Source: Mytilus edulis
Taxonomy: Eukaryota
DNA length: 64,000 nucleotides
Direction of reading: 5' to 3'
NCBI RefSeq assembly: GCF_963676685.1
Contig: NC_092344.1
Location: 49,662,001 to 49,726,000 of the forward strand
The position numbers were made by a program, and so were the translations under genes. Under the pieces are notes generated by a model. That model saw nothing but the letters and a program-made list of their open reading frames with translations, was not told where the DNA came from and made no database searches. This document shows positions 1-64,000 of the stretch, piece after piece. Each line of letters opens with the position of its first letter. Position 1 is the stretch's first letter.

Positions 1-26
1 TTTTCAATGGCAGATCATCAAGAAAA

Positions 27-1300
27 TTATGTGTGCTCCAAAATATATGTACTCGTATCGGTCGTGAGCTCACCTATTCTTAAAAAAGCAAAAAATGCAA
101 GACTAAATGCAGAAGCGAACAGACAAGATTCGTGAGAGGAGCAAACGGATGGTCGTGATCGTATAATTATGTGCAAAATTCCTAAAATAACATAATTTAA
201 ATCATATTCCTTGCTGATTGATAATTCGAGGATAATTGATTGACATTCCCTGTCACCACGCACAAAACCCACAATTCCTGATTAATGACACCCCTGAAGA
301 TGATGGAAAGCGCTCGTTTTTAGTCGGTACTGATCATCGTCCACGCCAAACCATTATTAGTACCCCTAGACGACGCTAATCGAATGCTTTGCATATATTT
401 CAAATACTCTTGGGGTTTCATAGGCCATTCTTCTAAAAGAATTGCCATATAAATCATAAAGACCGAAGTCCAAATTTCTATATTGTTCAAAGAATATGGT
501 TTCTTATTAACCACAGTCAGGGCACCTCCTTTCAAAACAAAATCGCCATCCAAAGTTGAATCAGAGCCCAAAACTGAAGCAGATTTTAGCAATAAACCTA
601 AATGAATAAACTCACCTCGCCAAATTTTCTCCTTAATCTTTAACGGAATATGAGCCCCAGTCGGATCAAATATGCTAGACTTGGGCCTCCTACTATGATA
701 AAAGGGGGGATTTTGGTCCCCTGTATGCGTATACATACCATGACTATCCTGAATCGATGGGACCATCTCGACTTGGAAAACTATACTAGAATCATTATCG
801 GCTGCTCTTCTGTTGACTGTTGTGGTGACATCGTACAATTCAGGTCGCTGAGAATCTGTACTCGACATCGGAACTCTCGAATATGACAGTCCAGGAATGG
901 CTAATGTCACGGGATCCAACGCCGCACGATCACTTTGGTTTTGGTTGGAGGCAATAATATCGTCTCCGCTTGCGTTAACCATAACTTGATTTGAATGACT
1001 ACCCGCCGAAATAATGTTTTGATTCCCACGAGGAGCCATGGGTCTTTTCGGATCAGAATGCACATGACTTTTACTAACATTTTATCTTTTACGCTTAGAA
1101 GTAGCATTTTTCTCTGCAACAGATCGTAAACTATTAAGCGGTTGCCTATTTCTTTTCTGAGGTTTCATCTGTGTTGAGGATGGAACTGGATTTTACAAAA
1201 ACTATATTGAACAAGCTTCCCGTTCAAACGTTAGAAAATTCAGAAGTGACGTCACAGTACGGCAACGTCACATGACAGACACGGTCAAAGTTCAGAATGC
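27..1300 (-). mobile_element. Internally deleted tyrosine-recombinase retrotransposon (DIRS/Ngaro-like) remnant: Gag-like ORF 320-1063 next to a YR fragment 27-272
   Basis: ORF 27-272 carries the YR box-I motif SAFSLAFFAFLRIGELT. ORF 320-1063 has KIKEKIWRGEFIHLGLLL...WTSVFMIYMAIL...YLKYMQSIR, typical of DIRS/Ngaro Gag. No RT/RNase H lies between them. The right boundary is approximate and the element runs off the window start. Confidence 0.75.
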
Positions 1301-2909
1301 AAAGAAAAAATGGGGGACACGAAAATAAATGCGGAATTTTAACTTTTATTAAACTTGTATTATCAGTTAACCGAAAAAACATTAATAAATCGTCGCGGAT
1401 ATGTAAGAATTGGATTTTAACATTATTTATCTTCAAGTAAATTTTAGAATTGCAAAATGGTCTAAAAAGGGCAATACGCGAAATAAGTATCCACGAAATA
1501 AGTTGGTGTACAGTATTACTTTTACTTGTTTTTCTATTTTTGGTGATATCAATTTGACGTGGCTGTGTAGTTATACACCACGTCATTAAGTTATTATTCT
1601 ATGGGGAAAAATGTGTGTTCTTGTCTTTTATTTTTGCTTATGTGCTTTGTCTATATGCCCTTTTGTGCTTCTTTGTTACATATTTGTTTGTTTTTATAAT
1701 GATTAAGATTATAACACATTGACTGCTGTACACGTATTTTTGACATTTATTGTTTTGTTCACACATCGTTGTCAATATAATAGAAATTTTTGCAACTGTC
1801 ATCCAAGTGAGAAGTTAAGCTAGCTATAAAACAAGGGTAAATCAACCATTTTTTACATATGAAAATGCCTGTTCCAGGTCAGAAATATGACAGTTGTGTC
1901 TATCCATTTCATGTGTTTGAGCTTTTGATTTGCCATTTAATTAGGAACTTTCCGTTTTAAATTTTCCTCGGAGTTTTTTTTTTTGGTGATTTTACTTGTT
2001 TTCACTCAAGACAAATTTCCCATATATTTAGGATGTTTATGATTTATGTAGTTTTTTTTATAAATAAAGGCAACAGAAGTATACCGCTGTTCAAAACTCA
2101 TAAATATATGGACAAAAAACAAATTCGCGGTAACAAACTAAAACTGAAGGAAACGCATTAAATACAAGAGGAGAACAACGACACAACATTACAATGTAAC
2201 ACACTTATAAACTTGTTCGTCTTTTTATATGTATTATTGTATGGCGCTGTCGATTTCTCTAAATATATAAAAAAGGGACGAAGGATACCAAAGGGACAGT
2301 CAAACTCATATATCTAAAACAAACTGACAACGCCATGGCTAAAATGAAAAAAACAAACAAACAACAGCACACATGATACAACATACAAAACTAAAAATAA
2401 ACAACACGGGCCTCACCAAAAAACTAGAGGTGATATCAGGTGCTCCGGAAGGTTAAGCAGATCCTGCTCCACATGTGGCACCCGTCGCGTTGCTTAAGTG
2501 ATAACAAATCCGGTAAATAGTCTAATTCGGTAGTTGATGTTCCAATGGTACCTTCGGACTCTGTCATTTCTTTCAAGATTAGAAAGCTTGTTACATATAT
2601 TGTTGATTTAGATAGAAGGTGTCTGAATAATGCAGATAATCGCAGTAAGTGCAAATTCTAATAATTATCTTACTTAGAAGATGTTCCCTACGTCAACTAG
2701 ACAACCTATAAGCAACGGTTTTCGAAACAAGTAAAAGAAAATAAAAATCGGTAGTATTGCGTATTAGATTTAAATGAAATCCTTATAATTACTTAAAAGA
2801 GTTTTCTAACGTCAACTAGATAACCTCTAATCAGCGGTTTTCCAAGCAATTCGAAGAAAATAATAAAATCGTCTATAAGGAAATGAAAGACTTTATTAAT
2901 TTTTTTCAA

Positions 2910-3294
2910 ACTGTACAAGTCTCTGGCCATTACCAAGATTAATATAAAATGCATTAATTTGAGAACATTAACAATAGTTTAAAACAATACTTTTATAACA
3001 CGTACATGTTTTATGACGTAATGGAAACTATGTCAATTGTAGGAGGAAACAAAATGTGTCATTGACCTTGCGAATATTTCTTTATATTTACATATATTGC
3101 AATTCCTTAGTACAACACAGTGTGACATTTAAAAGTGCACCTATAATCTACAAATTCATCATTTGCGGTTAACTTAGAATTTTCCTTGTGTACATATGTA
3201 TTATAAACAATATAATTGAAAACGGGATAAAAGAACGATTCGGAAGAAGTAAAACATTATTCATTAGAAATAATTCCAATTGTTCAAAACAGAG
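2910..3294 (+). promoter_or_regulatory. Promoter and non-coding exon 1 of family copy 1
   Basis: Motif series conserved among paralogs: TGACGTAA, AGGAGGAAAC, TTGACC, TGCGGTT (3164-3170), TTCCTTG. The TATA position reads GATAAAAG (3226-3233). Donor AG|GTAAGA at 3294/3295. Confidence 0.65.
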
Positions 3295-3906
3295 GTAAGA
3301 AATTATTAAAGCAGAATCATAACTATTTGGTATACATAAATATGAAAGATATTACAATTTAAATAAGTACCATAGTAACAAAGATAAGAAATAAGTTATT
3401 AAAGATTTAGAAAATTGTATTGATAAAGTTTTAAGCGTGATGCATGGTTCAATATTTTGGTTTTGATCTCAGTAATTTAAATTTAGATTCAGTAACACAA
3501 TACTGCTTCAAAATATAATTTATTTTCATAACTTATATTTATTGTGTTTTAAAATCAATCAGAAAGTTAATTCGGAATGAAATAATTATTGGAGACATTC
3601 AAGTTATTAATCACTCGAAGTAATGTTTGTTTCTTATGTTTAAATACTGTAAAGGTATATGTTTATCTTATACTTATACTTGACAATCAATGCAAATTAT
3701 TCAAGTTCCTTTTTTCTGCATTTGTAACTTTGTGAATAAACATCCTATGTATCTTTTTAATTTGTAATGTGAACCTAATTTCTCTGTAAAATCATATTGC
3801 ATTTATAAATTGAAGCTTTATTTCCACACTTTACATAATTCGTATTAAATTATTTGAACTCCTATTTTGTAAGTAAGGATATTTTCCCTCTAAATTTCAG
3901 ACTTGA

Positions 3907-4942
3907 ATGATGACATTCCAGACCATTTTCGTTTTGATGGCAATGGTCACAATAACAGCAGCCGGTAAGAAAAATGTTCAATGTGTTTTAGTCGAAATTT
4001 ATAAACTGTATCAAATAAAAGTGTTTTAATTGTATAGATAACATTTAAAAAATAACACAGAAAGTTCTGATATTTCCGAAACCGAACAGTCTCTGCAATT
4101 GCTTACAACAACGTTCTTTTGCTAAAAGTGTGTAATTGTTTTATTAGCGATAATACTTGATATTATTGTATTGTTAAATAAAAATAATCCCTAGTATTTT
4201 TTCCAATTAATCAATTCATGAAAATCACATAAAGTGTCAGATCTTTAATTTTACAGTATATGTACCCTCGGATAAGCATGCATTAGATAGACATGGAATG
4301 GAGAAGGTTTTACTGGTCGAAAACACAGTTGGAAGAAACATAAACAGGCGTCGTGGTGATGGATCTCTTTCTGTACTGGATGTTATTGATGCAAATAGAC
4401 GAGCAGGATCAAGAGGAGTTGGGACATCTCATGGAATAGGCAGTGAATTTATTACACACGGGTCATCTTCCGGTAGAGGATTGTCCGGGGCTTTTGTTGG
4501 TGGCAGGACCTCTGTATCTGGAAGTATTAGAGGCTCTTCAGTTGGTTTGTCCCGTGCTTTATCTGACGATGATGATCATTTCACCTCTGGCATCCGAATT
4601 GGTGCATCTGGTCTAGTTAGAAATGTGGATCTGTCTAGAAATTCTCATTTGGAAACTATTGGTAATATCCGTGGAGTGTCTGGTCATTCAGGTGCAGATA
4701 TTATTGACGCAATCAGTTCTAGACGAGGTGGGCGTGTTGTCCTGGACACTGTTTCTGCCAGACGAAGTGGATCAGCCCGTACTTCTGGTTCAAGACTAGT
4801 TTCTCAGTCAGTGGTAGGAGGAAAAACTGATTGCAAAAACGACTGTTTTAGTGATGGAGATTGTCCAACAAACAGATACTGTGCCACTGTTAATTGTCAC
4901 AGAATTTGTAGAAGAAGACTGTCTAATGGATACTCACCATGA
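3907..4942 (+). CDS. Secreted Gly/Ser/Arg-rich protein with C-terminal six-Cys WAP-like domain, copy 1 (short type, 247 aa)
   Basis: Coding exons 3907-3964 (MMTFQTIFVLMAMVTITAA signal peptide, phase-1 donor GTAAGA) and 4257-4942 (acceptor TTTTACAG), in frame with ORF 4298-4942. AATAAA at 4988-4993. Confidence 0.9.
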
Positions 4943-5544
4943 AAAGCCGAAATCCAGAGTATGAACACTTTTTGATATCTTTTTTTAAATAAAATATTGT
5001 TTTTTGTTATTGTATAGATATTTCGGTATTTCATCAATAATATTGATAAGTCATTCGTCAAATCAAACTAATCAGAAAAAATATAACAACACACAGAAAT
5101 CAATACAGATATAAATAAAGATAACAAAAATCTTACAGCAATTGGAAAAAGGACTGGTGATTTGTTTAAATTACAGTAACCCGTAACTCACAAAAAACAT
5201 AAAATAAACAATAATTAAAAAACTGTTTTCGCCAAAGAAAAGACAATTCCTTGTTAAGCATGTTAAGTTCAACATTGATTTGAATTCTAAAATAGCTACA
5301 AAAGAATTTCAGATTTATGATGCTGGAAACGTTCTGATAGCTAGACAAAAACGGAAAACTAACGATTTTCTTTTCAAAAACCGATTAAGCGAAATATATT
5401 AGCATAGAAATATTTGCTGATACAAAGACGTATACATTGAACCTGAATTATAACATAAAGGTATTAGGATATTTTTTAATTTCGAAAACTGTTTACCTCG
5501 GGAAATAATATGTTTATTTGTTAATTGTTATATGTATACATTGT

Positions 5545-5770
5545 TGCGCCGGTTCCAAGTCAGGAGGCTCTGGCCTCTGTTAAAAAAGATACATCTATTA
5601 TCACTGAACTAGTATGCATATTTGTTTACGGGTCAGCTGAAGAAAGGCTCCGGAAGCGGGAGTTTCTTGCTGCATTGACGACCTATTGGTGGACTCCAGC
5701 TGTTGTCTGCTCGATGGTGTGGTAGTTGTCTCTTTGACACATTCACCATTTCCATTCTCAATTTTATTTA
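5545..5770 (-). mobile_element. Interspersed repeat copy, inverted relative to the copy at ~6620-6990
   Basis: GTTGTCTCTTTGACACATTCACCATTTCCATTCTCAATTTT is the reverse complement of AAAATTGAGAATGGAAAGAGGAATGTGTCAAAGAGACAAC at ~6624. Superfamily not determined. Confidence 0.55.
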
Positions 5771-6353
5771 TATGGCCATTCCTTAATATAAAACGATACA
5801 TGAACTATTTTTTAGCATACTATGTACGGGTTTTATTCATTGTTGAAGGTGATACTGTGACATATAGTTGTTAATCTGAACATTTTTACGTGTGTGATGG
5901 ATAATTGTTTTATTAGCAATCATTCCATATCTTATCTTTATAGGGTTTTATTCATAAAAAATGAGGATTTTCTAGTTTTATTTCACAATAACTAAAATAT
6001 GCTTTCAGTAGTTAGCGTGAAACTTTGGTGACTTGTTTATAGATATTGATGTAATAACCCTATTGATTTTCATAAATTTCAAATATGACATTGAGAAGAA
6101 ATTGAATTTATTTGTTCAAAGTCTGACAACAGATTCACTAAGCATTGCGCAATAGCACAGTTCATTGCGCAACAGAAACAGAAACCTGCTATATTTTAAA
6201 AATTTAATTACAATCCAAACTCAGACCTTTATCAAGCTTGAATATTGTGTCAATTTTTGCTCCAACTGTTCAGGGTTGGATCTCTGCGGGCGTATCCAGC
6301 TGCGCACAGCGAAGCAGTTTATTATATTAATTTTTCACAATTTCTTTTAAGTA

Positions 6354-6557
6354 CTGTAAATTCAGAAATTATTGCGTGCATTTGTTATTGCGATTTTGTC
6401 ATTTTAGACTAAAATACGATTTTAATTTTTGCGATATTCAGAAAAACATTGTTTAATTCATATTAAAACTTTCAAAATGCGAGTTTTTATTATTGTTATT
6501 ATAACCTGTCGCATTTTCGCAATAATAAAAACATCGCAATAATTTCTGAATTTTCAG
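6354..6557. mobile_element. MITE with TA target duplication (Tc1/mariner-like)
   Basis: TA|CTGTAAATTCAGAAATTATTGCG ... CGCAATAATTTCTGAATTTTCAG|TA terminal inverted repeats. Confidence 0.8.
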
Positions 6558-6619
6558 TATATGGTTAAACCTAACAAAAAAACTTTGATTTCATTGTGGC
6601 TAGTCTGTTAATCAGACAT

Positions 6620-6990
6620 CAACAAAATTGAGAATGGAAAGAGGAATGTGTCAAAGAGACAACAACTCGACCATAGAGAAGACAACAGCAGAATGTCACC
6701 TACAGGTCTTCAATGCAACGAGAAATTTCAGCACCCGGAGGCGTCCTCCAGCTGGCCATATACAAATTTATATACTAGCTCAGTAATAATGAACGCAATA
6801 CTAAACTCCAAATTGTACACAAGAAACTAAAATTAAAAATAATACAAGACTAACAAAGGCCAGAGGCTCTTGACTTGGAACAGGCGCAAAAATGCGGCGG
6901 GGTTTAACATGTTTATGAGATCTCAACCCTCCCCCTATTCCTCTAGCCAATGCAGAAAAGTAAACGCATAACAATACGCACATTAAAATT
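6620..6990 (+). mobile_element. Interspersed repeat copy (same family as 5545-5770)
   Basis: Reverse-complement similarity to 5545-5770 over both the GAGACAAC and the CAGAGGCTCTTGACTTGGAAC segments. Confidence 0.55.
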
Positions 6991-8431
6991 CAGTTCAAGA
7001 GTCGTCCGAGTCTGATGTCAGAAGATGTAACTAAAGAAAATAAACAAAATGACAATAATACCTCAATGTTCTTATTTCAAAAAGAGGAGCACTCAGCATA
7101 TATGAATAATGTGTGCATGAAGGGACAACAACTTGCCAGAACTGAATGTTTTACCACAATTAAATATGCTTAATTGAAAAACAAATATATGATATAAAAT
7201 AAGAAATATGCCTTTTTCAAGACTTCTTGTCCATATAGTTTGGTATTTTGGTAAGATCATCGATGATTAGAGGTGGTTATGATGGGTAAAATGTAAATAA
7301 TAGAAAACAAAATATATCACAGGATTGAGCTTTTTTTATAAGTGTATTATAATATTGCTATACAAATGCATTCTTTGTGAAACAAAAATATGACACACAA
7401 CTCACAATTGCATCTGATCTGATCTGATAAGATGGTCACAACTGTCAGCACAATGAGTTGTTGAAGTAGCATTCATTCGATGTAAATATTTAAGGGAAGA
7501 TTAAAGCATTTTGTTAACACTTAAACAAAACTTTTTTTGTCCATAAGCCAAATAAAGAAAAGTACAAATTTGCCAAACAGTGTTCGTGCTACTAGAACTA
7601 TAACGTTAGGTGGTCTTGTAAGACTTTTTTATAAATCATAGGAGAAATGTGCTGTCTATTGATGAGTCCTGGGTTTGAATAATCATTCGCTTAAACATAA
7701 TAACTGATAATGTAATATATTATTTTTAATCCCTTTGTCCGTCAGTCCTGATCATATCTATAAAACTTTTAATCAGTTTGAGGTGTTTTGGCATATGATA
7801 TCTGACATAATTCGTATATTTTTGTTACTTAACAGTATCAAAGGTACCAGGATTATAATTTAGTACGCCAGACGCGCGTTTCGTTAAAACAATAATAAGT
7901 CTTCATAAAAACAAATACGAAAATCTTTTACTTACGATAACATAAAGATACTAACAAATAAACAATTTTCAGTGGACACATTTAAAGAAATTAACACCTC
8001 CAAGGAACATAATTAGAACTATACGATACTACATGCTTGCAGGTCCTTGGATACGATCTTGCATATTATAATCTCATCATACAGAAATGCACCTTATGTG
8101 ATTCTCCTCTTATTTGGGTTTTTGCTGCTATCCAAAATCAAAATTGTTAATTTTTTTTATTGGAATTATTCAGAAATATTTGCAATCTTCTGCTTCTTCA
8201 AGTAAATCTCCTCCGAGATGGAACACACTCCAATTAACGGATCAGTTTTCAAAATGATGAATATATTAAAAAAGAAGTTATTCCAAAGTTCAAATGTTAA
8301 AAGGTAAACCCAAAATTTAACATTCCACATACACAAAATAAAATTACAGGAACGTATATATCTATTCATGACGCACTCAAAGCACGTTGGCCAATGTGTA
8401 GATTTTATATTAAAGGCACTGTCTAACTAAA

Positions 8432-9200
8432 TAAAATCTATGAATTGTTGGCACTGATTTAAATGAGTGTCTGCTCCATGACAGTCTTGAACATTGAATA
8501 AAATACACTGCTATTTTAGTGTTTGGTACAGTATTGCTGTCACTGTACACCACAGTTTAACATAGAGGTTGCATTTCTGTAAAAATTGACAATGCAATTT
8601 CCAATAGGAACTCCTTTTACAGCTAAAACTGTACCACTTTCACTATGAAGTTTTGAAAAAAATCTTATCCTAGAATTGAAAGTTCATATGCACCACAAAT
8701 GTTTTCAAAGGTCAAAATATAGGACTGTGCAGCATATTTTCAACGTTTATATGCCCTGAACTTCTCAGAGTTTAAACTTACACTAATTTTCTTAACTACT
8801 CCTACCTCAAATGAAAGGTTACCACAGATTTCAATGTAAACAATATGCACGTGTTTATTTACTGGTAACATTCCCAAGTTCTGTCTCTGCGATATGGAAC
8901 ACAGAGAGCATGACTGGTAACCAGTATGTAAACAACATTAATTTTCTATGAATATTCAAATACTCCCCAAAAGAGGCGTGTTTTGAGAAACAGCTGTATT
9001 TACAAAGTGCAGCCTAGAACCGTATACATGAAAACGAGAAACAGAAAACATTATTAAATCTATGAACGGTTGCATAGCACTGATTTAAATTAGTGTCTCC
9101 TCCATGACAGTCTGGAACATGAAATAAAAGACACTGATCTTTTAGTGTTAGGTCTAGTTTTGCTGCCACTGTGCACCACATGTAGAGTTCAACATAGAAC
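8432..9200. repeat. Pair of ~125-bp imperfect direct repeats (8432-~8560 and 9055-~9200), probably part of a non-autonomous transposon
   Basis: Both carry AATCTATGAA...GCACTGATTTAAAT.AGTGTCT.CTCCATGACAGTCT.GAACAT...CACTGT.CACCACA. Confidence 0.65.
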
Positions 9201-10693
9201 CCTAAAAGAAAACCAAAAACCTCTTTATGTCAGAAAAACTATCAACCTCCAAACATACTATCAACACTGATTTGTGTCCACACTTGTTAAGTATACAAAA
9301 TACATATTTTATTTCAACTTGTTTGACAAAGATATGTTGTTTTTCGACTAAACACCAATTAAGGTAGCACAAAACAACGATTTTTTCACTCCCAATCAGA
9401 CAACTTTCAACTTATGTAATTCATTTCATCCTTCTTTATATTTTATAAATGAGGTACAAAAAGAAAGAAGAAAGATTAATCTTTCAAATTGTGATAATTT
9501 TATTATGACAGAATTATTACATTATTAATTATTATGTAATTAGTTGCTATATTGTGATGTCCACACTTGAATGAATTTGGCGTCTTTGTTCTTCATAGCA
9601 TCCCAAAATATGTTATAGATTCTTGTACAACACAGCTTGACCTCCAACATTTTTTTTATCATTTCAAGCCGTTTGATGGACCAATGATAATCAAACACAT
9701 AATTTAAACTATATTTATTGATATTGATCGATTTGTTTTTAAAGACTGCAGCTACAAATATAATTTTCTGTTTCTACAGTGAAATAAAATCAGAAAAGTA
9801 TCGTATGTTCCATAACATCAACCAATAGAAGCGTATCTTGATTATGAAGAGCTATTCTATTTGTATGATTTCTTATACATACAATAATGGATACTATGAC
9901 ATTTCAATAAAAAAAAGTGTTCGGGTCAGGTAGTTATCAAACATGAGACCTTGAAAGAGTGTATCTAGGAGACTTGTACCTGTCTATTTAAAAAAGATAT
10001 AAGATATGGAATGAATACCGATATAAGACAAATATCCATCATACACGTAACAATGTTGAAATTTACAACTATACTGTATGCACCAGAATTACCTTCAACA
10101 ATGATTGAAATCTATATCACATAGTTAGATAAAAATAAGTTCATATGTCTTTTTATATTAAGGACCGACCATATAAATGTACACATATAACAATTTACAA
10201 ATAAACATATTATTTCCCAAGGTAAACATAGTTAACAATTTTTGCAACTAAAATATATCCTCATACTTTTTACATTATAATTCAGTTTTCCGTTTTGTCT
10301 AGCTATCAGCACGTATCCAACATAAAAATTCTAAGAATGTTTGTAGTTATTTCAGAATTCCAATCAATGTAGAACTTGACAAGGAATTGTTTTGGAGAAA
10401 AAAGTTTTTTTATAATTGTTTTTGTAATGTTTTTTTGTGTGTTACGAGATACTGTGATCTAAACAAATCACCAAATTTTTTTTTCAATTGCTGTATGCTT
10501 TTGTTTTCTTTATTCATATTTGTAGTTATGACTGTATGCTGTTATATTTTTTCTGATTAGTTTTTTTTGACTGTGTCAATATTATTGATAAAATAACGAA
10601 AAATCTATACAATAACAAAAACTGAAAGCAACATTTTATTTTAAAAAAAAGTATAAAAAAGTGTTCATAGTCTGGATTTGGGTGATAGGCTTT

Positions 10694-12004
10694 TCATGAT
10701 GAGTATCCATTTGACAGTCTTCTTCTACAAATTCTGTGACAATTGACAGTGGCACAGTATCTGTTTGTTGGACAATCTCCATCACTAAAACAGTCGCTTT
10801 TGCAATCAGTTTTTCCTCCTACCACTGACTGAGAAACGAATCCTGAACCTGAAGTACGACCTGATCCACTACGTCTGGTCGAAACGGTGTCTAAAACAAC
10901 ACGCCCACCTCGTCCAGAGCTGATTGCGTCAAGAATATCTGTACCTGTATGACCAGACACTCCACGGCTACTACCAATAGTTTCCAAATGAGAATTTCTG
11001 GACAGATCCACATTTCTAGCCAGACCAGATGAACCAATTCGGCTACCAGACGTGAAATGATCATCATCGCCAGATAAAGCACGGGACAAACCAATTGAAG
11101 AACCTCTTATGATTCCAGATACAGAGGTCTTGCCTCCAACAGAAGCCCCAGACAATCCTCTACCGGAAGATGACCCGTGTGTTATAAATTCACTGCCTAT
11201 TCCACGAGCTGTGCCAACATTTCTTGATCCTGCTCGTCTATTTGCATCAATGATATCCAGTACAGAAAGAGATCCCTCACCACGACGCCTGTTTATGTTT
11301 CTTTCAACTGTGTTTTCAACCAGCAAAACCTTTTTAACTCCATGTCTGTCTAATGCATGTTTGTCTGTGGGTGCGTAGACTGTAAAATAAATATTTGACG
11401 TGTTATATTTCACAAATCTAGTAATACAGAACAATAAAAATTAACTCTTGTTTATATGTAAATATAAGGTTTCTGGCATTTTAACCAATGATATAACTAT
11501 CAACTAAAGATGAAATGACTAGAATGTTATCAATAGTTATCAAAGGTACCAGGATTGTAATTTAGTACGCCAGATGCGCGTTTCGTCTACACAAGACTCA
11601 TCAGTGACGCTCATATCAAAATATTGATAAAATCAAACAAGTACAAAGTTCAAGAGCATCAACTTAAGGGAACGTACGGCTTCAGCACAGATGTAGGTTC
11701 ATACCGTATAGTAAGCTATAAAAGACCTCATATGACAAATGTGAACCAATTCAAAAAGAGAAAACCTTTTGTGAAATGTTCTTGTAAAATATTCAAAAAT
11801 ATGTAGATCTTGTTAAGTATTGAAATTATATCTTTTTAAGGATTTTTTTTATTGTAATCATTTAGATATTTGTATCTTCACACCCGAACCACTTCTGTTA
11901 AAATAGTCTACAAACTCACAGGAAGCGATTAGAATATTTTACATACCGGCTAGTGTTACTGTTGTCAATGCAATCAAAAAGAAAATGGCCTGGAATCGCA
12001 TCAT
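10694..12004 (-). CDS. Secreted Gly/Ser/Arg-rich WAP-like protein, copy 2 (short type, 247 aa)
   Basis: Coding exons 12004-11947 (MMRFQAIFFLIALTTVTLA, donor GTATGT) and 11379-10694. Non-coding exon 1 donor at 12415. TATAAAAG at 12477-12484 on the minus strand. Confidence 0.9.
11567..11610 (-). ncRNA. Minimal type I hammerhead ribozyme motif in a retrozyme/Penelope-like repeat (~11532-11660), sense within intron 2 of copy 2
   Basis: Minus strand reads GCGTCA CTGATGA GTCT TGTGT AGAC GAAA CGCGCA TC TGGCGT. Core intact; stem III has a C.A mismatch. Confidence 0.7.
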
Positions 12005-12820
12005 TTTCTGAAATTCTGAAAAACAACAGGATTAATATTATTTGTTACTTGAATCATTATTTATATGTCTCTTGATTTTCAATTGTTTCTAATATTCAAA
12101 TAAAGAAAGAAATGTTGAGCAAAGTTAACACACGTTTCATCTACCATTCTTAATTAATTTATCAACGATGTTTCTTTCTTACATTTTCTTCATTTGCTTT
12201 TTATCACAGAAATTACATTTTTAAACATACATCAAATGTAATTAGAATTGAATCATGTGTACCTTATAGTATGTTTAACTTTATTTATGCCTTTTTCTAT
12301 TTCATCAAATGAATGAACTTTTTCTTGTTGATCTTTGTCAAAATAGCATAATTGTTGCTTTGTATCTTTATCATTCTTATTTATAATATATATGTATGTA
12401 TAAAATATGTCTTACCTTTGTTTAAAGCAATTGAAATGATTTGTAATGAATATTGTTGTACTGCTTCAGAATCGTTCTTTTATACCGTTTCAAATATGTT
12501 TTTTAATAGTTGACATACACACAAGGAAATTTGTAAATAAACCGCAAATGATGAATTTGTTAATTATGGTTCAAACTTTAATGTCACCTGCATTCTTCTA
12601 TGCAGTTTTGGATTATGATTATTTATAAAAACAACCGTACACAGGGTCATTTCGTTTTCTTCCTACTACTAAACACATTTGTCATTATGTCATGAAGTTA
12701 TTACGAAATATTATTCTGGCTTATCAACAACATGGTTGAATTTCTTAATTTCGTTGTAATCAGAGACTTGTACTGTTTAAAAACTAACAGAACTCCTTGT
12801 ACTACCTCATGGTATGGATA

Positions 12821-13080
12821 TTTTGATACCCCACCTACGATAGTCCGTCCGTTCGTCTGTGTGTCCGTTCGTCCCACTTCAGGTTAAAGTCTTTTGGTCG
12901 AAGTAGTTTTTGATGAAGTTAAAGTCACATCTACTTGAAACTTAGTACACATGTTTCCTATGATATGCTCTTTCTTATTTTAATTCCAAATTAAAGTTTT
13001 GATCCCAATTTCATGGTCCACTGAACAAGGAAAATTATAGTGCGAGTGGGGCATCCGTGTACTATGGACACATTCTTGTT
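12821..13080 (+). mobile_element. Helentron/DINE-1-like non-autonomous element
   Basis: T-rich insertion site, (GTCY)n-type microsatellite TCCGTCCGTTCGTCTG, and 3' short palindrome GTGTACTATGGACAC followed by ATTCTTGTT. Absent from the paralogous upstream region of copy 4 (~24770). Confidence 0.65.
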
Positions 13081-13999
13081 ATCTTTAAATTGAAATTACT
13101 TGAAAACCACTGCTTGAAATTTTGTGCGAATGGTTTTTTGAAACGTAGTTATCATTAGAACGTATCTGATTTAACAAACCTTGAGCGTATGTTTACAAAA
13201 AGGACGAGATCCAGCCTAATTTAAAACCAAACAATTGAACAATTTAGAAAAACAATTCTAGTGACATGTATTTTGCATCTCTTCTCTTTATGCTCCGTCA
13301 TTGAATATTATGATTGTTATCGCCAATCTGAAAATTATAAAGCAATTTACATCTCTGTTTTAGGTCTTAAATTACAAAAAGGCAACAAAAGTATACTGTT
13401 CGAAAGTCATTATTTTTCAACCCGGTCTGTTGAAACGTTTAAGGCCCTACTTCAATCTGTAATTTGCTCGCTAATTTGTTCTATGGTCTGTATATATGTC
13501 TATAAATTGGCATTGGAACCAAACTCATTGTCAAAAGAAAAAGGTCTGAAGTGTGAATATATGTTTTGTTGTTCCCTCTTGCGATCGGTGTACTTTTATA
13601 TCACCGTTTACCAAAAACTTGTTGATGGATTTTCCGTATCAACTTCTAAAATGATGGACTTTAAGTAGAATATGGATACTGACGTTGTTTATCATCTTCA
13701 TAACGTGCTATTGTAATATTTTACTTGTTTTTTTATTATTAATACTGTAAATCAACTTATTTCCGCGAGAGATTTATTTTTGCGACTTTTGCGAGTAGAA
13801 AAATAACGCAAATTTAATTAAAATAATTCAAGAAATATTATGGAATAAAACAAGCCGCATATCGTAACGGATTTGCTCATTGTTGAAGGTTGTACGGGGA
13901 CCTTTAGATGCTAATACCAACGTTGTTTTTACAGTTGAGTTGTCTCATAGGCAACAATTCCGCAACTCCTTAAGTTAATACTAATATTGGCCGCAGGGG

Positions 14000-15450
14000 G
14001 AAAACAGTAAACGAGGTCTGACAAGACGATACAAACCGCCGGCATTTTTAATATTGGCAAGTAGCTGTTTTTCTGGTAACAGAAGTAACAAAAGTTCCTC
14101 TAAGGAAAATTAGAGTGAACGAGGAGCACGATCCCACACTGACGCTAGGCAATAACTCGAATTACGCTTCCTTGGTACTCGGAGGATAGAATTCAAAACT
14201 GGTAACAGTGATGATCCGGCCGCTCAAGTACCACAGTAGAATATTTTAACATATGGTCTAACGTCGTAGAATTATAGGGTCATGACCTCCCTGTCATCTT
14301 GCTAGATCCCGCCAAATGAGAAGGTCTATACACTCTCATCCCAACGAAACGAGTTTACTACAACGTACTGAAATTTAATTTATAGACTCTTCAATTAGGA
14401 AATACTCGAGGTCTGTCGAGCCTGAATAAATCTCTAACTTGAGCTTTTATATTTGGATAGCAAAATACAAGGCCATGATTTAATTCTTCTTGAATATATC
14501 GAACAGTTGCATTAACTCGTTTACGAGTCGAATTGATAGTCACCTGATTTTCTGACAAGTGCCAGTATCTACGAGGCTAAATTTCACTCCACACCAATGA
14601 GAGATTTGGCAATAACACATGTAATCGCATAATGTCAAACCTTCGCCATCCAAAGTTGAATCAGAGCCCAAAACTGAAACAGATTTTAGCAAAAAACCTA
14701 AATGAATAAACTCACCTCGCCAAATTTACTCCTTAATCTCTAACGGAATATGAGCCCCAATCGGATCAAATATGCTAGGGATGCTTTCCGGAATGTGATT
14801 AACTAGATAAATTTCATTACTGGCGGAGTGCGAGCCTGTAATTAGCGACTGGGGCCTCCTACTATGATGGATTTTGGTCCCCTGTATGCGTATACATACC
14901 ATGACTATCTTTAATCGATGGGACCATCTCGACTTGGGAAACTATACTAGAATCATTATCGGCTGCTCTTTTGTTGACTGTTGTGGTAACATCGTACAAT
15001 TCAAGTCTCTGAGAAGCTGTACTCGACATCGGAACTCTCGAAGATGACGGACCAGGAATGGCTAATGTCACAGGGTCCAACTCCGCTAGGTCACTTTGGT
15101 TTTGGTTGGAGGCAATAATGTCGTCTCCGCTTACGTTTACCATAACTTGAGTTGAATGACTACCCGCCGAAATTATGTTTTGATTCAACGAGGAGCCACG
15201 CATGGGTCTTTTTGGATCAGAATGCACATGACTTTTACCAACATTTGGTAGCATTTTTCTCTGCAACAGATCGTAAACTATTAGGCAATTGCCTATTTCT
15301 TTTCTGAGGTTTCATCTGTGTTGTGGATGGAACTGGATTTTACAAAAACAATTTTGAACAAGCTTCCCGTTCAAACGTCAGAAAATTTAGAAGTGACGTC
15401 ACAGTACGGCAACGTCACATGACAGACACGGACAAAGTTCAAAATGCAAA
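14000..15450 (-). mobile_element. Second DIRS/Ngaro-like remnant: Gag-like 5' part joined to a decayed SGNH-hydrolase-like fragment
   Basis: 14643-15450 is highly similar to 543-1300. Left of ~14640 the minus strand reads LLPNLSLVWSEI*PRRYW and, further on, TRKRVN, resembling the SGNH ORF of Ngaro elements. Boundaries approximate. Confidence 0.65.
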
Positions 15451-16749
15451 GAAAAAAGGGGGGACTTGAAAATAAATGCGGAATTTTAACTTTTATTAAA
15501 CCTGTATTATCAGTTTACCGATAAACATTAATAAATCGTCGCGGATATGTAAGAATTGGATTTTTACATTATTTATCTTCAAGTAAATTTTGGAATCGCA
15601 AAATAGTCTAAAAAGGGCAATACTCGAAAATAAGTATCCACGAAATAAGTTGGTGTACAGTATTACTTTTACTTGATTTTTTATATTTTTGGCGATATCA
15701 AGTTGACGTGGCTGTGTAGTTACTGTATACACCACGTTATTGAGTTATTATTCTATGGGAAAAAAATGTGTGTTCTTGTCTTTCATTTGTGCTTATGTGC
15801 TTTGTCTATATTCCCTTTTGTGCTTCTTCTTTACATATTTGTTTGTTTTTATAATGATTAAGATTATAACACAATGTTGACTGCTGTACCCGTATTTTTT
15901 ACATTTATACCTTTGATGTCTGTTTGTTTTGTTCACACATCGTTGTCAATATAATGGAAATTTATGCAAATGTCATCCAAGTGAGAAATTAAGCTAGCTA
16001 TAAAACAAAATATGACAGTTGTGTCTATCCATTTCATGTGTTTGAGCTTTTGATTTGCCATTTAATTGCATCGAAATACAACCCAAGATAACAATCCAAA
16101 AATGAATTTAAAGAGTCGCATCAACACTGAAAATTAAATCTTTCACAAAATTGATCGTTAAACCAACTGGATCAAAGTCGCTGCTCTGGAGACGTTTTGT
16201 CCCCCCTGAAAATTGTATTTAACAAAAAATGTTAACTCGCAACGACAGAAGAAGGTTCTCTCAATACTTAGTTAAGATGAATGAATTTATCATAAAATAT
16301 ACACTAAACATAAAATGTTGACACGCAACGAAAAAGATTTATTTTATCCCAATACAAAACTGACCATGCCCAGATTTGACCTAACTTTGTTTTAATTAAT
16401 AGTGTCCATTTTCGTAAAATTCGTAACTGTTATTTATTTGAACTCTGTTTAGATAATTCTAGTAAATCAAATGCAGACTAATCGCAATAAGTGCGTATTA
16501 GATTGAAATCCTAATAATTATCTACTTAGAAGATTTTCCCAACGTCAACTAGATAACCTATAAGCAACGGTTTTCGAGACAATAAAAGCAAATAAAATCG
16601 CTAGTATTGCGTATTAGATTTAAAAGAAATCCTTATAATTACTTAAAAGAGTTTTCTAACGTCAACTAGATAACCTTTAAGCAGCCATTCGAAGAAAATA
16701 ATAATTTCGTCTTTAAGGAAATGAAAGACTTCAGTTATTTTTTTTTTCA

Positions 16750-17136
16750 AACTGTACAAGTCTCTGGCTACTACCAAAATTAATATAAAATGCATTAATT
16801 TGAGAACATTAACAATAGTTTAAAACAATACTTTTATTACACGTACATGTTTAATGACGTAATGGAAACTATGTCGATTGTAGGAGGAAACAAAATGTGT
16901 TATTGACCCTGATAACATTTCTTTTCATTTACATATATTGCAATTCCTTAGTACTACGACAGTGTGACATTTAAAAGTGCACCTATAATCTACAAATTCA
17001 TCATTTGCGGTTAACTTAGAATTTTCCTTGTGTACATGTGTATTATAAACAATATAATTAAAAACGGTATAAAAGAACGATTCGGAAGAAGTAAAACATT
17101 ATTCATTAGAAATAATTCCAATTGTTCAAAACAGAG
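16750..17136 (+). promoter_or_regulatory. Promoter and non-coding exon 1 of copy 3
   Basis: TGACGTAA 16855-16862, GTAGGAGGAAAC 16880-16891, TTGACC 16903-16908, TGCGGTT 17006-17012, TTCCTTG 17024-17030, TATAAAAG 17068-17075, donor GTAAGA after 17136. Confidence 0.7.
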
Positions 17137-17747
17137 GTAAGAAATTATTAAAGCAGAATCATAACTATTTGGTATAAATAAATATGAAAGATATTACAAT
17201 TTTGATAAGTACCATAGTAACAAAGATAGAAAATAAGTTATTAAAGATTTAGAAAATTTTATTTATACAGTTTTAAGCGTGATGCATAGTTCAATATTTT
17301 GGTTTTGAACTCAGTATTTTAAATTTAGATTCAGTAACACAATACTGCTTAAAAGTATAATTTATTTTCATAACTAATATTTACTGTGTTTTAAAATCTA
17401 TCGGAAGTTTAATTCGGAATGAAATAATTATTGGAGACATTCAAGTTATTAATCATTCGAAGTAATGTTTGTTTCTTATGTTTAAATACTGTAAAGGTAT
17501 ATGTTTATCTTATACTTATACTTGACAATCAATGCAAGTTATTCAAGTTCCTTTTTCTGCATTTGTAAATTTGTGAATAAACATCCGATGTATCTTTCTA
17601 ATTTGTAATGTGAACCTAATTTCTCTGTAAAATCATATTGCATTTATAAATTGAAGCTTTATTTCCACAATTTACATAATTCGTATTAAATTATTTGAAC
17701 TGCTATTTTGTAAGTAAGGATATTTTTCCTCTAAATTTCAGACTTGA

Positions 17748-18786
17748 ATGATGACATTCCAGACCATTTTCGTTTTGATGGCAATGGTCACAGTAACAGC
17801 AGCCGGTAAGAGAAATGTTCAATGTGTTTTAGTCGAAATTTATAAACTGTATCAAATAAAAGTGTTTTAATTGTACAGATAACATTTAAAAAAATAACAC
17901 AGAATGTTCTGATATTTCCGAAACCGAACAGTCTCTGCAATTGCTTACAACAACGTTCTTTTGCTAAAAGTGTGTAGTTGTTTTATTAACGATAATACTG
18001 GATATTATTGTATTGTTAAATAAAAATAATCCCTAGTATTTTTTTTCCAATTAATAAATTCATGAAAATCACATAAAGTGTCAGATGTTTAATTTTACAG
18101 TATATGTACCCTCGGATAAGCATGCATTAGATATACATGGAGTGGAGAAGGTTTTACTGGTCGAAAACACAGTTGGAAGAAACATAAACAGGCGTCGTGG
18201 TGAGGGATCTCTTTCTGTACTGGATGTCATTGATGCAAATAGACGAGCAGGATCAAGAGGAGTTGGAACATCTCATGGAATAGGCAGTGAATTTATTTCA
18301 CACGGGTCATCTTCCGGTAGAGGATTGTCTGGGTCTTCTGTTGGAGACAGGAACTCTGTATCTGGAATCATTAGAGGCTCTTCAACTGGTTTGTCTCGTG
18401 GTTTATCTGACGACGATGATCATTTCACCTCTGGCAGCCGAATTGGTTCATCTGGTCTAGTTAGAAATGTTGATCTGTCTAGAAATTCTCATTTGGAAAC
18501 TATTGGTAGTGGCCGTGGAGTGTCTGGTCATTCAGGTGCAGATATTCTTGACGCAATCAGTTCTGGACGAGGTGGGCGTGTTGTACTAGACACTGTTTCG
18601 TCCAGACGTAGTGGATCAGGTCGTACTTCTGGTTCAAGACTAGTTTCTCAGTCAGTGGTAGGAGGAAAAACTAATTGCAAAAACGACTGTTTTAGTGATG
18701 GAGATTGTCCAACAAACAGATACTGTGCCACTGTTAATTGTCACAGAATTTGTAGAAGAAGACTGTCAAATGGATACTCACCATGA
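17748..18786 (+). CDS. Secreted Gly/Ser/Arg-rich WAP-like protein, copy 3 (short type, 247 aa)
   Basis: Coding exons 17748-17805 (MMTFQTIFVLMAMVTVTAA) and 18101-18786; canonical GT-AG and an intact ORF. Confidence 0.9.
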
Positions 18787-21429
18787 AAAGGTTATCACCG
18801 AAATCCAGACTATGAACACTTTTTGCTATCTTTTTTAAAATAAAATATTGCATTCAGTTTTTGTTATTGTATAGATTTTCCGTTATTTCTTCAAAAATAT
18901 TGATAAGTCATTCGTTAAATCAAACTGATCAGAACAGATATAACAACATACAAACATATATACAGATATGAATAAAGATAATAAAATCATACAGCAATTG
19001 AAAAAAAATATTGGTGATTTGTTAAATTACAGTAACCCGTAACACAAAAACACATACCATAAACAATTATAAAAAAAATTTGTTCGCAAGGCAAAGATAA
19101 TTCCTTGTCAAGATCTACACTGATTTTTATTCTGAAATGAGAATATATTTTAATTGCGAAAACTGTTTACCTCGGGAAACAAAATGTTTATTTTTTAATT
19201 GTTATATGTATACATTCATATGGTCGGTCCTTATATGAACCATTTTTTAGCTTACTATGTGGTATGGGATCAATCATCGTTGAAGGTAATTCTGTGACCT
19301 AAATTTCAACATTGTTACGTGTGTGATGGATAATTGTCTTATATTTGTTAATCATTCCACATCTTGGTTTAATAGATAGGTAAAAGTGTTCCAGATGCAC
19401 CCGAACACTTTTTTTTGAAATTTCATTGTATTCATTAACATGATTAATGTATTTGTAAGAAAACATACATATAGTCATATTATGAATATAGAATAACGCT
19501 TCACATCTATTATTTATGGTATGAAACATACTTTTCTTATTTTATTTCACTGTCGAAAAAAAATCGATCAATATCAATGAATATGGTTTAGATTATGTGT
19601 TTTGTTTATCATTAATTAAATACAACCTCGTCCACCAAACGGCTAAAAGGATATATAAAAGTTTTGTCTAATTGGGGTTAAACCGAAGAACACCATAACA
19701 TTTTTCAAACAAGCTGAAATGAAATATGTATTTTGCATACTTAAATACGTTGCTTTCAATACCTGAAAACTCGAAAATGTTTCAACAATCAACCTTTTAT
19801 CTTGGTCCTTGGGTGAAATAATTATCCTTGAAATAACAAAATATGTACTTCTAATTCTTACATTTTCGTTACCCGTTCTTCGTTTGTTAAGAAATGACAG
19901 AATTAATTGTTGTTGTCTACAGTGGTCACTGTTGAACGTTTGTTTCCTGATGTAACTACCGTATGCATGATAATTATGACAGGAAGAACCTTTTTTTGTA
20001 TAAAAGAAGTTAAAACCTACGACCAATCAAACGTAACAACATAAAAGATGACCGGTAAAGATAACAGATTCGCAGAGACAATCATTGAAATAAAATGCAA
20101 AACAAACAATGATTAATAAGACAAGAAAGGCATACGTACAATATCACACAGCTGACTTCAGAATGACCTCAAATATCATAGAAAGGTAAAGCATTTTCTG
20201 CTTTGCATTGCAGTAATACACCAATTTTTGCAACTTTTGTGTTTAGACGTCGTGTTTAAGAGTAACTATCCATGAATTCTAGTTTTTGGTGACAAGTCTT
20301 AAAATAGGGCGCCATCGTGTCTTTGTCAGATGAAAAGTTTGCATGTTCATCTGTTATCTTCTGGACGATTTTAATCTAGTCCTTATTGAGTGTTAACAAA
20401 AGTTCGAAGAAATTTTCCCATGAAGTGAGCTTAAGTAACTTATTTCACTGATGTTCTCTATCATGGTTTGAAAAAAAACCTGAAATATTTGTTTTCTACT
20501 AATAAATCTTATCTATAGTATCTTTTAGCTTTAAAACTTTTAAGTAGTAGTATATCAAAATAGTATACAAATTCCGTGCGCTTAGATCTGTGTCATAATG
20601 GTTAAAGTTAAAAGTGTGCATGGCTACAAACAAACTGCACAGTGAGGGATAAATACCCATAGCATAGGTCAAAATTTTAATGCTTTTCTATACATCATAC
20701 ATTGCCATTACTGAAATCTTGTATTATAATGATAATTAGTTTAACCTCTCTGAGTTCTTTTTGTCGGAATATCTGATGGTGACATGAATCGTTGTAAAAG
20801 AAACGCACGCCTTATTTTGTTTATCAATTTACTATTTTTGTATCTATGATGAGTAATCAAAGGGTCGATGCTCAATCGTTAACCTGGTCCCTTTCTGTGA
20901 CGTCATTTTTTTCTGTATTAAGCTGTTATATTGGATATCATATTAAATGCTTCTACACAATTCTCAAAGTTTATAATATTTCAAACTAAAACCCCGCAGT
21001 GGTTTATTTTTTCTGAGGTAAGCCATTTTCGCTTATAGGATAAGTTAAACTTCTTTTTATGACATTTTTTCAGGTTTCATGTATACTTCTTTTTATAAAC
21101 AAAGATCATTTGACTGTCATACAAGTGCGACATGTGAGAGGTTTATCGCTATAAAACAAGGTTCAGTCCACCATTTTCTACATAAAAAATATGCCTGTAC
21201 GAAATTAGGAATATGACGGTTAATATCCATTCGTTTGATGTGTTTGAGTTATTGATTTTGTCATTTGGTTTGGTGTTATATCTAGAAACTGAGTATGATG
21301 GTCGGTTGAAAAAAAAAACTTTACGACAAAAAAATGATTTCAGCTTCCCAATTTTATCCTTTTCATTTTTAAATCACGAGATTTAAGTGGTGAAGTGGAA
21401 ATCATCACTTCTTACATTTTACGGACGAC

Positions 21430-21655
21430 ATCACGAGTTGGTTGACCGCTATTGAATATCTGTTATACAGATGCTATCGGATATGTTCCTTATGTCGTAA
21501 CTACAATCCCGTTTCCTTTTCAAGAACGTGACCTAACGAATTAGACTATTTATCGGCTTTGTAATATAATAAGCAACACGACTTGGAGAAGAATCTGCTT
21601 ACCTTTCCGGAGCACCTGAAATCACCCCAAGTTTTTGGTTGGGTTCGTGTTGCTG
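21430..21655 (-). mobile_element. Interspersed retroelement-like repeat (other copies at ~2270-2530 and ~57375-57700 in opposite orientation)
   Basis: Shared core TGCTCCGGAAGGGTAAGCAGATCCTGC...CGTGTTGCT...AGTCTAATTCG in three places. Confidence 0.55.
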
Positions 21656-22230
21656 TTGTACCTCTATTAGTGACATTTTTTACTATTGTGTCTGTTTTGT
21701 TCACGCATCGTTTTCAATATAATGGAATGTGATTAGACTTGCATACAAGTTAGAGGTTTAGTGCTATAAAACCAGGTTAAATCCTCCATTTTCTAGATTT
21801 GAAAATGCCTATACAAAGTCAGGAATATGACAGTTGTCCATTTGTTTGATTTGTTTTATAATTTGATTTTGCCATTTGATAAGGGATTTTCCGTTTTGAG
21901 CTTTCGTTGGAGTTCAATATTTTTGTGATTTAACTTTTGGATAATGTCTTTCGCTGGTTCTTTTTTTTTTAAAAGATTCTTTAGTTTTCCGATTTAACTT
22001 GCTATCAGCACGTATCTAATATAAAGAGTTTCAAACACTTCTTTGAGAATATGAATACCTTAAATAGTTATTTTAGACTGCAGATCAATTTAAAACTTGA
22101 TAAGGCATTGTGTTTATATTGGCAAATAAAGATTTTAGGCATCGCTCTACATTCTTTCATAACTGTTGTCGATAATTCATGAGAATCGTCCGTTGGTAAT
22201 CTGTGGTTTACAACTTGTAATGTGTAATTA

Positions 22231-22503
22231 TAGATTATCGTTGATCATCTCAACGAGATTGATTTTCTCGCTTGAGCTGGTACAGCGAAAGTGAGAAAAG
22301 CAATCGAGTTGAGATGACCAATGATAATCTGTTTATCGCTATTTTACCTAGGACGACGTTGTCAATTTCATGTCAATTTCGTTAGCAACGCCACGTGGCC
22401 TCCTTAGTTTCTAGCGATAATTTTTCCATCTCAAGCGAGAAGCATGATATGAATATTATCACAAAAAAAGATCAAAAGAAAAATGCACAAAATAGCGATA
22501 ATA
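22231..22503. mobile_element. Double inverted-repeat (hairpin) insertion
   Basis: Hairpin 22232-22330 (AGATTATCGTTGATCATCTCAAC...GTTGAGATGACCAATGATAATCT) followed by TTATCGCTATTTT...AAAATAGCGATAA. Absent from the paralogous 3' flank of copy 8 (~59000). Confidence 0.7.
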
Positions 22504-22897
22504 ATAAAATATATTTAAGTATTTCTCTGTACCGGTGTTTCTTACGTTTTGTTTGTACTTTATTCCTGCAACGTAGACATTTAAGCTGCATTGTAAACAT
22601 TGTTATATATACAGAAAGTTTGGCTAGGAGGGTTCAACGGACATTTTTCTTTCTTAAAATGTTTTTTTGTCAATTATTGTATGTGTTTTATTATCGTTTC
22701 TTCTAAACTGCGTTTATGTATGTATGTTGTTAAATTTTCTTCATTACCTTTATTAAATATTTGCTTTAACGCCTGAATTATCGTTATTTTATGATGTAGT
22801 ACGTAAAATTTTTACTATGGCACAATTTGAATGCAATATTTTATTGTATAAAAAATATAAATAATATTTCAAAGTCTGGATTTTGGTGATGGGCTTT

Positions 22898-24002
22898 TCA
22901 TCCTGTGTATCCTTTAGACGGTCTCCTTCTACAAATCATGTGACAATTAACAGTGGCACAGTATTTGCTCGTTGGACAATCGCCGTCACTAAAACAGTCT
23001 TTTTTGCAATCAGTTTTTCCTCCTAGTACTGACTGAAAAACGACTCCTGAACCAGAAGTACGACCTGATCCACTGCGTCTGGAATCAACATTATCTAGTC
23101 CAACTCGTCCGGAGCTGATTGCATCAAGAATATCAGAACCTGAATGACCAGACACTCCACGGCCACTATCTATGGTTTCCAAACGAGAACTGCGAGAGAG
23201 ATCAAAATTTCTAGCCAGACCAGATGTACCAATTCTGCTACCAGATGATATATGACCATCATTACTTGAAACACTGGTCAATCCAGATGATGAACTTCTA
23301 GAAGAAATGTCGACACAGTAACTGCTACAGCCATCATGTACACATTTATGTCCTGAACGACATAACTTGTCATCTCCACACCCATAATGACAATTACTGA
23401 TACTGTCATCGTCAGATAAAGCACGAGAGAAACCAGCTTGAGAGCCTCTTGATACAGAGACCCTTCCTCCAACAGAACCACCAGACAATCCTATACTAGC
23501 TGAAGAACCATGTGATAAAAATTCATTGCCTATTCCATGAGATGTTCCACCTGCTCTTGACCCTGTTCGTCTATTTGCATCAATGACGTCCAATACAGAA
23601 AGAGATCCACCACCACGACGGCCGTTTATGTTTCTTCCAACTATGTTTTCGACAAGCAAAACCTTTTCCACTCCATGTCTATCTAATGCATGTTTTTCCG
23701 TTGGTGCATAGACTGTAATATAAATATCTGACATTTTATATAACTTTCACAAATCAAGTAATACAAAAACTATGAAAATTAAAAATATGTTGATGTAAGT
23801 AAATCACCTTCTTCAGGACTGAAATTATACCTTTTTGATGATTTGTTATAGTAAGGCATTTATATTTTTGTATATTAACACCCTAAACACTTCTGTTAAA
23901 ACAGTTTGTAAACTTGCAGAAAGCAAATTGAATAGTTTACTTACCGGCGACTGTTATTGTGGACAATGCCATCAAAAAGAAAAAGGTCTGGAATATCATC
24001 AT
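22898..24002 (-). CDS. Secreted Gly/Ser/Arg-rich protein with two six-Cys WAP-like domains, copy 4 (long type, 290 aa)
   Basis: Coding exons 24002-23945 (MMIFQTFFFLMALSTITVA) and 23712-22898. Internal domain CHYGCGDDKLCRSGHKCVHDGCSSYC plus the terminal domain. TATA at ~24420-24427. Confidence 0.9.
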
Positions 24003-27000
24003 CTTTAGAAATTCTGAAAAAAATCAACAGAATTAATATCATAAGTTACTGGAATAAAGATGTGTATGTGTCTCTTGTATTTCAATTGTTATGCAATGCA
24101 TTCACACTTTTTGATAAACCATTCTTAATTAAGTTATTGAAGAATGATTTTTCTTACAAGTTCAATGTTTCCTTTGCTATCACTGAAATTACATGTTTTA
24201 CTAAACAGAAATAATAATTAGTATTTGATAATTTGTACCTTTTACTATGATTTTCTATTTCTTCAATGAATTATTTCTTGTTTATTTTTGTCAAAGTTGC
24301 ATAATTGGTGTTTTGTTTATCTAAAATATTTTTATAATATTTACGTTTGTTTAAATAATTTCTTACCTTTCTTAAAAGCAGTCGTAATAGTATATGATAA
24401 ATACTGCTTCAGAATTGTTCTTTTATACCATTTTGGTTATTTTTCTTTTAATTGACATACACACAAGGAAGTGTGTAACTGAACCGCAAATGATGAATTA
24501 ATTATTGTTTTTAACTTTTAAATGTCACTCCGTCATATTTTGTGTAGTTTTGGATTATGCTGATCTTAAGAAAAAAAGTGTGCTCAGGGTCATTTTGTTT
24601 TCTCCCTACAACAAACAAACTTGTCATGATGTCATACTACATGTAGTTATTGCGAAATATCGTTCTGACTTACTTACAATATGGTTAAGTATTCATGTTA
24701 TTAATTTAGTTGTAATCAAAGACTTGTACTGTCTATAAATTAACCGAACGCATTGTATAACCTCATGGCTTTGATTTTTTTTCTCCGTTTAATTGAAATA
24801 ACTTGAAAACCACTGCCTGAAATGATGTTGGAAACACAACATTTATTAAGACGTATCTGATTTTACAAAGCTTGAGCTTATGCTTACAAAAAGGACGAGA
24901 ACTATCATCATTAAAAACCAAACTATAGAACTATTTTAAAAAATCAATTCACATATATCTTGTATATCATCTCTTCATACTCCGTTATCAATTGTAATTT
25001 TACATTAAGATTGTTACCGTCAATCTTAAAATTGTAAAGGAATTAACATCACAGTGTTAGGCTCTAAGTTACAAAACATTAATACTCATAAGTGTTGTTT
25101 ATATATAATCTACATATAAATCAAGTCTTGAATATTTTGAATTTCGCAATATCTTTTGGGTGTTGGATAACTTTTGGCTATTGGATAACTTATGGCTGTT
25201 GGATAACTTTTTGTTACTTGATAGAATGGTCACTTCTTTTTATGTTTATTTTACCTACAGAGAGTGAAAAATAACGCAACTCGTCAAAAATTAAAAAAAA
25301 AACACCGAAAGGACAACAGTATACAAAACAAAATCTAGAAAACTATTCAAATTGCAACACCAACCCCGTCATACCCGGAATATAGTATTATGGACTTTGT
25401 CCGATACATTAGCTACACTGATTGCTAGGATAATAATCTCAGGTGAACATTACTCTAACTAATCTCAGTAGATTAAAAATAAACCAAATTATGACTAAAA
25501 AAATGCTTGCACTTGATTCTAGTTGTTCTATTGCATGTATTGAAAGATGATTGACCTTTTTTTAATATAGAAAAAATACAAACAAATATACGTTATATAA
25601 GAAAATGAAACTAAAAATAGTTGAAATATAAATACTCCTATATAAACGTCGATTTGAAATAATAAATAACTATTACATTTCTATATCTATATTATATATC
25701 TAAGATTATGAAATTACTTTAGACCTGGTTCAACTTTCTTGTTTAGTACTACAAATAACTGTTTAAAACACCTTATACATCTTTAGTATGCAAATTGTCT
25801 GTTTTACACTGATTAGAAAAGAACGCCAGGCTAACAAATATGGAATACACAAAACTGTTGCATAAAAGATTTATAGTGCATTCCATGTTTTTAATGTTAC
25901 TTTAAAAGAAATTTTAAATCAATATTCATACAGGTAGGTAAAGGTGTAATAGCACCAGATCATGGTATGTCACATCCGGTTGTATATTCCCTTGAATTTG
26001 ACAGTTGTAGGTAATTAATCCTACATTTTATTGCAGTAAAACATTTCTGTGTCATAACCATATATCTTGGGTATTAAAGCATCATTATTTTTTTTTATTT
26101 GGGGTTTCTATAAAATATTTTGTAATCTTGAGGTTGGTTACATGGTTCCTAAACCTTGTACACAGGTTAGATAAGTGGAAAAACTTAATTGGATAACTTC
26201 CAGTGATGGTACTTATCTTATATGCAAATAAAATGTTATGTGAATTTTTTTCTATAGTTCAGGACAGGATACAACTTCACTTATGCCAAGTGTTTCTTTA
26301 TTTGAAACAAAGATAAATTCTGCACATTTTTTGAAAAGTGCGTAAGAAAGACTAATAGGGGAAAATCAATGGTGGTATTACACCTAAAACAACGAAATCA
26401 TGTGATAGTTTTATTTGAATTCTTGGAAGTGTTATTGCAAATCAAAGTACATATTTAGGTTTAGCATCTTGCTCAAAGAAGATTTTTTTTCATTTTAAAC
26501 TTTTTTCTGGCTGGGCTTTGTCTTTATTCATATGAAGCAGACTTCAAGCATTCTCTTCTCAAGAAAATTGTAAAGATATAAGAACTACCTTTAACTTCAG
26601 ATTCGATAATGCAAAGTTTTGTTTTCCTGTCTTTCATGTTTGCTAATGTGCTTTGTTACATCATATTTTGTGCTTATATATAACATGTTTGCTTGTTTCT
26701 ATAGTGATTAATATTATGACACAATGTTTACTGCTGTACTCCTTTTTCTGAAATTTTTACCTATGTCTCTTTGGTTTGTTCAGGTTTAGCTAGCTATGCA
26801 TAAGAAAATGCTTGTACCAAGTCAGGAATAAACCATTTGATATCCATTTGTTTGATGTGTACATGTATGAGCTTTTGATTTTTCCATGGGATTAGGGATT
26901 TAAGAGACGTTTTGTCCGCCTGAAAAAATAAATTTAACACAAAAATATTAATATGGTACGAAAGATCAAGGTATTTTAAATCTCAAAATTTAAGTCAAGA

Positions 27001-27010
27001 TGAAAGATAA

Positions 27011-28748
27011 CACTACAAAAGTCTAAAAGTCTGAAAAGACCAGTTTTTGTCTTGATTTGCATGAACTTTTACTCGACATTCTCCAAAAGTATGACTTGAG
27101 TCTTAATTTTTCTTGACAAATTCTCATTTATATCAAGTTTGTATGAAAATTACTTGACATATTCTTGACATTCTGAATATGGTCTTAAAATTTCTTGACA
27201 ATTTCTTGACATTTAAATACTGTCTTGAAATTTCTCAACATGTTCTCGACATTCTTATTTTTTCTCAGTATGTCTTGACATATTCTGAACATTTTGAATT
27301 GTGTCTTAAATTTACTTGACAGTTCTGAGTTTAAATCTAATGTTTAAAATAATTTAAATTTGGATGTGTTGATATAAAACAATTTAAAATTGAGTTTTTA
27401 AATAATTACAAATTTTGATTCCTAAAGTTTATAAATTAAATGATTAAAACCGATCATACTGTAGACATATTTCATTCTACATTCATAATATTAAATATTT
27501 ATATGGTAAGAAATTATTGCACCAAAATGTGGTTTATATATTAATAGCAAATTATGATGATATACAAATCATTCATTTAACAGAAGAAAAATTGTGTAAT
27601 GTCATCTGTTGGAATATATTTTAAGTATTACACATGGACAGGATGTTCCCCATAAAATTAAGCTATTCCACACCCCCAGAGTACACACAACTGTCAAATA
27701 GAAATTACTGCTTTACCTGTAATAAGCCATACAAATTATCAATTGACCGACCATGCCACTACAATTTAAAAAGTTTGTTCATAGACGAAAAGGAAACTCA
27801 TCATTTTGATGAAAAAAAATGAATTTAAAATTGAATATTTCCCAAAGATTAAAAGAAAAGTATTATCTACCCCAGGAATAATAAAAATGTATTTATAATG
27901 GGTCCATTTTCTATAGAAATCATTGGTCTTATGAAATGGATCCCAAAAGATGAATTTTGGGGTCCAAAAGAGACGCATGGTCACATTTTAAAACTGCCTT
28001 ATAGACACCTATTTTAGTCAAGCAAATTTGACTGGCAGTTTTGCGAATGGCAAAAATCTAAATGCTGTTTGTCAGCAACTTCAACTTATATTCCAAGTGA
28101 AAACAATTAATTAAACGTTTAATCAAAATTAATCAAAATCAAAGTACATGGGGGATTATTCAGGGTATTCCAACTAAGTTGCACCAAAAGGGTATCTTAC
28201 TACACAAAATTAATCCTTGATTCTTCAAAGTTTAGTTTAGCCATAATAAGTTTATAACAGCAAAAGAATGTCACAAACAGTGCAGAATAAGTCTGTTCAC
28301 ATTTTTAGGCGAAATTTATACTGTTGAGATAGTGTCAAGACATATTTAAGACTGTCAAGAATGTGTCGAGACATATTCAGACATTATTTAGAATGTCAAG
28401 AATATGTCAAGACATATTCAGACATTATTTAGAATGTCAAGAATATGTAAAGACATATTCAGACATTATTAAGAATGTCAAGAATATGTCAAGACAGATC
28501 GAGACAAATTTAAGACAGTCAAGAATAATCCAGACTCTTATCAGATGAGACAGGAAGTGTCGAGAAATTTTAAGACAATGTTCATACTGTCAAGACACTT
28601 GTCAAGAAAAATCAAGAACCTTATGAGAAAAATTCATAAAATGTCAAGATTTTTATAAAATTATTAAGACAAATCAAGAATGTCGAGTAAAAATTCATGC
28701 AAATTCAGACAAAAACTGGTCTTTTCATACTTTTTGACTTTTGTAGTG
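27011..28748. mobile_element. Non-autonomous CACTA (EnSpm) DNA transposon
   Basis: Termini CACTACAAAAGTC / GACTTTTGTAGTG, long imperfect TIRs, mirrored subterminal CTTGACA/TGTCAAG repeats and a 3-bp TSD TAA. Empty paralogous site at ~52385-52402. No transposase ORF. Confidence 0.85.
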
Positions 28749-30123
28749 TAAGTGTCTGAAATTTTACATTCAGCACAAATGTCGACAGGCAACGAAACAA
28801 TAAATATTCTTTTTTTTTATTATTCCAAGATAAAGCTGACGGTGCCAACATTTGACTTAACTTTGTTTGAATTCTTAGTTTTCCATTTTATAAAATTTGT
28901 AACTTGTATTTAATAGAGTCCAGTTTATTTAATACTAGTAAACCATATTCAGACAAATCGCTAGTATTGCCTATAATTCTAAAGTCCTAAAAACAACTTA
29001 GAAGAATTATCCAAAGTCAACTAGATAACCTTTAAGCAGTGGTTTTCCAAGCAATTCAAAAATAATAAGATCGTCTAAAAGGAAATAAAAGACTTCAGTT
29101 TATTATTTTTTCATATTGTAGAAGTCTCTGGTTACTACCAAATATACCATGAATTATTTTGAAAACATTAATAATAGGTCAGAACAATATTTCATAACAG
29201 GTACTAGTATTATGACGTAATGAAAACTATGTGTATTGTAGGAGGAAACAAAGTGTGTCATTGACCTTGAGAATATTTCTTTATATTTACATATATTGAA
29301 GTTCCTTAGTACTACGACAGTGTGACATTAAAAGTGCAACTTTATTCAACGACTTCATCATTTGCGGTTTACTTTAAACTTTCCTTGTGTACATGTGTAG
29401 TGTCAATAATATAATTGAAAACAGTATAAAAGAACGAAGAAGTAAAACATTATTCATTAGAATTAATTCCAATAACTTCAAACAAAGGTAAGAAATTATT
29501 AAAGAGTAATCATAGCTAATTGGTATAAACAAATATGAAAGACATACAAATCATAAATAATTCAATAGTTACAAAGATAATAAATATGTCGTTCAGGATT
29601 TAGTAAAAATGAATTTACAAAGTTTAAAGCGTTGTGCATTCTTTTATGTATTGGTTTTAGTAATTATAAGGTAAATACAGTAGTAACATACTGCTTCAGA
29701 ATATATCTTTTTTTTATAACTGATGTTTACTGAGATTTAAAAAAAAAGAATCAATTAGAGTGTTAAAAAAAAAGAGAGATTTAAAATCCATCGGGAATTT
29801 TAATGCGGAATGAAATAATTATTTGAGATATTCAAGTTATTAATCGTTTGAAGTAATGTTTATTTCTAATGATTAAATACTGTAAAAGTAAATGTATATC
29901 TTTTTCTTATTCTTGACAATCAATGTAAGTTATGCAAGTTCCGTTTTCTGCATTTGTTAATTCGTGAATAAACATCCTATGTATCTTTCTAATTTGTGAT
30001 GTGAAATCATATTGCATTGATAGATTGAAAATTTATTTTCACTATTTACATAATTCGTATTAAATTATTTGAACTGCTATTTTGTAAGTAAGGATATTTT
30101 TCCTCTAATTTTCAGACTTAGAA

Positions 30124-31173
30124 ATGATGAGATTCCAGACCATTTTCGTTTTGATAGCATTGACAACAATAACAGTAGCCGGTAAGAAAAATGTTCAATG
30201 TGTTTTTCTCGAAATTTATAAACTGTAAAAAATAAAAGTGTTTTCAGTGTGTAGATAACATTTGAATATCCTACCACTGAATGTTCATTAAAACAGCTGA
30301 CATTTCCAAAACCGAACAGTCTCTGCAATTGCTAACAACAACGTCCCTTTGCCTAGAGTGTGTAATTGTTTTTATTAACGATAATACCTCATATTATTGT
30401 ATTGTTAAATAAAAGATAATTCACCAGTATTTTTTTTCTCCAATTAATCAATTCATGAATTTCACATCACTTGTCAGATATTCAATTTTACAGTATATGC
30501 ACCCTCGGATAAGCATGCATTAGATAGACATGGAGTGGAGAAGGTTTTACTGGTCGAAAACACAGTTGGTAGAAACATAAACAGGCGTCGTGGTGAGGGA
30601 TCTCTTTCTGTACTGGATGTTATTGATGCAAATAGACGAGTAGGGTCAAGAGGAGTTGGAACATCTCATGGAATAGGCAGTGAATTTTTTACTCACGGGT
30701 CATCTTCCGGTAGAGGATTGTCTGGGTCTTCTGTTGGAGGCAGGAACTCTGTAATCATTAGAGGCTCTTCAACTGGTTTGTCTCGTGGTTTATCTGACGA
30801 TGATGATCATTTCACCTCTGGCAGCCGAATTGGTTCATCTGGTCTAGTTAGAAATGTGGATCTGTCTAGAAATTCTCATTTGGAAACTATTGGTAGTGGC
30901 CGTGGAGTGTCTGGTCATTCAGGTGCAGATATTATTGACGCAATCAGTTCTAGACGAGGTGGGCGTGTTGTCCTGGACACTGTGTCTGCCAGACGAAGTG
31001 GATCAGCCCGTACTTCTGGTTCAGGATTTGTTTCTCAATCTGTGGTAGGAGGAAAAACTAATTGCAAAAGTGACTGTTTTAGTGATGGAGATTGTCCAAA
31101 AAACAGATACTGTGCCACTGTTAATTGTCACAGGATTTGTAGAAGAAGACTGTCTAATGGATACTCACCATGA
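30124..31173 (+). CDS. Secreted Gly/Ser/Arg-rich WAP-like protein, copy 5 (short type, 245 aa)
   Basis: Coding exons 30124-30181 (MMRFQTIFVLIALTTITVA) and 30494-31173. TATAAAAG at ~29425 and exon-1 donor at ~29488. Confidence 0.9.
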
Positions 31174-32324
31174 AAAGCCTATCACCGAAATCCATACTTT
31201 GAACACTTTTTGATATCTTTTTTAAAATAAAATATTGCATTCAGTTTTTGTTATTGTATAAAATTTTCGTTATTTCATCAAAAAAATCAAAAGTCATTCG
31301 TTAAATCAAACTAATCAGAAAGAATATAACTACATACAGACATAAATACGGATATGAATAAAGATAACAAAAGCATACAGCAATTGACAAAAATGTGCGG
31401 TGATTTGTTTAAATTACAGTAACTCGTAACACATAAAAGATATAACATAAACAATAATAAAACACTTTTTTCGCCAAAGAAAAGACAATTCCTTGTTAAG
31501 TTCTACATTTATTTGAATTCTAAAAATAACTAGAACAAATCGTCAGAATGTTTATGCTGGATACTACAAAACGGAAAACTAACGATTTTTTTTTACAAAA
31601 ACAGATTAATCGAAATATATTTGCAGATGCATCTTTCATTATAAAAAGATGTATACATGAGAGCTGAATTATAACATAAAAAGTATAAGGATATATTTTA
31701 ATAGCGAAAACTGTTTACTTCGGGAAATAATTTGTTTATTTGTTAGTTGTTGCTGGCGTAAAAGAAAAAAAGCAACTGAAAAAAACTTGAAATTTTGTAT
31801 CAAATTTAACCAACAACTTTAATTTACAAACCGATTAATTATTAGAAAATAGTTATTAGATTTAAATTAAAGGTAATAAATAATTATACATTTAAACTCT
31901 TTGAAACAAAACACAAGTCAAAAATAAAACTACATTTTGTATATTAGTTGAACAAACTAAATGTAAACACTTAAAATTAAATACATGTATATGTTTGGTA
32001 ACAACAATATATGTTTGAGGGAGCTGAAGTCGAAGTGTCATGGTTTCATACTTAAAAGTTCAAAGGCTAATCTCGTGCATCTTTCATATAAATACTGAGT
32101 AATTCAATTATTTTATTTTATTACTGCAAATAACATACGTGTGAATATGAGCAAGAGAAGAAATTTGAGTTTTACTTATGCAAATCTACAGGGCCCAGTG
32201 TCACCCTAAATATCAAAAAGAAGATGTGATATGATTGCTGTATTTGGCACAACTTTTTGGAATTTTGGGTCCTCAATGCTCTTCAACTTTGTATTTGTTT
32301 GGCTTTTTAACTATTTTGATCTGA

Positions 32325-32368
32325 GCATCACTGATGAGTCTTATGTAGACGAAACGCGCGTCTGGCAT
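32325..32368 (+). ncRNA. Minimal type I hammerhead ribozyme motif within a repeat fragment (~32238-32388)
   Basis: GCATCA CTGATGA GTCT TATGT AGAC GAAA CGCGCG TC TGGCAT. Core, stem II and stem III intact; stem I weakened. Confidence 0.7.
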
Positions 32369-33145
32369 ATAAAATTATAATCCTGGTATTCCAATGAGAC
32401 AACTCTCCACAAGAGACCGGAAATAAAATCACTAATACAATATAATATTTATATCAAAACGCATCAAATAATAAGGAAAAAATAAGGAAAAAAAATTGAT
32501 AGAAATTTGTGTTAAAATCGTTTTGTTATCACAAGTTGTGAAAATTTTAACAAAAAAAATTTACTTATTCAATAAAATAATTGAAAAATATTCTGAGCAA
32601 AAAGAATCATAAAAACATATTATAATTATTCTATAGAATCTCCCTCTTTTTTAATTGGATACACTCACTTTTTAAAAAATCTTTTTAATATTTTGAAATA
32701 CCACAAAACATGAAAAAAATATGAGTTAATTCTGGTTTTCAACTGCTAAAATACTTAATAAACTTACTAAATTTGAAGATCTAGATTTGTCAAATGAATG
32801 TATATTTATACATGTAATATTTGAAATATATTTAAGAAACGATTTTATATCAAGAATAAATCACTAAATATGCATAAATTTCAGGGTTCACATATTTCCT
32901 AATATTATGTTCGGCAATAGAATGAATAATCATCATCAGATTTCCGGAACAAAGATTAATGCCTTGAAATTTAAGGCAATAACTTAATGCCTAGGCGTTA
33001 GCCTAGGATTTATGCTTAATGCCTAATTTCACTTTTGCCGCTAACATATATAAATGTTGAAATGGATTTACATTGTTAAAACTTTTTTATCATCTCTAAA
33101 TAACAATCGAGCTTTGTTTTTTATTAGAAAACACTCTATAACATC

Positions 33146-36100
33146 TTATCCAATAAATACAAGTCCGGGAATTTGTCCAGCTTTTTCAGTTGTACTATTA
33201 CCTGGTGGTTGTGAAGAGCGAAAAAAAGTAACAGAAAAATCATCACAAATAATAACTTTCTGGATATAGTTCTTTCCTTTGAAAGTACTTCTTCCTTTCA
33301 TGCTAAGTTGGACAGTGTATCGTTTTTCTGCAACTATTTCGACTGGATATGCAACAGGAATTTCATAAATTTGCTTGCCTTTTGTCGAGATTAATGTTGT
33401 CTGTGTTGTACTGAGAACAGTAGCACCTTGTAAAATGTTTACCGTTAAGTCATTGGATCCTGAGTAGGTGTGTGATCCAAATAGAAGAACAGAAGTAAGG
33501 ACAGTATCACGTGACGTTTGAAAATCGACACAGTCGTCCTTGCCAGAAGAATAACTCCAAATATTTCCAATATCTACTTCACATCTTTCAAGACGAATAG
33601 GGATTTGTCGGCGTTTAGAAGAGAACATATCTGTGTGTTTGCCATTAAAATGTTCATATAGAGCAACTCGTTCTTCAAATGTGAGAATGTTTGTAGATGA
33701 AACTTCGTCCGTGAAATACTTTAATGTCATTAACGGAAATCGTATAAGGTATAACAAATCACCCAGAGAATTCCTAATGTTCTCATCAGTCGTCGGCAAA
33801 CTTTGCTCCTCGCATCGTAGTTTAGACCATTGTACCATTCTCAGGTAGATTATTTTCTCATCGCAATTCAGTCGCTCGGACTCTATTATCAATTTAAGGC
33901 AGTCGCTGGATAACTGTAAGAAATCGTCAGACTCTAAACTAGCATTTCCGTTCTCGTAAATAAAATTCAGCGTTTCTTTTTCAAGATCTTTCATGTGGAA
34001 GTCATGTGCGGTTTGAAATACACCGCATGTGTGGTCTCCATCTACACTTGAAGTTAAGAGTTCACTACATTTATCTTTCAGATTTTGTAACATATACTTA
34101 TCTGATCCATACAGGAGTCCTTGGATGTTTCTAGCGTCTATTATTGTTTCGTCGGTGTATATATACCTGTTGAAAAAATATACTCTTTTATTATCATTTA
34201 TAGGTTGAGATAAAAAAAACAACAAAAAAAAACACATTATTACATACTTTCAGGTTTATTTATATTTCCTGGGCACAAAATCAGTATTTGAGGTACAATA
34301 GAGATATATGTAGCATATGTACCTGTAGTCCAAATAATTATGACGTCTTGAAAGGCTAATATAATTTTTTTCTTTGACGCCTTACTTCGGCGTCGAAGAA
34401 AAAAATTATAATAGCCTTTCAAGACGTCATAATTATTTGGACTAATGTACCTGACGATATTGGGATAGTGGTACTTAGTCAAATCTGAACCGGAAGTTGT
34501 GATAATATTGTAAAATTCCATCATGAATAAAATGAAAATAATGCCAAATTGTTTAGGTTTAACATATCTGCTTGAGTAAGTTGTTACAAGCATTCGAGAT
34601 TTATTTGTTACATATCTAAATATATGTATTATAGGCGTAGTTCAGTTTTATATGTATTACTAATTGTACAAGTGATGTCCGGAAACGCCTTTTTCTTCAC
34701 TCCCTCTCTCTTTTATTTATTTTCCATTCAGTACACACGATGTAATTGCGCTGACGCAATTGTTTAACAAGCTACGTACACGACAAACTGGTTAAATATT
34801 TATACCCTGTATATCATGACTACCATGTCAGGTGGTGACCACTGGTTCGCATCGCTAATCTACTTATGAATTGATACTTGAATAGTCGAAAAGTGTTAGA
34901 TTTAGCAGTTTAATTATGAAAAATGAGTGAAATGAAAATATGTTCTGTAGTCGTATGTAAATAGTGAATGCTTAATCGATGTCGAGTTGAAAATTTTAAG
35001 ATATCGCTATAGTTATTCTAACGTCTCTTTGTGAGTAATGCTTCAATATCTCAGTCAACGAGTTTCTTTTGAGTTTTTTTTTTGTTAGGCTTTAAACTAT
35101 GACGTGAAGGTAGCCATCCTGATGTTCTGATGTAGGAGGATTTAGCATGATAAAGTCTTTAACACTAAAAAGTATTCATTAACAAATAAAACATTTTTCC
35201 CTGGGGCAGAAAATGATTTTTCATCATATAGGTAGTCCCCTATTTTTTTTTTTAAATTTAATATCTAAAAGGTAAAACAAAATACAGCAGTTATGATTTA
35301 CTTGAGATAAAAAATAATAAAATGTAAACATTGAACAGCACTTAAGTTTTTTAGGTATTGTTACGTATTGTTGGCATACTGTATCATTTTTGTACTCAAT
35401 ACATATTCATAAATAGAAACAAAATGATATCGTTAAGAAAATTTTATATTAAGTATACAATCTGTAACATTCAACTTGCTCAGTTTAAAAAAAATCCCTT
35501 TCTAAATTGAATAATTTACAACTTAACATATACTGCTCTACATCTCATTTTCAATTTGCTTGCAATTTTGACAGAGATTTGAGGTAACTACTCCAATTTT
35601 ATTATGTATGTAGTTATTAAGTCCAATATACCCTGATCTTAGTTTGAAAAGTAATAGTTCGTTCTTCCTTGTCAATTTTTGAATATTGAATTTGAAAATT
35701 AACTTTATCAATAATTTTGAATAATGTTCGATCTTTGTTTGGTTTTTTTTATGTCATGAATTTTTACTAAAAGTTTACAGACAGTTTTAATGTCTTCTTT
35801 AAAGAAGGTATAAAATCTATGTAGTTATCTAAATTTAGTGCTTTTTTTTTGGCTTGTAAATCTGCACTTACGTTATTATTCCGACATGACTTGGTATCCA
35901 TTCAAATATAATTTCTGAACAACCAATGTGGTGTGGTTAATATATTCCAAGCTTTTAAATCTTTTTCACTATATTCTGAAGAGCACTAATGAGATTGGAT
36001 ATTGCATACAAGATACTGATTTAGATTTTTTAATCCCTTCATCTAGATTATTGCCTTATTCATGAATAATTATATCTAACTAAAATTTAAAATTACTTAA

Positions 36101-36390
36101 TCAACTTAATTAGCTTTATCAACTTTATTTACTTACTGTAACATCATATTAAAATATTCTGGAGTCATGTCAGCAATAACAACATCACCCTTTTCTGATA
36201 TTGGTCCTTCAAACATGCTGTAGAATACAGGACTAGCACTGGCGAGCATGTACTTATGGGCTTTGATTGGTGACTTGTCTGATCCGACATGGAATGTGAC
36301 GTCACACATCAGCTGATTATCCAACATGTATTTCATACGATCTGACAGTGATTTTCCTATCTGCCAATCAGTTTGAGATTCCATCGTCAT
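33146..36390 (-). CDS. BTB/POZ-BACK-PHR protein (BTBD1/2/3/6-like Cullin-3 adaptor), 424 aa
   Basis: Exons 36390-36137 (DWQ...CDVTFHVG...IKAHKYMLASASPVFYSMF; phase-2 donor GTAAGT) and 34166-33146 (YIYTD...BACK LLYLIRFPLM...PHR ending GQIPGLVF); 254+1021 nt = 425 codons. An acceptor AG lies immediately before the ATG, implying an upstream UTR exon (candidate donor ~37847). Confidence 0.9.
34326..34444. mobile_element. Foldback MITE with 9-bp TSD (Mutator-like) in the BTB gene intron
   Basis: Near-perfect 119-bp palindrome TAGTCCAAATAATTATGACGTCTTGAAAGGC...GCCTTTCAAGACGTCATAATTATTTGGACTA, flanked by ATGTACCTG at 34317-34325 and 34445-34453. Confidence 0.85.
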
Positions 36391-38534
36391 CTTAAATTTA
36401 ATAATTTAAACAAATAAAAAGAATTTTTTCATACAGTACATAATTATATAGATATAAGAAGATGCGGTATAAGTGTCAAGGGGAAAACTGTAATACATTC
36501 AATCCGAGTCACAATTTGTAAAAGTAAACCATTATAGGTCAAAGAACGGCCTTCAACACGGAGCCCTGCACGTGGCTCACACTAAATAGCAATTTATAAA
36601 AGGGTCTCAACAATAATTAATGGGAATCCATTCAAACAGGAAAACCACGTCGATCTAATCTATATAAAACGACTTATAAACCATATCAACAAACGACAAC
36701 CCCTGAACATCAGGTTCCTGGCTTAGTAAAGATGCACAAAAATGCAGCGGATTTAAACTTTATAATAGGCGCCAACCTTCACCAAATCTGAAAAAATAAT
36801 GTAACATCACAAAATAGAAAGACACACTATAAAATATCAATCGAAATGGTTAAACTCAATCAAAAGACATATTTACAAAAATTACATGCATGTGTATATA
36901 TGTGTATTAGCCGAGTTTCTCAAGCTTCGTGATAATTGATCCAAGCTAGGTTTCAGTACTATATATATATAAGCATATTTCCATAAAAACCATTAAGTAT
37001 ATAGTTGATTCATCTTTAGAAAGATTTAATTGAACCTAATATTAGATTACACATATCTGTTCAAAAAGTTGTTGTTATTTTTCAGATAGACAAGTTCAAA
37101 TGTATATGCCAACAGCAAGAATAAAAAAATAATAAAACCATACTGTCAAGATCAAATCAATGGAAGAATCAATTATAATAGAAAGTGGAGGCTCGCAGAA
37201 TAATCAATAATCAATAGCCCAGAGTCCATGTCAATATGTTAGATTATAGTTATACCAATGATATTCTGTGAATCGCAGCTAACAATATAATTAAACATAT
37301 ATCAATATCAATTACTAGTAGTAGTAGTAATTTACTACGAATATCAAAACAGTCAAAATTATGTGCGTGTCTTACATTTCTCCAGCGTTTCTAAACGAAA
37401 GCAAACTATCAAAATTTCGATATTTGTTTTTGACATGTGTTAAGACTTTATTGATTTCTTTGAATTGTTTGTCGTCTTATCGTTGGCGTTACCTTACTGT
37501 CCAATCACCGCCCTAAAAAAAATCCCGTTTTTAATTTGTTTTGTTTTACTGGTGATTAGAAGAATACAAAAATAAGGAAACATAGTATTGGCTTGTTGTT
37601 AGAACAACTAATACAGAAACACAGAACGACACATTTTGATTGATTCATTGTTGGTTGCTAACGACAACTATTTGAACAAAGACGTGCATGTGAGCATATG
37701 TGTATCCTAAATTCGTCTCATAAAGTCAATCAGCAGAACGATCGAGTTATATCAATAAATCATAAATTTCCTTTTTCCATTTTAATGGGTATAATTTATC
37801 AATAAGTGGATTTTTTTCAAGTATATAAATCTTATTCATCTACTCACCTTATAGTAACAAGATATGGAAATTATTCAAAACGGAAGTAAAACATATTTTG
37901 TCACGTGTCTGAGTCTAAGAATATGATTATAGATAGTTTAAATATTTAAATTTTAAACCGAGCAAAAAAATCAATACAGGTAAAATACACAATTTAATAA
38001 ATGACAAAAAACCCATTATTTAATCGATGACGACAAATAAAGAACATTCAGTAGCTTACACATATTCAAGGTTCGCATAAGGCGTATGTATACCCCTCTT
38101 CGATTGTTTACTGTACAACAGTTTTCATAAACAATTTATATAACCATCGTCGTCCGTTGCTGATTTCTTCGAACTTTTGTAAAAACTCAATTTTGACTGG
38201 ATTAAAATCGTCCAGAAAATCACAGATGAACAAGAAAACTTTTCATTGCAAAAAACACAATAGTGCCATTTTTTAATGTCTTGTCACCAAAAACAAAAAT
38301 AAATGGATATTTACTCTAAAACACGACGTCTAAACACACAAAAGTTGAAAACGTTGGTGTATTACTTTAATGCAAAGCAGGAAATGCTTACCCTATTTTC
38401 ATGACATTTGAGGTCATCCTTAAATTAGCTGGGGGATATTGTTTGCCTTTCTTGTTTGTAACTGATAAATTTTTATTAAACTTTGTTTGTTTTGTGATTT
38501 TATTTCTATGATTGCCTCGACTAATCTGCATTTC

Positions 38535-38921
38535 TTTTTACTGGTCATCTATTGTGTGTTTTACTGGTCATCTATTGTGTTTTTACTGGTCATCTATTGT
38601 GTTTTTTACTGGTCATCTATTGTGTTTTTTACTGGTCATCTATTGTGTTTTTTACTGGTCATCTATTGTGTTTTTACTGGTCATCTATTGTGTTTTTTAC
38701 TGGTCATTTATTGTGTTTTTACTGGTCATCTATTGTGTTTTTTACTGGTCATCTACTGTGTTTTTTACTGGTCATCTATTGTGTTTTTTACTGGTCATCT
38801 ATTGTGTTTTTTACTGGTCATCTATTGTGTTTTTTACTGGTCATCTATTGTGTTTTTTACTGGTCATCTATTGTGTTTTTCACTTGTCATCTATTGTGTT
38901 TTTTACTGGTCATCTATTGTG
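38535..38921. repeat. Minisatellite, 17 copies of a 22-23-bp unit T(5-6)ACTGGTCATCTATTGTG
   Basis: Units counted directly; near-identical, differing mostly in T-run length. Confidence 0.95.
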
Positions 38922-39689
38922 TTGTTACATTTGATAGGTCTTAGGTTTTAACTTCGTTTACAAAAAAAGTCCTCACCGTCACAATTATTCTGCATACCGT
39001 ACTTACATCATGAAAAGTTCAACAGTGACCATTGTAGACAACAACAATGGTTAATTGTAAAATTGTAAAAAAAAAGCAAATGTAAATTGAAAGTCGATCT
39101 TTGAAATATATTTGTTCAAAACCGACCATGAACAATTAATTCTTTCATTTGTTAGCGAACGAAAAACGAGGAACGAAAATGTAAGACTCAGAAGTATATA
39201 TTTCGTTATTTCAACGAGAATTGTATACACCAAAGGACAAAGATGAAAGGTTGACTGTTGAAATATTTTCCAGTTTTCAGGTATTGAAAGGAAGTATTTA
39301 AGTATGCAAAATACATATTTAATTTCAGCTTGTTTGAAAAATGTTATGGTGTTCTTCGGCTTAGGTAAAGGATATAAGCCCTGTTCAATATTTTACAAAA
39401 TGAACTGTTAGAAGCTTATATCTTACTTAAAACATTGTTTAACATGTCAAGAAGGTGAAAAAAATGCAAGCAAATACAAATTTTTGATAAGATTTATTTC
39501 ATCAAGTTTTGTGAATAAACTTTCTGTACATTAAAATTAAGCATACATATTGGACCCTTTAAACAGTAGACGAACTTAAAACAATAGACAAAAGAAGGTA
39601 CGGCTGAAAGTAAACACAATGCTACATGAAGATTAAAACAAAGGGTATTTGTATCATAATTTTTGCGTGTGCAAAGACATTATTTTTGC

Positions 39690-39847
39690 GTGTTGTGTTT
39701 CAATTTTCGTCCCAAGACAAACGACAGCGCCACGATGCTCAAAATATCGTGCGACTGTCGTACGACGATCACAGATGACCCGCGATTTGATGAAATTTCA
39801 TGTCGTGGCGCTTCATAAATATGTCGTGGGTTCGTTGTGATCAGGGC
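39690..39847. mobile_element. Right-end fragment of the Harbinger-like element also seen at 44554-49293
   Basis: Matches ~49140-49293, ending GTTGTGATCAGGGC|TAA with the same downstream flank. Confidence 0.6.
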
Positions 39848-40580
39848 TAAACTAAGACAATTATCCATCGCACACGTAACAATGTTGAATTTTACAACTA
39901 TAGGTCACAGAATCACCTTCAACAATGATTGAAACCCATACCACATAGTAAGGTAAGCTATATTAAGGACCAACCATATGAATGTATGCATATAAAAATT
40001 AACAAATAAACATATTGTTCCCCTAGGTAAACAGTTATCACAATTAAAATATATTCTCATACTTTTTATGTTATAATTCAAGTTTCTTGTATACCTCTTT
40101 TAATAATCTGTTTAGATTTCTATGCAAATATCTTTCGCTTAATCTGTTTTTGTAAAGAAAAATCGTTCGTTTTCCGTTTTGTCTAGCTATCAGCACGTGG
40201 CCAGCATAAAAATTGAAGAATTTTTGTAGTTATTTCAGAATTCAAATCAATGTAGAGCTTGACAATGAATTGTCTTTGCTTTGCCGAAAAAAGGTTTTAT
40301 TATCGTTTATTATATGTTTTTTGTGAGTTACGGGTTACTGTAAATTAAACAAACCACCAATCATGTTTCCAATTGCTGCATGATTTTATTATCTTTATTC
40401 ATATCCTGTTTTATGTTTGCATGTTGTTATATCTTTTCAGATCAGTTTGATAAGATGAATGACTTATCAATGTTCCTGATGAAATAACAGAAAATCTATA
40501 AAATAAGAAAAACTGCAATATTTTATTTTTAAAAAAGATATCAAAAAGTGTTCATAGTCTGGATTTCGGTGATAGGCTTT

Positions 40581-41638
40581 TCATGGTGTGTATCCTTTAG
40601 ACAGTCTTCTTCTACAAATACTGTGACAATTAACAGTGGCACAGTATCTGTTTGTTGGACAATCCGCATCACTAAAACAATCGTTTTTACAATCAGTTTT
40701 TCCTCCTACCACTGACTGAGAAACGAGCCCTAAACCTGAAGTACGTGCTGATCCACTACGACTGGAAGAAACAGTGTCTAGTATCCCACGCCCACCTCGT
40801 CCAGAACTGATTACGTCATTAATATCTGCACCTGTATGACCAGACACTCCACGACCACTACTAATAGTTTCCAAATGAGAATTTCTGGACAGATCCACAT
40901 TTCTAGCCAGACCAGATGAACCAATTCGGCTGCCAGAGGTGAAATGATCATCATCGTCAGATAAAGCACGGGACAAACCAATTGAAGAACCTCTAATGAT
41001 TCCAGATACAGAGGACCTGCCTCCAACAGAAGCCCCAGACAATCCTCTACCGGAAGATGACCCGTGTGTAATAAATTCACTGCCGCCTATTCCATGAGAT
41101 GTTCTAACTCCTCTTGATCCTGCTCGTCTATTTGCATCAATAACATCCAGTACAGAAAAAGATCCTTCACCACGACGCCTGTTTATGTTCCTTCCAACTG
41201 TGTTTTCGACCAGTAAAACCTTCTCCACTCCATGTCTATCTAATGCATGCTTCTCCGAGGGTGCATATACTGTAAATATTGAATATCTGACAATTAACTT
41301 GATTTTCATGAATTGATTAATTGGGAATAAAAATACTGGTGAATTATTTTTTATTTTACAATACAATGATATCAGGTATTATCGACAATAAAACAACTAC
41401 ACACTATAAGCAAAGGAATGCTGTTGTAAGCTATTGCAGAGACTGTTCGATTTCGAATATATCAGCTGTTTTAAAGAACATTCTGTGGTAGGACATTCAA
41501 ATGTTATCTACACACTGAAAACACCTTTATTTGATACAGTTTATAAATTTCGGGAAAAACACATTGCACATTTTTCTTACCGGCTACTGTTATTGTGGTC
41601 AATGCCATCACCACGAAAATGGTCTGGAATTTCATCAT
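40581..41638 (-). CDS. Secreted Gly/Ser/Arg-rich WAP-like protein, copy 6 (short type, 248 aa)
   Basis: Coding exons 41638-41581 (MMKFQTIFVVMALTTITVA) and 41269-40581. TATA at ~42303-42310. Confidence 0.9.
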
Positions 41639-44600
41639 TTCTAAGTCTGAAATTTAGAGGAAACATATCCTTACTTACAAAATAGCAGTTCAAGTAATTT
41701 AATACGAATTATGTAAATAGTGAAAATAAAATTTCAATCTATAAATGCAATATAATTTTAAAGAGAAATTAAGACCACATTACAAATAAGAAAGATACAT
41801 AGGATGTATGTTCACGAATTAATAAATGCAGCAAAAGGAACTTCCATAACTTACATTGATTGTCAAGTACATGTATAAGATATACAATTACTTTTATAGT
41901 ATTTAAACTTAAGAAACAAACATTACTTCGAATGATTAATAACTTGAATATCGCAAATAATCATTTCATTCCGAATTCAACTTACGATTGATTTAAAAAC
42001 AAAAGAAAAATCAGTTATGAAAATAAATTATACTTTAAAGCAGTATTGTGTTATTGTATCTAAATTTAAATTACTGAGATCAATACCAAAATGTTGAACT
42101 ATGCATAACGCTTTAAACTTTATAAATCCAATTTTCTAAATCTTTAATAACTTATTTCCTATCTTTGTAACATGGCATTAATAATAATTATTTTATCTTT
42201 CATATTTATTTAGTTATGATTCTGCTTTAATAATTGCTTACCTTTGTTTCGAACAATTGGAATTATTTCTAATGAATACTGTTTTATTTCTTCCGAATCG
42301 TTCTTTTATACTGTTTTCAATAATATTGTTGATAATACACATGTATACAAGGAAGGATTTAAGTTAACCGCAAATGATGAATTCGTTAATTATAGTTGAA
42401 ACTTTAAATGTCACAGTGTCGTAGTATTAAGAAATTGCAGTTTAAGTGTATCTAAAGAAATGTTCTCAGGGTCAATGACACATTTTGTTTCCTCCTACAA
42501 TCGACCTAGTTTTCATTACGTCATAAAACATGTACGTGTAATAAAAGTATTGTTGTAAACTATTGTTAATGTTCTCAAATTAATGCATTTTATATTAACT
42601 TTGGTAGCCAGAGACTTGTACAGTTTGAAAAAAATAATAAACTGAAGTCTTTTATCTCCTTATAAACGATATTATTTTTTTCTTTGAATTTCTTGGAAAA
42701 CCGCTGCTTATAAAGGTTATGTAGTTGACGTTAATAGACTCTTCTTAGTGATTATAAGGATTTCATTTCAATCTAATGCACAGTGACTTGTCGGCATATG
42801 CTATACTAGTCTAATCTGAATAGGGCTCAATGAAATATTTGTTACGGATTTAAATAAACGGATAATTAAGACATTTTGTGTTTAATGTAAATTTTCGGAC
42901 AATTATTTGTCATCATAAATACGTATAGAGGTTTAAACAAGACTGCACACGCTGTAATATCTCGCCTTCTTTACTAATCATTGATATAATGTTGATATTC
43001 CTAAATATAAAGCTTTTTTACAACTGTCACATAAACTCAACAAAAACCAAGAAAACTAAACATTGATCAACGAACCATGAAAATGCAGTTCGTGTCTCTC
43101 TTTTTTTCGTTTATTTGTGTATTGGTGTCCCTTGCGTTCTTTTGTAATGTTACCGAAACATAATTATTTATCTCCATTTTCTTTTGCAAAACAAACTCTT
43201 TCTTATTTTCTTTTATAACATAAAACGATCACTACGAACAAAGTGCGAATCGGACACATCATTGATTTGTTTGACAGATAACAAGCGGTAATGTATTATT
43301 TTGTTCTGCTTCCCATATTCATCGTCGTTCATAAGCGAAGTGTTGTATTATATTCATACTCAAGCAATAATATAACACTTGAAAAAAAAAACCGTGTAAA
43401 TCAACGCCGAAACCTGAAAATTATACAAACTATTGTAGTCCCTTAGTTTATGAAGAAAGTTCTAAATTTGTACTTTGTAAACAGGATGAGGTTTAGGTTT
43501 TTATGGTCCTTGTAATACGGCGTGATCTAACAAATGTTAAACGCCTTACTTTATTGGTTTTTTTCATTTTGATTGTAGCTGAAAATGATGTTTTGAAGAA
43601 TAAGAGCAACACCAGAGGTCAATTGTGGTATCCGAATAAGGACGATGATAAATCTTTTGAAAAAAAAACAACATAAAAGCAACAAAAACAAGACTTATAG
43701 CGAACATTATCAACCAATTGAATTAGTATAGTGCTAAAGGAGACAACCCTACACCTGAGGAAACTAGCTGTGATATATGTATTGGTAGTATCAAAATCAA
43801 TTTGAAAGTATTTTTTTCTCGAAAAACGTTTTTAATGAGTAACAAAAGTATTGTAATGGAAGGTGGCTTTAATAAAATGTGCTTTTTTGTAATTGTCAAT
43901 AGTTCTTTTTTTTTTACATGATGAAAACAATGGGCGGTACTTTCTGATTTTTGTAAGTGATGGGATTATAACTTACCTGTAAGATCCAGTTGCGCTACTG
44001 TCAGCTGTCTAACAAATTTTAAGAAAACTAGAGAACTATTCTTACAAATATTGGACAGCTGAAGGTAACATTATGGTTTCTTACAGGTGAATGACATACC
44101 AATCACTGAAATAAAGAACGGGTACAACAAATGAATGACGTCACAACAATGTTTCAAACCCAATTAAACGAAACCTTTTTTATACCCTTAAAGCCGTTTG
44201 ATGGACGAGTTTTTTTTGTAATCAATGATAAACAAAACACACAATCTAAACCATATTCATTGATATTGATCGAAGACTGCAGCTTCAAGTATGATTTTAT
44301 GTTCTTGAAATTATATCAGAAAAGTATGTTTCATACAATAAAATAATAAAAGCGCATCTTAATTGTGAAGAGCTATTCTATTTTCATGATATAAAATACT
44401 ATCTATGTTTTCTTACAAAAACAATAATGAAATTTCAATATAAAAAAATGCTCGAGTCATGTAAGGTAGTTATCAAACATGAGATCTCAGAAAGTGCATC
44501 TGAAAACCATCTATTTATTGAATATAGAAATAAGATGTGGAATGATTGCCAAAACCGCGGTCACAACAGATCGTACTTTTTTTTGTCGTAGAAGATTCAT

Positions 44601-45483
44601 AAAATAGTTGTCGTGGCTTTGTCGTGCAAAATGTCAAATTTTTGTTTTCGAGTGATCACATCAGCTACGACATGTCCACGATGGTTCAACGATGGGTACA
44701 CGACAGAAAAAGAAATGCAATTGTACTGTCGTGTGTTTGTCGCAAGTCGGTCTTGCAACAGTCGTACGACAGTCGTGAGTTGTTTGGGGCTTTTTTCATG
44801 TTTTCATGTCATGGGATGCGTGTGTTACTGTCGTGTTACTGACGTGTTACTGTCGTAAGACTGTCGCACAACAGTTGTGGGTCACTCGTGCGTTTGACTC
44901 CGAACTACTAGTATAGAAAGAAGGCCCGATTTATTGCGTGCCATTTGCCATTTGCTTTCAATATTATTCAGTGTCATTATAAGTTCGGTCCAATTAAACG
45001 ACGATTCGTATTAGTTTATATTATAAACGTTCAGCGAATTTAAACCAGGATACCCCCGAAAAGGAAAATTGACAAAAGAAAGGTGGTAGCGACGCTAAAG
45101 CTAGGTTCATACTGCCGATCAAATCACCTCGATGATCCCGACTGTACAAATTTCCACGACAGAGCTGAACCAAATTCTTGATCGGGCCTTTTTACGACTT
45201 CTACCTGACCGCCATCCGACTGTAAACGATCTTAACTCGACCATTCACGACTCCTTAATGACTCCATCACGACTTCATCCCGACAACAAAATGAAAACTT
45301 ATTCGATAATTCAGATCAATTCACGATCTTTACACGATCTATACTCGACTAGGTAGACCAAATCAATGTTTCATGATCTCAGTTTGATCTCGACTAGACC
45401 AGATCGACTTGATCGTATGTGGGTCGTAGGGATTATCGGGAACTGATCGGGTATGCACAATCTTAATATTAAAACGTGCGATA

Positions 45484-45760
45484 CTTTTATTCCCCGCCGC
45501 TTCGGAATGGGCATTACGTGTTTCCCTTGTCCGTCCGTACATATGTGCATACGTCCCAACAATATTAGTTTTTGGTCTCTAATTTTATTTTGCCTCAACC
45601 AGACTTAATGAAACGCCGTATACAAAATGTTTGTTACGGTACCATAAAACACATTTCAAATGCGAACTTGGGTAGCCGTTCTTGAGTAATGACCCTTTAT
45701 AATGTTATATATGCTAGCTGGGGTATTATCAGTGTCCCATGGACACATTCTCCATTTATT
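45484..45760 (+). mobile_element. Helentron/DINE-1-like non-autonomous element
   Basis: TTTTATTCCCC start, GTCCGTCCG microsatellite and 3' palindrome GTGTCCCATGGACAC followed by ATTCT, as at 12821-13080. Confidence 0.6.
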
Positions 45761-47657
45761 TGGTTATATTCAGTAGAAAGTCCGAGTGAAATCATACATT
45801 TAAATATTTAAATAGAAATAAAGCAATTGGATTTGTAGACAAGTTGGTAAGAGCTCAGAGAGTTCGATTAATAGCTGTGACGGAGCTTGAAGAGAGCAAA
45901 GTAGACGAACAAGAAGGTGTAGGCAGCAACGGGCATCGAGTAATCTAGGTGAGGCAGTGGCTGACACAACGACCACATGTGGGCAGTATGAGAGACTTGC
46001 ACTTACTCAACAAAGAGTAACCCAATGGTCATAAAAATCTTCTCATGGTGGACACTGATATGTAATGGTAGTTTTAATGCTCGTTTTGGGAAATGACATC
46101 ACAAAATGACATTTGTAACTGGATTAGTACTTATGTTAGATAGCAATATACATAAACTGTACCATCCCCTTTTCCTTGCTTCCTTAAATAATAATTGATG
46201 AAGCTATACTTTGTTGTAGTTTTAACATTGGTAGGCATTATATTCGTGATTAGTTTGCCCGAGCGATAGTGATAGTATAGTACTGTTCATGTCATATGTG
46301 TGCATTAGTATGTAATCAGTATTTCGCAAAGATTTGATATCCAGTAGTTGAATGGTTAAAGATACTTTTTTCAGCTTGCTGTACGACACCAACCTGCATG
46401 TATTTGCTAAAAAATATTGCAAAAAGGAGGGCAAAGATGTCACATATTTCCCCAAAATTTGACCCAAAGTAGAATTTCAATCCCTTGGATTGATATTTTT
46501 TTCAAGCCGTTTACATATATCTACCAAGAGATCAAGAGTGTATTTCTTAAAGTAGATATCTTTAAAATATTCAAGGCAGAAATAAAATCTATAGTTGAAA
46601 TCAATAATATAATTAAAAGAAAAACCAGTGAATTGATTTTAAAAACCCTAAACTACATAAATGATCATAAATAATAACAAGGATTTGTACAAATATCCAT
46701 GAGATCACATGACCCAAGTATTAAGTCACATGACTTGAGCATGTCAGGTGACATTAATGTACTTTAATACCACGTGTTAAAAAAAAAGATAATAATGTAT
46801 CATTCAATATTGTATAATACACACTTTTTTGTCTTCTTTTTTTACTTTATACCTTATGTGTTTATCTTTGATAACTATGTGTAGTGCACTCTGATGTCGT
46901 GTATAATCATGTTTACCCGAGTAGTTTAGATACATCAGTCTAAAATACAACAGGTTTCAAATAAGTTAACAGTTACACTTTTATTATGATTCAAAACATC
47001 ACGCAAATTATGATCAACTTACCTTTTAAATTAGACAAACTGTCTAAGTATTGTGAATTAAATTTATCCAAATCACAAAGATAATGATGGCAAAACGATG
47101 CACATTTATCTAATATTAAAAAACACTATCGGACGGAAGTGAAATATTCTCCGGTAAACATGAAATCATTTAAAATATTGTAACATTGTAATGTAACATC
47201 AATTTACTTTTATTAGATATTCTCCCTGGATACCTAATAACTAATATATCAGGGATACTTAGTGCAATGCTGTACACTAAGTAAATTGTTAACAGCAATA
47301 GAGTGCAATAAAGTATATTATCCACGTTAAAAAAAAAAAAAAGAGTGTATTTCTTTCTATCCAAAGTTTGGTAAACTTTGTGTGCAATTTTTTATAGCTT
47401 GTTAAACATTACAGAAGTAGAAACAAATGCATCGTTTAATAAGAGTTTGCTGAACCTTTTGAACTGTCAAAAACGCATGCACATTTTGTTGTTATATGAA
47501 CTTATTACGTGGGAAATAGCCTCCGTAGAAGATATTATAGACATAGAGAACATCGCTCCTCTATGCATATTTAATCTTATTGGCAGTTTTTTTTTTTATC
47601 TTAATCAGATGAATGTATGAAGATAGTGATGATAAAGCCTTTAAAAAAAAAGAATTA

Positions 47658-47808
47658 TGTTCTTGCTTGTCATAACTAAAAAATATTGTCTACTCAAATT
47701 TAGGTATACCCTTCTTTCTTCCATAGCTGTTATTTTATGAAGGAAAGGAGGGTAATACCTAGATTTGAGTAATTTTCGACAATATTTTGAGTTATGACAA
47801 GCAAGAAC
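47658..47808. mobile_element. Palindromic MITE-like hairpin
   Basis: GTTCTTGCTTGTCATAACT...TACTCAAATTTAGGTAT...ATACCTAGATTTGAGTA...AGTTATGACAAGCAAGAAC. Confidence 0.7.
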
Positions 47809-50029
47809 GCGTTTAGATAATTAATTTAAGATTAAAGTTAAAAAGAAATGCATCGTTTGAACTAACAAAACGACAAACGACAAACTGTAGACGTATTTGC
47901 AGCAAGTATATAGTTTGTCAAATTTTATTCAAACTTTGCAAAAGTATGTTCGAAACAAATGATCAAACCGTGTGCACGCTGAACTGCTTGTATAGTTAGT
48001 GTAAGAAAGAAATTCACTCCAAATAAAAATAAAATATTTGCCTTTCGTCTCCTTTTTGTGTGAAATTACGTCAAAATGTTCGATTGAAAAACAATTGACA
48101 GTAAGGTGACCTATAGTTGTTGTTAATAATTTCTGTGTCATTTGGTGTTGTGCAAAGAGATGTCTCGTTGGTAATTGTACCACATCTTCTTTTTTTATAC
48201 TACAAACATTTCTATACAAACGGAATATACGGACAGACAAAACAGAAAATAGCCCATAAAACAGGTGAAATATAATCTTGATGTTCTGCCGAAACACATG
48301 AGTGCATCCCAGGTTATGTTGGGTTATGTGTTGCTAAGTTTTTAGTTTTCTACGTTGCCTCTCTTTTAAAATGATACCTCTCCTTGCAAAAGTAAAGACT
48401 TTTTTGATTGAGTTAAGCCTGCCAATTGATATTTTATCGTATGTTTTTCTATGTTGTGATGTTATGCTATTGTTTCAGAAAAAGGGAGAAGGTTTGGTAC
48501 CATTAAAACGTTTAATCCCGCTGCTAAAGTTGCACCTGCATGTACTAAGTCAGGAATCTGATGTACAGTAGTTGTCGTTTGTTTATGTAATTTATACGTG
48601 TTTCTCGTTTCTCGTTTTTTTTTATATAGATTAGACCGGTTTTTTTCCGTTTGAATGATTTTACACTAGTAGTTTTGGTGCCCTTTATAGCTTGTTGTTA
48701 GATGTGAGCCAAGGCTTCGTGTTGAAGGCCGTACATTGACCTATAATTGTTTATTTTTATATAAATTGTTATTTGAATTGAGATTTGTCTCATTGCTACT
48801 CACACCACATCTTCCTGTATCTATTATAAATAAAACGAAAAAATGTTGCACGACGAACGTACCACTATCGTACGACAGACAATCAATGTCGTGCGAGCGT
48901 CGTACGAAATTTGGTATTCGAGAGACAATAGTGCGACTGTATCACGAGTGTCTTGCGACAGTCATGAGATTGTCGTACGACAATCATGCAACAGTCGTAC
49001 GATTTTTTTGTTTCCAAATGGTTTATGTTGGTATCCACGACAATGTGTTTATCACAAGACAGTCGCACGACTGTGATAAGACACTCTCAAGACATCCCCA
49101 AGACAGTGAAACGACAAAAAATAGTTGAGCAAAAAAGGTGCATGTCCAATTTTCGTCCAAAGACGAACGATAGCGCAACGATGCTTAAAATATCGTGCAA
49201 CTGTCGTACGACGATCACAGATGACCATCGATTTGATGAAATTTCATGCCGTGGCGCTTCATAAATATGTCGTGGGTTCGTTGTGACCAGGGCTAAAATA
49301 AGACAAATATCCATCACACACGTAACAATGTTCAATTTTACAACTATAGGTCACAGAATTACCTTCAGCAATGATTGAAACCCATACCACATAGTAATGT
49401 AAGCTAAAAATAGTTCATATATCGTTTTATATTAAGGACCGACCATATGGATGTATGCATATAAAAATTAACAAATAAACATATTATTCCCCTAGGTGAA
49501 CAGATATAGCAATTAGAATATATTCTCATACTTTTTATGTTATTATTCAGATTTCATGTATACCTCTTTTAATAATCTATTTTAGATTTCTATGCAAATA
49601 TCTTTCGCTTAATCTGTTTTTGTAAAGGAAAATCGTTAGTTTTCCTTTTTGTCTATTTATCAGCACGTGGCCAGCATAAAAAATGAAGAATTTTTGTAGT
49701 TATTTCAGTGTGAATTGTCTTTGTTTTGCCGAAAAAAAACTTTTTTTATCGTTTATGTTATGCTTTTTGTGAGTTACGGGTTACTGTAACTTAAACAAAC
49801 CACCAATCATATTTCCAATTGCTGTATGATTGTATTATCTTTATTTATATCCGTTTTTATGTTTGCATGTTGTTATATTTTTTCTGATCAGTTTTGTTTG
49901 ACGAATGACTTATCAATATTTTTGAAGAAATAACGGAAAATCTATACAATAAGAAAATCTTAGTGCAATATTTTATTTTAAAAAAGATATCAAAAAGTGT
50001 TCATAGTCTGGATTTCGCTGAAAGGCTTT

Positions 50030-51085
50030 TCATGGTGTGTATCCTTTAGACAGTCTTCTTCTACAAATACTGTGACAATTAACAGTGGCACAGTATCTGT
50101 TTGTTGGACAATCCGCATCACTAAAACAATCGTTTTTGCAATCAGTTTTTCCTCCTACCACTGACTGAGAAACGAGCCCTAAACCTGAATTACGAGCTGA
50201 TCCACGACGTCTGGAAGAAACTGTGTCTAGTACAACACGCCCACCTCGTCCAGAACTGATTGCGTCAAGAATATCTGCACCTGTATGACCAGACATTCCA
50301 CGGCCACTACCAATAGTTTCCAAATGAGAATTTCTGGACAGATCCACATTTCTAGCCAGACCAGATGAACCAATTCGGCTGCCAGAGGTGAAATTATCAT
50401 CATCGTCAGATAAAGCACGGGACAAACCAATTGAAGAACCTCTAATGATTCCAGATACAGAGGACCTGCCTCCAACAGAAGACAATCCTCTACCGGAAGA
50501 TGACCCGTGTGTAATAAATTCACTGCCGCCTATTCCATGAGATGTTCTAACTCCTCTTGATCCTGCTCATCTATTTGCATCAATAACATCCAGTACAGAA
50601 AGAGATTCCTCACCACGACGTCTGTTTATGTTCCTTCCAACTGTGTTTTCGACCAGTAAAACCTTCTCCACTCCATGTCTATCTAATGCATGCTTATCCG
50701 AGGGTGCATATACTGTAAATATTGAATATCTGACAATTAACTTGATTTTCATGAATTGATTAATTTGGAATAAAAATACTAGTGAATTATTTTTTATTTT
50801 ACAATAAAATGATATCAGGCATTATCGACAATAAAACAACTACACACTATAAGCAAAGGAACGATGTTGTTAGCTATTGCAGAGACTGTTCGATTTCGAA
50901 TATATCAGCTGTTTTAAAGAACATTCTGTGGTAGGACATTCAAATGTTATCTACACACTGAAAACACTTTTATTTGATACAGTTTATAAATTTAATTCGG
51001 GAAAAACACATTGAACATTTTTCTTACCGGCTACTGTTATTGTGGTCAATGCGATCAACACGAAAATGGTCTGGAATCTCATCAT
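50030..51085 (-). pseudogene. Family copy 7 (short type) with one premature stop
   Basis: Exons 51085-51028 and 50712-50030 have intact splice sites. CGA>TGA at 50567-50569; otherwise in frame (one 6-nt deletion relative to copy 6). Confidence 0.85.
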
Positions 51086-54000
51086 TTCTAAGTCTGAAAT
51101 TTAGAGGAAACATATCCTTACTTACAAAATAGAAGTTCAAGTAATTTAATAGGAATTATGTAAATAGTGAAAATAAAGTTTCAATCTATCAATGCAATAT
51201 GATTTTACAAAGAAATTAGGTTCACATTACAATTTAGAAAGATAGGATGTATATTCACGGATTAACAAATGCAGAAAAAAGATCTTTCATAACTTACATT
51301 GATTGTCAAGTATAAGTATAAGATATACATTTACCTTTACAGTATTAAAACTTAAGAAAAAAACATTACTTCGAATGATTAATAACTTGAATATCGCAAA
51401 TAATCATTTCATTCCGAATTAAACTTCCGATGGATTTAAAAACACAGTAAACATCAGTACTTATACTTTAAAGTAGTATGTTGCTACTGTATTTTTATTT
51501 TAATTACTAAAATCAACACTAAAATGTTAAACAGTGCACAACGCTTTAAACTTTTTAAATCCATTTTTCTAAACCTTTAACGACTTATTTCTATCTTTGT
51601 TACTATGGCATTTAATATAATTGTTCATAACTGCTTTAATAATTTCTTACCTTTGTTTGGAACAATTCGAATTATTGCTAATGAATAATGTTTTACTGCC
51701 TACAAATCGTTCTTTTATACCGTTTTCAATTATATGTTGTTTATAATACACATGAACACAAGGAAGGTTTATGTTTAACCGCAAATGATGAATTGGTTGA
51801 TTAGTTGCACTTTCAAATGTCACACTGACGTAGTACTAAGGAACTTCAATATATGTCTATATACAAAAATGTTCTCAGGGTCAATGACACATTTTGGTTC
51901 CTCCTACAATCGACACAGTTTTCGTTACGTCATAATACATGTACTTGTTATGAAATATTGTTTTGACCTATTATTAATGTTCTCATATACATTCATGGTA
52001 TATTTGGTAGTAACCAAAGACTTGTACAATATGAAAAAATAATAAACTGAAGTCTTTTATTTCCGTTTAGACGATAATATTAATTTCTGTCAATTGCTTG
52101 GAAAACCGCTGCGTAAAGGTTATCTAGCTGACGTTGGAAAACTCTTTTAAGTTTTGTTTTGAATTTTAAACTTATACGCAATACTAGCGATTTGTCTGCA
52201 TATGGTTTACTAGTATCAAATACACAGGGCTCAGTCAAATATAAGTTACAAATTTTATGAAAAAGAAAACTAAGAATTCCAAAAAAAGTTGAGTTAAATC
52301 TGGGCACCGTCAGTTTTGTCTTGGGATAAAAGAAAATATGTCATGTTTCGTTGCCTGTCGAAATTTTGTATTGAATGTAAAAATTCAGACAATTATCTTT
52401 CTCTTAACTCAGTTTTGAGATTAAAAAAAAACTTGTTCTTTCGTTCCGTATTAATATTTTGTGTTAATTTTTTTTAGGGGGACAAAACGTCTCTGAAGCC
52501 CCTTATCCCATAGCAAAATCAAAATCTCATACACATCAAACGGTATATTACTGACATGGTACAAGCATTTTCTTATGCAGAAAATGGTGGATTAAAACTT
52601 GTTGCATAGTTAGCTAAACCTTTCACTTGTATGACAATTACATCAAATTTCATTATATTGACAACGATGTGTGAACAAAACAAAGAAACATAATAGGTAA
52701 AATGTCAGAAAAAGGGGTACAGCAATACAGAATTGTGTCATTATCTTTATCATTGTAGAAACAAGCAAATATGTAACATAGAAGCACAAAACGTGATATA
52801 GACAGAGCCCATTAGCAAAAATGAAAGACAAGAAAACAAAAATTTACAAAAGCACAATTACGGGATGTATAAGTAAAGATTGACGCAGAGGTCGAAATAA
52901 GCGCTAGCCCCAATTTGCGTCTGACCAGTAGAGTTTGTCAGCTTGTGGTCCGGCGAACCAGTATAAGTCTGTCGATGAAAATATCTGATTGCATGGCAAT
53001 CTCGTTTGGTTTTCGAAATCGATAACGGCGTACCGGGGTACTCAGTATTACAATTGATCAAGTTAATTAATATCTCGGTTGGGCGTCCTTCACAATACAA
53101 AATGTGGAAACTTTTGGAATGATTTAAATCGCCGGACAATAAAAAATAAGTGACATTCAAAAGGAAGTTCAGAAATAAGTTGATAAAATTGACCAAATAT
53201 AATGTAAATATCAAAAAACCTTTGGAAAAGATCTCGAATGGTTAAATCATATAGTCGATCGCAATGCAATGAATAGATAAGAAATGTATTTTTGTAACGG
53301 TATCCTCAAATCTTAAGTCAGATTCTGTACATGTCATGAACAATCAAAACAGCACAAACAAATCTACGGGAATAAAGGAGAGAAAAGCACAATTTGAAAG
53401 AAAAGCAAAGTTTATTATAGAACAAGAAAAAGTACAGAGCCACGTCATATGTATCAAAGTAACACAAAAAGGCATATAGACCAAACACATTAGCAACAAA
53501 GAAAGACAAGAATTTAAAAATTATAATAGAACAATAACACGATGCCGAGATGTTCAAGTACAGAGCCACGTCATAAGTATTACAAAAACTAAAAAAAAAA
53601 GGCATATAGACAAAGCACATAAGCAAAAATAAGACAATTATATACAACTTATCACAAAAAGTACAACAACGTATAACACAATGACGGAATGTATAAGATA
53701 TGAGTCACGTCAAATGGATATCAACAAAAACAGACTAAACAGTTCAAAAGTTATCATTTGATGTTTTATCTGGACATCTGTATGAATATTATATACCATG
53801 TCTGAAAAAAAATCAATATTTACATAATCTTTAACATGCCTGTATATAAATTAAGATATCATAATATTATAAATAATAAGGTTTCAATTCCCTTAGATAT
53901 TTTGACCAAAAATGGATTTTACTATTATTTTATGTCCTTTTTTGTAATGAAAGTCATCAACTGTTGCGATTTATATACCTTCCTGGTGTAAAATATTTGG

Positions 54001-56657
54001 CTTTGAGCGTACATGAGAAAGGCAATCGAGAAAAGCGTTTGAAAGCATACAATTTATAAAGCAATAATTACATATTTTTGAAAATGTCAACAAATTTTCG
54101 ACGTTTCAATAGATAGCCAGACAAGATAAAGAATGGATAATGGTCACTCTTAAAAAATAGGTCCTTCAAATAAAGTTATGTATGTATTGTTGTTAAGATC
54201 GATAGCTGTTAAATGTATCATGATGTAACCACGATATATTAATATATAGACAGAATCTGCCCCTGCAAACCGTACAAGAAACCAACGTTAAATAGAATCA
54301 AAGAATCCGTCAGTTTATTTTTCGACTTATGATTGTGAATGTCCCTTTAAATAGAAGTAAACAATTGAAAAAATCCTTAAGGGAGAGCGACAAAATCATG
54401 ACATGACAAATGAAAATCGATGAAAAGACAAACAGTAGTCCATAAATTTAGGAAAAGAATTAGAAGTGAGAGGATATTATCAAGGTAGTTAAAGGTAGTT
54501 CTTGTATCTTTACAGTTTTCTTGAGAAGCTACTGTTTGGGGTCTGCCTCATATGAATGAAGAAAAAAACGCCAAGTCAGAAGAAAATTTGGCTTCCATTC
54601 GATTGACAAACACATATTAAAAAGGGTAGATGGCAATTATTTTGAAAACGCCAAAGATATATAAAATAGAAAATAACCAAAATGAAAAAAATCCTTTTAT
54701 AGGAAGATGTTAAACCTGTACATAGTCTTTGGTTTACAATAACACTACCAAGAATTTAAATAAAACTATCACACCATTACATTGTTTACCTACCTTTATA
54801 CATATTGATTTAAAACTTCTGATGAAGTAACATTGATAAATGGAATTCACTATAAATCTTTTGTTCAACAGTTTTGTGTATTCCATAATTGTTAGCCTAA
54901 GTTCTTTCTTTCTAATCAGTGTTAAACAGACAGTGTGCATACTAAAGATGTATAAGGTGGTTTAAACAGTTATTTGTAGTACCAAAAAAGAAAATTGAAC
55001 CAGGTCTAAAGTAATTTCATAATCGATGATATATAATATAGAGATACATGAGAAATATAATAGATATTTATTATTTCAAATCGGAGTTTATTTAGGAGTT
55101 TTTATATTTTAACTATTTTTAGTTTCATTTTCTTATATAACTTATATTTGTTTGTATTTTTCTTATATTAAAAAAAAATGTCAATGATCTTTCAATACAT
55201 GCAAGAGTAAAAATAGAATCAAGTGCAAGCAGTTTTTGTGTCATAATTTATTTTATTTTTCATCTACTCAGATTAGTTAAAGTAGTTTTCACCCGAGGTA
55301 TGACGGGTTTTGTGCTGCAATTTGTATAGTTTTCTAGGTTTTGTTTTGTATACTGTTGTCCTTTCGGTGTTTTTTTTTAAATTTTTGCCGCGATGCCGTT
55401 GCGTATTTTTCTCTCTCTGGAGATAAAAATAAAACATAAAAAGAAGTGACCATTCTATCAAGTAACCAAAAGTTATCCAACAGCCAAAAGATATTGGGAA
55501 ATTAAACTAATTTAAGAGTTGATTTATATGTAGATTATATATAAACAATACTTATGAGAATTAATGTTTTGTAACTTAGAGCCTAACACTGTGATAATAA
55601 TTCCTTTTCAATTTTAAGATTGACGATAATAATCTTAATGTAATTTGACCATTGATGACGGAGTAAGAAGAGATGATATACAAAATATATGCGAATTGAT
55701 TTTTTAAAATAATTCAACAGTTTGGTTTTTAATGAGGATGGTTCTCGTCCTTTTTGTAAGCATATGTTCAAGCTTTGTAAAATCAGATACGTCTTTATAA
55801 TTGTTTTGTTTCCAACAACATTTGAACAAAATGTCAGGCAGTGGTTTTCAAGTTATTTCAATTAAACGAAAAAAAAACCACGTCCAAACCATGAGGTTAT
55901 ACAATGCGTTCGGTTAATTTATAAACAGTACAAGTCTTTGATTACAACTAAATTATTAACATGAATATTTAACCATATTATAAGTAAGTGAGAATGATAT
56001 TTCGTAATAACTACATGTAGTATGACATAATGACAAATGTGTTTGTTGTAGGGATAAAACCAAATGACCCTGAGCACACTTTCTTTAAATAAGCATAATC
56101 CAAAACTACACAAAATATGACAGAGTGACATTTAAAAGTTAAAAACAATAATTAATTCATCATTTGCGGTTCAGTTACACACTTCCTTGTGTGTATGTCA
56201 ATTAAAAGAAAAATTACCAAAACGGTATAAAAGAACGATTCTGATGCAATATTTATCATATACTTTTCCGACTGCTTTGAACAAAGGTAAGAAATTATTT
56301 AAACAAACGTAAATCTTATAAAAATAGCATAGATAAACAAAACATTAATTATGCAACTTTGACAACCATAATCAAGAAATAGTTCTTTGAAGAAAAAGAA
56401 AAGCTTAAATAAAGTTTCACATACTAAAAGGTATGAATTATCCAATACTTATTAAAATTTCTGAATGGTAAAACATGGTATTAAAGTGGCAGCAAAGCAA
56501 ACATAGAAGTTGTAAGAAAGAATCATTCTTCAGTAGCTTAATTAAGAATGGTTTATCAAAAAGTGTGCACAGCAATTGAAAATCAAGAGACACATACACA
56601 TCTTTATTCCAGTAACATATAATATTAATACTGTGGGTTTTTTCAGAATTTCTAAAG

Positions 56658-58610
56658 ATGATGAGATTCCAGACCTTTTTCTTTTTGATGGCATTGACCA
56701 CCATGACAGTAGCCGGTAAGTAATTAGTTATCAAAAGTACCAGGATTATAATTTTATACGCCAGACGCGCGTTTCGTCTACATAAGACTCATCAGTGACG
56801 CTCAGATCAAAATAGTTAAAAAGCCAAACAAATACAAAGTTAAAGAGCATTGAGGACCCAAAATTCCAAAAAGTTGTGCCAAACACGGCTAAGGTAATCT
56901 ACTCCTGGGGTAAGAAAATCCTTAGTTTTTCGAATAATTCAAAGTTTTGTAAACAGAAAATTTATAAAAATGACCATGTAATTGATATTCATGTCAACAC
57001 CGAAGTGTTGACTACTGGGCTGGTGATACCCTCGGGGACGAAACGTCCACCAGCAGTGGCAACTATTCAATTTGCTTTCTTCAAGTTTAACAGAAGTGTT
57101 TTGGGTTTTATTATACAAAAATCTAAATGCCTTACTATCAAAAAATTTAAAAAATATAATTTCAATACTTATTATTTTATCATTTGTATATTCTTGAAAA
57201 AAATTTAACACAAAGTTTTCTGTTTTGAATTGAATCAGATTTGTCATGTGGAGTCTTTCAATACGGTATGGCCTGGATCCGTACGTTCACTGCAGTTGTT
57301 AACGTCCTATGCATTTCATCTATAGCAAATAGCTATCTAATTGGCAAACATATAAGATATCCTTACATTTATAAGAGAGACGAAAGATACCAGAGGGAGA
57401 GTCAAACTCATAGGTTGAAAATAAACTGACAACGCCATGGCTAAAAATAAACAGACAAATAATAGTAAAGAAGACACAAAATAGAAAACTAAAGACTAAG
57501 CAACGCGAACCCAACCAATAACTAGTGGTGATCTCGGGTGCTCCGAAAGGGTAAGCAGATCCTGCTTCATATATGGCACCTGTCGTGTTGCTTAAGTCAT
57601 TATAAATTCGGTAACTAGTCTAATTCGGTATGTCACATTCGTGAAAAGGGAAAGGTATTGTAGTTACGACATAAGGAACATATCCGATATCATCTGTGAA
57701 ACTTACATATACACAAGAGCGAACTTTTATTGTTTTTATATTACTAGAATTCTGAAAGTTATATAAAATGTCAGATCTTCATTTTACAGTTTATGCACCA
57801 ACTGAAAAACATGCATTAGATAAACATGGAGTTGAAAAGGTTTTACTGGTCGAGAACTCAGTTGGAAGAAACATCAACAGGCGTCGTGGTGGCGAATCTC
57901 TTTCTTTACTGGATGTCATTGATGCAAGTAGACGAACAGGATCAAGAGCTGGAGCTGTTGGTACATCTCATGGAATAGGAAATGAATTTCTAACACACGG
58001 GTCATCAACCAGTATAGGATTGTCTGGTGGTTCTCTTGGAAGTAGGACCTCTGTATCAAGAGACTCTTTAGCTGGTTTGTCTCGTGCTTTATCTGACGAT
58101 GACAGTATCAGTAATTGTCATTATGGGTGTGGAGATGACAAGTTGTGTCGTTCAGGACATAAATGTGTACATGATGGTTGTAGCAGTTACTGCGTTGACA
58201 TTTCTTCTAGAAGTTCATCATCTGGATTGACCAGAGTTTCAAGTAATGATGGTCATATATCATCTGGCAGCAGAATTGGTACATCTGGTCTGGCTAGAAA
58301 TTTTGATCTCTCTCGCAGTTCTCGTTTGGAATCTATTGGTAGTGGCCGTGGAGTGTCTGGCCATTCAGGTTCTGATATTCTTGACGCAATCAGCTCTAGA
58401 CGAGTTGGACTAGACACAGTTTCTGTCAGACGTAGTGGATTAGGTCGTATTTCTGGTTCGGGACTCGTTTCGCAGTCTGTGGTAGGAGGAAAAACAGATT
58501 GCAAAAATGACTGTTTTAGTGATGGAGATTGTCCAACGAGCAAATACTGTGCATCTGTGAATTGTCACATGATTTGTAGAAGAAGACCGTCTAATGGATA
58601 CACAGGATAA
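56658..58610 (+). CDS. Secreted Gly/Ser/Arg-rich protein with two six-Cys WAP-like domains, copy 8 (long type, 292 aa)
   Basis: Coding exons 56658-56715 (MMRFQTFFFLMALTTMTVA) and 57790-58610. Intron 2 is enlarged by repeat insertions. TATAAAAG at ~56226. Confidence 0.9.
56723..57060 (-). mobile_element. ~340-bp hammerhead-containing repeat (retrozyme/Penelope-like) inserted 7 bp after the exon-2 donor of copy 8
   Basis: Absent in paralog copy 4, where GTAAGTA|AACTATTC is contiguous. Same family at ~7838, 11532, 32238, 60575 and 60800. Confidence 0.75.
56758..56801 (-). ncRNA. Intact minimal type I hammerhead ribozyme
   Basis: Minus strand reads GCGTCA CTGATGA GTCT TATGT AGAC GAAA C GCGC G TC TGGCGT: full core, 4-bp stem II, palindromic GCGC loop III, GUC cleavage triplet, and stem I CGTCA/TGGCG. 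Confidence 0.85.
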
Positions 58611-60144
58611 AAAACCTATCACCGAAATCCAGACTTTGAAATCTTATTTATATCTTTTATACAATAAAATTTTGCAATCAGTTTGTGTTAACTGTGAGAA
58701 TTTTTCGTATAACATCACAAAATGTCGATAATTCAGGCTTAAAAGCAAGCGTTTTAGTAATGAGAAAATTTTAAAACATACAAATATACACAGAGAAACG
58801 AAGAAACGATAATAAAACACATATACAATAATTGACAACACAATATTTTCAGACAAAAATTGTCCGTTGAACCCTCCTTGTCAAACTTACTGCTTATATA
58901 ACAATGTTTAGAATGCCGATAATATGCCTACGTGGCAGGAATAAAGTACAAACAAACGTAAGAAACACCGGTACAGAGAAATACTTAAATATATTTTATG
59001 ATAACACATTACAAGTTGTAAACCGCAGATTACCAACGGACAATTTCCACGAATTAACGACAAAAAACAGTTATGAAAGAATGTAGAGCAATAATTGCAA
59101 TCTTTTTATCTCCCAGTTGATTCGACATAACAGGGCCTGCAGCATCCCATCGGGATTCCTTTGCTAGATATTTGCTGCTTACATAATCTACTTAAAAGCT
59201 TATAAACAAAGAGTTTCCATTGGTGAAATCGCAGTTATCCCTTTGATAATTTAACGGACGTACCACGATTTGGTTACTTGTAATGTAATTCCAATTCACA
59301 GACTACGGCGGATAATTTTAATTGCTTTAACCATAATCTCATACACTTTCTCCAGATTTTGACGTATCAAACTTTTTATAACTTAGAAGAGTTTTTTAAG
59401 AAACAAATATCCAGCAACATTTTCTTAACAATTCTAAAGACAAATCATTATCGTGTTTCAAAATCAACTAAGGCTTTTCTAAACAAAGATAACTTAATAT
59501 TGGCCAAATTTGAAGCCACTTTTTTTTAATTTCATTGTTCAATGTCCTTAAATTTGTTATTGATTTGCTCTCCGTGACACCAGTGAATCTATTACAGACA
59601 AAAGCAAGTTTTGTGTATACAATTAAATTACAAACGTAAAGTGAATAGAATTTCAAAGCAGAAGTTTTTTTAAATAGTTATAAGAAAAAAATCCCATAGT
59701 CTATAAGAAAAATAAAAGACATCAGTTTTTCCTTCAAATAATACAAGTCTCCGGCTTCTACCAAATATGTTAATATCAAACTTTACAAATCGGTCACAAC
59801 AACATTTCGTAATACATGCATATATTATGATGTCGTTTAATGTTTGTCTGTTGTAGGAGGAAACAGCATGTGTTATTGATCCCTTGTACTTTTCTTAAGA
59901 TATGCATAATCTGTAATTTTGAAGTAAACAAACATCGTGGCATTTAACATTTTCAACTATAACTAACGAATTCGTCAATTGCGGTTCAGTTAAAATTTCT
60001 TTGTGTGTATGTCAGTTATAAACAAAATAATTGAAAAAGGGTATAAAAGAACGAGTCTGAAGAACAAAACATTATTCATAAGTATTAGTTTCAATTGCTT
60101 CAAACAAAAGTAAGAAATGTAGTTATATAATATACATAATATAA

Positions 60145-60405
60145 GGGAGCTACCATTTGATTTTTAAAGGGGGGGGGGGGGGGGGCTAGGATGAAATTTG
60201 AAAAAAATAGGCAGGACAGGAGTTTTGAGTAAAAAAAAAAGGCAGGATGAGACACTTGCAAACAAAAAGTCAGGACGACAATTTAGGTAAAAAAAAGTCA
60301 GGATAAACTAAAAAAAAAAGGCAGGACCGAACAGATTGAAAAATAAAAAGGCAGGACAGAGATTACAGCTCCCCCCCCCCACATAAAAATCAAATGGTAG
60401 CTCCC
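60145..60405. mobile_element. PIF/Harbinger-type MITE in intron 1 of copy 9
   Basis: TIR GGGAGCTACCATTTGATTTT / AAAATCAAATGGTAGCTCCC, TSD TAA, internal A-run+GCAGGA repeats and G/C runs. Confidence 0.85.
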
Positions 60406-60571
60406 TAAGCCATTAAAGAATTTGAGAAAGGATCAATAAAAAAAATAGGGTACAAATGACTCAACACTCTTTAAAAAATGTCTTTATATTTAAAAATGAT
60501 ATTACAGTTAAAGAACATTTAAGAACCAGTTACGGCTGGTAAAAAAGAAACATTATAAAACGATGTTATAA

Positions 60572-60908
60572 AGTTATCAAAGGTACAAGGCTTATACATG
60601 GCATTTAGTACACCACAAGCGTGTTTCGTCTACATAAGACTCATCAGTGACGAGCAGATCAAAATAGTTAGAGAGCTAAACAAGTACAAAGATGAAGTAC
60701 ATTGATGACCCAGTATAGAATTTTATATTAAAACTTGTGCATTGAGCAACTAAACTTTATTAATTCAAATAATGTAAAGGTGAGAGACACACATAATAGT
60801 TATCAAAAGTACCAGGATTATAATCTAGTACGCCAGCACCGCGTTTCGTCCACATAAGACTCATCAGTGACGCTCATATCAAAATATTTATAAAGACAAA
60901 CAAGTACC
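60572..60908 (-). mobile_element. Two tandem degenerate hammerhead-repeat fragments
   Basis: Both retain TTTCGTC.ACATAAGACTCATCAGTGACG (~60624-60652 and ~60844-60872), but the stem III/cleavage sites are mutated. Confidence 0.7.
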
Positions 60909-61791
60909 AATAACTGTATGTTCAAATAAAATAACTACTTCGAAATATAATGCATTACCATAACATTCTTTTGTTTTGTTCTAATATATATATGTAAGTG
61001 AAAACCTAACTGACATAATTGTTTGAAATATTGAAGATACTAATGAGTATATGCATTGCTTAAAGACCATTCATGCCATTGGAATACTATGTTTTATTGA
61101 TAAAAAAAAATATGAAATTTCAAATCATGTAAAAAATGCTATTTTCCTTCAATGCCCTGTTCGTTATTTGTTAATTCTTGTATTAACTTCTATCATATCT
61201 TTCTGATGTCTTATTGCCATACAATCTCTCTGAAATATGATTTTTGTATAATTATTTCTTGATTAATTTATTTCATACCTTGGGCGGATTAGGCAAATCT
61301 TTTTGAATTTAAAACATATTTACCCCATCACAGAATAAAAGTGTATTGCAGAAATGCGCATTTGGAGTAGTAGTGGGTCCGTTTATGTTACTATTAATGA
61401 GTTTATCGTTTATTATATATATTTGCAGATACCCCTATAAAGTTTCAAAATTTATCTACTTTCGTTATTTATTATTTATTTCTTTAATAATGTTTTTTGT
61501 GAATAGAATCCTTACATAAAATATAAATTGTACACAACTTGAAGCCCGGAAACTAGCGCAATAAAACCTAACCTTTAGCATCGATTGAAGAAATTCTGTC
61601 ATTTCGTTATATACAATAACCAATAATATTCGCATCAATGATTGTGTCCTATATGTAACTGTCTTGTAGGTCTATAACAAAAACAAGCTATGTGTTGATG
61701 CTCACTATTAGTGCGAGTCCTGTGCCGATCCCAGTTTGATATGATTTTGTAAAACATATTTTTTTTGATGTGTATGTTAGAATTGTTAGAG

Positions 61792-63125
61792 ATGATGATA
61801 CGCCAGTCATTTTTCTTTTCGTTGGCATTGGTCACAGTGACACTAGCCGGTAAGAGAAATATTCGATGATTTCTCTAGATTTAAAAGCTATTTTTTATAA
61901 TGTGTTTTCGTTGTTGAGATAAAAAAAAAAACACCTTTTCAAAATCTTAACAAACGGTATAATGTCATTTCATACGAAGGTATCTTACCAACAACTTCAT
62001 ATTTTGGTAGAAGGAAAAATTTGAAAGAATGGTTTGCTGGTTCATATATTTTTTTGCAATGTTGAATCCTTTATAGCTTGCAAAACGGTATGAGTTTTAT
62101 ACAGTGCTAAATCCATACGGTCCCTGTTATATAATAGATAATTGTCTTATTTGCAAATATACCATAACTCATTAAATCAGTTTATAGATTAAGGATAATG
62201 TATATTTGAGAAGATAAAATGTCAGATATATTTTTTTACAGTCTATGCACCCACAGAAAAACATGCATTTGGAGTGGAGAAGGTTTTACTGGTCGAAAGC
62301 AAAGTTGAAAGAAACATAAACAGGCGTCGTGGTGGTGGATCCGTTTCTGTACTTGATGTTATTGATGCACAGACGAGCAGGATCAAGAGGAGTTTGGAAC
62401 ATCTCATGGAATAGACAGTGAATTTATTACACACGGGTCATCTTCCGGTAGAGGACTGTCTGGGGTTACTGTTGGAGGCAGGACCTCTATATCAGGAACT
62501 ATTAGAGGCCTTTCAGCTGTTTTGTCTCGTGCTTTATCTGACGATGACAGTAGCAGTAACTGTCATTATGGGTGTGGAGGCGACAGATTATGTAGTTCAG
62601 GACATAAATGTTGACCTGAGGGTGGTAGCAGTTACTGCGTCGACATTTCATCTGGAAATATAATTGGTGCATCTAGATTGGCAGACTCTATTAGAAGGGT
62701 AAACACGGGGTCAGAAATGATTAGAAGGTCATTATCTGGCTTGACCAGAGTTTAAAGTAATGATGGTCATTTATCATCTGGCAGCAGAATCGGTACATCT
62801 GACTTGGCTAGAAATGTTGATCTCTCTCGCAGTTCTTATTTGGAAACTATAGGCAGTGGCTGTGGAGTTTCTGGTCATTCAGGTTCTGATATTCTTGACG
62901 CAATCAGCTCTGGACCAGTTGAAATAGATACAGTTTCTTTCAGACGTAGTGGATCAGGTCGTACTTCTGGTTCAAGACTCGTTTCTCATTCAGTATTAGG
63001 AGGAAAAACTGATTGTAAAAAAAGACTGTTTTAGTGATGGAGATTGTCCAACGAATAAATACTGTGTTTTTGTTAATTGTCACATGATTTGCAGAAGAAG
63101 ACCGTCTAATGGATATACAGGATAA
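61792..63125 (+). pseudogene. Family copy 9 (divergent long type), frameshifted
   Basis: Signal exon 61792-61849 (MMIRQSFFFSLALVTVTLA) and exon 3 from 62242. Frameshifts at ~62368, ~62395 and in the A-run at ~63020. Both Cys domains remain recognisable. TATA 60042-60049, exon-1 donor 60110. Confidence 0.85.
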
Positions 63126-64000
63126 TAGCCTATCATCGAAATCCAGACTTTGAAATCGTATTTAAATTTTTTATACAATGAAATTTTGCAATCAGTTTGT
63201 GTTAACAGTGAGATTTTTTCGCATTACATCGTAAAATGGCGATAATTCAGGCTGAAAAACAAACTATACAAAAAAGAAATACAACATACAGACATATTCC
63301 CGTTTGAATGGTTTCACAATAGTAATTTTTGGGCCCTTTATACTTGTTGTTTGGTGTGAGCCAAGGCTCCGTGTTGAAGGCCGTCCATTGACCTATAATG
63401 TTTTACTTTTATAAATTGTTATTTGGATGGAGAGTTGTCTCAGTGGCACTCATACGACATCTTCCTGTATATAAGAACGGAGATACGAAGAAACGGTAAT
63501 ATATATGCTTATATCACGACGTTTCTGTCTTAAATTGAAGTGGCCGCAACCGTGTTCATTCTTAATATTTTAATGTAAGTTGTGTTTGATGATAATGCAT
63601 AACATCTATAAAGGTTATACACGGTTGCTGCCATTTTTATTTTTGACAAAACCATCTGAAAAAGATCTAGAGCCATATTATGACTTATTTGACAGATTTG
63701 TCATTTAAGCTTGAATTTGATCGTATAAAATAACTACATCAGTTTAAATCTTACAATTAAACATGTTAAACTAATTCAATCGACTGAAGTATACATTACC
63801 TTTCATCAGACGAACCTGTAGTTTGAAGCCAACATTGGCCCTTACCGGACCTACTCCTTTGTAAACAAAATAAGGTATGCGTTTCGTTTACAAAGACTCA
63901 TGTTACCATCAGACATTCCGACAAAATGAATTCAGAGTGGTCAAACTAATTAGTATTATAATACGAGCACTCAGTACAGTATTATGTACAGGAAAACATT

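What the first reader, a model, noticed from the sequence alone, without database searches (positions are those of the whole stretch)
3226..63125. Nine-copy cluster of a secreted Gly/Ser/Arg-rich protein family capped by WAP-like domains
Seen: nine paralogs share one exon plan (UTR exon, 58-nt signal exon, one large exon). The mature chain is a conserved ~30-aa N-terminal segment (VYxPxxKHALDRHGVEKVLLVEN), then RRR, a G/S/R-dominated body and a Cys domain with a basic tail. The ORF track misses the signal exon, so these look like anonymous low-complexity ORFs. Known analogies: abalone lustrin A (GS-rich and basic regions, C-terminal WAP; shell matrix) and type II crustins (Gly-rich plus WAP; antimicrobial). 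I do not recognise this exact family. Inference: a lineage-expanded, high-dosage secreted system, either structural (shell, periostracum, byssus, mucus) or host-defence.
Basis: partly seen in the sequence, partly recalled or inferred. Interest (0 to 1): 0.9.

Follow-up and report, generated by a model that had tools for sequence, protein, structure and literature searches.

The report
Mussel secreted mini-WAP protein gene array
The window holds nine tandem copies (seven intact) of a mussel-only gene for a secreted, floppy Ser/Gly/Arg-rich protein ending in a cut-down three-disulfide WAP knot; public genome annotation already lists these genes, but nobody has studied them, and their tissue and function are still unknown.

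Summary
The window is Mytilus edulis chromosome DNA (G000:C1:49,662,001-49,726,000). It carries nine copies of a three-exon gene: a TATA box with a 5'UTR exon, a signal-peptide exon with 58 coding nt, and one large exon.

- **Intact and broken copies:** seven copies are intact. Copy 7 has one premature TGA, and copy 9 has frameshifts and stops.
- **Predicted protein:** about 23-28 kDa, pI 9-10, 42-46% Ser+Gly+Arg. AlphaFold2 predicts disorder except for a confident C-terminal 26-residue six-Cys knot.
- **The knot is WAP-derived:** Pfam WAP is its only hit (16-20 bits, cut-off 20.8). The top structural matches are omwaprin, SLPI and elafin. A paralogue at the end of the same array has a full 8-Cys WAP.
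- **What the knot has lost:** it lacks C1, C6 and the protease-binding loop.
- **Family extent:** the window is the middle third of a single ~211-kb array of about 19 genes with 1, 2, 3 or more knots. The one-knot short type arose once, inside the M. edulis species complex.
- **Prior knowledge:** RefSeq and UniProt already annotate the genes as uncharacterized or WAP domain-containing. I found no paper on them.

The scan's own earlier notes, on this window and on one copy 34.6 kb beyond it, had already flagged the knot.

Best guess (inference): a secreted extracellular material or coating protein. Host defence is the main rival.

The parts
3226..3294 (+). Copy 1: TATA box (GATAAAAG, 3226-3233) plus 5'UTR exon, donor AG|GTAAG at 3294/3295
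3907..3964 (+). Copy 1: signal-peptide coding part of exon 2 (exon starts about 3901)
4257..4942 (+). Copy 1: exon 3, 227 codons plus stop; six-Cys knot at 4832-4909; AATAAA about 45 nt after the stop
12416..12483 (-). Copy 2: TATA plus 5'UTR exon (long-type-like 5' half; chimera)
11947..12004 (-). Copy 2: signal-peptide coding exon
10694..11379 (-). Copy 2: exon 3, short type, intact; knot at 10727-10804
17069..17136 (+). Copy 3: TATA plus 5'UTR exon
17748..17805 (+). Copy 3: signal-peptide coding exon
18101..18786 (+). Copy 3: exon 3, short type, intact; knot at 18676-18753
24367..24426 (-). Copy 4: TATA plus 5'UTR exon
23945..24002 (-). Copy 4: signal-peptide coding exon
22898..23712 (-). 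Copy 4: exon 3, long type, intact (matches RefSeq XP_071167870); internal knot at 23315-23392, C-terminal knot at 22931-23008
29426..29487 (+). Copy 5: TATA plus 5'UTR exon
30124..30181 (+). Copy 5: signal-peptide coding exon
30494..31173 (+). Copy 5: exon 3, short type, intact (matches RefSeq XP_071124331); knot at 31063-31140
42242..42309 (-). Copy 6: TATA plus 5'UTR exon
41581..41638 (-). Copy 6: signal-peptide coding exon
40581..41269 (-). Copy 6: exon 3, short type, intact; knot at 40614-40691
51651..51718 (-). Copy 7: TATA plus 5'UTR exon
51028..51085 (-). Copy 7: signal-peptide coding exon
50030..50712 (-). Copy 7: exon 3, short type, with a premature TGA at 50567-50569 where the other short copies read CGA; otherwise open; knot at 50063-50140
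56226..56286 (+). Copy 8: TATA plus 5'UTR exon (placed by alignment; start approximate)
56658..56715 (+). Copy 8: signal-peptide coding exon; intron 2 is 1074 nt
57790..58610 (+). Copy 8: exon 3, long type, intact (identical to P0028 after trimming); internal knot at 58116-58193, C-terminal knot at 58500-58577
60043..60109 (+). Copy 9: TATA plus 5'UTR exon
61792..61849 (+). Copy 9: signal-peptide coding exon (diverged)
62242..63125 (+). Copy 9: exon 3 of a long-type pseudogene, with a deletion in the N-terminal motif, at least two frameshifts and several stops

Best explanation
**What it is (well supported).** This is the central part of one ~211-kb tandem array in Mytilus edulis. The array encodes a mussel-restricted family of secreted proteins. 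Each protein has:
- a 19-residue leader;
- a strongly conserved ~30-residue N-terminal segment;
- a ~170-220-residue intrinsically disordered, cationic Ser/Gly/Arg-rich chain. This chain carries 3-4 copies of a short acidic-hydrophobic motif (L/I-D/E-V/A/T-I/V, followed a few residues later by R or RR);
- a C-terminal 26-residue three-disulfide 'mini-WAP' knot, followed by a basic stretch and an invariant Tyr near the end.

The knot descends from a canonical 8-Cys WAP domain. It lost the N-terminal C1 segment and one Cys of the CC pair.

The array grew by duplication, unequal exchange (copy 2 is a chimera) and stepwise loss of knots. It runs from a canonical-WAP-headed multi-knot gene at one end, through three-knot and two-knot genes, to the one-knot short type, which arose once in the M. 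edulis species complex.

**How it works (inference).**
- The knot lacks the WAP protease-binding loop, so it is probably a stable cap or binding module and not an inhibitor.
- The disordered sticker-and-spacer chain, with an invariant Tyr two residues from the mature N-terminus and three from the C-terminus, fits a secreted extracellular material or coating protein of byssus, periostracum or shell matrix, or mucus.
- Such a protein could associate or cross-link through its ends.
- Compact TATA-driven genes in many copies would serve bulk output.
For: **Gene structure**
- Nine units share the exon plan, the splice sites and a promoter block with TATAAAAG and TTTGCGGTT.
- The exon plan stands out as conserved islands. 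Against long-type copies, only the promoter with exon 1, exon 2 and exon 3 align.
- Database models from independent annotations show the same junction.

**Selection**
- Purifying selection: pairwise dN/dS is 0.23-0.68.
- The N-terminal 30 residues are the most constrained part (pN/pS 0.18), and the knot gives 0.33.

**Structure**
- AlphaFold2 gives pLDDT below 50 for the body.
- The C-terminal knot scores 85-88 and has a beta-hairpin.
- The internal knot of the long type has the same hairpin at pLDDT 60-68.

**WAP descent**
- Pfam WAP is the only credible hit (16.3-19.8 bits, profile positions 10-39 of 41).
- The three-knot relative P0051 passes the cut-off at 27.3 bits.
- The same-array paralogue P0086 has a full WAP (positions 1-41 of 41, 41 bits).
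- An alignment shows the knot equals that WAP minus the C1 segment and one Cys of the CC pair.
- The Foldseek top ranks are omwaprin, SLPI and elafin (rmsd 1.2-1.8 Å over 27-33 columns).
- VIA-align's four best of 48,161 chains are SLPI, elafin, omwaprin and nawaprin.

**Family extent and history**
- The whole family lies at C1:49.649-49.860 Mb.
- The short-type clade has 100/99 support and contains M. edulis-complex sequences only.

**Motifs**
- The acidic-hydrophobic motif occurs 3-4 times per protein against 0.05 expected from composition shuffles.
- Y21, P23 and Y243 are invariant in 22 sequences, and the C-terminal Tyr is invariant in distant relatives too.

**Lead for a material role**
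- In the green mussel Perna viridis, two proteins with only a WAP-profile annotation are foot-specific and highly expressed, and WAP domains are amplified in that genome (PMC7971044).
- I could not test whether those two proteins are homologous to this family.
Against: - There is no expression, tissue or proteomic evidence for any copy.
- No tryptic peptide or accession of the family appears in the searchable literature.
- Tyr content is low (3-5 per protein), unlike DOPA-rich mussel foot proteins.
- The composition is cationic and the knot is WAP-derived, which fits an antimicrobial role equally well.
- The database searched held no run-derived (Logan) protein close to the short or long types. 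Fragments shorter than the length window would have been missed.
- The structural matches are individually weak (E 0.15 or higher, Z 3.6 or lower), because the domain is tiny.
Confidence: 0.45

Rival explanations
1. Host-defence effector. The cationic chain plus the WAP-derived knot would act as a crustin- or waprin-like antimicrobial or microbe-binding protein of haemocytes or mucosal epithelia. The tandem array would supply sequence diversity.
For: - pI is 9-10, and a basic stretch follows the knot.
- The best structural matches include the antibacterial waprins omwaprin and nawaprin.
- The family is a tandem array with pseudogenes, chimeras and species-specific duplicates. That is a pattern known for mussel antimicrobial gene families (own knowledge).
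Against: - Selection is purifying, with no sign of diversifying change in the knot (pN/pS 0.33).
- A ~200-residue disordered Ser/Gly-rich chain is atypical for mussel antimicrobial peptides (own knowledge).
- The family is absent from the mussel antimicrobial-peptide literature reachable here.
- No 8-Cys WAP is present.
Confidence: 0.25
2. Polyprotein precursor. Prohormone-convertase-type cleavage at the RR/RRR sites would release several short peptides (the L-D-x-I-containing segments) and a C-terminal knot peptide of about 50 residues.
For: - Several conserved segments are bracketed by RR.
- Three-knot relatives carry an extra tandem 11-residue unit between RR pairs.
- RR pairs are modestly enriched: 5-7 observed against 2-3.3 expected, P 0.004-0.11.
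- R67, R186 and R187 are invariant.
Against: - The RRR after the N-terminal segment is not conserved across the family.
- Distant relatives keep the L-D motif but often have a single basic residue after it.
- The sites lack the P4 Arg of furin sites, and no Gly-Lys/Arg-Arg amidation signature is present (read directly from the sequence).
- The enrichment is weak in an Arg-rich chain.
Confidence: 0.08
3. Serine-protease inhibitor of the elafin/SLPI kind, protecting a secreted material or tissue from proteolysis.
For: - Descent from WAP.
- UniProt's automatic label 'WAP domain-containing protein' for the orthologues.
- Protease inhibitors are abundant among foot-specific transcripts in Perna viridis (PMC7971044).
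Against: - The segment from C1 to C2 is missing.
- The C2-C3 spacing is 3 residues, against 8 in elafin. The loop that carries P1-P1' in elafin and SLPI is therefore not there (loop position from own knowledge of entry 1FLE and SLPI).
Confidence: 0.07

Closest known systems
WAP 'four-disulfide core' domains (Pfam PF00095: elafin, SLPI, omwaprin, nawaprin)
   Same: The knot shares:
- the C-x-x-D-x-D-C-P core;
- a beta-hairpin;
- the spacing of C3-C4-C5 and C7-C8.

WAP is the best Pfam hit and the best fold hit. A canonical WAP sits in a paralogue in the same array.
   Different: - Six Cys, not eight: C1 and C6 are absent.
- There is no protease-binding loop.
- The scores of the window's copies fall below Pfam's cut-off.
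- The knot is 26 residues long, against about 45 for a WAP domain.
Type II crustins (crustacean antimicrobial proteins)
   Same: Both have a leader, then a low-complexity Gly-rich region, then a C-terminal WAP-type knot, and both are cationic.
   Different: - Crustins have 12 conserved Cys (4 plus a full 8-Cys WAP).
- Their Gly-rich region is much shorter.
- No sequence homology was found outside the knot.
Lustrin A (abalone nacre matrix protein)
   Same: Both have a Gly/Ser-rich elastic domain, a basic region and a C-terminal WAP-like domain in a secreted molluscan protein (own knowledge; also cited in PMC5854119).
   Different: - Lustrin A is large, with about ten Cys-rich and Pro-rich modules; none are present here.
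- The body here is Arg-rich and carries conserved short motifs.
- No homology was detected.
Perna viridis foot-specific proteins with only a WAP-profile annotation (pvir_s00884g60, pvir_s00544g11)
   Same: These are mytilid proteins recognised only by the WAP profile, with no Swiss-Prot match. They are highly expressed and foot-specific, and WAP domains are amplified in that genome (PMC7971044).
Shematrins (pearl-oyster shell framework proteins)
   Same: Both are secreted, Gly-rich and low-complexity, and form a multi-copy family. Both have a conserved basic C-terminal tail ending in or near Tyr (own knowledge).
   Different: - Shematrins have no Cys knot.
- Their repeats are different.
- No homology was detected.

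Membership tests
WAP four-disulfide core (PF00095) | Eight Cys in the C1...C8 arrangement, including the adjacent C5-C6 pair | tested here: not met
   All knots have six Cys with invariant spacing C-x3-C-x5-C-x5-C-x4-C-x3-C. Aligned to canonical WAPs of the same lineage, C1 and one Cys of the CC pair are absent.
WAP four-disulfide core (PF00095) | Pfam score at or above the gathering cut-off (20.8 bits) | tested here: not met
   The window's copies score 16.3, 17.0 and 19.8 bits over profile positions 10-39 of 41. The cut-off is met by the relatives P0051 (27.3 bits, three knots summed) and P0086 (41.3 bits, canonical domain).
WAP four-disulfide core (PF00095) | WAP fold | tested here: inconclusive
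   - The knot is modelled at pLDDT 85-88.
- The Foldseek top seven are almost all WAP domains, but E is 0.15-1.4.
- The VIA-align top four are WAP domains, with Z 2.4-3.6.
- The ranking is consistent, but the scores are too low to stand alone.
WAP four-disulfide core (PF00095) | Common descent with bona fide WAP domains | tested here: met
   The paralogue P0086, at the end of the same array, has a full WAP. Its C2-C8 part aligns with the knots with a single one-residue gap.
Elafin/SLPI-type protease inhibitors | Exposed binding loop around C2 carrying P1-P1' | tested here: not met
   The segment before C2 with C1 is absent. The C2-C3 spacing is 3 residues, against 8 in elafin. Inhibition itself cannot be tested with these tools.
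Type II crustin | Gly-rich region followed by 12 conserved Cys (4-Cys region plus complete WAP) | tested here: not met
   Short copies have 6 Cys and long copies have 12 Cys arranged as two six-Cys knots far apart.
Lustrin A-like | Alternating Cys-rich and Pro-rich modules before the GS domain | tested here: not met
   There are no such modules, and Pro is only 2-3 residues per protein.
Dibasic-processed polyprotein precursor | Repeated peptides bracketed by conserved dibasic sites | tested here: inconclusive
   - Two RR sites are invariant and one RRR site is not.
- RR enrichment is weak.
- Distant relatives often have a single basic residue at these places.
Secreted protein | Cleavable N-terminal signal peptide | tested here: inconclusive
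   The leader is 19 residues long, with a basic residue at position 3 in most copies, a hydrophobic core and T/V-x-A before the mature Val. AlphaFold2 models it as a helix over residues 4-20. No signal-peptide predictor was available.

The most novel reading that the evidence does not exclude
The invariant short motifs on the disordered chain (L-D-V and I-D-A in one segment, then L-E-T, L-D-A and L-D-T) match the consensus of the LDV-type integrin-recognition motifs of vertebrate fibronectin, MAdCAM-1 and the ICAMs (own knowledge). The family could therefore be a multivalent secreted integrin ligand. It would control haemocyte or epithelial cell adhesion, for example in wound plugging or in cell attachment to newly secreted shell or byssus material. 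The mini-WAP knot would serve as a matrix anchor.
Probability: 0.06. Interest if true: 0.8.

Novelty: new variant of a known kind. Interest (0 to 1): 0.5.

Why it matters
Mussels are models for wet adhesives, shell formation and invertebrate immunity. Yet here is a roughly 19-gene family under purifying selection that no study has touched.

- **A record of domain decay.** The array shows, within one locus, how a classical protease-inhibitor domain (WAP) was cut down to a 26-residue three-disulfide knot, multiplied, and then lost knot by knot in the youngest lineage.
- **A wider module.** The same six-Cys spacing also occurs in multi-repeat proteins of unidentified organisms (P0079, P0081). The mini-WAP may therefore deserve recognition as a module in its own right.
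- **A possible new material protein.** If the proteins turn out to be components of byssus, periostracum or mucus, the design would interest biomaterials work. That design is a disordered cationic chain with repeated stickers, a Tyr at each end and a knot cap.

All of this depends on expression data that could not be obtained here.

Tried and rejected
**RNA evidence**
- Splicing, tissue and expression level are therefore untested.

**Spliced proteins**
- I searched exon 3 by reference and read exon 2 separately.
- For full-length work I used the database's own proteins: P0002 for copy 5 and P0026 for copy 4.

**A fragment that looked like transcript proof**
- P0076 fuses the leader to the body. 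It turned out to be an older genome gene model, not a run-derived sequence.

**Literature**
- Six searches for tryptic peptides, UniProt, GenBank and LOC identifiers and the odd RefSeq name found nothing.
- Topic searches gave only general WAP and shell papers.
- The Perna viridis supplement lists expression values but no sequences.
- The M. edulis shell-proteome paper has no supplement held as text.

**Other searches**
- The ESM Atlas gave no usable hit for the whole protein or the knot.
- A word-indexed search with a profile of distant relatives was swamped by low-complexity candidates.
- A profile of the knots against PDB sequences gave only non-significant hits: carboxypeptidase A inhibitor, the Dumpy DPY module, elafin, nawaprin, Dickkopf and omwaprin.
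- Rfam at gathering thresholds found nothing in the window.
- The flank beyond the array (L002) showed nothing informative. L001 was fetched but not examined.

**Readings rejected**
- Membership of the crustins, lustrin A, perlwapin or the waprins was rejected on Cys count.
- The canonical protease-inhibitor reading was rejected because the binding loop is missing.

Full report
**Where the window comes from.** The window has no N and about 32% G+C. Exon 3 of copy 3 finds 67 proteins, all from Mytilus species: M. edulis, M. galloprovincialis, M. trossulus, M. californianus and M. coruscus. They are named 'uncharacterized', 'hypothetical' or, by UniProt's automatic rule, 'WAP domain-containing protein'.
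- P0002 (XP_071124331, M. edulis, 245 aa) equals the leader of copy 5 followed by copy 5's exon 3.
- P0026 (XP_071167870) does the same for copy 4.
- The contig length of these records (126,317,657) is that of G000:C1.
- The window is G000:C1:49,662,001-49,726,000.

**The observation.** blastn with copy 1's three exons finds nine units in alternating orientation.
- Every unit has 58 coding nt from ATG to a GCCG|GTA donor, a CAG acceptor, phase 1 and one large final exon.
- Intact copies have AATAAA 45-53 nt after the stop.
- All nine share a promoter block with an invariant TTTGCGGTT element, a TATAAAAG box (GATAAAAG in copy 1) and the exon 1 donor.
The true start is probably about 30 nt further on, which I did not verify.
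- Among short-type copies the whole unit aligns, introns included, at 83-93%. Against long-type copies only the promoter with exon 1, exon 2 and exon 3 align. This conservation pattern supports the exon plan.
- Copies 1-6 and 8 are open.
- Copy 7 has TGA where the other short copies read CGA.
- Copy 9 has a deletion in the N-terminal motif, frameshifts and stops.
- Copy 2 is a chimera. Its 5' half, from about 340 nt upstream into intron 2, aligns with the long types. Its exon 3 and 3' flank align with the short types.

**The protein.**
- The mature chains have 226-228 residues (short type) or 271-273 residues (long type).
- pI is 8.9-10.2. Composition is Ser 15-20%, Gly 14-16% and Arg 9-12%. 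Each chain has 3-5 Tyr and no Trp.
- Across 22 family members the invariant positions are not in the Ser/Gly spacers. They lie in:
  - the N-terminal Y-x-P;
  - a segment S-x-S-V-L-D-V-I-D-A-N-R-R-x-G;
  - L-E-T-I-G;
  - D-I-L-D;
  - L-D-T-x-S-x-R-R-x-G-S;
  - the knot;
  - the C-terminal R-R-x-x-S-x-G-Y.
- The four-residue core L/I-D/E-V/A/T-I/V occurs 3-4 times per protein, against 0.05 in composition shuffles. I defined the motif after seeing the data, so that contrast is illustrative only.
- RR pairs are mildly enriched.
- Pairwise dN/dS is 0.23-0.68. By region, the N-terminal 30 residues give pN/pS 0.18, the knot with its tail 0.33 and the body 0.49.
- AlphaFold2 with family alignments predicts a leader helix and a body below pLDDT 50. 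The C-terminal knot reaches pLDDT 85-88 with a beta-hairpin. In the long type, the internal knot forms the same hairpin at pLDDT 60-68.

**The knot is a cut-down WAP.**
- Every knot in 60 family proteins has the spacing C-x3-C-x5-C-x5-C-x4-C-x3-C, with one, two or three knots per protein.
- Pfam WAP is the only credible hit. It scores 16.3-19.8 bits against a cut-off of 20.8, over profile positions 10-39 of 41. The start of the domain, with C1, is therefore missing.
- The three-knot relative P0051 passes at 27.3 bits.
- Three relatives, P0072, P0080 and P0086, carry a complete WAP (positions 1-41 of 41) right after the leader, followed by six-Cys knots and the same C-terminal unit.
- Aligned with these canonical domains, the knot lacks the G-x-C-P start and the following loop. 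It also has one Cys where WAP has CC. The rest matches with a single one-residue gap, including C-K-x-E/D-C and D-x-D-C-P.
- Against elafin the match needs no gap, and C6 is replaced by Ala.
- Foldseek ranks omwaprin, half-SLPI and elafin first (E 0.15-1.4, rmsd 1.2-1.8 Å over 27-33 columns).
- An independent all-against-all aligner puts SLPI, elafin, omwaprin and nawaprin as its four best of 48,161 chains (Z 2.4-3.6).
- Each score is weak because the domain is tiny, but sequence, fold ranking and the same-locus paralogue all agree.
- In elafin and SLPI the protease-binding loop runs through C2, with P1 just after it (own knowledge). The C2-C3 spacing is 8 there and 3 here, and the C1 segment is gone. 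A canonical inhibitor function is therefore unlikely.

**The family and its history.** A six-frame search of the whole assembly places every match on C1 between 49,649,103 and 49,843,911. Outside the window's nine copies, that stretch holds:
- three more long-type copies;
- one more pseudogene;
- five three-knot copies.

The canonical-WAP-headed paralogue P0086 (RefSeq name 'mucin-21-like') lies at 49,858,671-49,860,122, just beyond the last three-knot copy. It has the same separate leader exon.

A maximum-likelihood tree of 47 sequences gives the following picture:
- It splits the three-knot clade from the one- and two-knot clade, each with 100/100 support. I left out fragments and models with extra N-terminal fusions.
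- M. californianus and M. coruscus contribute only two- and three-knot forms.
- The short type is one clade (100/99) of M. edulis, M. galloprovincialis and M. trossulus sequences. It is nested among their long types.
- The short type therefore arose once, by an in-frame loss of the internal knot, and then multiplied. Part of that multiplication is species-specific.

A profile search of 1.84 billion representatives finds only 17 proteins.
- Six unnamed ones from run and ENA assemblies (P0075, P0077, P0078, P0080, P0082, P0083) keep the C-terminal knot, the basic stretch, the G-Y tail and the L-E-T-I-G and L-D-T motifs. I could not identify their source organisms.
- Two others (P0079, P0081) are strings of nine or ten six-Cys knots with the same spacing. 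They score 58-59 bits on Pfam WAP. The mini-WAP is therefore not confined to mussels.

**What it does.** Nothing here measures function. I found no paper on the family.

My best inference (0.45) is a secreted extracellular material or coating protein. The reasons are:
- a long disordered chain with repeated short stickers;
- an invariant Tyr at each end;
- a stable knot that has lost the inhibitor loop;
- compact TATA-driven genes in many copies;
- in Perna viridis, foot-specific, highly expressed proteins annotated only by the WAP profile (PMC7971044). This is a lead and does not show homology.

Rivals:
- **Host defence (0.25).** It fits the charge, the waprin-like fold and the turbulent array. 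It is weakened by purifying selection and by the family's absence from the mussel antimicrobial-peptide literature.
- **Dibasic-processed precursor (0.08).** It is suggested by the conserved RR brackets but weakened by their loss in distant relatives.
- **Classical protease inhibitor (0.07).** It is weakened by the missing binding loop.

**Verdict.** The family is a new, unstudied variant within the WAP superfamily. Its genes are already present in public annotation under uninformative or wrong names ('probable GH family 25 lysozyme 3', 'hornerin-like', 'mucin-21-like'). The evolutionary picture is well supported. The mechanism remains inference until expression and proteomic data are examined.

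Noticed in passing
window 33146-34237 (-): A 363-aa open frame with BTB (partial), BACK and PHR domains lies between copies 5 and 6. It resembles BTBD1/2/3/6 (Pfam PHR 69 bits, BACK 43 bits, BTB 27 bits covering only profile positions 69-108). The start of the BTB domain must lie in another exon or be missing.
   Followed up: partly
window 320-1063 (-) and 14862-15266 (-): Two open frames share a long, nearly identical stretch and have no Pfam match. This is probably a dispersed repeat or mobile-element remnant between the gene copies.
   Followed up: no
window 38535-38923: A 23-bp minisatellite with 17 copies at 95% match. It produces spurious open frames in all three + frames. Two smaller arrays with 40-41-bp periods lie at 27146-27255 and 28338-28527.
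   Followed up: no
window 56716-57789 (intron 2 of copy 8): This intron is 1074 nt, against 232-567 nt in the other copies. Rfam at gathering thresholds found no RNA family anywhere in the window. That does not exclude a minimal motif.
   Followed up: partly
database records for copy 4 and for array members outside the window: RefSeq names for family members are artefacts of low-complexity similarity. They are 'probable GH family 25 lysozyme 3' (copy 4, XP_071167870), 'mucin-21-like' (XP_071157844) and 'hornerin-like' (M. californianus XP_052082407).
   Followed up: yes
P0079 and P0081 (unnamed; JGI/ENA/Logan assemblies): These proteins of about 500 aa consist of nine or ten six-Cys knots with exactly the mussel spacing. 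They come from unidentified organisms and score 58-59 bits on Pfam WAP over positions 9/10-40/41 only. The three-disulfide mini-WAP may be a wider, undescribed module.
   Followed up: partly
L002 8046-8606 (-), i.e. G000:C1 about 49,868,245-49,868,805: A 186-aa open frame with a dense Cys/Gly cluster lies about 8 kb beyond the end of the array. I did not examine it further.
   Followed up: no

Follow-up and report, generated by a model that had tools for sequence, protein, structure and literature searches.

A six-cysteine module, very probably descended from the WAP domain, in a tandem array of secreted Mytilus proteins

Gene structure and tandem array

The window analysed here is a stretch of 64,000 nucleotides of the Mytilus edulis genome, with a GC content of 32%, and it holds an array of nine related gene copies in mixed orientation. 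Seven of these are intact, five having one cysteine-rich module and two having two, while one copy has an early stop and one is frameshifted. The first copy, which carries the module under study, is made up of the following features.

3907..3964, + strand: coding exon 1, a predicted signal peptide of 19 aa (hydrophobic core mean 2.45) followed by a GT donor
3965..4256, + strand: intron of 292 nt, GT..AG
4257..4942, + strand: coding exon 2, with an N-terminal tyrosine motif, the linker, the terminal module, a basic tyrosine tail and the stop
4349..4399, + strand: part of the linker; the equivalent stretch of sister copies was sequenced from shell, copy 1 differing at one residue (Asp for Glu)
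4349-4402 and 4700-4765, window positions: example sites of the Arg-Arg linker motif
4832..4909, + strand: terminal six-cysteine module of 26 aa, with WAP cysteines C2, C3, C4, C5, C7 and C8 at spacing 3-5-5-4-3
4910..4939, + strand: conserved basic tail of 10 residues ending in Tyr-x-x, the tyrosine being present in 63 of 63 terminal tails

The product of copy 1 has 247 aa, and the part encoded by exon 2 has a pI of 10.1, with a linker of about 190 aa that is rich in serine (17%), glycine (16%) and arginine (12%). The intron is spliced out in the contigs of two of four runs (X3 and X4), the RNA nature of the runs being a guess; the raw RNA runs X21-X24 hold almost no exon reads, contigs of X4 and X18 cover the exons, and contig depth, being a poor measure, was left unused. 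In agreement with the preliminary description, the terminal module encoded at 4832-4909 (+ strand) is exactly the 26-residue segment quoted there, with the same spacing. An alanine follows its fourth cysteine, so that CA replaces the CC doublet of the WAP domain, and exon 2 is free of cysteine upstream of the module. The net charge of the module is 0, or +3 when the tail is counted. The linkers of the paralogs contain a short amphipathic motif with Arg-Arg at its end, which is found one to four times in 57 of 73 proteins.

The 3-5-5-4-3 spacing occurs ten times in the six-frame translation of the window (eight terminal and two internal modules), as against no occurrence in 100 shuffled windows. 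The other copies of the window are as follows.

10694..12004, - strand: copy 2, one module at 10727-10804; intact
17748..18786, + strand: copy 3, one module at 18676-18753; intact; 18193-18243 is an exact shell-peptide match
22898..24002, - strand: copy 4, modules at 23315-23392 (internal) and 22931-23008 (terminal); intact
30124..31173, + strand: copy 5, one module at 31063-31140; intact; 30586-30636 is an exact shell-peptide match
40581..41638, - strand: copy 6, one module at 40614-40691; intact
50030..51085, - strand: copy 7, one module at 50063-50140; a premature stop interrupts exon 2 near its start
56658..58610, + strand: copy 8, modules at 58116-58193 (internal) and 58500-58577 (terminal); intact
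61792..63125, + strand: copy 9, a pseudogene of the two-module type, interrupted by frameshifts and stops

The internal modules of the two long copies (58116-58193, + strand, and 23315-23392, - strand) keep the identical spacing, as had been claimed for them, and are devoid of the DxDC-P signature. Searching the genome of the same species with the terminal piece gives 19 matches, all on one contig and spanning about 210 kb. The second exon is open in 16 of the 19, and the three broken paralogs (window 50030-51085, - strand; window 61792-63125, + strand; L014:2093-2732, - strand) point to birth-and-death turnover of the array. Six-cysteine modules number 1, 2, 3 or 5 per paralog, and one-module copies are separated from two-module copies by a clean in-frame deletion of 147 bp between short direct repeats. 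The gene at the array end (L031, G000:C1:49.859-49.860 Mb) encodes a complete eight-cysteine WAP domain followed by five six-cysteine modules; its leader, one linker motif and its tail are common to the shorter paralogs of the array, and the same design is found in homologues from M. trossulus and M. californianus.

Around 200 kb from the array there are two further genes with Thr/Ser/Asn-rich linkers, in which one complete WAP is followed by 11 six-cysteine modules (L055, G000:C1:49458101-49460086) or by two (L040, G000:C1:49479136-49480344), and a frame at 49.296 Mb (L038) has a six-cysteine module by itself. Together with the array, these three form a wider WAP-derived cluster. The database model P0098 merges a neighbour gene with the array end gene, which is probably a prediction error. 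Between and beside the array genes (L013, L028, L025, L022, L026; labels by eye) lie C2H2 zinc-finger, B-box/TRIM-like and reverse-transcriptase-like frames as well as cysteine-rich exons. The window has segmental duplicates of 2-3 kb with 83-93% identity, several of them inverted, at 2.5-5.5, 16.5-19.1, 29-31.7, 40-42.8 and 49.1-52.2 kb. An interspersed repeat at 48000-48900 and 49340-49500, with head-to-tail joints of about 590 bases and kin pieces near 2.7-3.3 kb, is matched in part by thousands of RNA reads from three runs.

Cysteine pattern, descent and predicted fold

Both C1 and C6 are absent from 111 of 111 modules in 67 close homologues (C6 or an upstream cysteine in 0 of 111), counts that represent close relatives and not independent events; 65 of the 67 are named Mytilus records, many of them auto-labelled 'WAP domain-containing'. 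With five genes per class and few sites, dN/dS of the terminal module is 0.15 in the one-module class and 0.16 in the two-module class, and internal modules give 0.13-0.14 and linkers 0.34-0.50; the terminal module of the three-module class gives 0.6, also over few sites. Modules of the window type are under purifying selection, and the combined absence from all 111 modules and the low module ratios (0.13-0.16 in the one- and two-module classes, against 0.34-0.40 for linkers) support a joint absence of C1 and C6 that is kept by selection, as opposed to decay, in line with the preliminary description. In the C1/C6 table of the profile search described below, 135 rows have both cysteines, 104 have neither, 20 have C1 only and 4 have C6 only; the table is drawn from related proteins chosen by a six-cysteine profile, many of its 'C1 only' rows reflect cysteines of the previous module, and its p-value was for these reasons left unused. 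The N-terminus of the short copies was also considered as a decayed WAP, a candidate which found no support, its score being reached by 12, 2, 9 and 55 of 200 shuffles.

The Pfam WAP profile (PF00095, gathering cut-off 20.8 bits) gives the terminal module 21.2 bits on 40 aa, 20.6 bits on 46 aa and 16.3 bits on the whole exon, so that in the HMMER check proposed at the outset the shortest piece lies just above the cut-off and the longer ones lie below it. The internal module reaches 15.6 bits, and two modules together 21.6. Over 25 modules, WAP is found on 23 and the DPY module on five (E up to 10), the best E-values of the two being equal. As Pfam scores this minimal WAP form at or below its cut-off, the form is undercounted from mussels to mammals. 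An Atlas search with exon 2 of copy 1 gave no usable match. Within the array, the full set of eight cysteines, with C1 and the C5-C6 doublet, is found solely in the N-terminal domain encoded by the end gene, and thus the six-cysteine modules are not canonical WAP members. As to descent, the terminal module keeps the WAP C2-C8 spacing together with the C-x-x-D-x-D-C-P signature, while internal modules keep the spacing only, and all six cysteines align on omwaprin without gaps. In addition, a complete WAP shares one protein with six-cysteine modules in the end gene, whose homologue P0068 scores 30.3 bits against Pfam WAP and whose WAP is matched by omwaprin with an E of 1e-5, and likewise in the genes at C1:49.46 and 49.48 Mb. 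From these results we consider it very probable that the module is a WAP descendant.

The AlphaFold2 models of the terminal and internal modules have core pLDDT values of about 90, with strands at 23-28 and 31-36 in both. Using Foldseek, the first six rows for the terminal module are WAPs (omwaprin, elafin and SLPI), omwaprin superposing with a TM of 0.68 and an rmsd of 1.0, and the best E is 0.12, so that no match is significant alone. In VIA, the first 4 of 13 rows are SLPI, omwaprin, elafin and nawaprin (Z 4.4-3.0), knottins reach 2.6 at most, and the offsets are gap-free and place the module alanine on WAP C6, every Z being under 5. For the internal module, VIA gives omwaprin a Z of 2.6 versus 2.5 for a knottin, and the first Foldseek row is a starfish peptide. 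The fold of the terminal module is thus predicted to be WAP-like, with a central hairpin, at weak scores, and the modelling check that had been suggested agrees with WAP for the terminal module and gives a tie between WAP and knottin for the internal one. The earlier view of a mini-WAP is in this way retained as regards WAP origin, to which the end gene, Pfam and the fold matches of the terminal module point, whereas its connectivity is read from the strand register of models and by sequence it is DPY that tops the PDB matches.

Indeed, the sole PDB match of the terminal module is the DPY module of Dumpy (1OIG, E 0.35), which is also the best PDB match of both profiles (E 3e-4 and 3e-5), ahead of omwaprin, and since DPY outscores omwaprin by sequence, another pairing has to be considered. 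According to this alternative the module would be a bead of Dumpy-DPY or knottin type, with a third disulfide between the first and last cysteines, and its WAP likeness would come down to a common CxxDxDC motif. The module has the DPY spacing C-x5-C-x5-C-x4-C, the best Pfam E-values tie, a knottin draws level with omwaprin for the internal model, and module trees split the mussel six-cysteine modules from the mussel eight-cysteine WAPs. Next after 1OIG for the internal profile rank the P-superfamily conotoxins gm9a/tx9a, in matches covering five of the six cysteines at another spacing. However, both models turn at the fifth cysteine, whereas DPY pairing would need a turn two residues earlier, the six cysteines find their gap-free register on omwaprin, and complete WAPs share proteins with six-cysteine modules in mussels as well as in vertebrates. 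The DPY module alternates with EGF modules and has a 1-3/2-4 pairing; Pfam finds no EGF on exon 2 or on the end-gene homologue, and the flanks of the module are cysteine-free Ser/Gly/Arg linkers. The 24-aa 1OIG is not among the rows of the four fold searches, an absence that does not exclude DPY. When the register is compared with the disulfide pairings of WAP, DPY and knottins, our reading of the models is that the fourth cysteine would lie opposite the sixth, as in WAP, and not opposite the fifth, as in DPY and knottins. We therefore hold a bead of DPY or knottin type to be quite improbable, and the models suggest C2-C7, C3-C5 and C4-C8 as the likely pairing.

The predicted WAP-like fold does not by itself imply protease inhibition. 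The contact region of elafin-type inhibitors is placed around C2, with a methionine next to the scissile bond, in PMC9680087. Between C2 and C3 there are 8 residues in elafin and 3 in the module, in the complete WAP of the array, in omwaprin, in nawaprin and in anosmin, and the elafin-type contact site is absent from the module (C2-x3-C3, no Met). Because C2-x3-C3 is already present in the eight-cysteine WAP of the array, the site is absent with or without C1-C6. Judged on these residues, the module is likely not an elafin-type inhibitor. The preliminary description had anticipated such an outcome but had attributed it to the missing C1-C6 pair, and this part does not stand, as non-inhibition does not follow from C1-C6 loss alone.

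Shell peptides, end tyrosines and possible roles

A total of 46 proteins is listed for hypochlorite-cleaned, periostracum-free M. edulis shell, identified by matching to a mantle transcriptome (PMC5854119), and three of the 46, as given in the supplement of that study, match the array family. Entry 8 is an exact match to window copies 3 and 5, entry 9 is an exact match to L011 and L015, and entry 36 matches L031 with two peptides, one of which lies within a six-cysteine module; in the same source the three entries stand without a BLAST hit, and a WAP tag is given to entry 36 only. In copy 1 one residue of the entry 8 peptide is changed, so that this copy has no exact shell match. This evidence amounts to two peptides per protein in one study, and for two of the three proteins these are a single peptide and its form with a missed cleavage. 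In five supplement files of a second Mytilus shell proteome (PMC4517812), six family motifs gave no match. As a family, the array combines a signal peptide with mantle transcripts and with peptides from cleaned shell, as is expected of shell matrix proteins; shells also trap immune proteins. The majority of the shell peptides come from linkers, indicating that linker sequence is retained in the shell. All 63 proteins that have a terminal module carry a tyrosine at most three residues from the C-terminus, and 50 of 51 proteins have one just past the leader, as against 12 tyrosines among 13,796 linker residues.

On balance, we consider it probable that the module ends a secreted protein of a 19-gene Mytilus array with sisters in the shell, and that its predicted three-disulfide WAP core is a likely rigid bead of the shell matrix and not an elafin-type inhibitor. 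The mantle would secrete a basic chain (pI about 10) whose flexible Ser/Gly/Arg linkers carry 1 to 5 or more beads, each locked by disulfides. Beads and arginines may bind acidic matrix or mineral, and the end tyrosines may cross-link the chain into the organic framework. The end gene, with a complete WAP in front, likely represents the older design, and the shorter paralogs likely arose via loss of the complete WAP and deletion of internal beads.

The same WAP-derived fold could instead belong to defence molecules stored in the shell or in mantle mucus, from which Arg-Arg cleavage would free an omwaprin-like peptide, either antibacterial or blocking microbial proteases. Defence genes commonly expand as families, and several dibasic sites are available, including the RR-ending motif repeated in 57 of the 73 proteins. 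The closest solved structure is omwaprin, which is reported in PMC11126030 to be active against Gram-positive bacteria, and according to PMC9680087 WAPs without the Met site often become antimicrobial. Yet no conserved dibasic site directly precedes the module, the module itself is uncharged overall (+3 with the tail), and the shell peptides are mostly derived from linkers, which are thus retained in the shell. Moreover, the module is near-invariant across paralogs and species, with a dN/dS of about 0.15, whereas mussel antimicrobial families are hypervariable. A defence role is thus unlikely in our judgement.

The tyrosine content is also far under that of adhesive foot proteins, which counts against a further explanation, namely that the proteins are mainly a foot or byssus secretion or a periostracum component and the shell peptides a minor carry-over, even if DOPA chemistry would suit the end tyrosines. 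WAP-tagged genes are described as enriched in the foot and mantle rim of Mytilisepta virgata (PMC5549309), and two unannotated WAP genes of Perna viridis as highly foot-specific (PMC7971044), but the supplement rows of these two sources give no sequence tie between their genes and the array family. In addition, bleaching and removal of the periostracum preceded the shell analysis of PMC5854119, and transcripts of the family are present in the mantle transcriptome against which its spectra were searched. We consider a mainly foot or periostracum origin very unlikely, and retain the shell-matrix bead as the preferred reading.

The six-cysteine form in other animals and its known relatives

A profile search over 1.84 billion representatives gave 96 matches, 34 of which have modules without C1 and C6, and 16 of these 34 proteins also have complete WAPs. 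Among 20 that were examined are proteins of kiwi, quail, peafowl, myna, muntjac, pygmy sperm whale, dolphin, horse and alpaca, the vertebrate matches being 'WFDC3-like' or unnamed proteins, and further records that show the mussel design. The variant is thus neither peculiar to this gene nor confined to molluscs, the same form being present in birds, lizards, horses and whales. In two lizard proteins (P0175 and P0177) C6 is absent and an upstream cysteine is kept, making them possible intermediates of C1-C6 loss. Module trees from 32-residue pieces, which have too few columns and between the first and second of which two proteins were left out, give 4 changes with the trait column, a circular count, and 5 with it masked; a single clade for the six-cysteine modules gives p-AU 0.58 with the trait masked, and so is not rejected. 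Such trees would fit one origin of the six-cysteine form or several, and cannot tell which. A more far-reaching proposal, which appears to us rather unlikely, is that C1-C6 loss recurs separately in mussels, birds and mammals and makes 26-residue three-disulfide beads, which in mussels would have become tyrosine-ended shell tethers, cross-linked and unfoldable, that toughen the shell and vary in bead count (1, 2, 3, 5 or more) through precise deletions.

Our literature search, with subscription papers outside its scope, found no description of a WAP lacking C1 and C6 or of the array. The module is an overlooked variant of a known domain and no new fold or system, many of its members being already tagged WAP in databases. 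For three shell proteins listed without BLAST hits, the analysis supplies the genomic location, the complete sequences and an interpretation of their domains, and a three-disulfide peptide of 26 residues is easy to make, which opens its pairing, inhibition and mineral binding to direct tests.

Compared with the WAP domain (PF00095), and in particular with its omwaprin-nawaprin-anosmin subtype (C2-x3-C3), the mussel modules have in common the C2-C8 spacing, the DxDC-P signature in terminal modules, the predicted hairpin and a gap-free structural register; they differ in being without C1, the C1-C2 segment and C6, the internal ones also without DxDC-P, and in riding on long Ser/Gly/Arg linkers. 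Elafin and SLPI domain 2 have a similar predicted core fold (VIA Z 4.1 and 4.4), but elafin has its 8 residues with a Met between C2 and C3, as against 3 and no elafin-type contact site in the mussel module. The Dumpy DPY module (PF21164, 1OIG) shares the inner spacing C-x5-C-x5-C-x4-C and has the top PDB score by sequence; it has four cysteines, another pairing and turn position, and sits between EGF modules, whereas the mussel modules lie between low-complexity linkers. Lustrin A combines Cys-rich beads, a Gly/Ser region and a WAP. The WAP domains of perlwapin and lustrin A are cited in PMC5854119 as mollusc shell matrix components and proposed carbonate binders; these are complete, unlike the mussel modules, and homology to either protein was not found (Lustrin_cystein on 1 of 25 modules, E 0.036).

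Among mammalian proteins, Wdnm1-like/WFDC21 presumably has six cysteines with the spacing of the module; it is a single domain without linkers, unlike the mussel chains. It is characterised in PMC4184305 as a small secreted 'distant' WAP member which raised active MMP-2 and was not inhibitory. An Atlas search with the horse six-cysteine part returned WAP clusters only, with scores up to 0.85 and no Wdnm1-like name, and a search for short relatives of the same part found none. Finally, the vertebrate 'WFDC3-like' proteins have the same 3-5-5-4-3 modules without a CC doublet, often beside complete WAPs; in mammals and birds the upstream cysteine is absent, as in mussels, while lizard modules retain one. 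Unlike the mussel family, these vertebrate proteins are compact, with neither Ser/Gly linkers nor end tyrosines.
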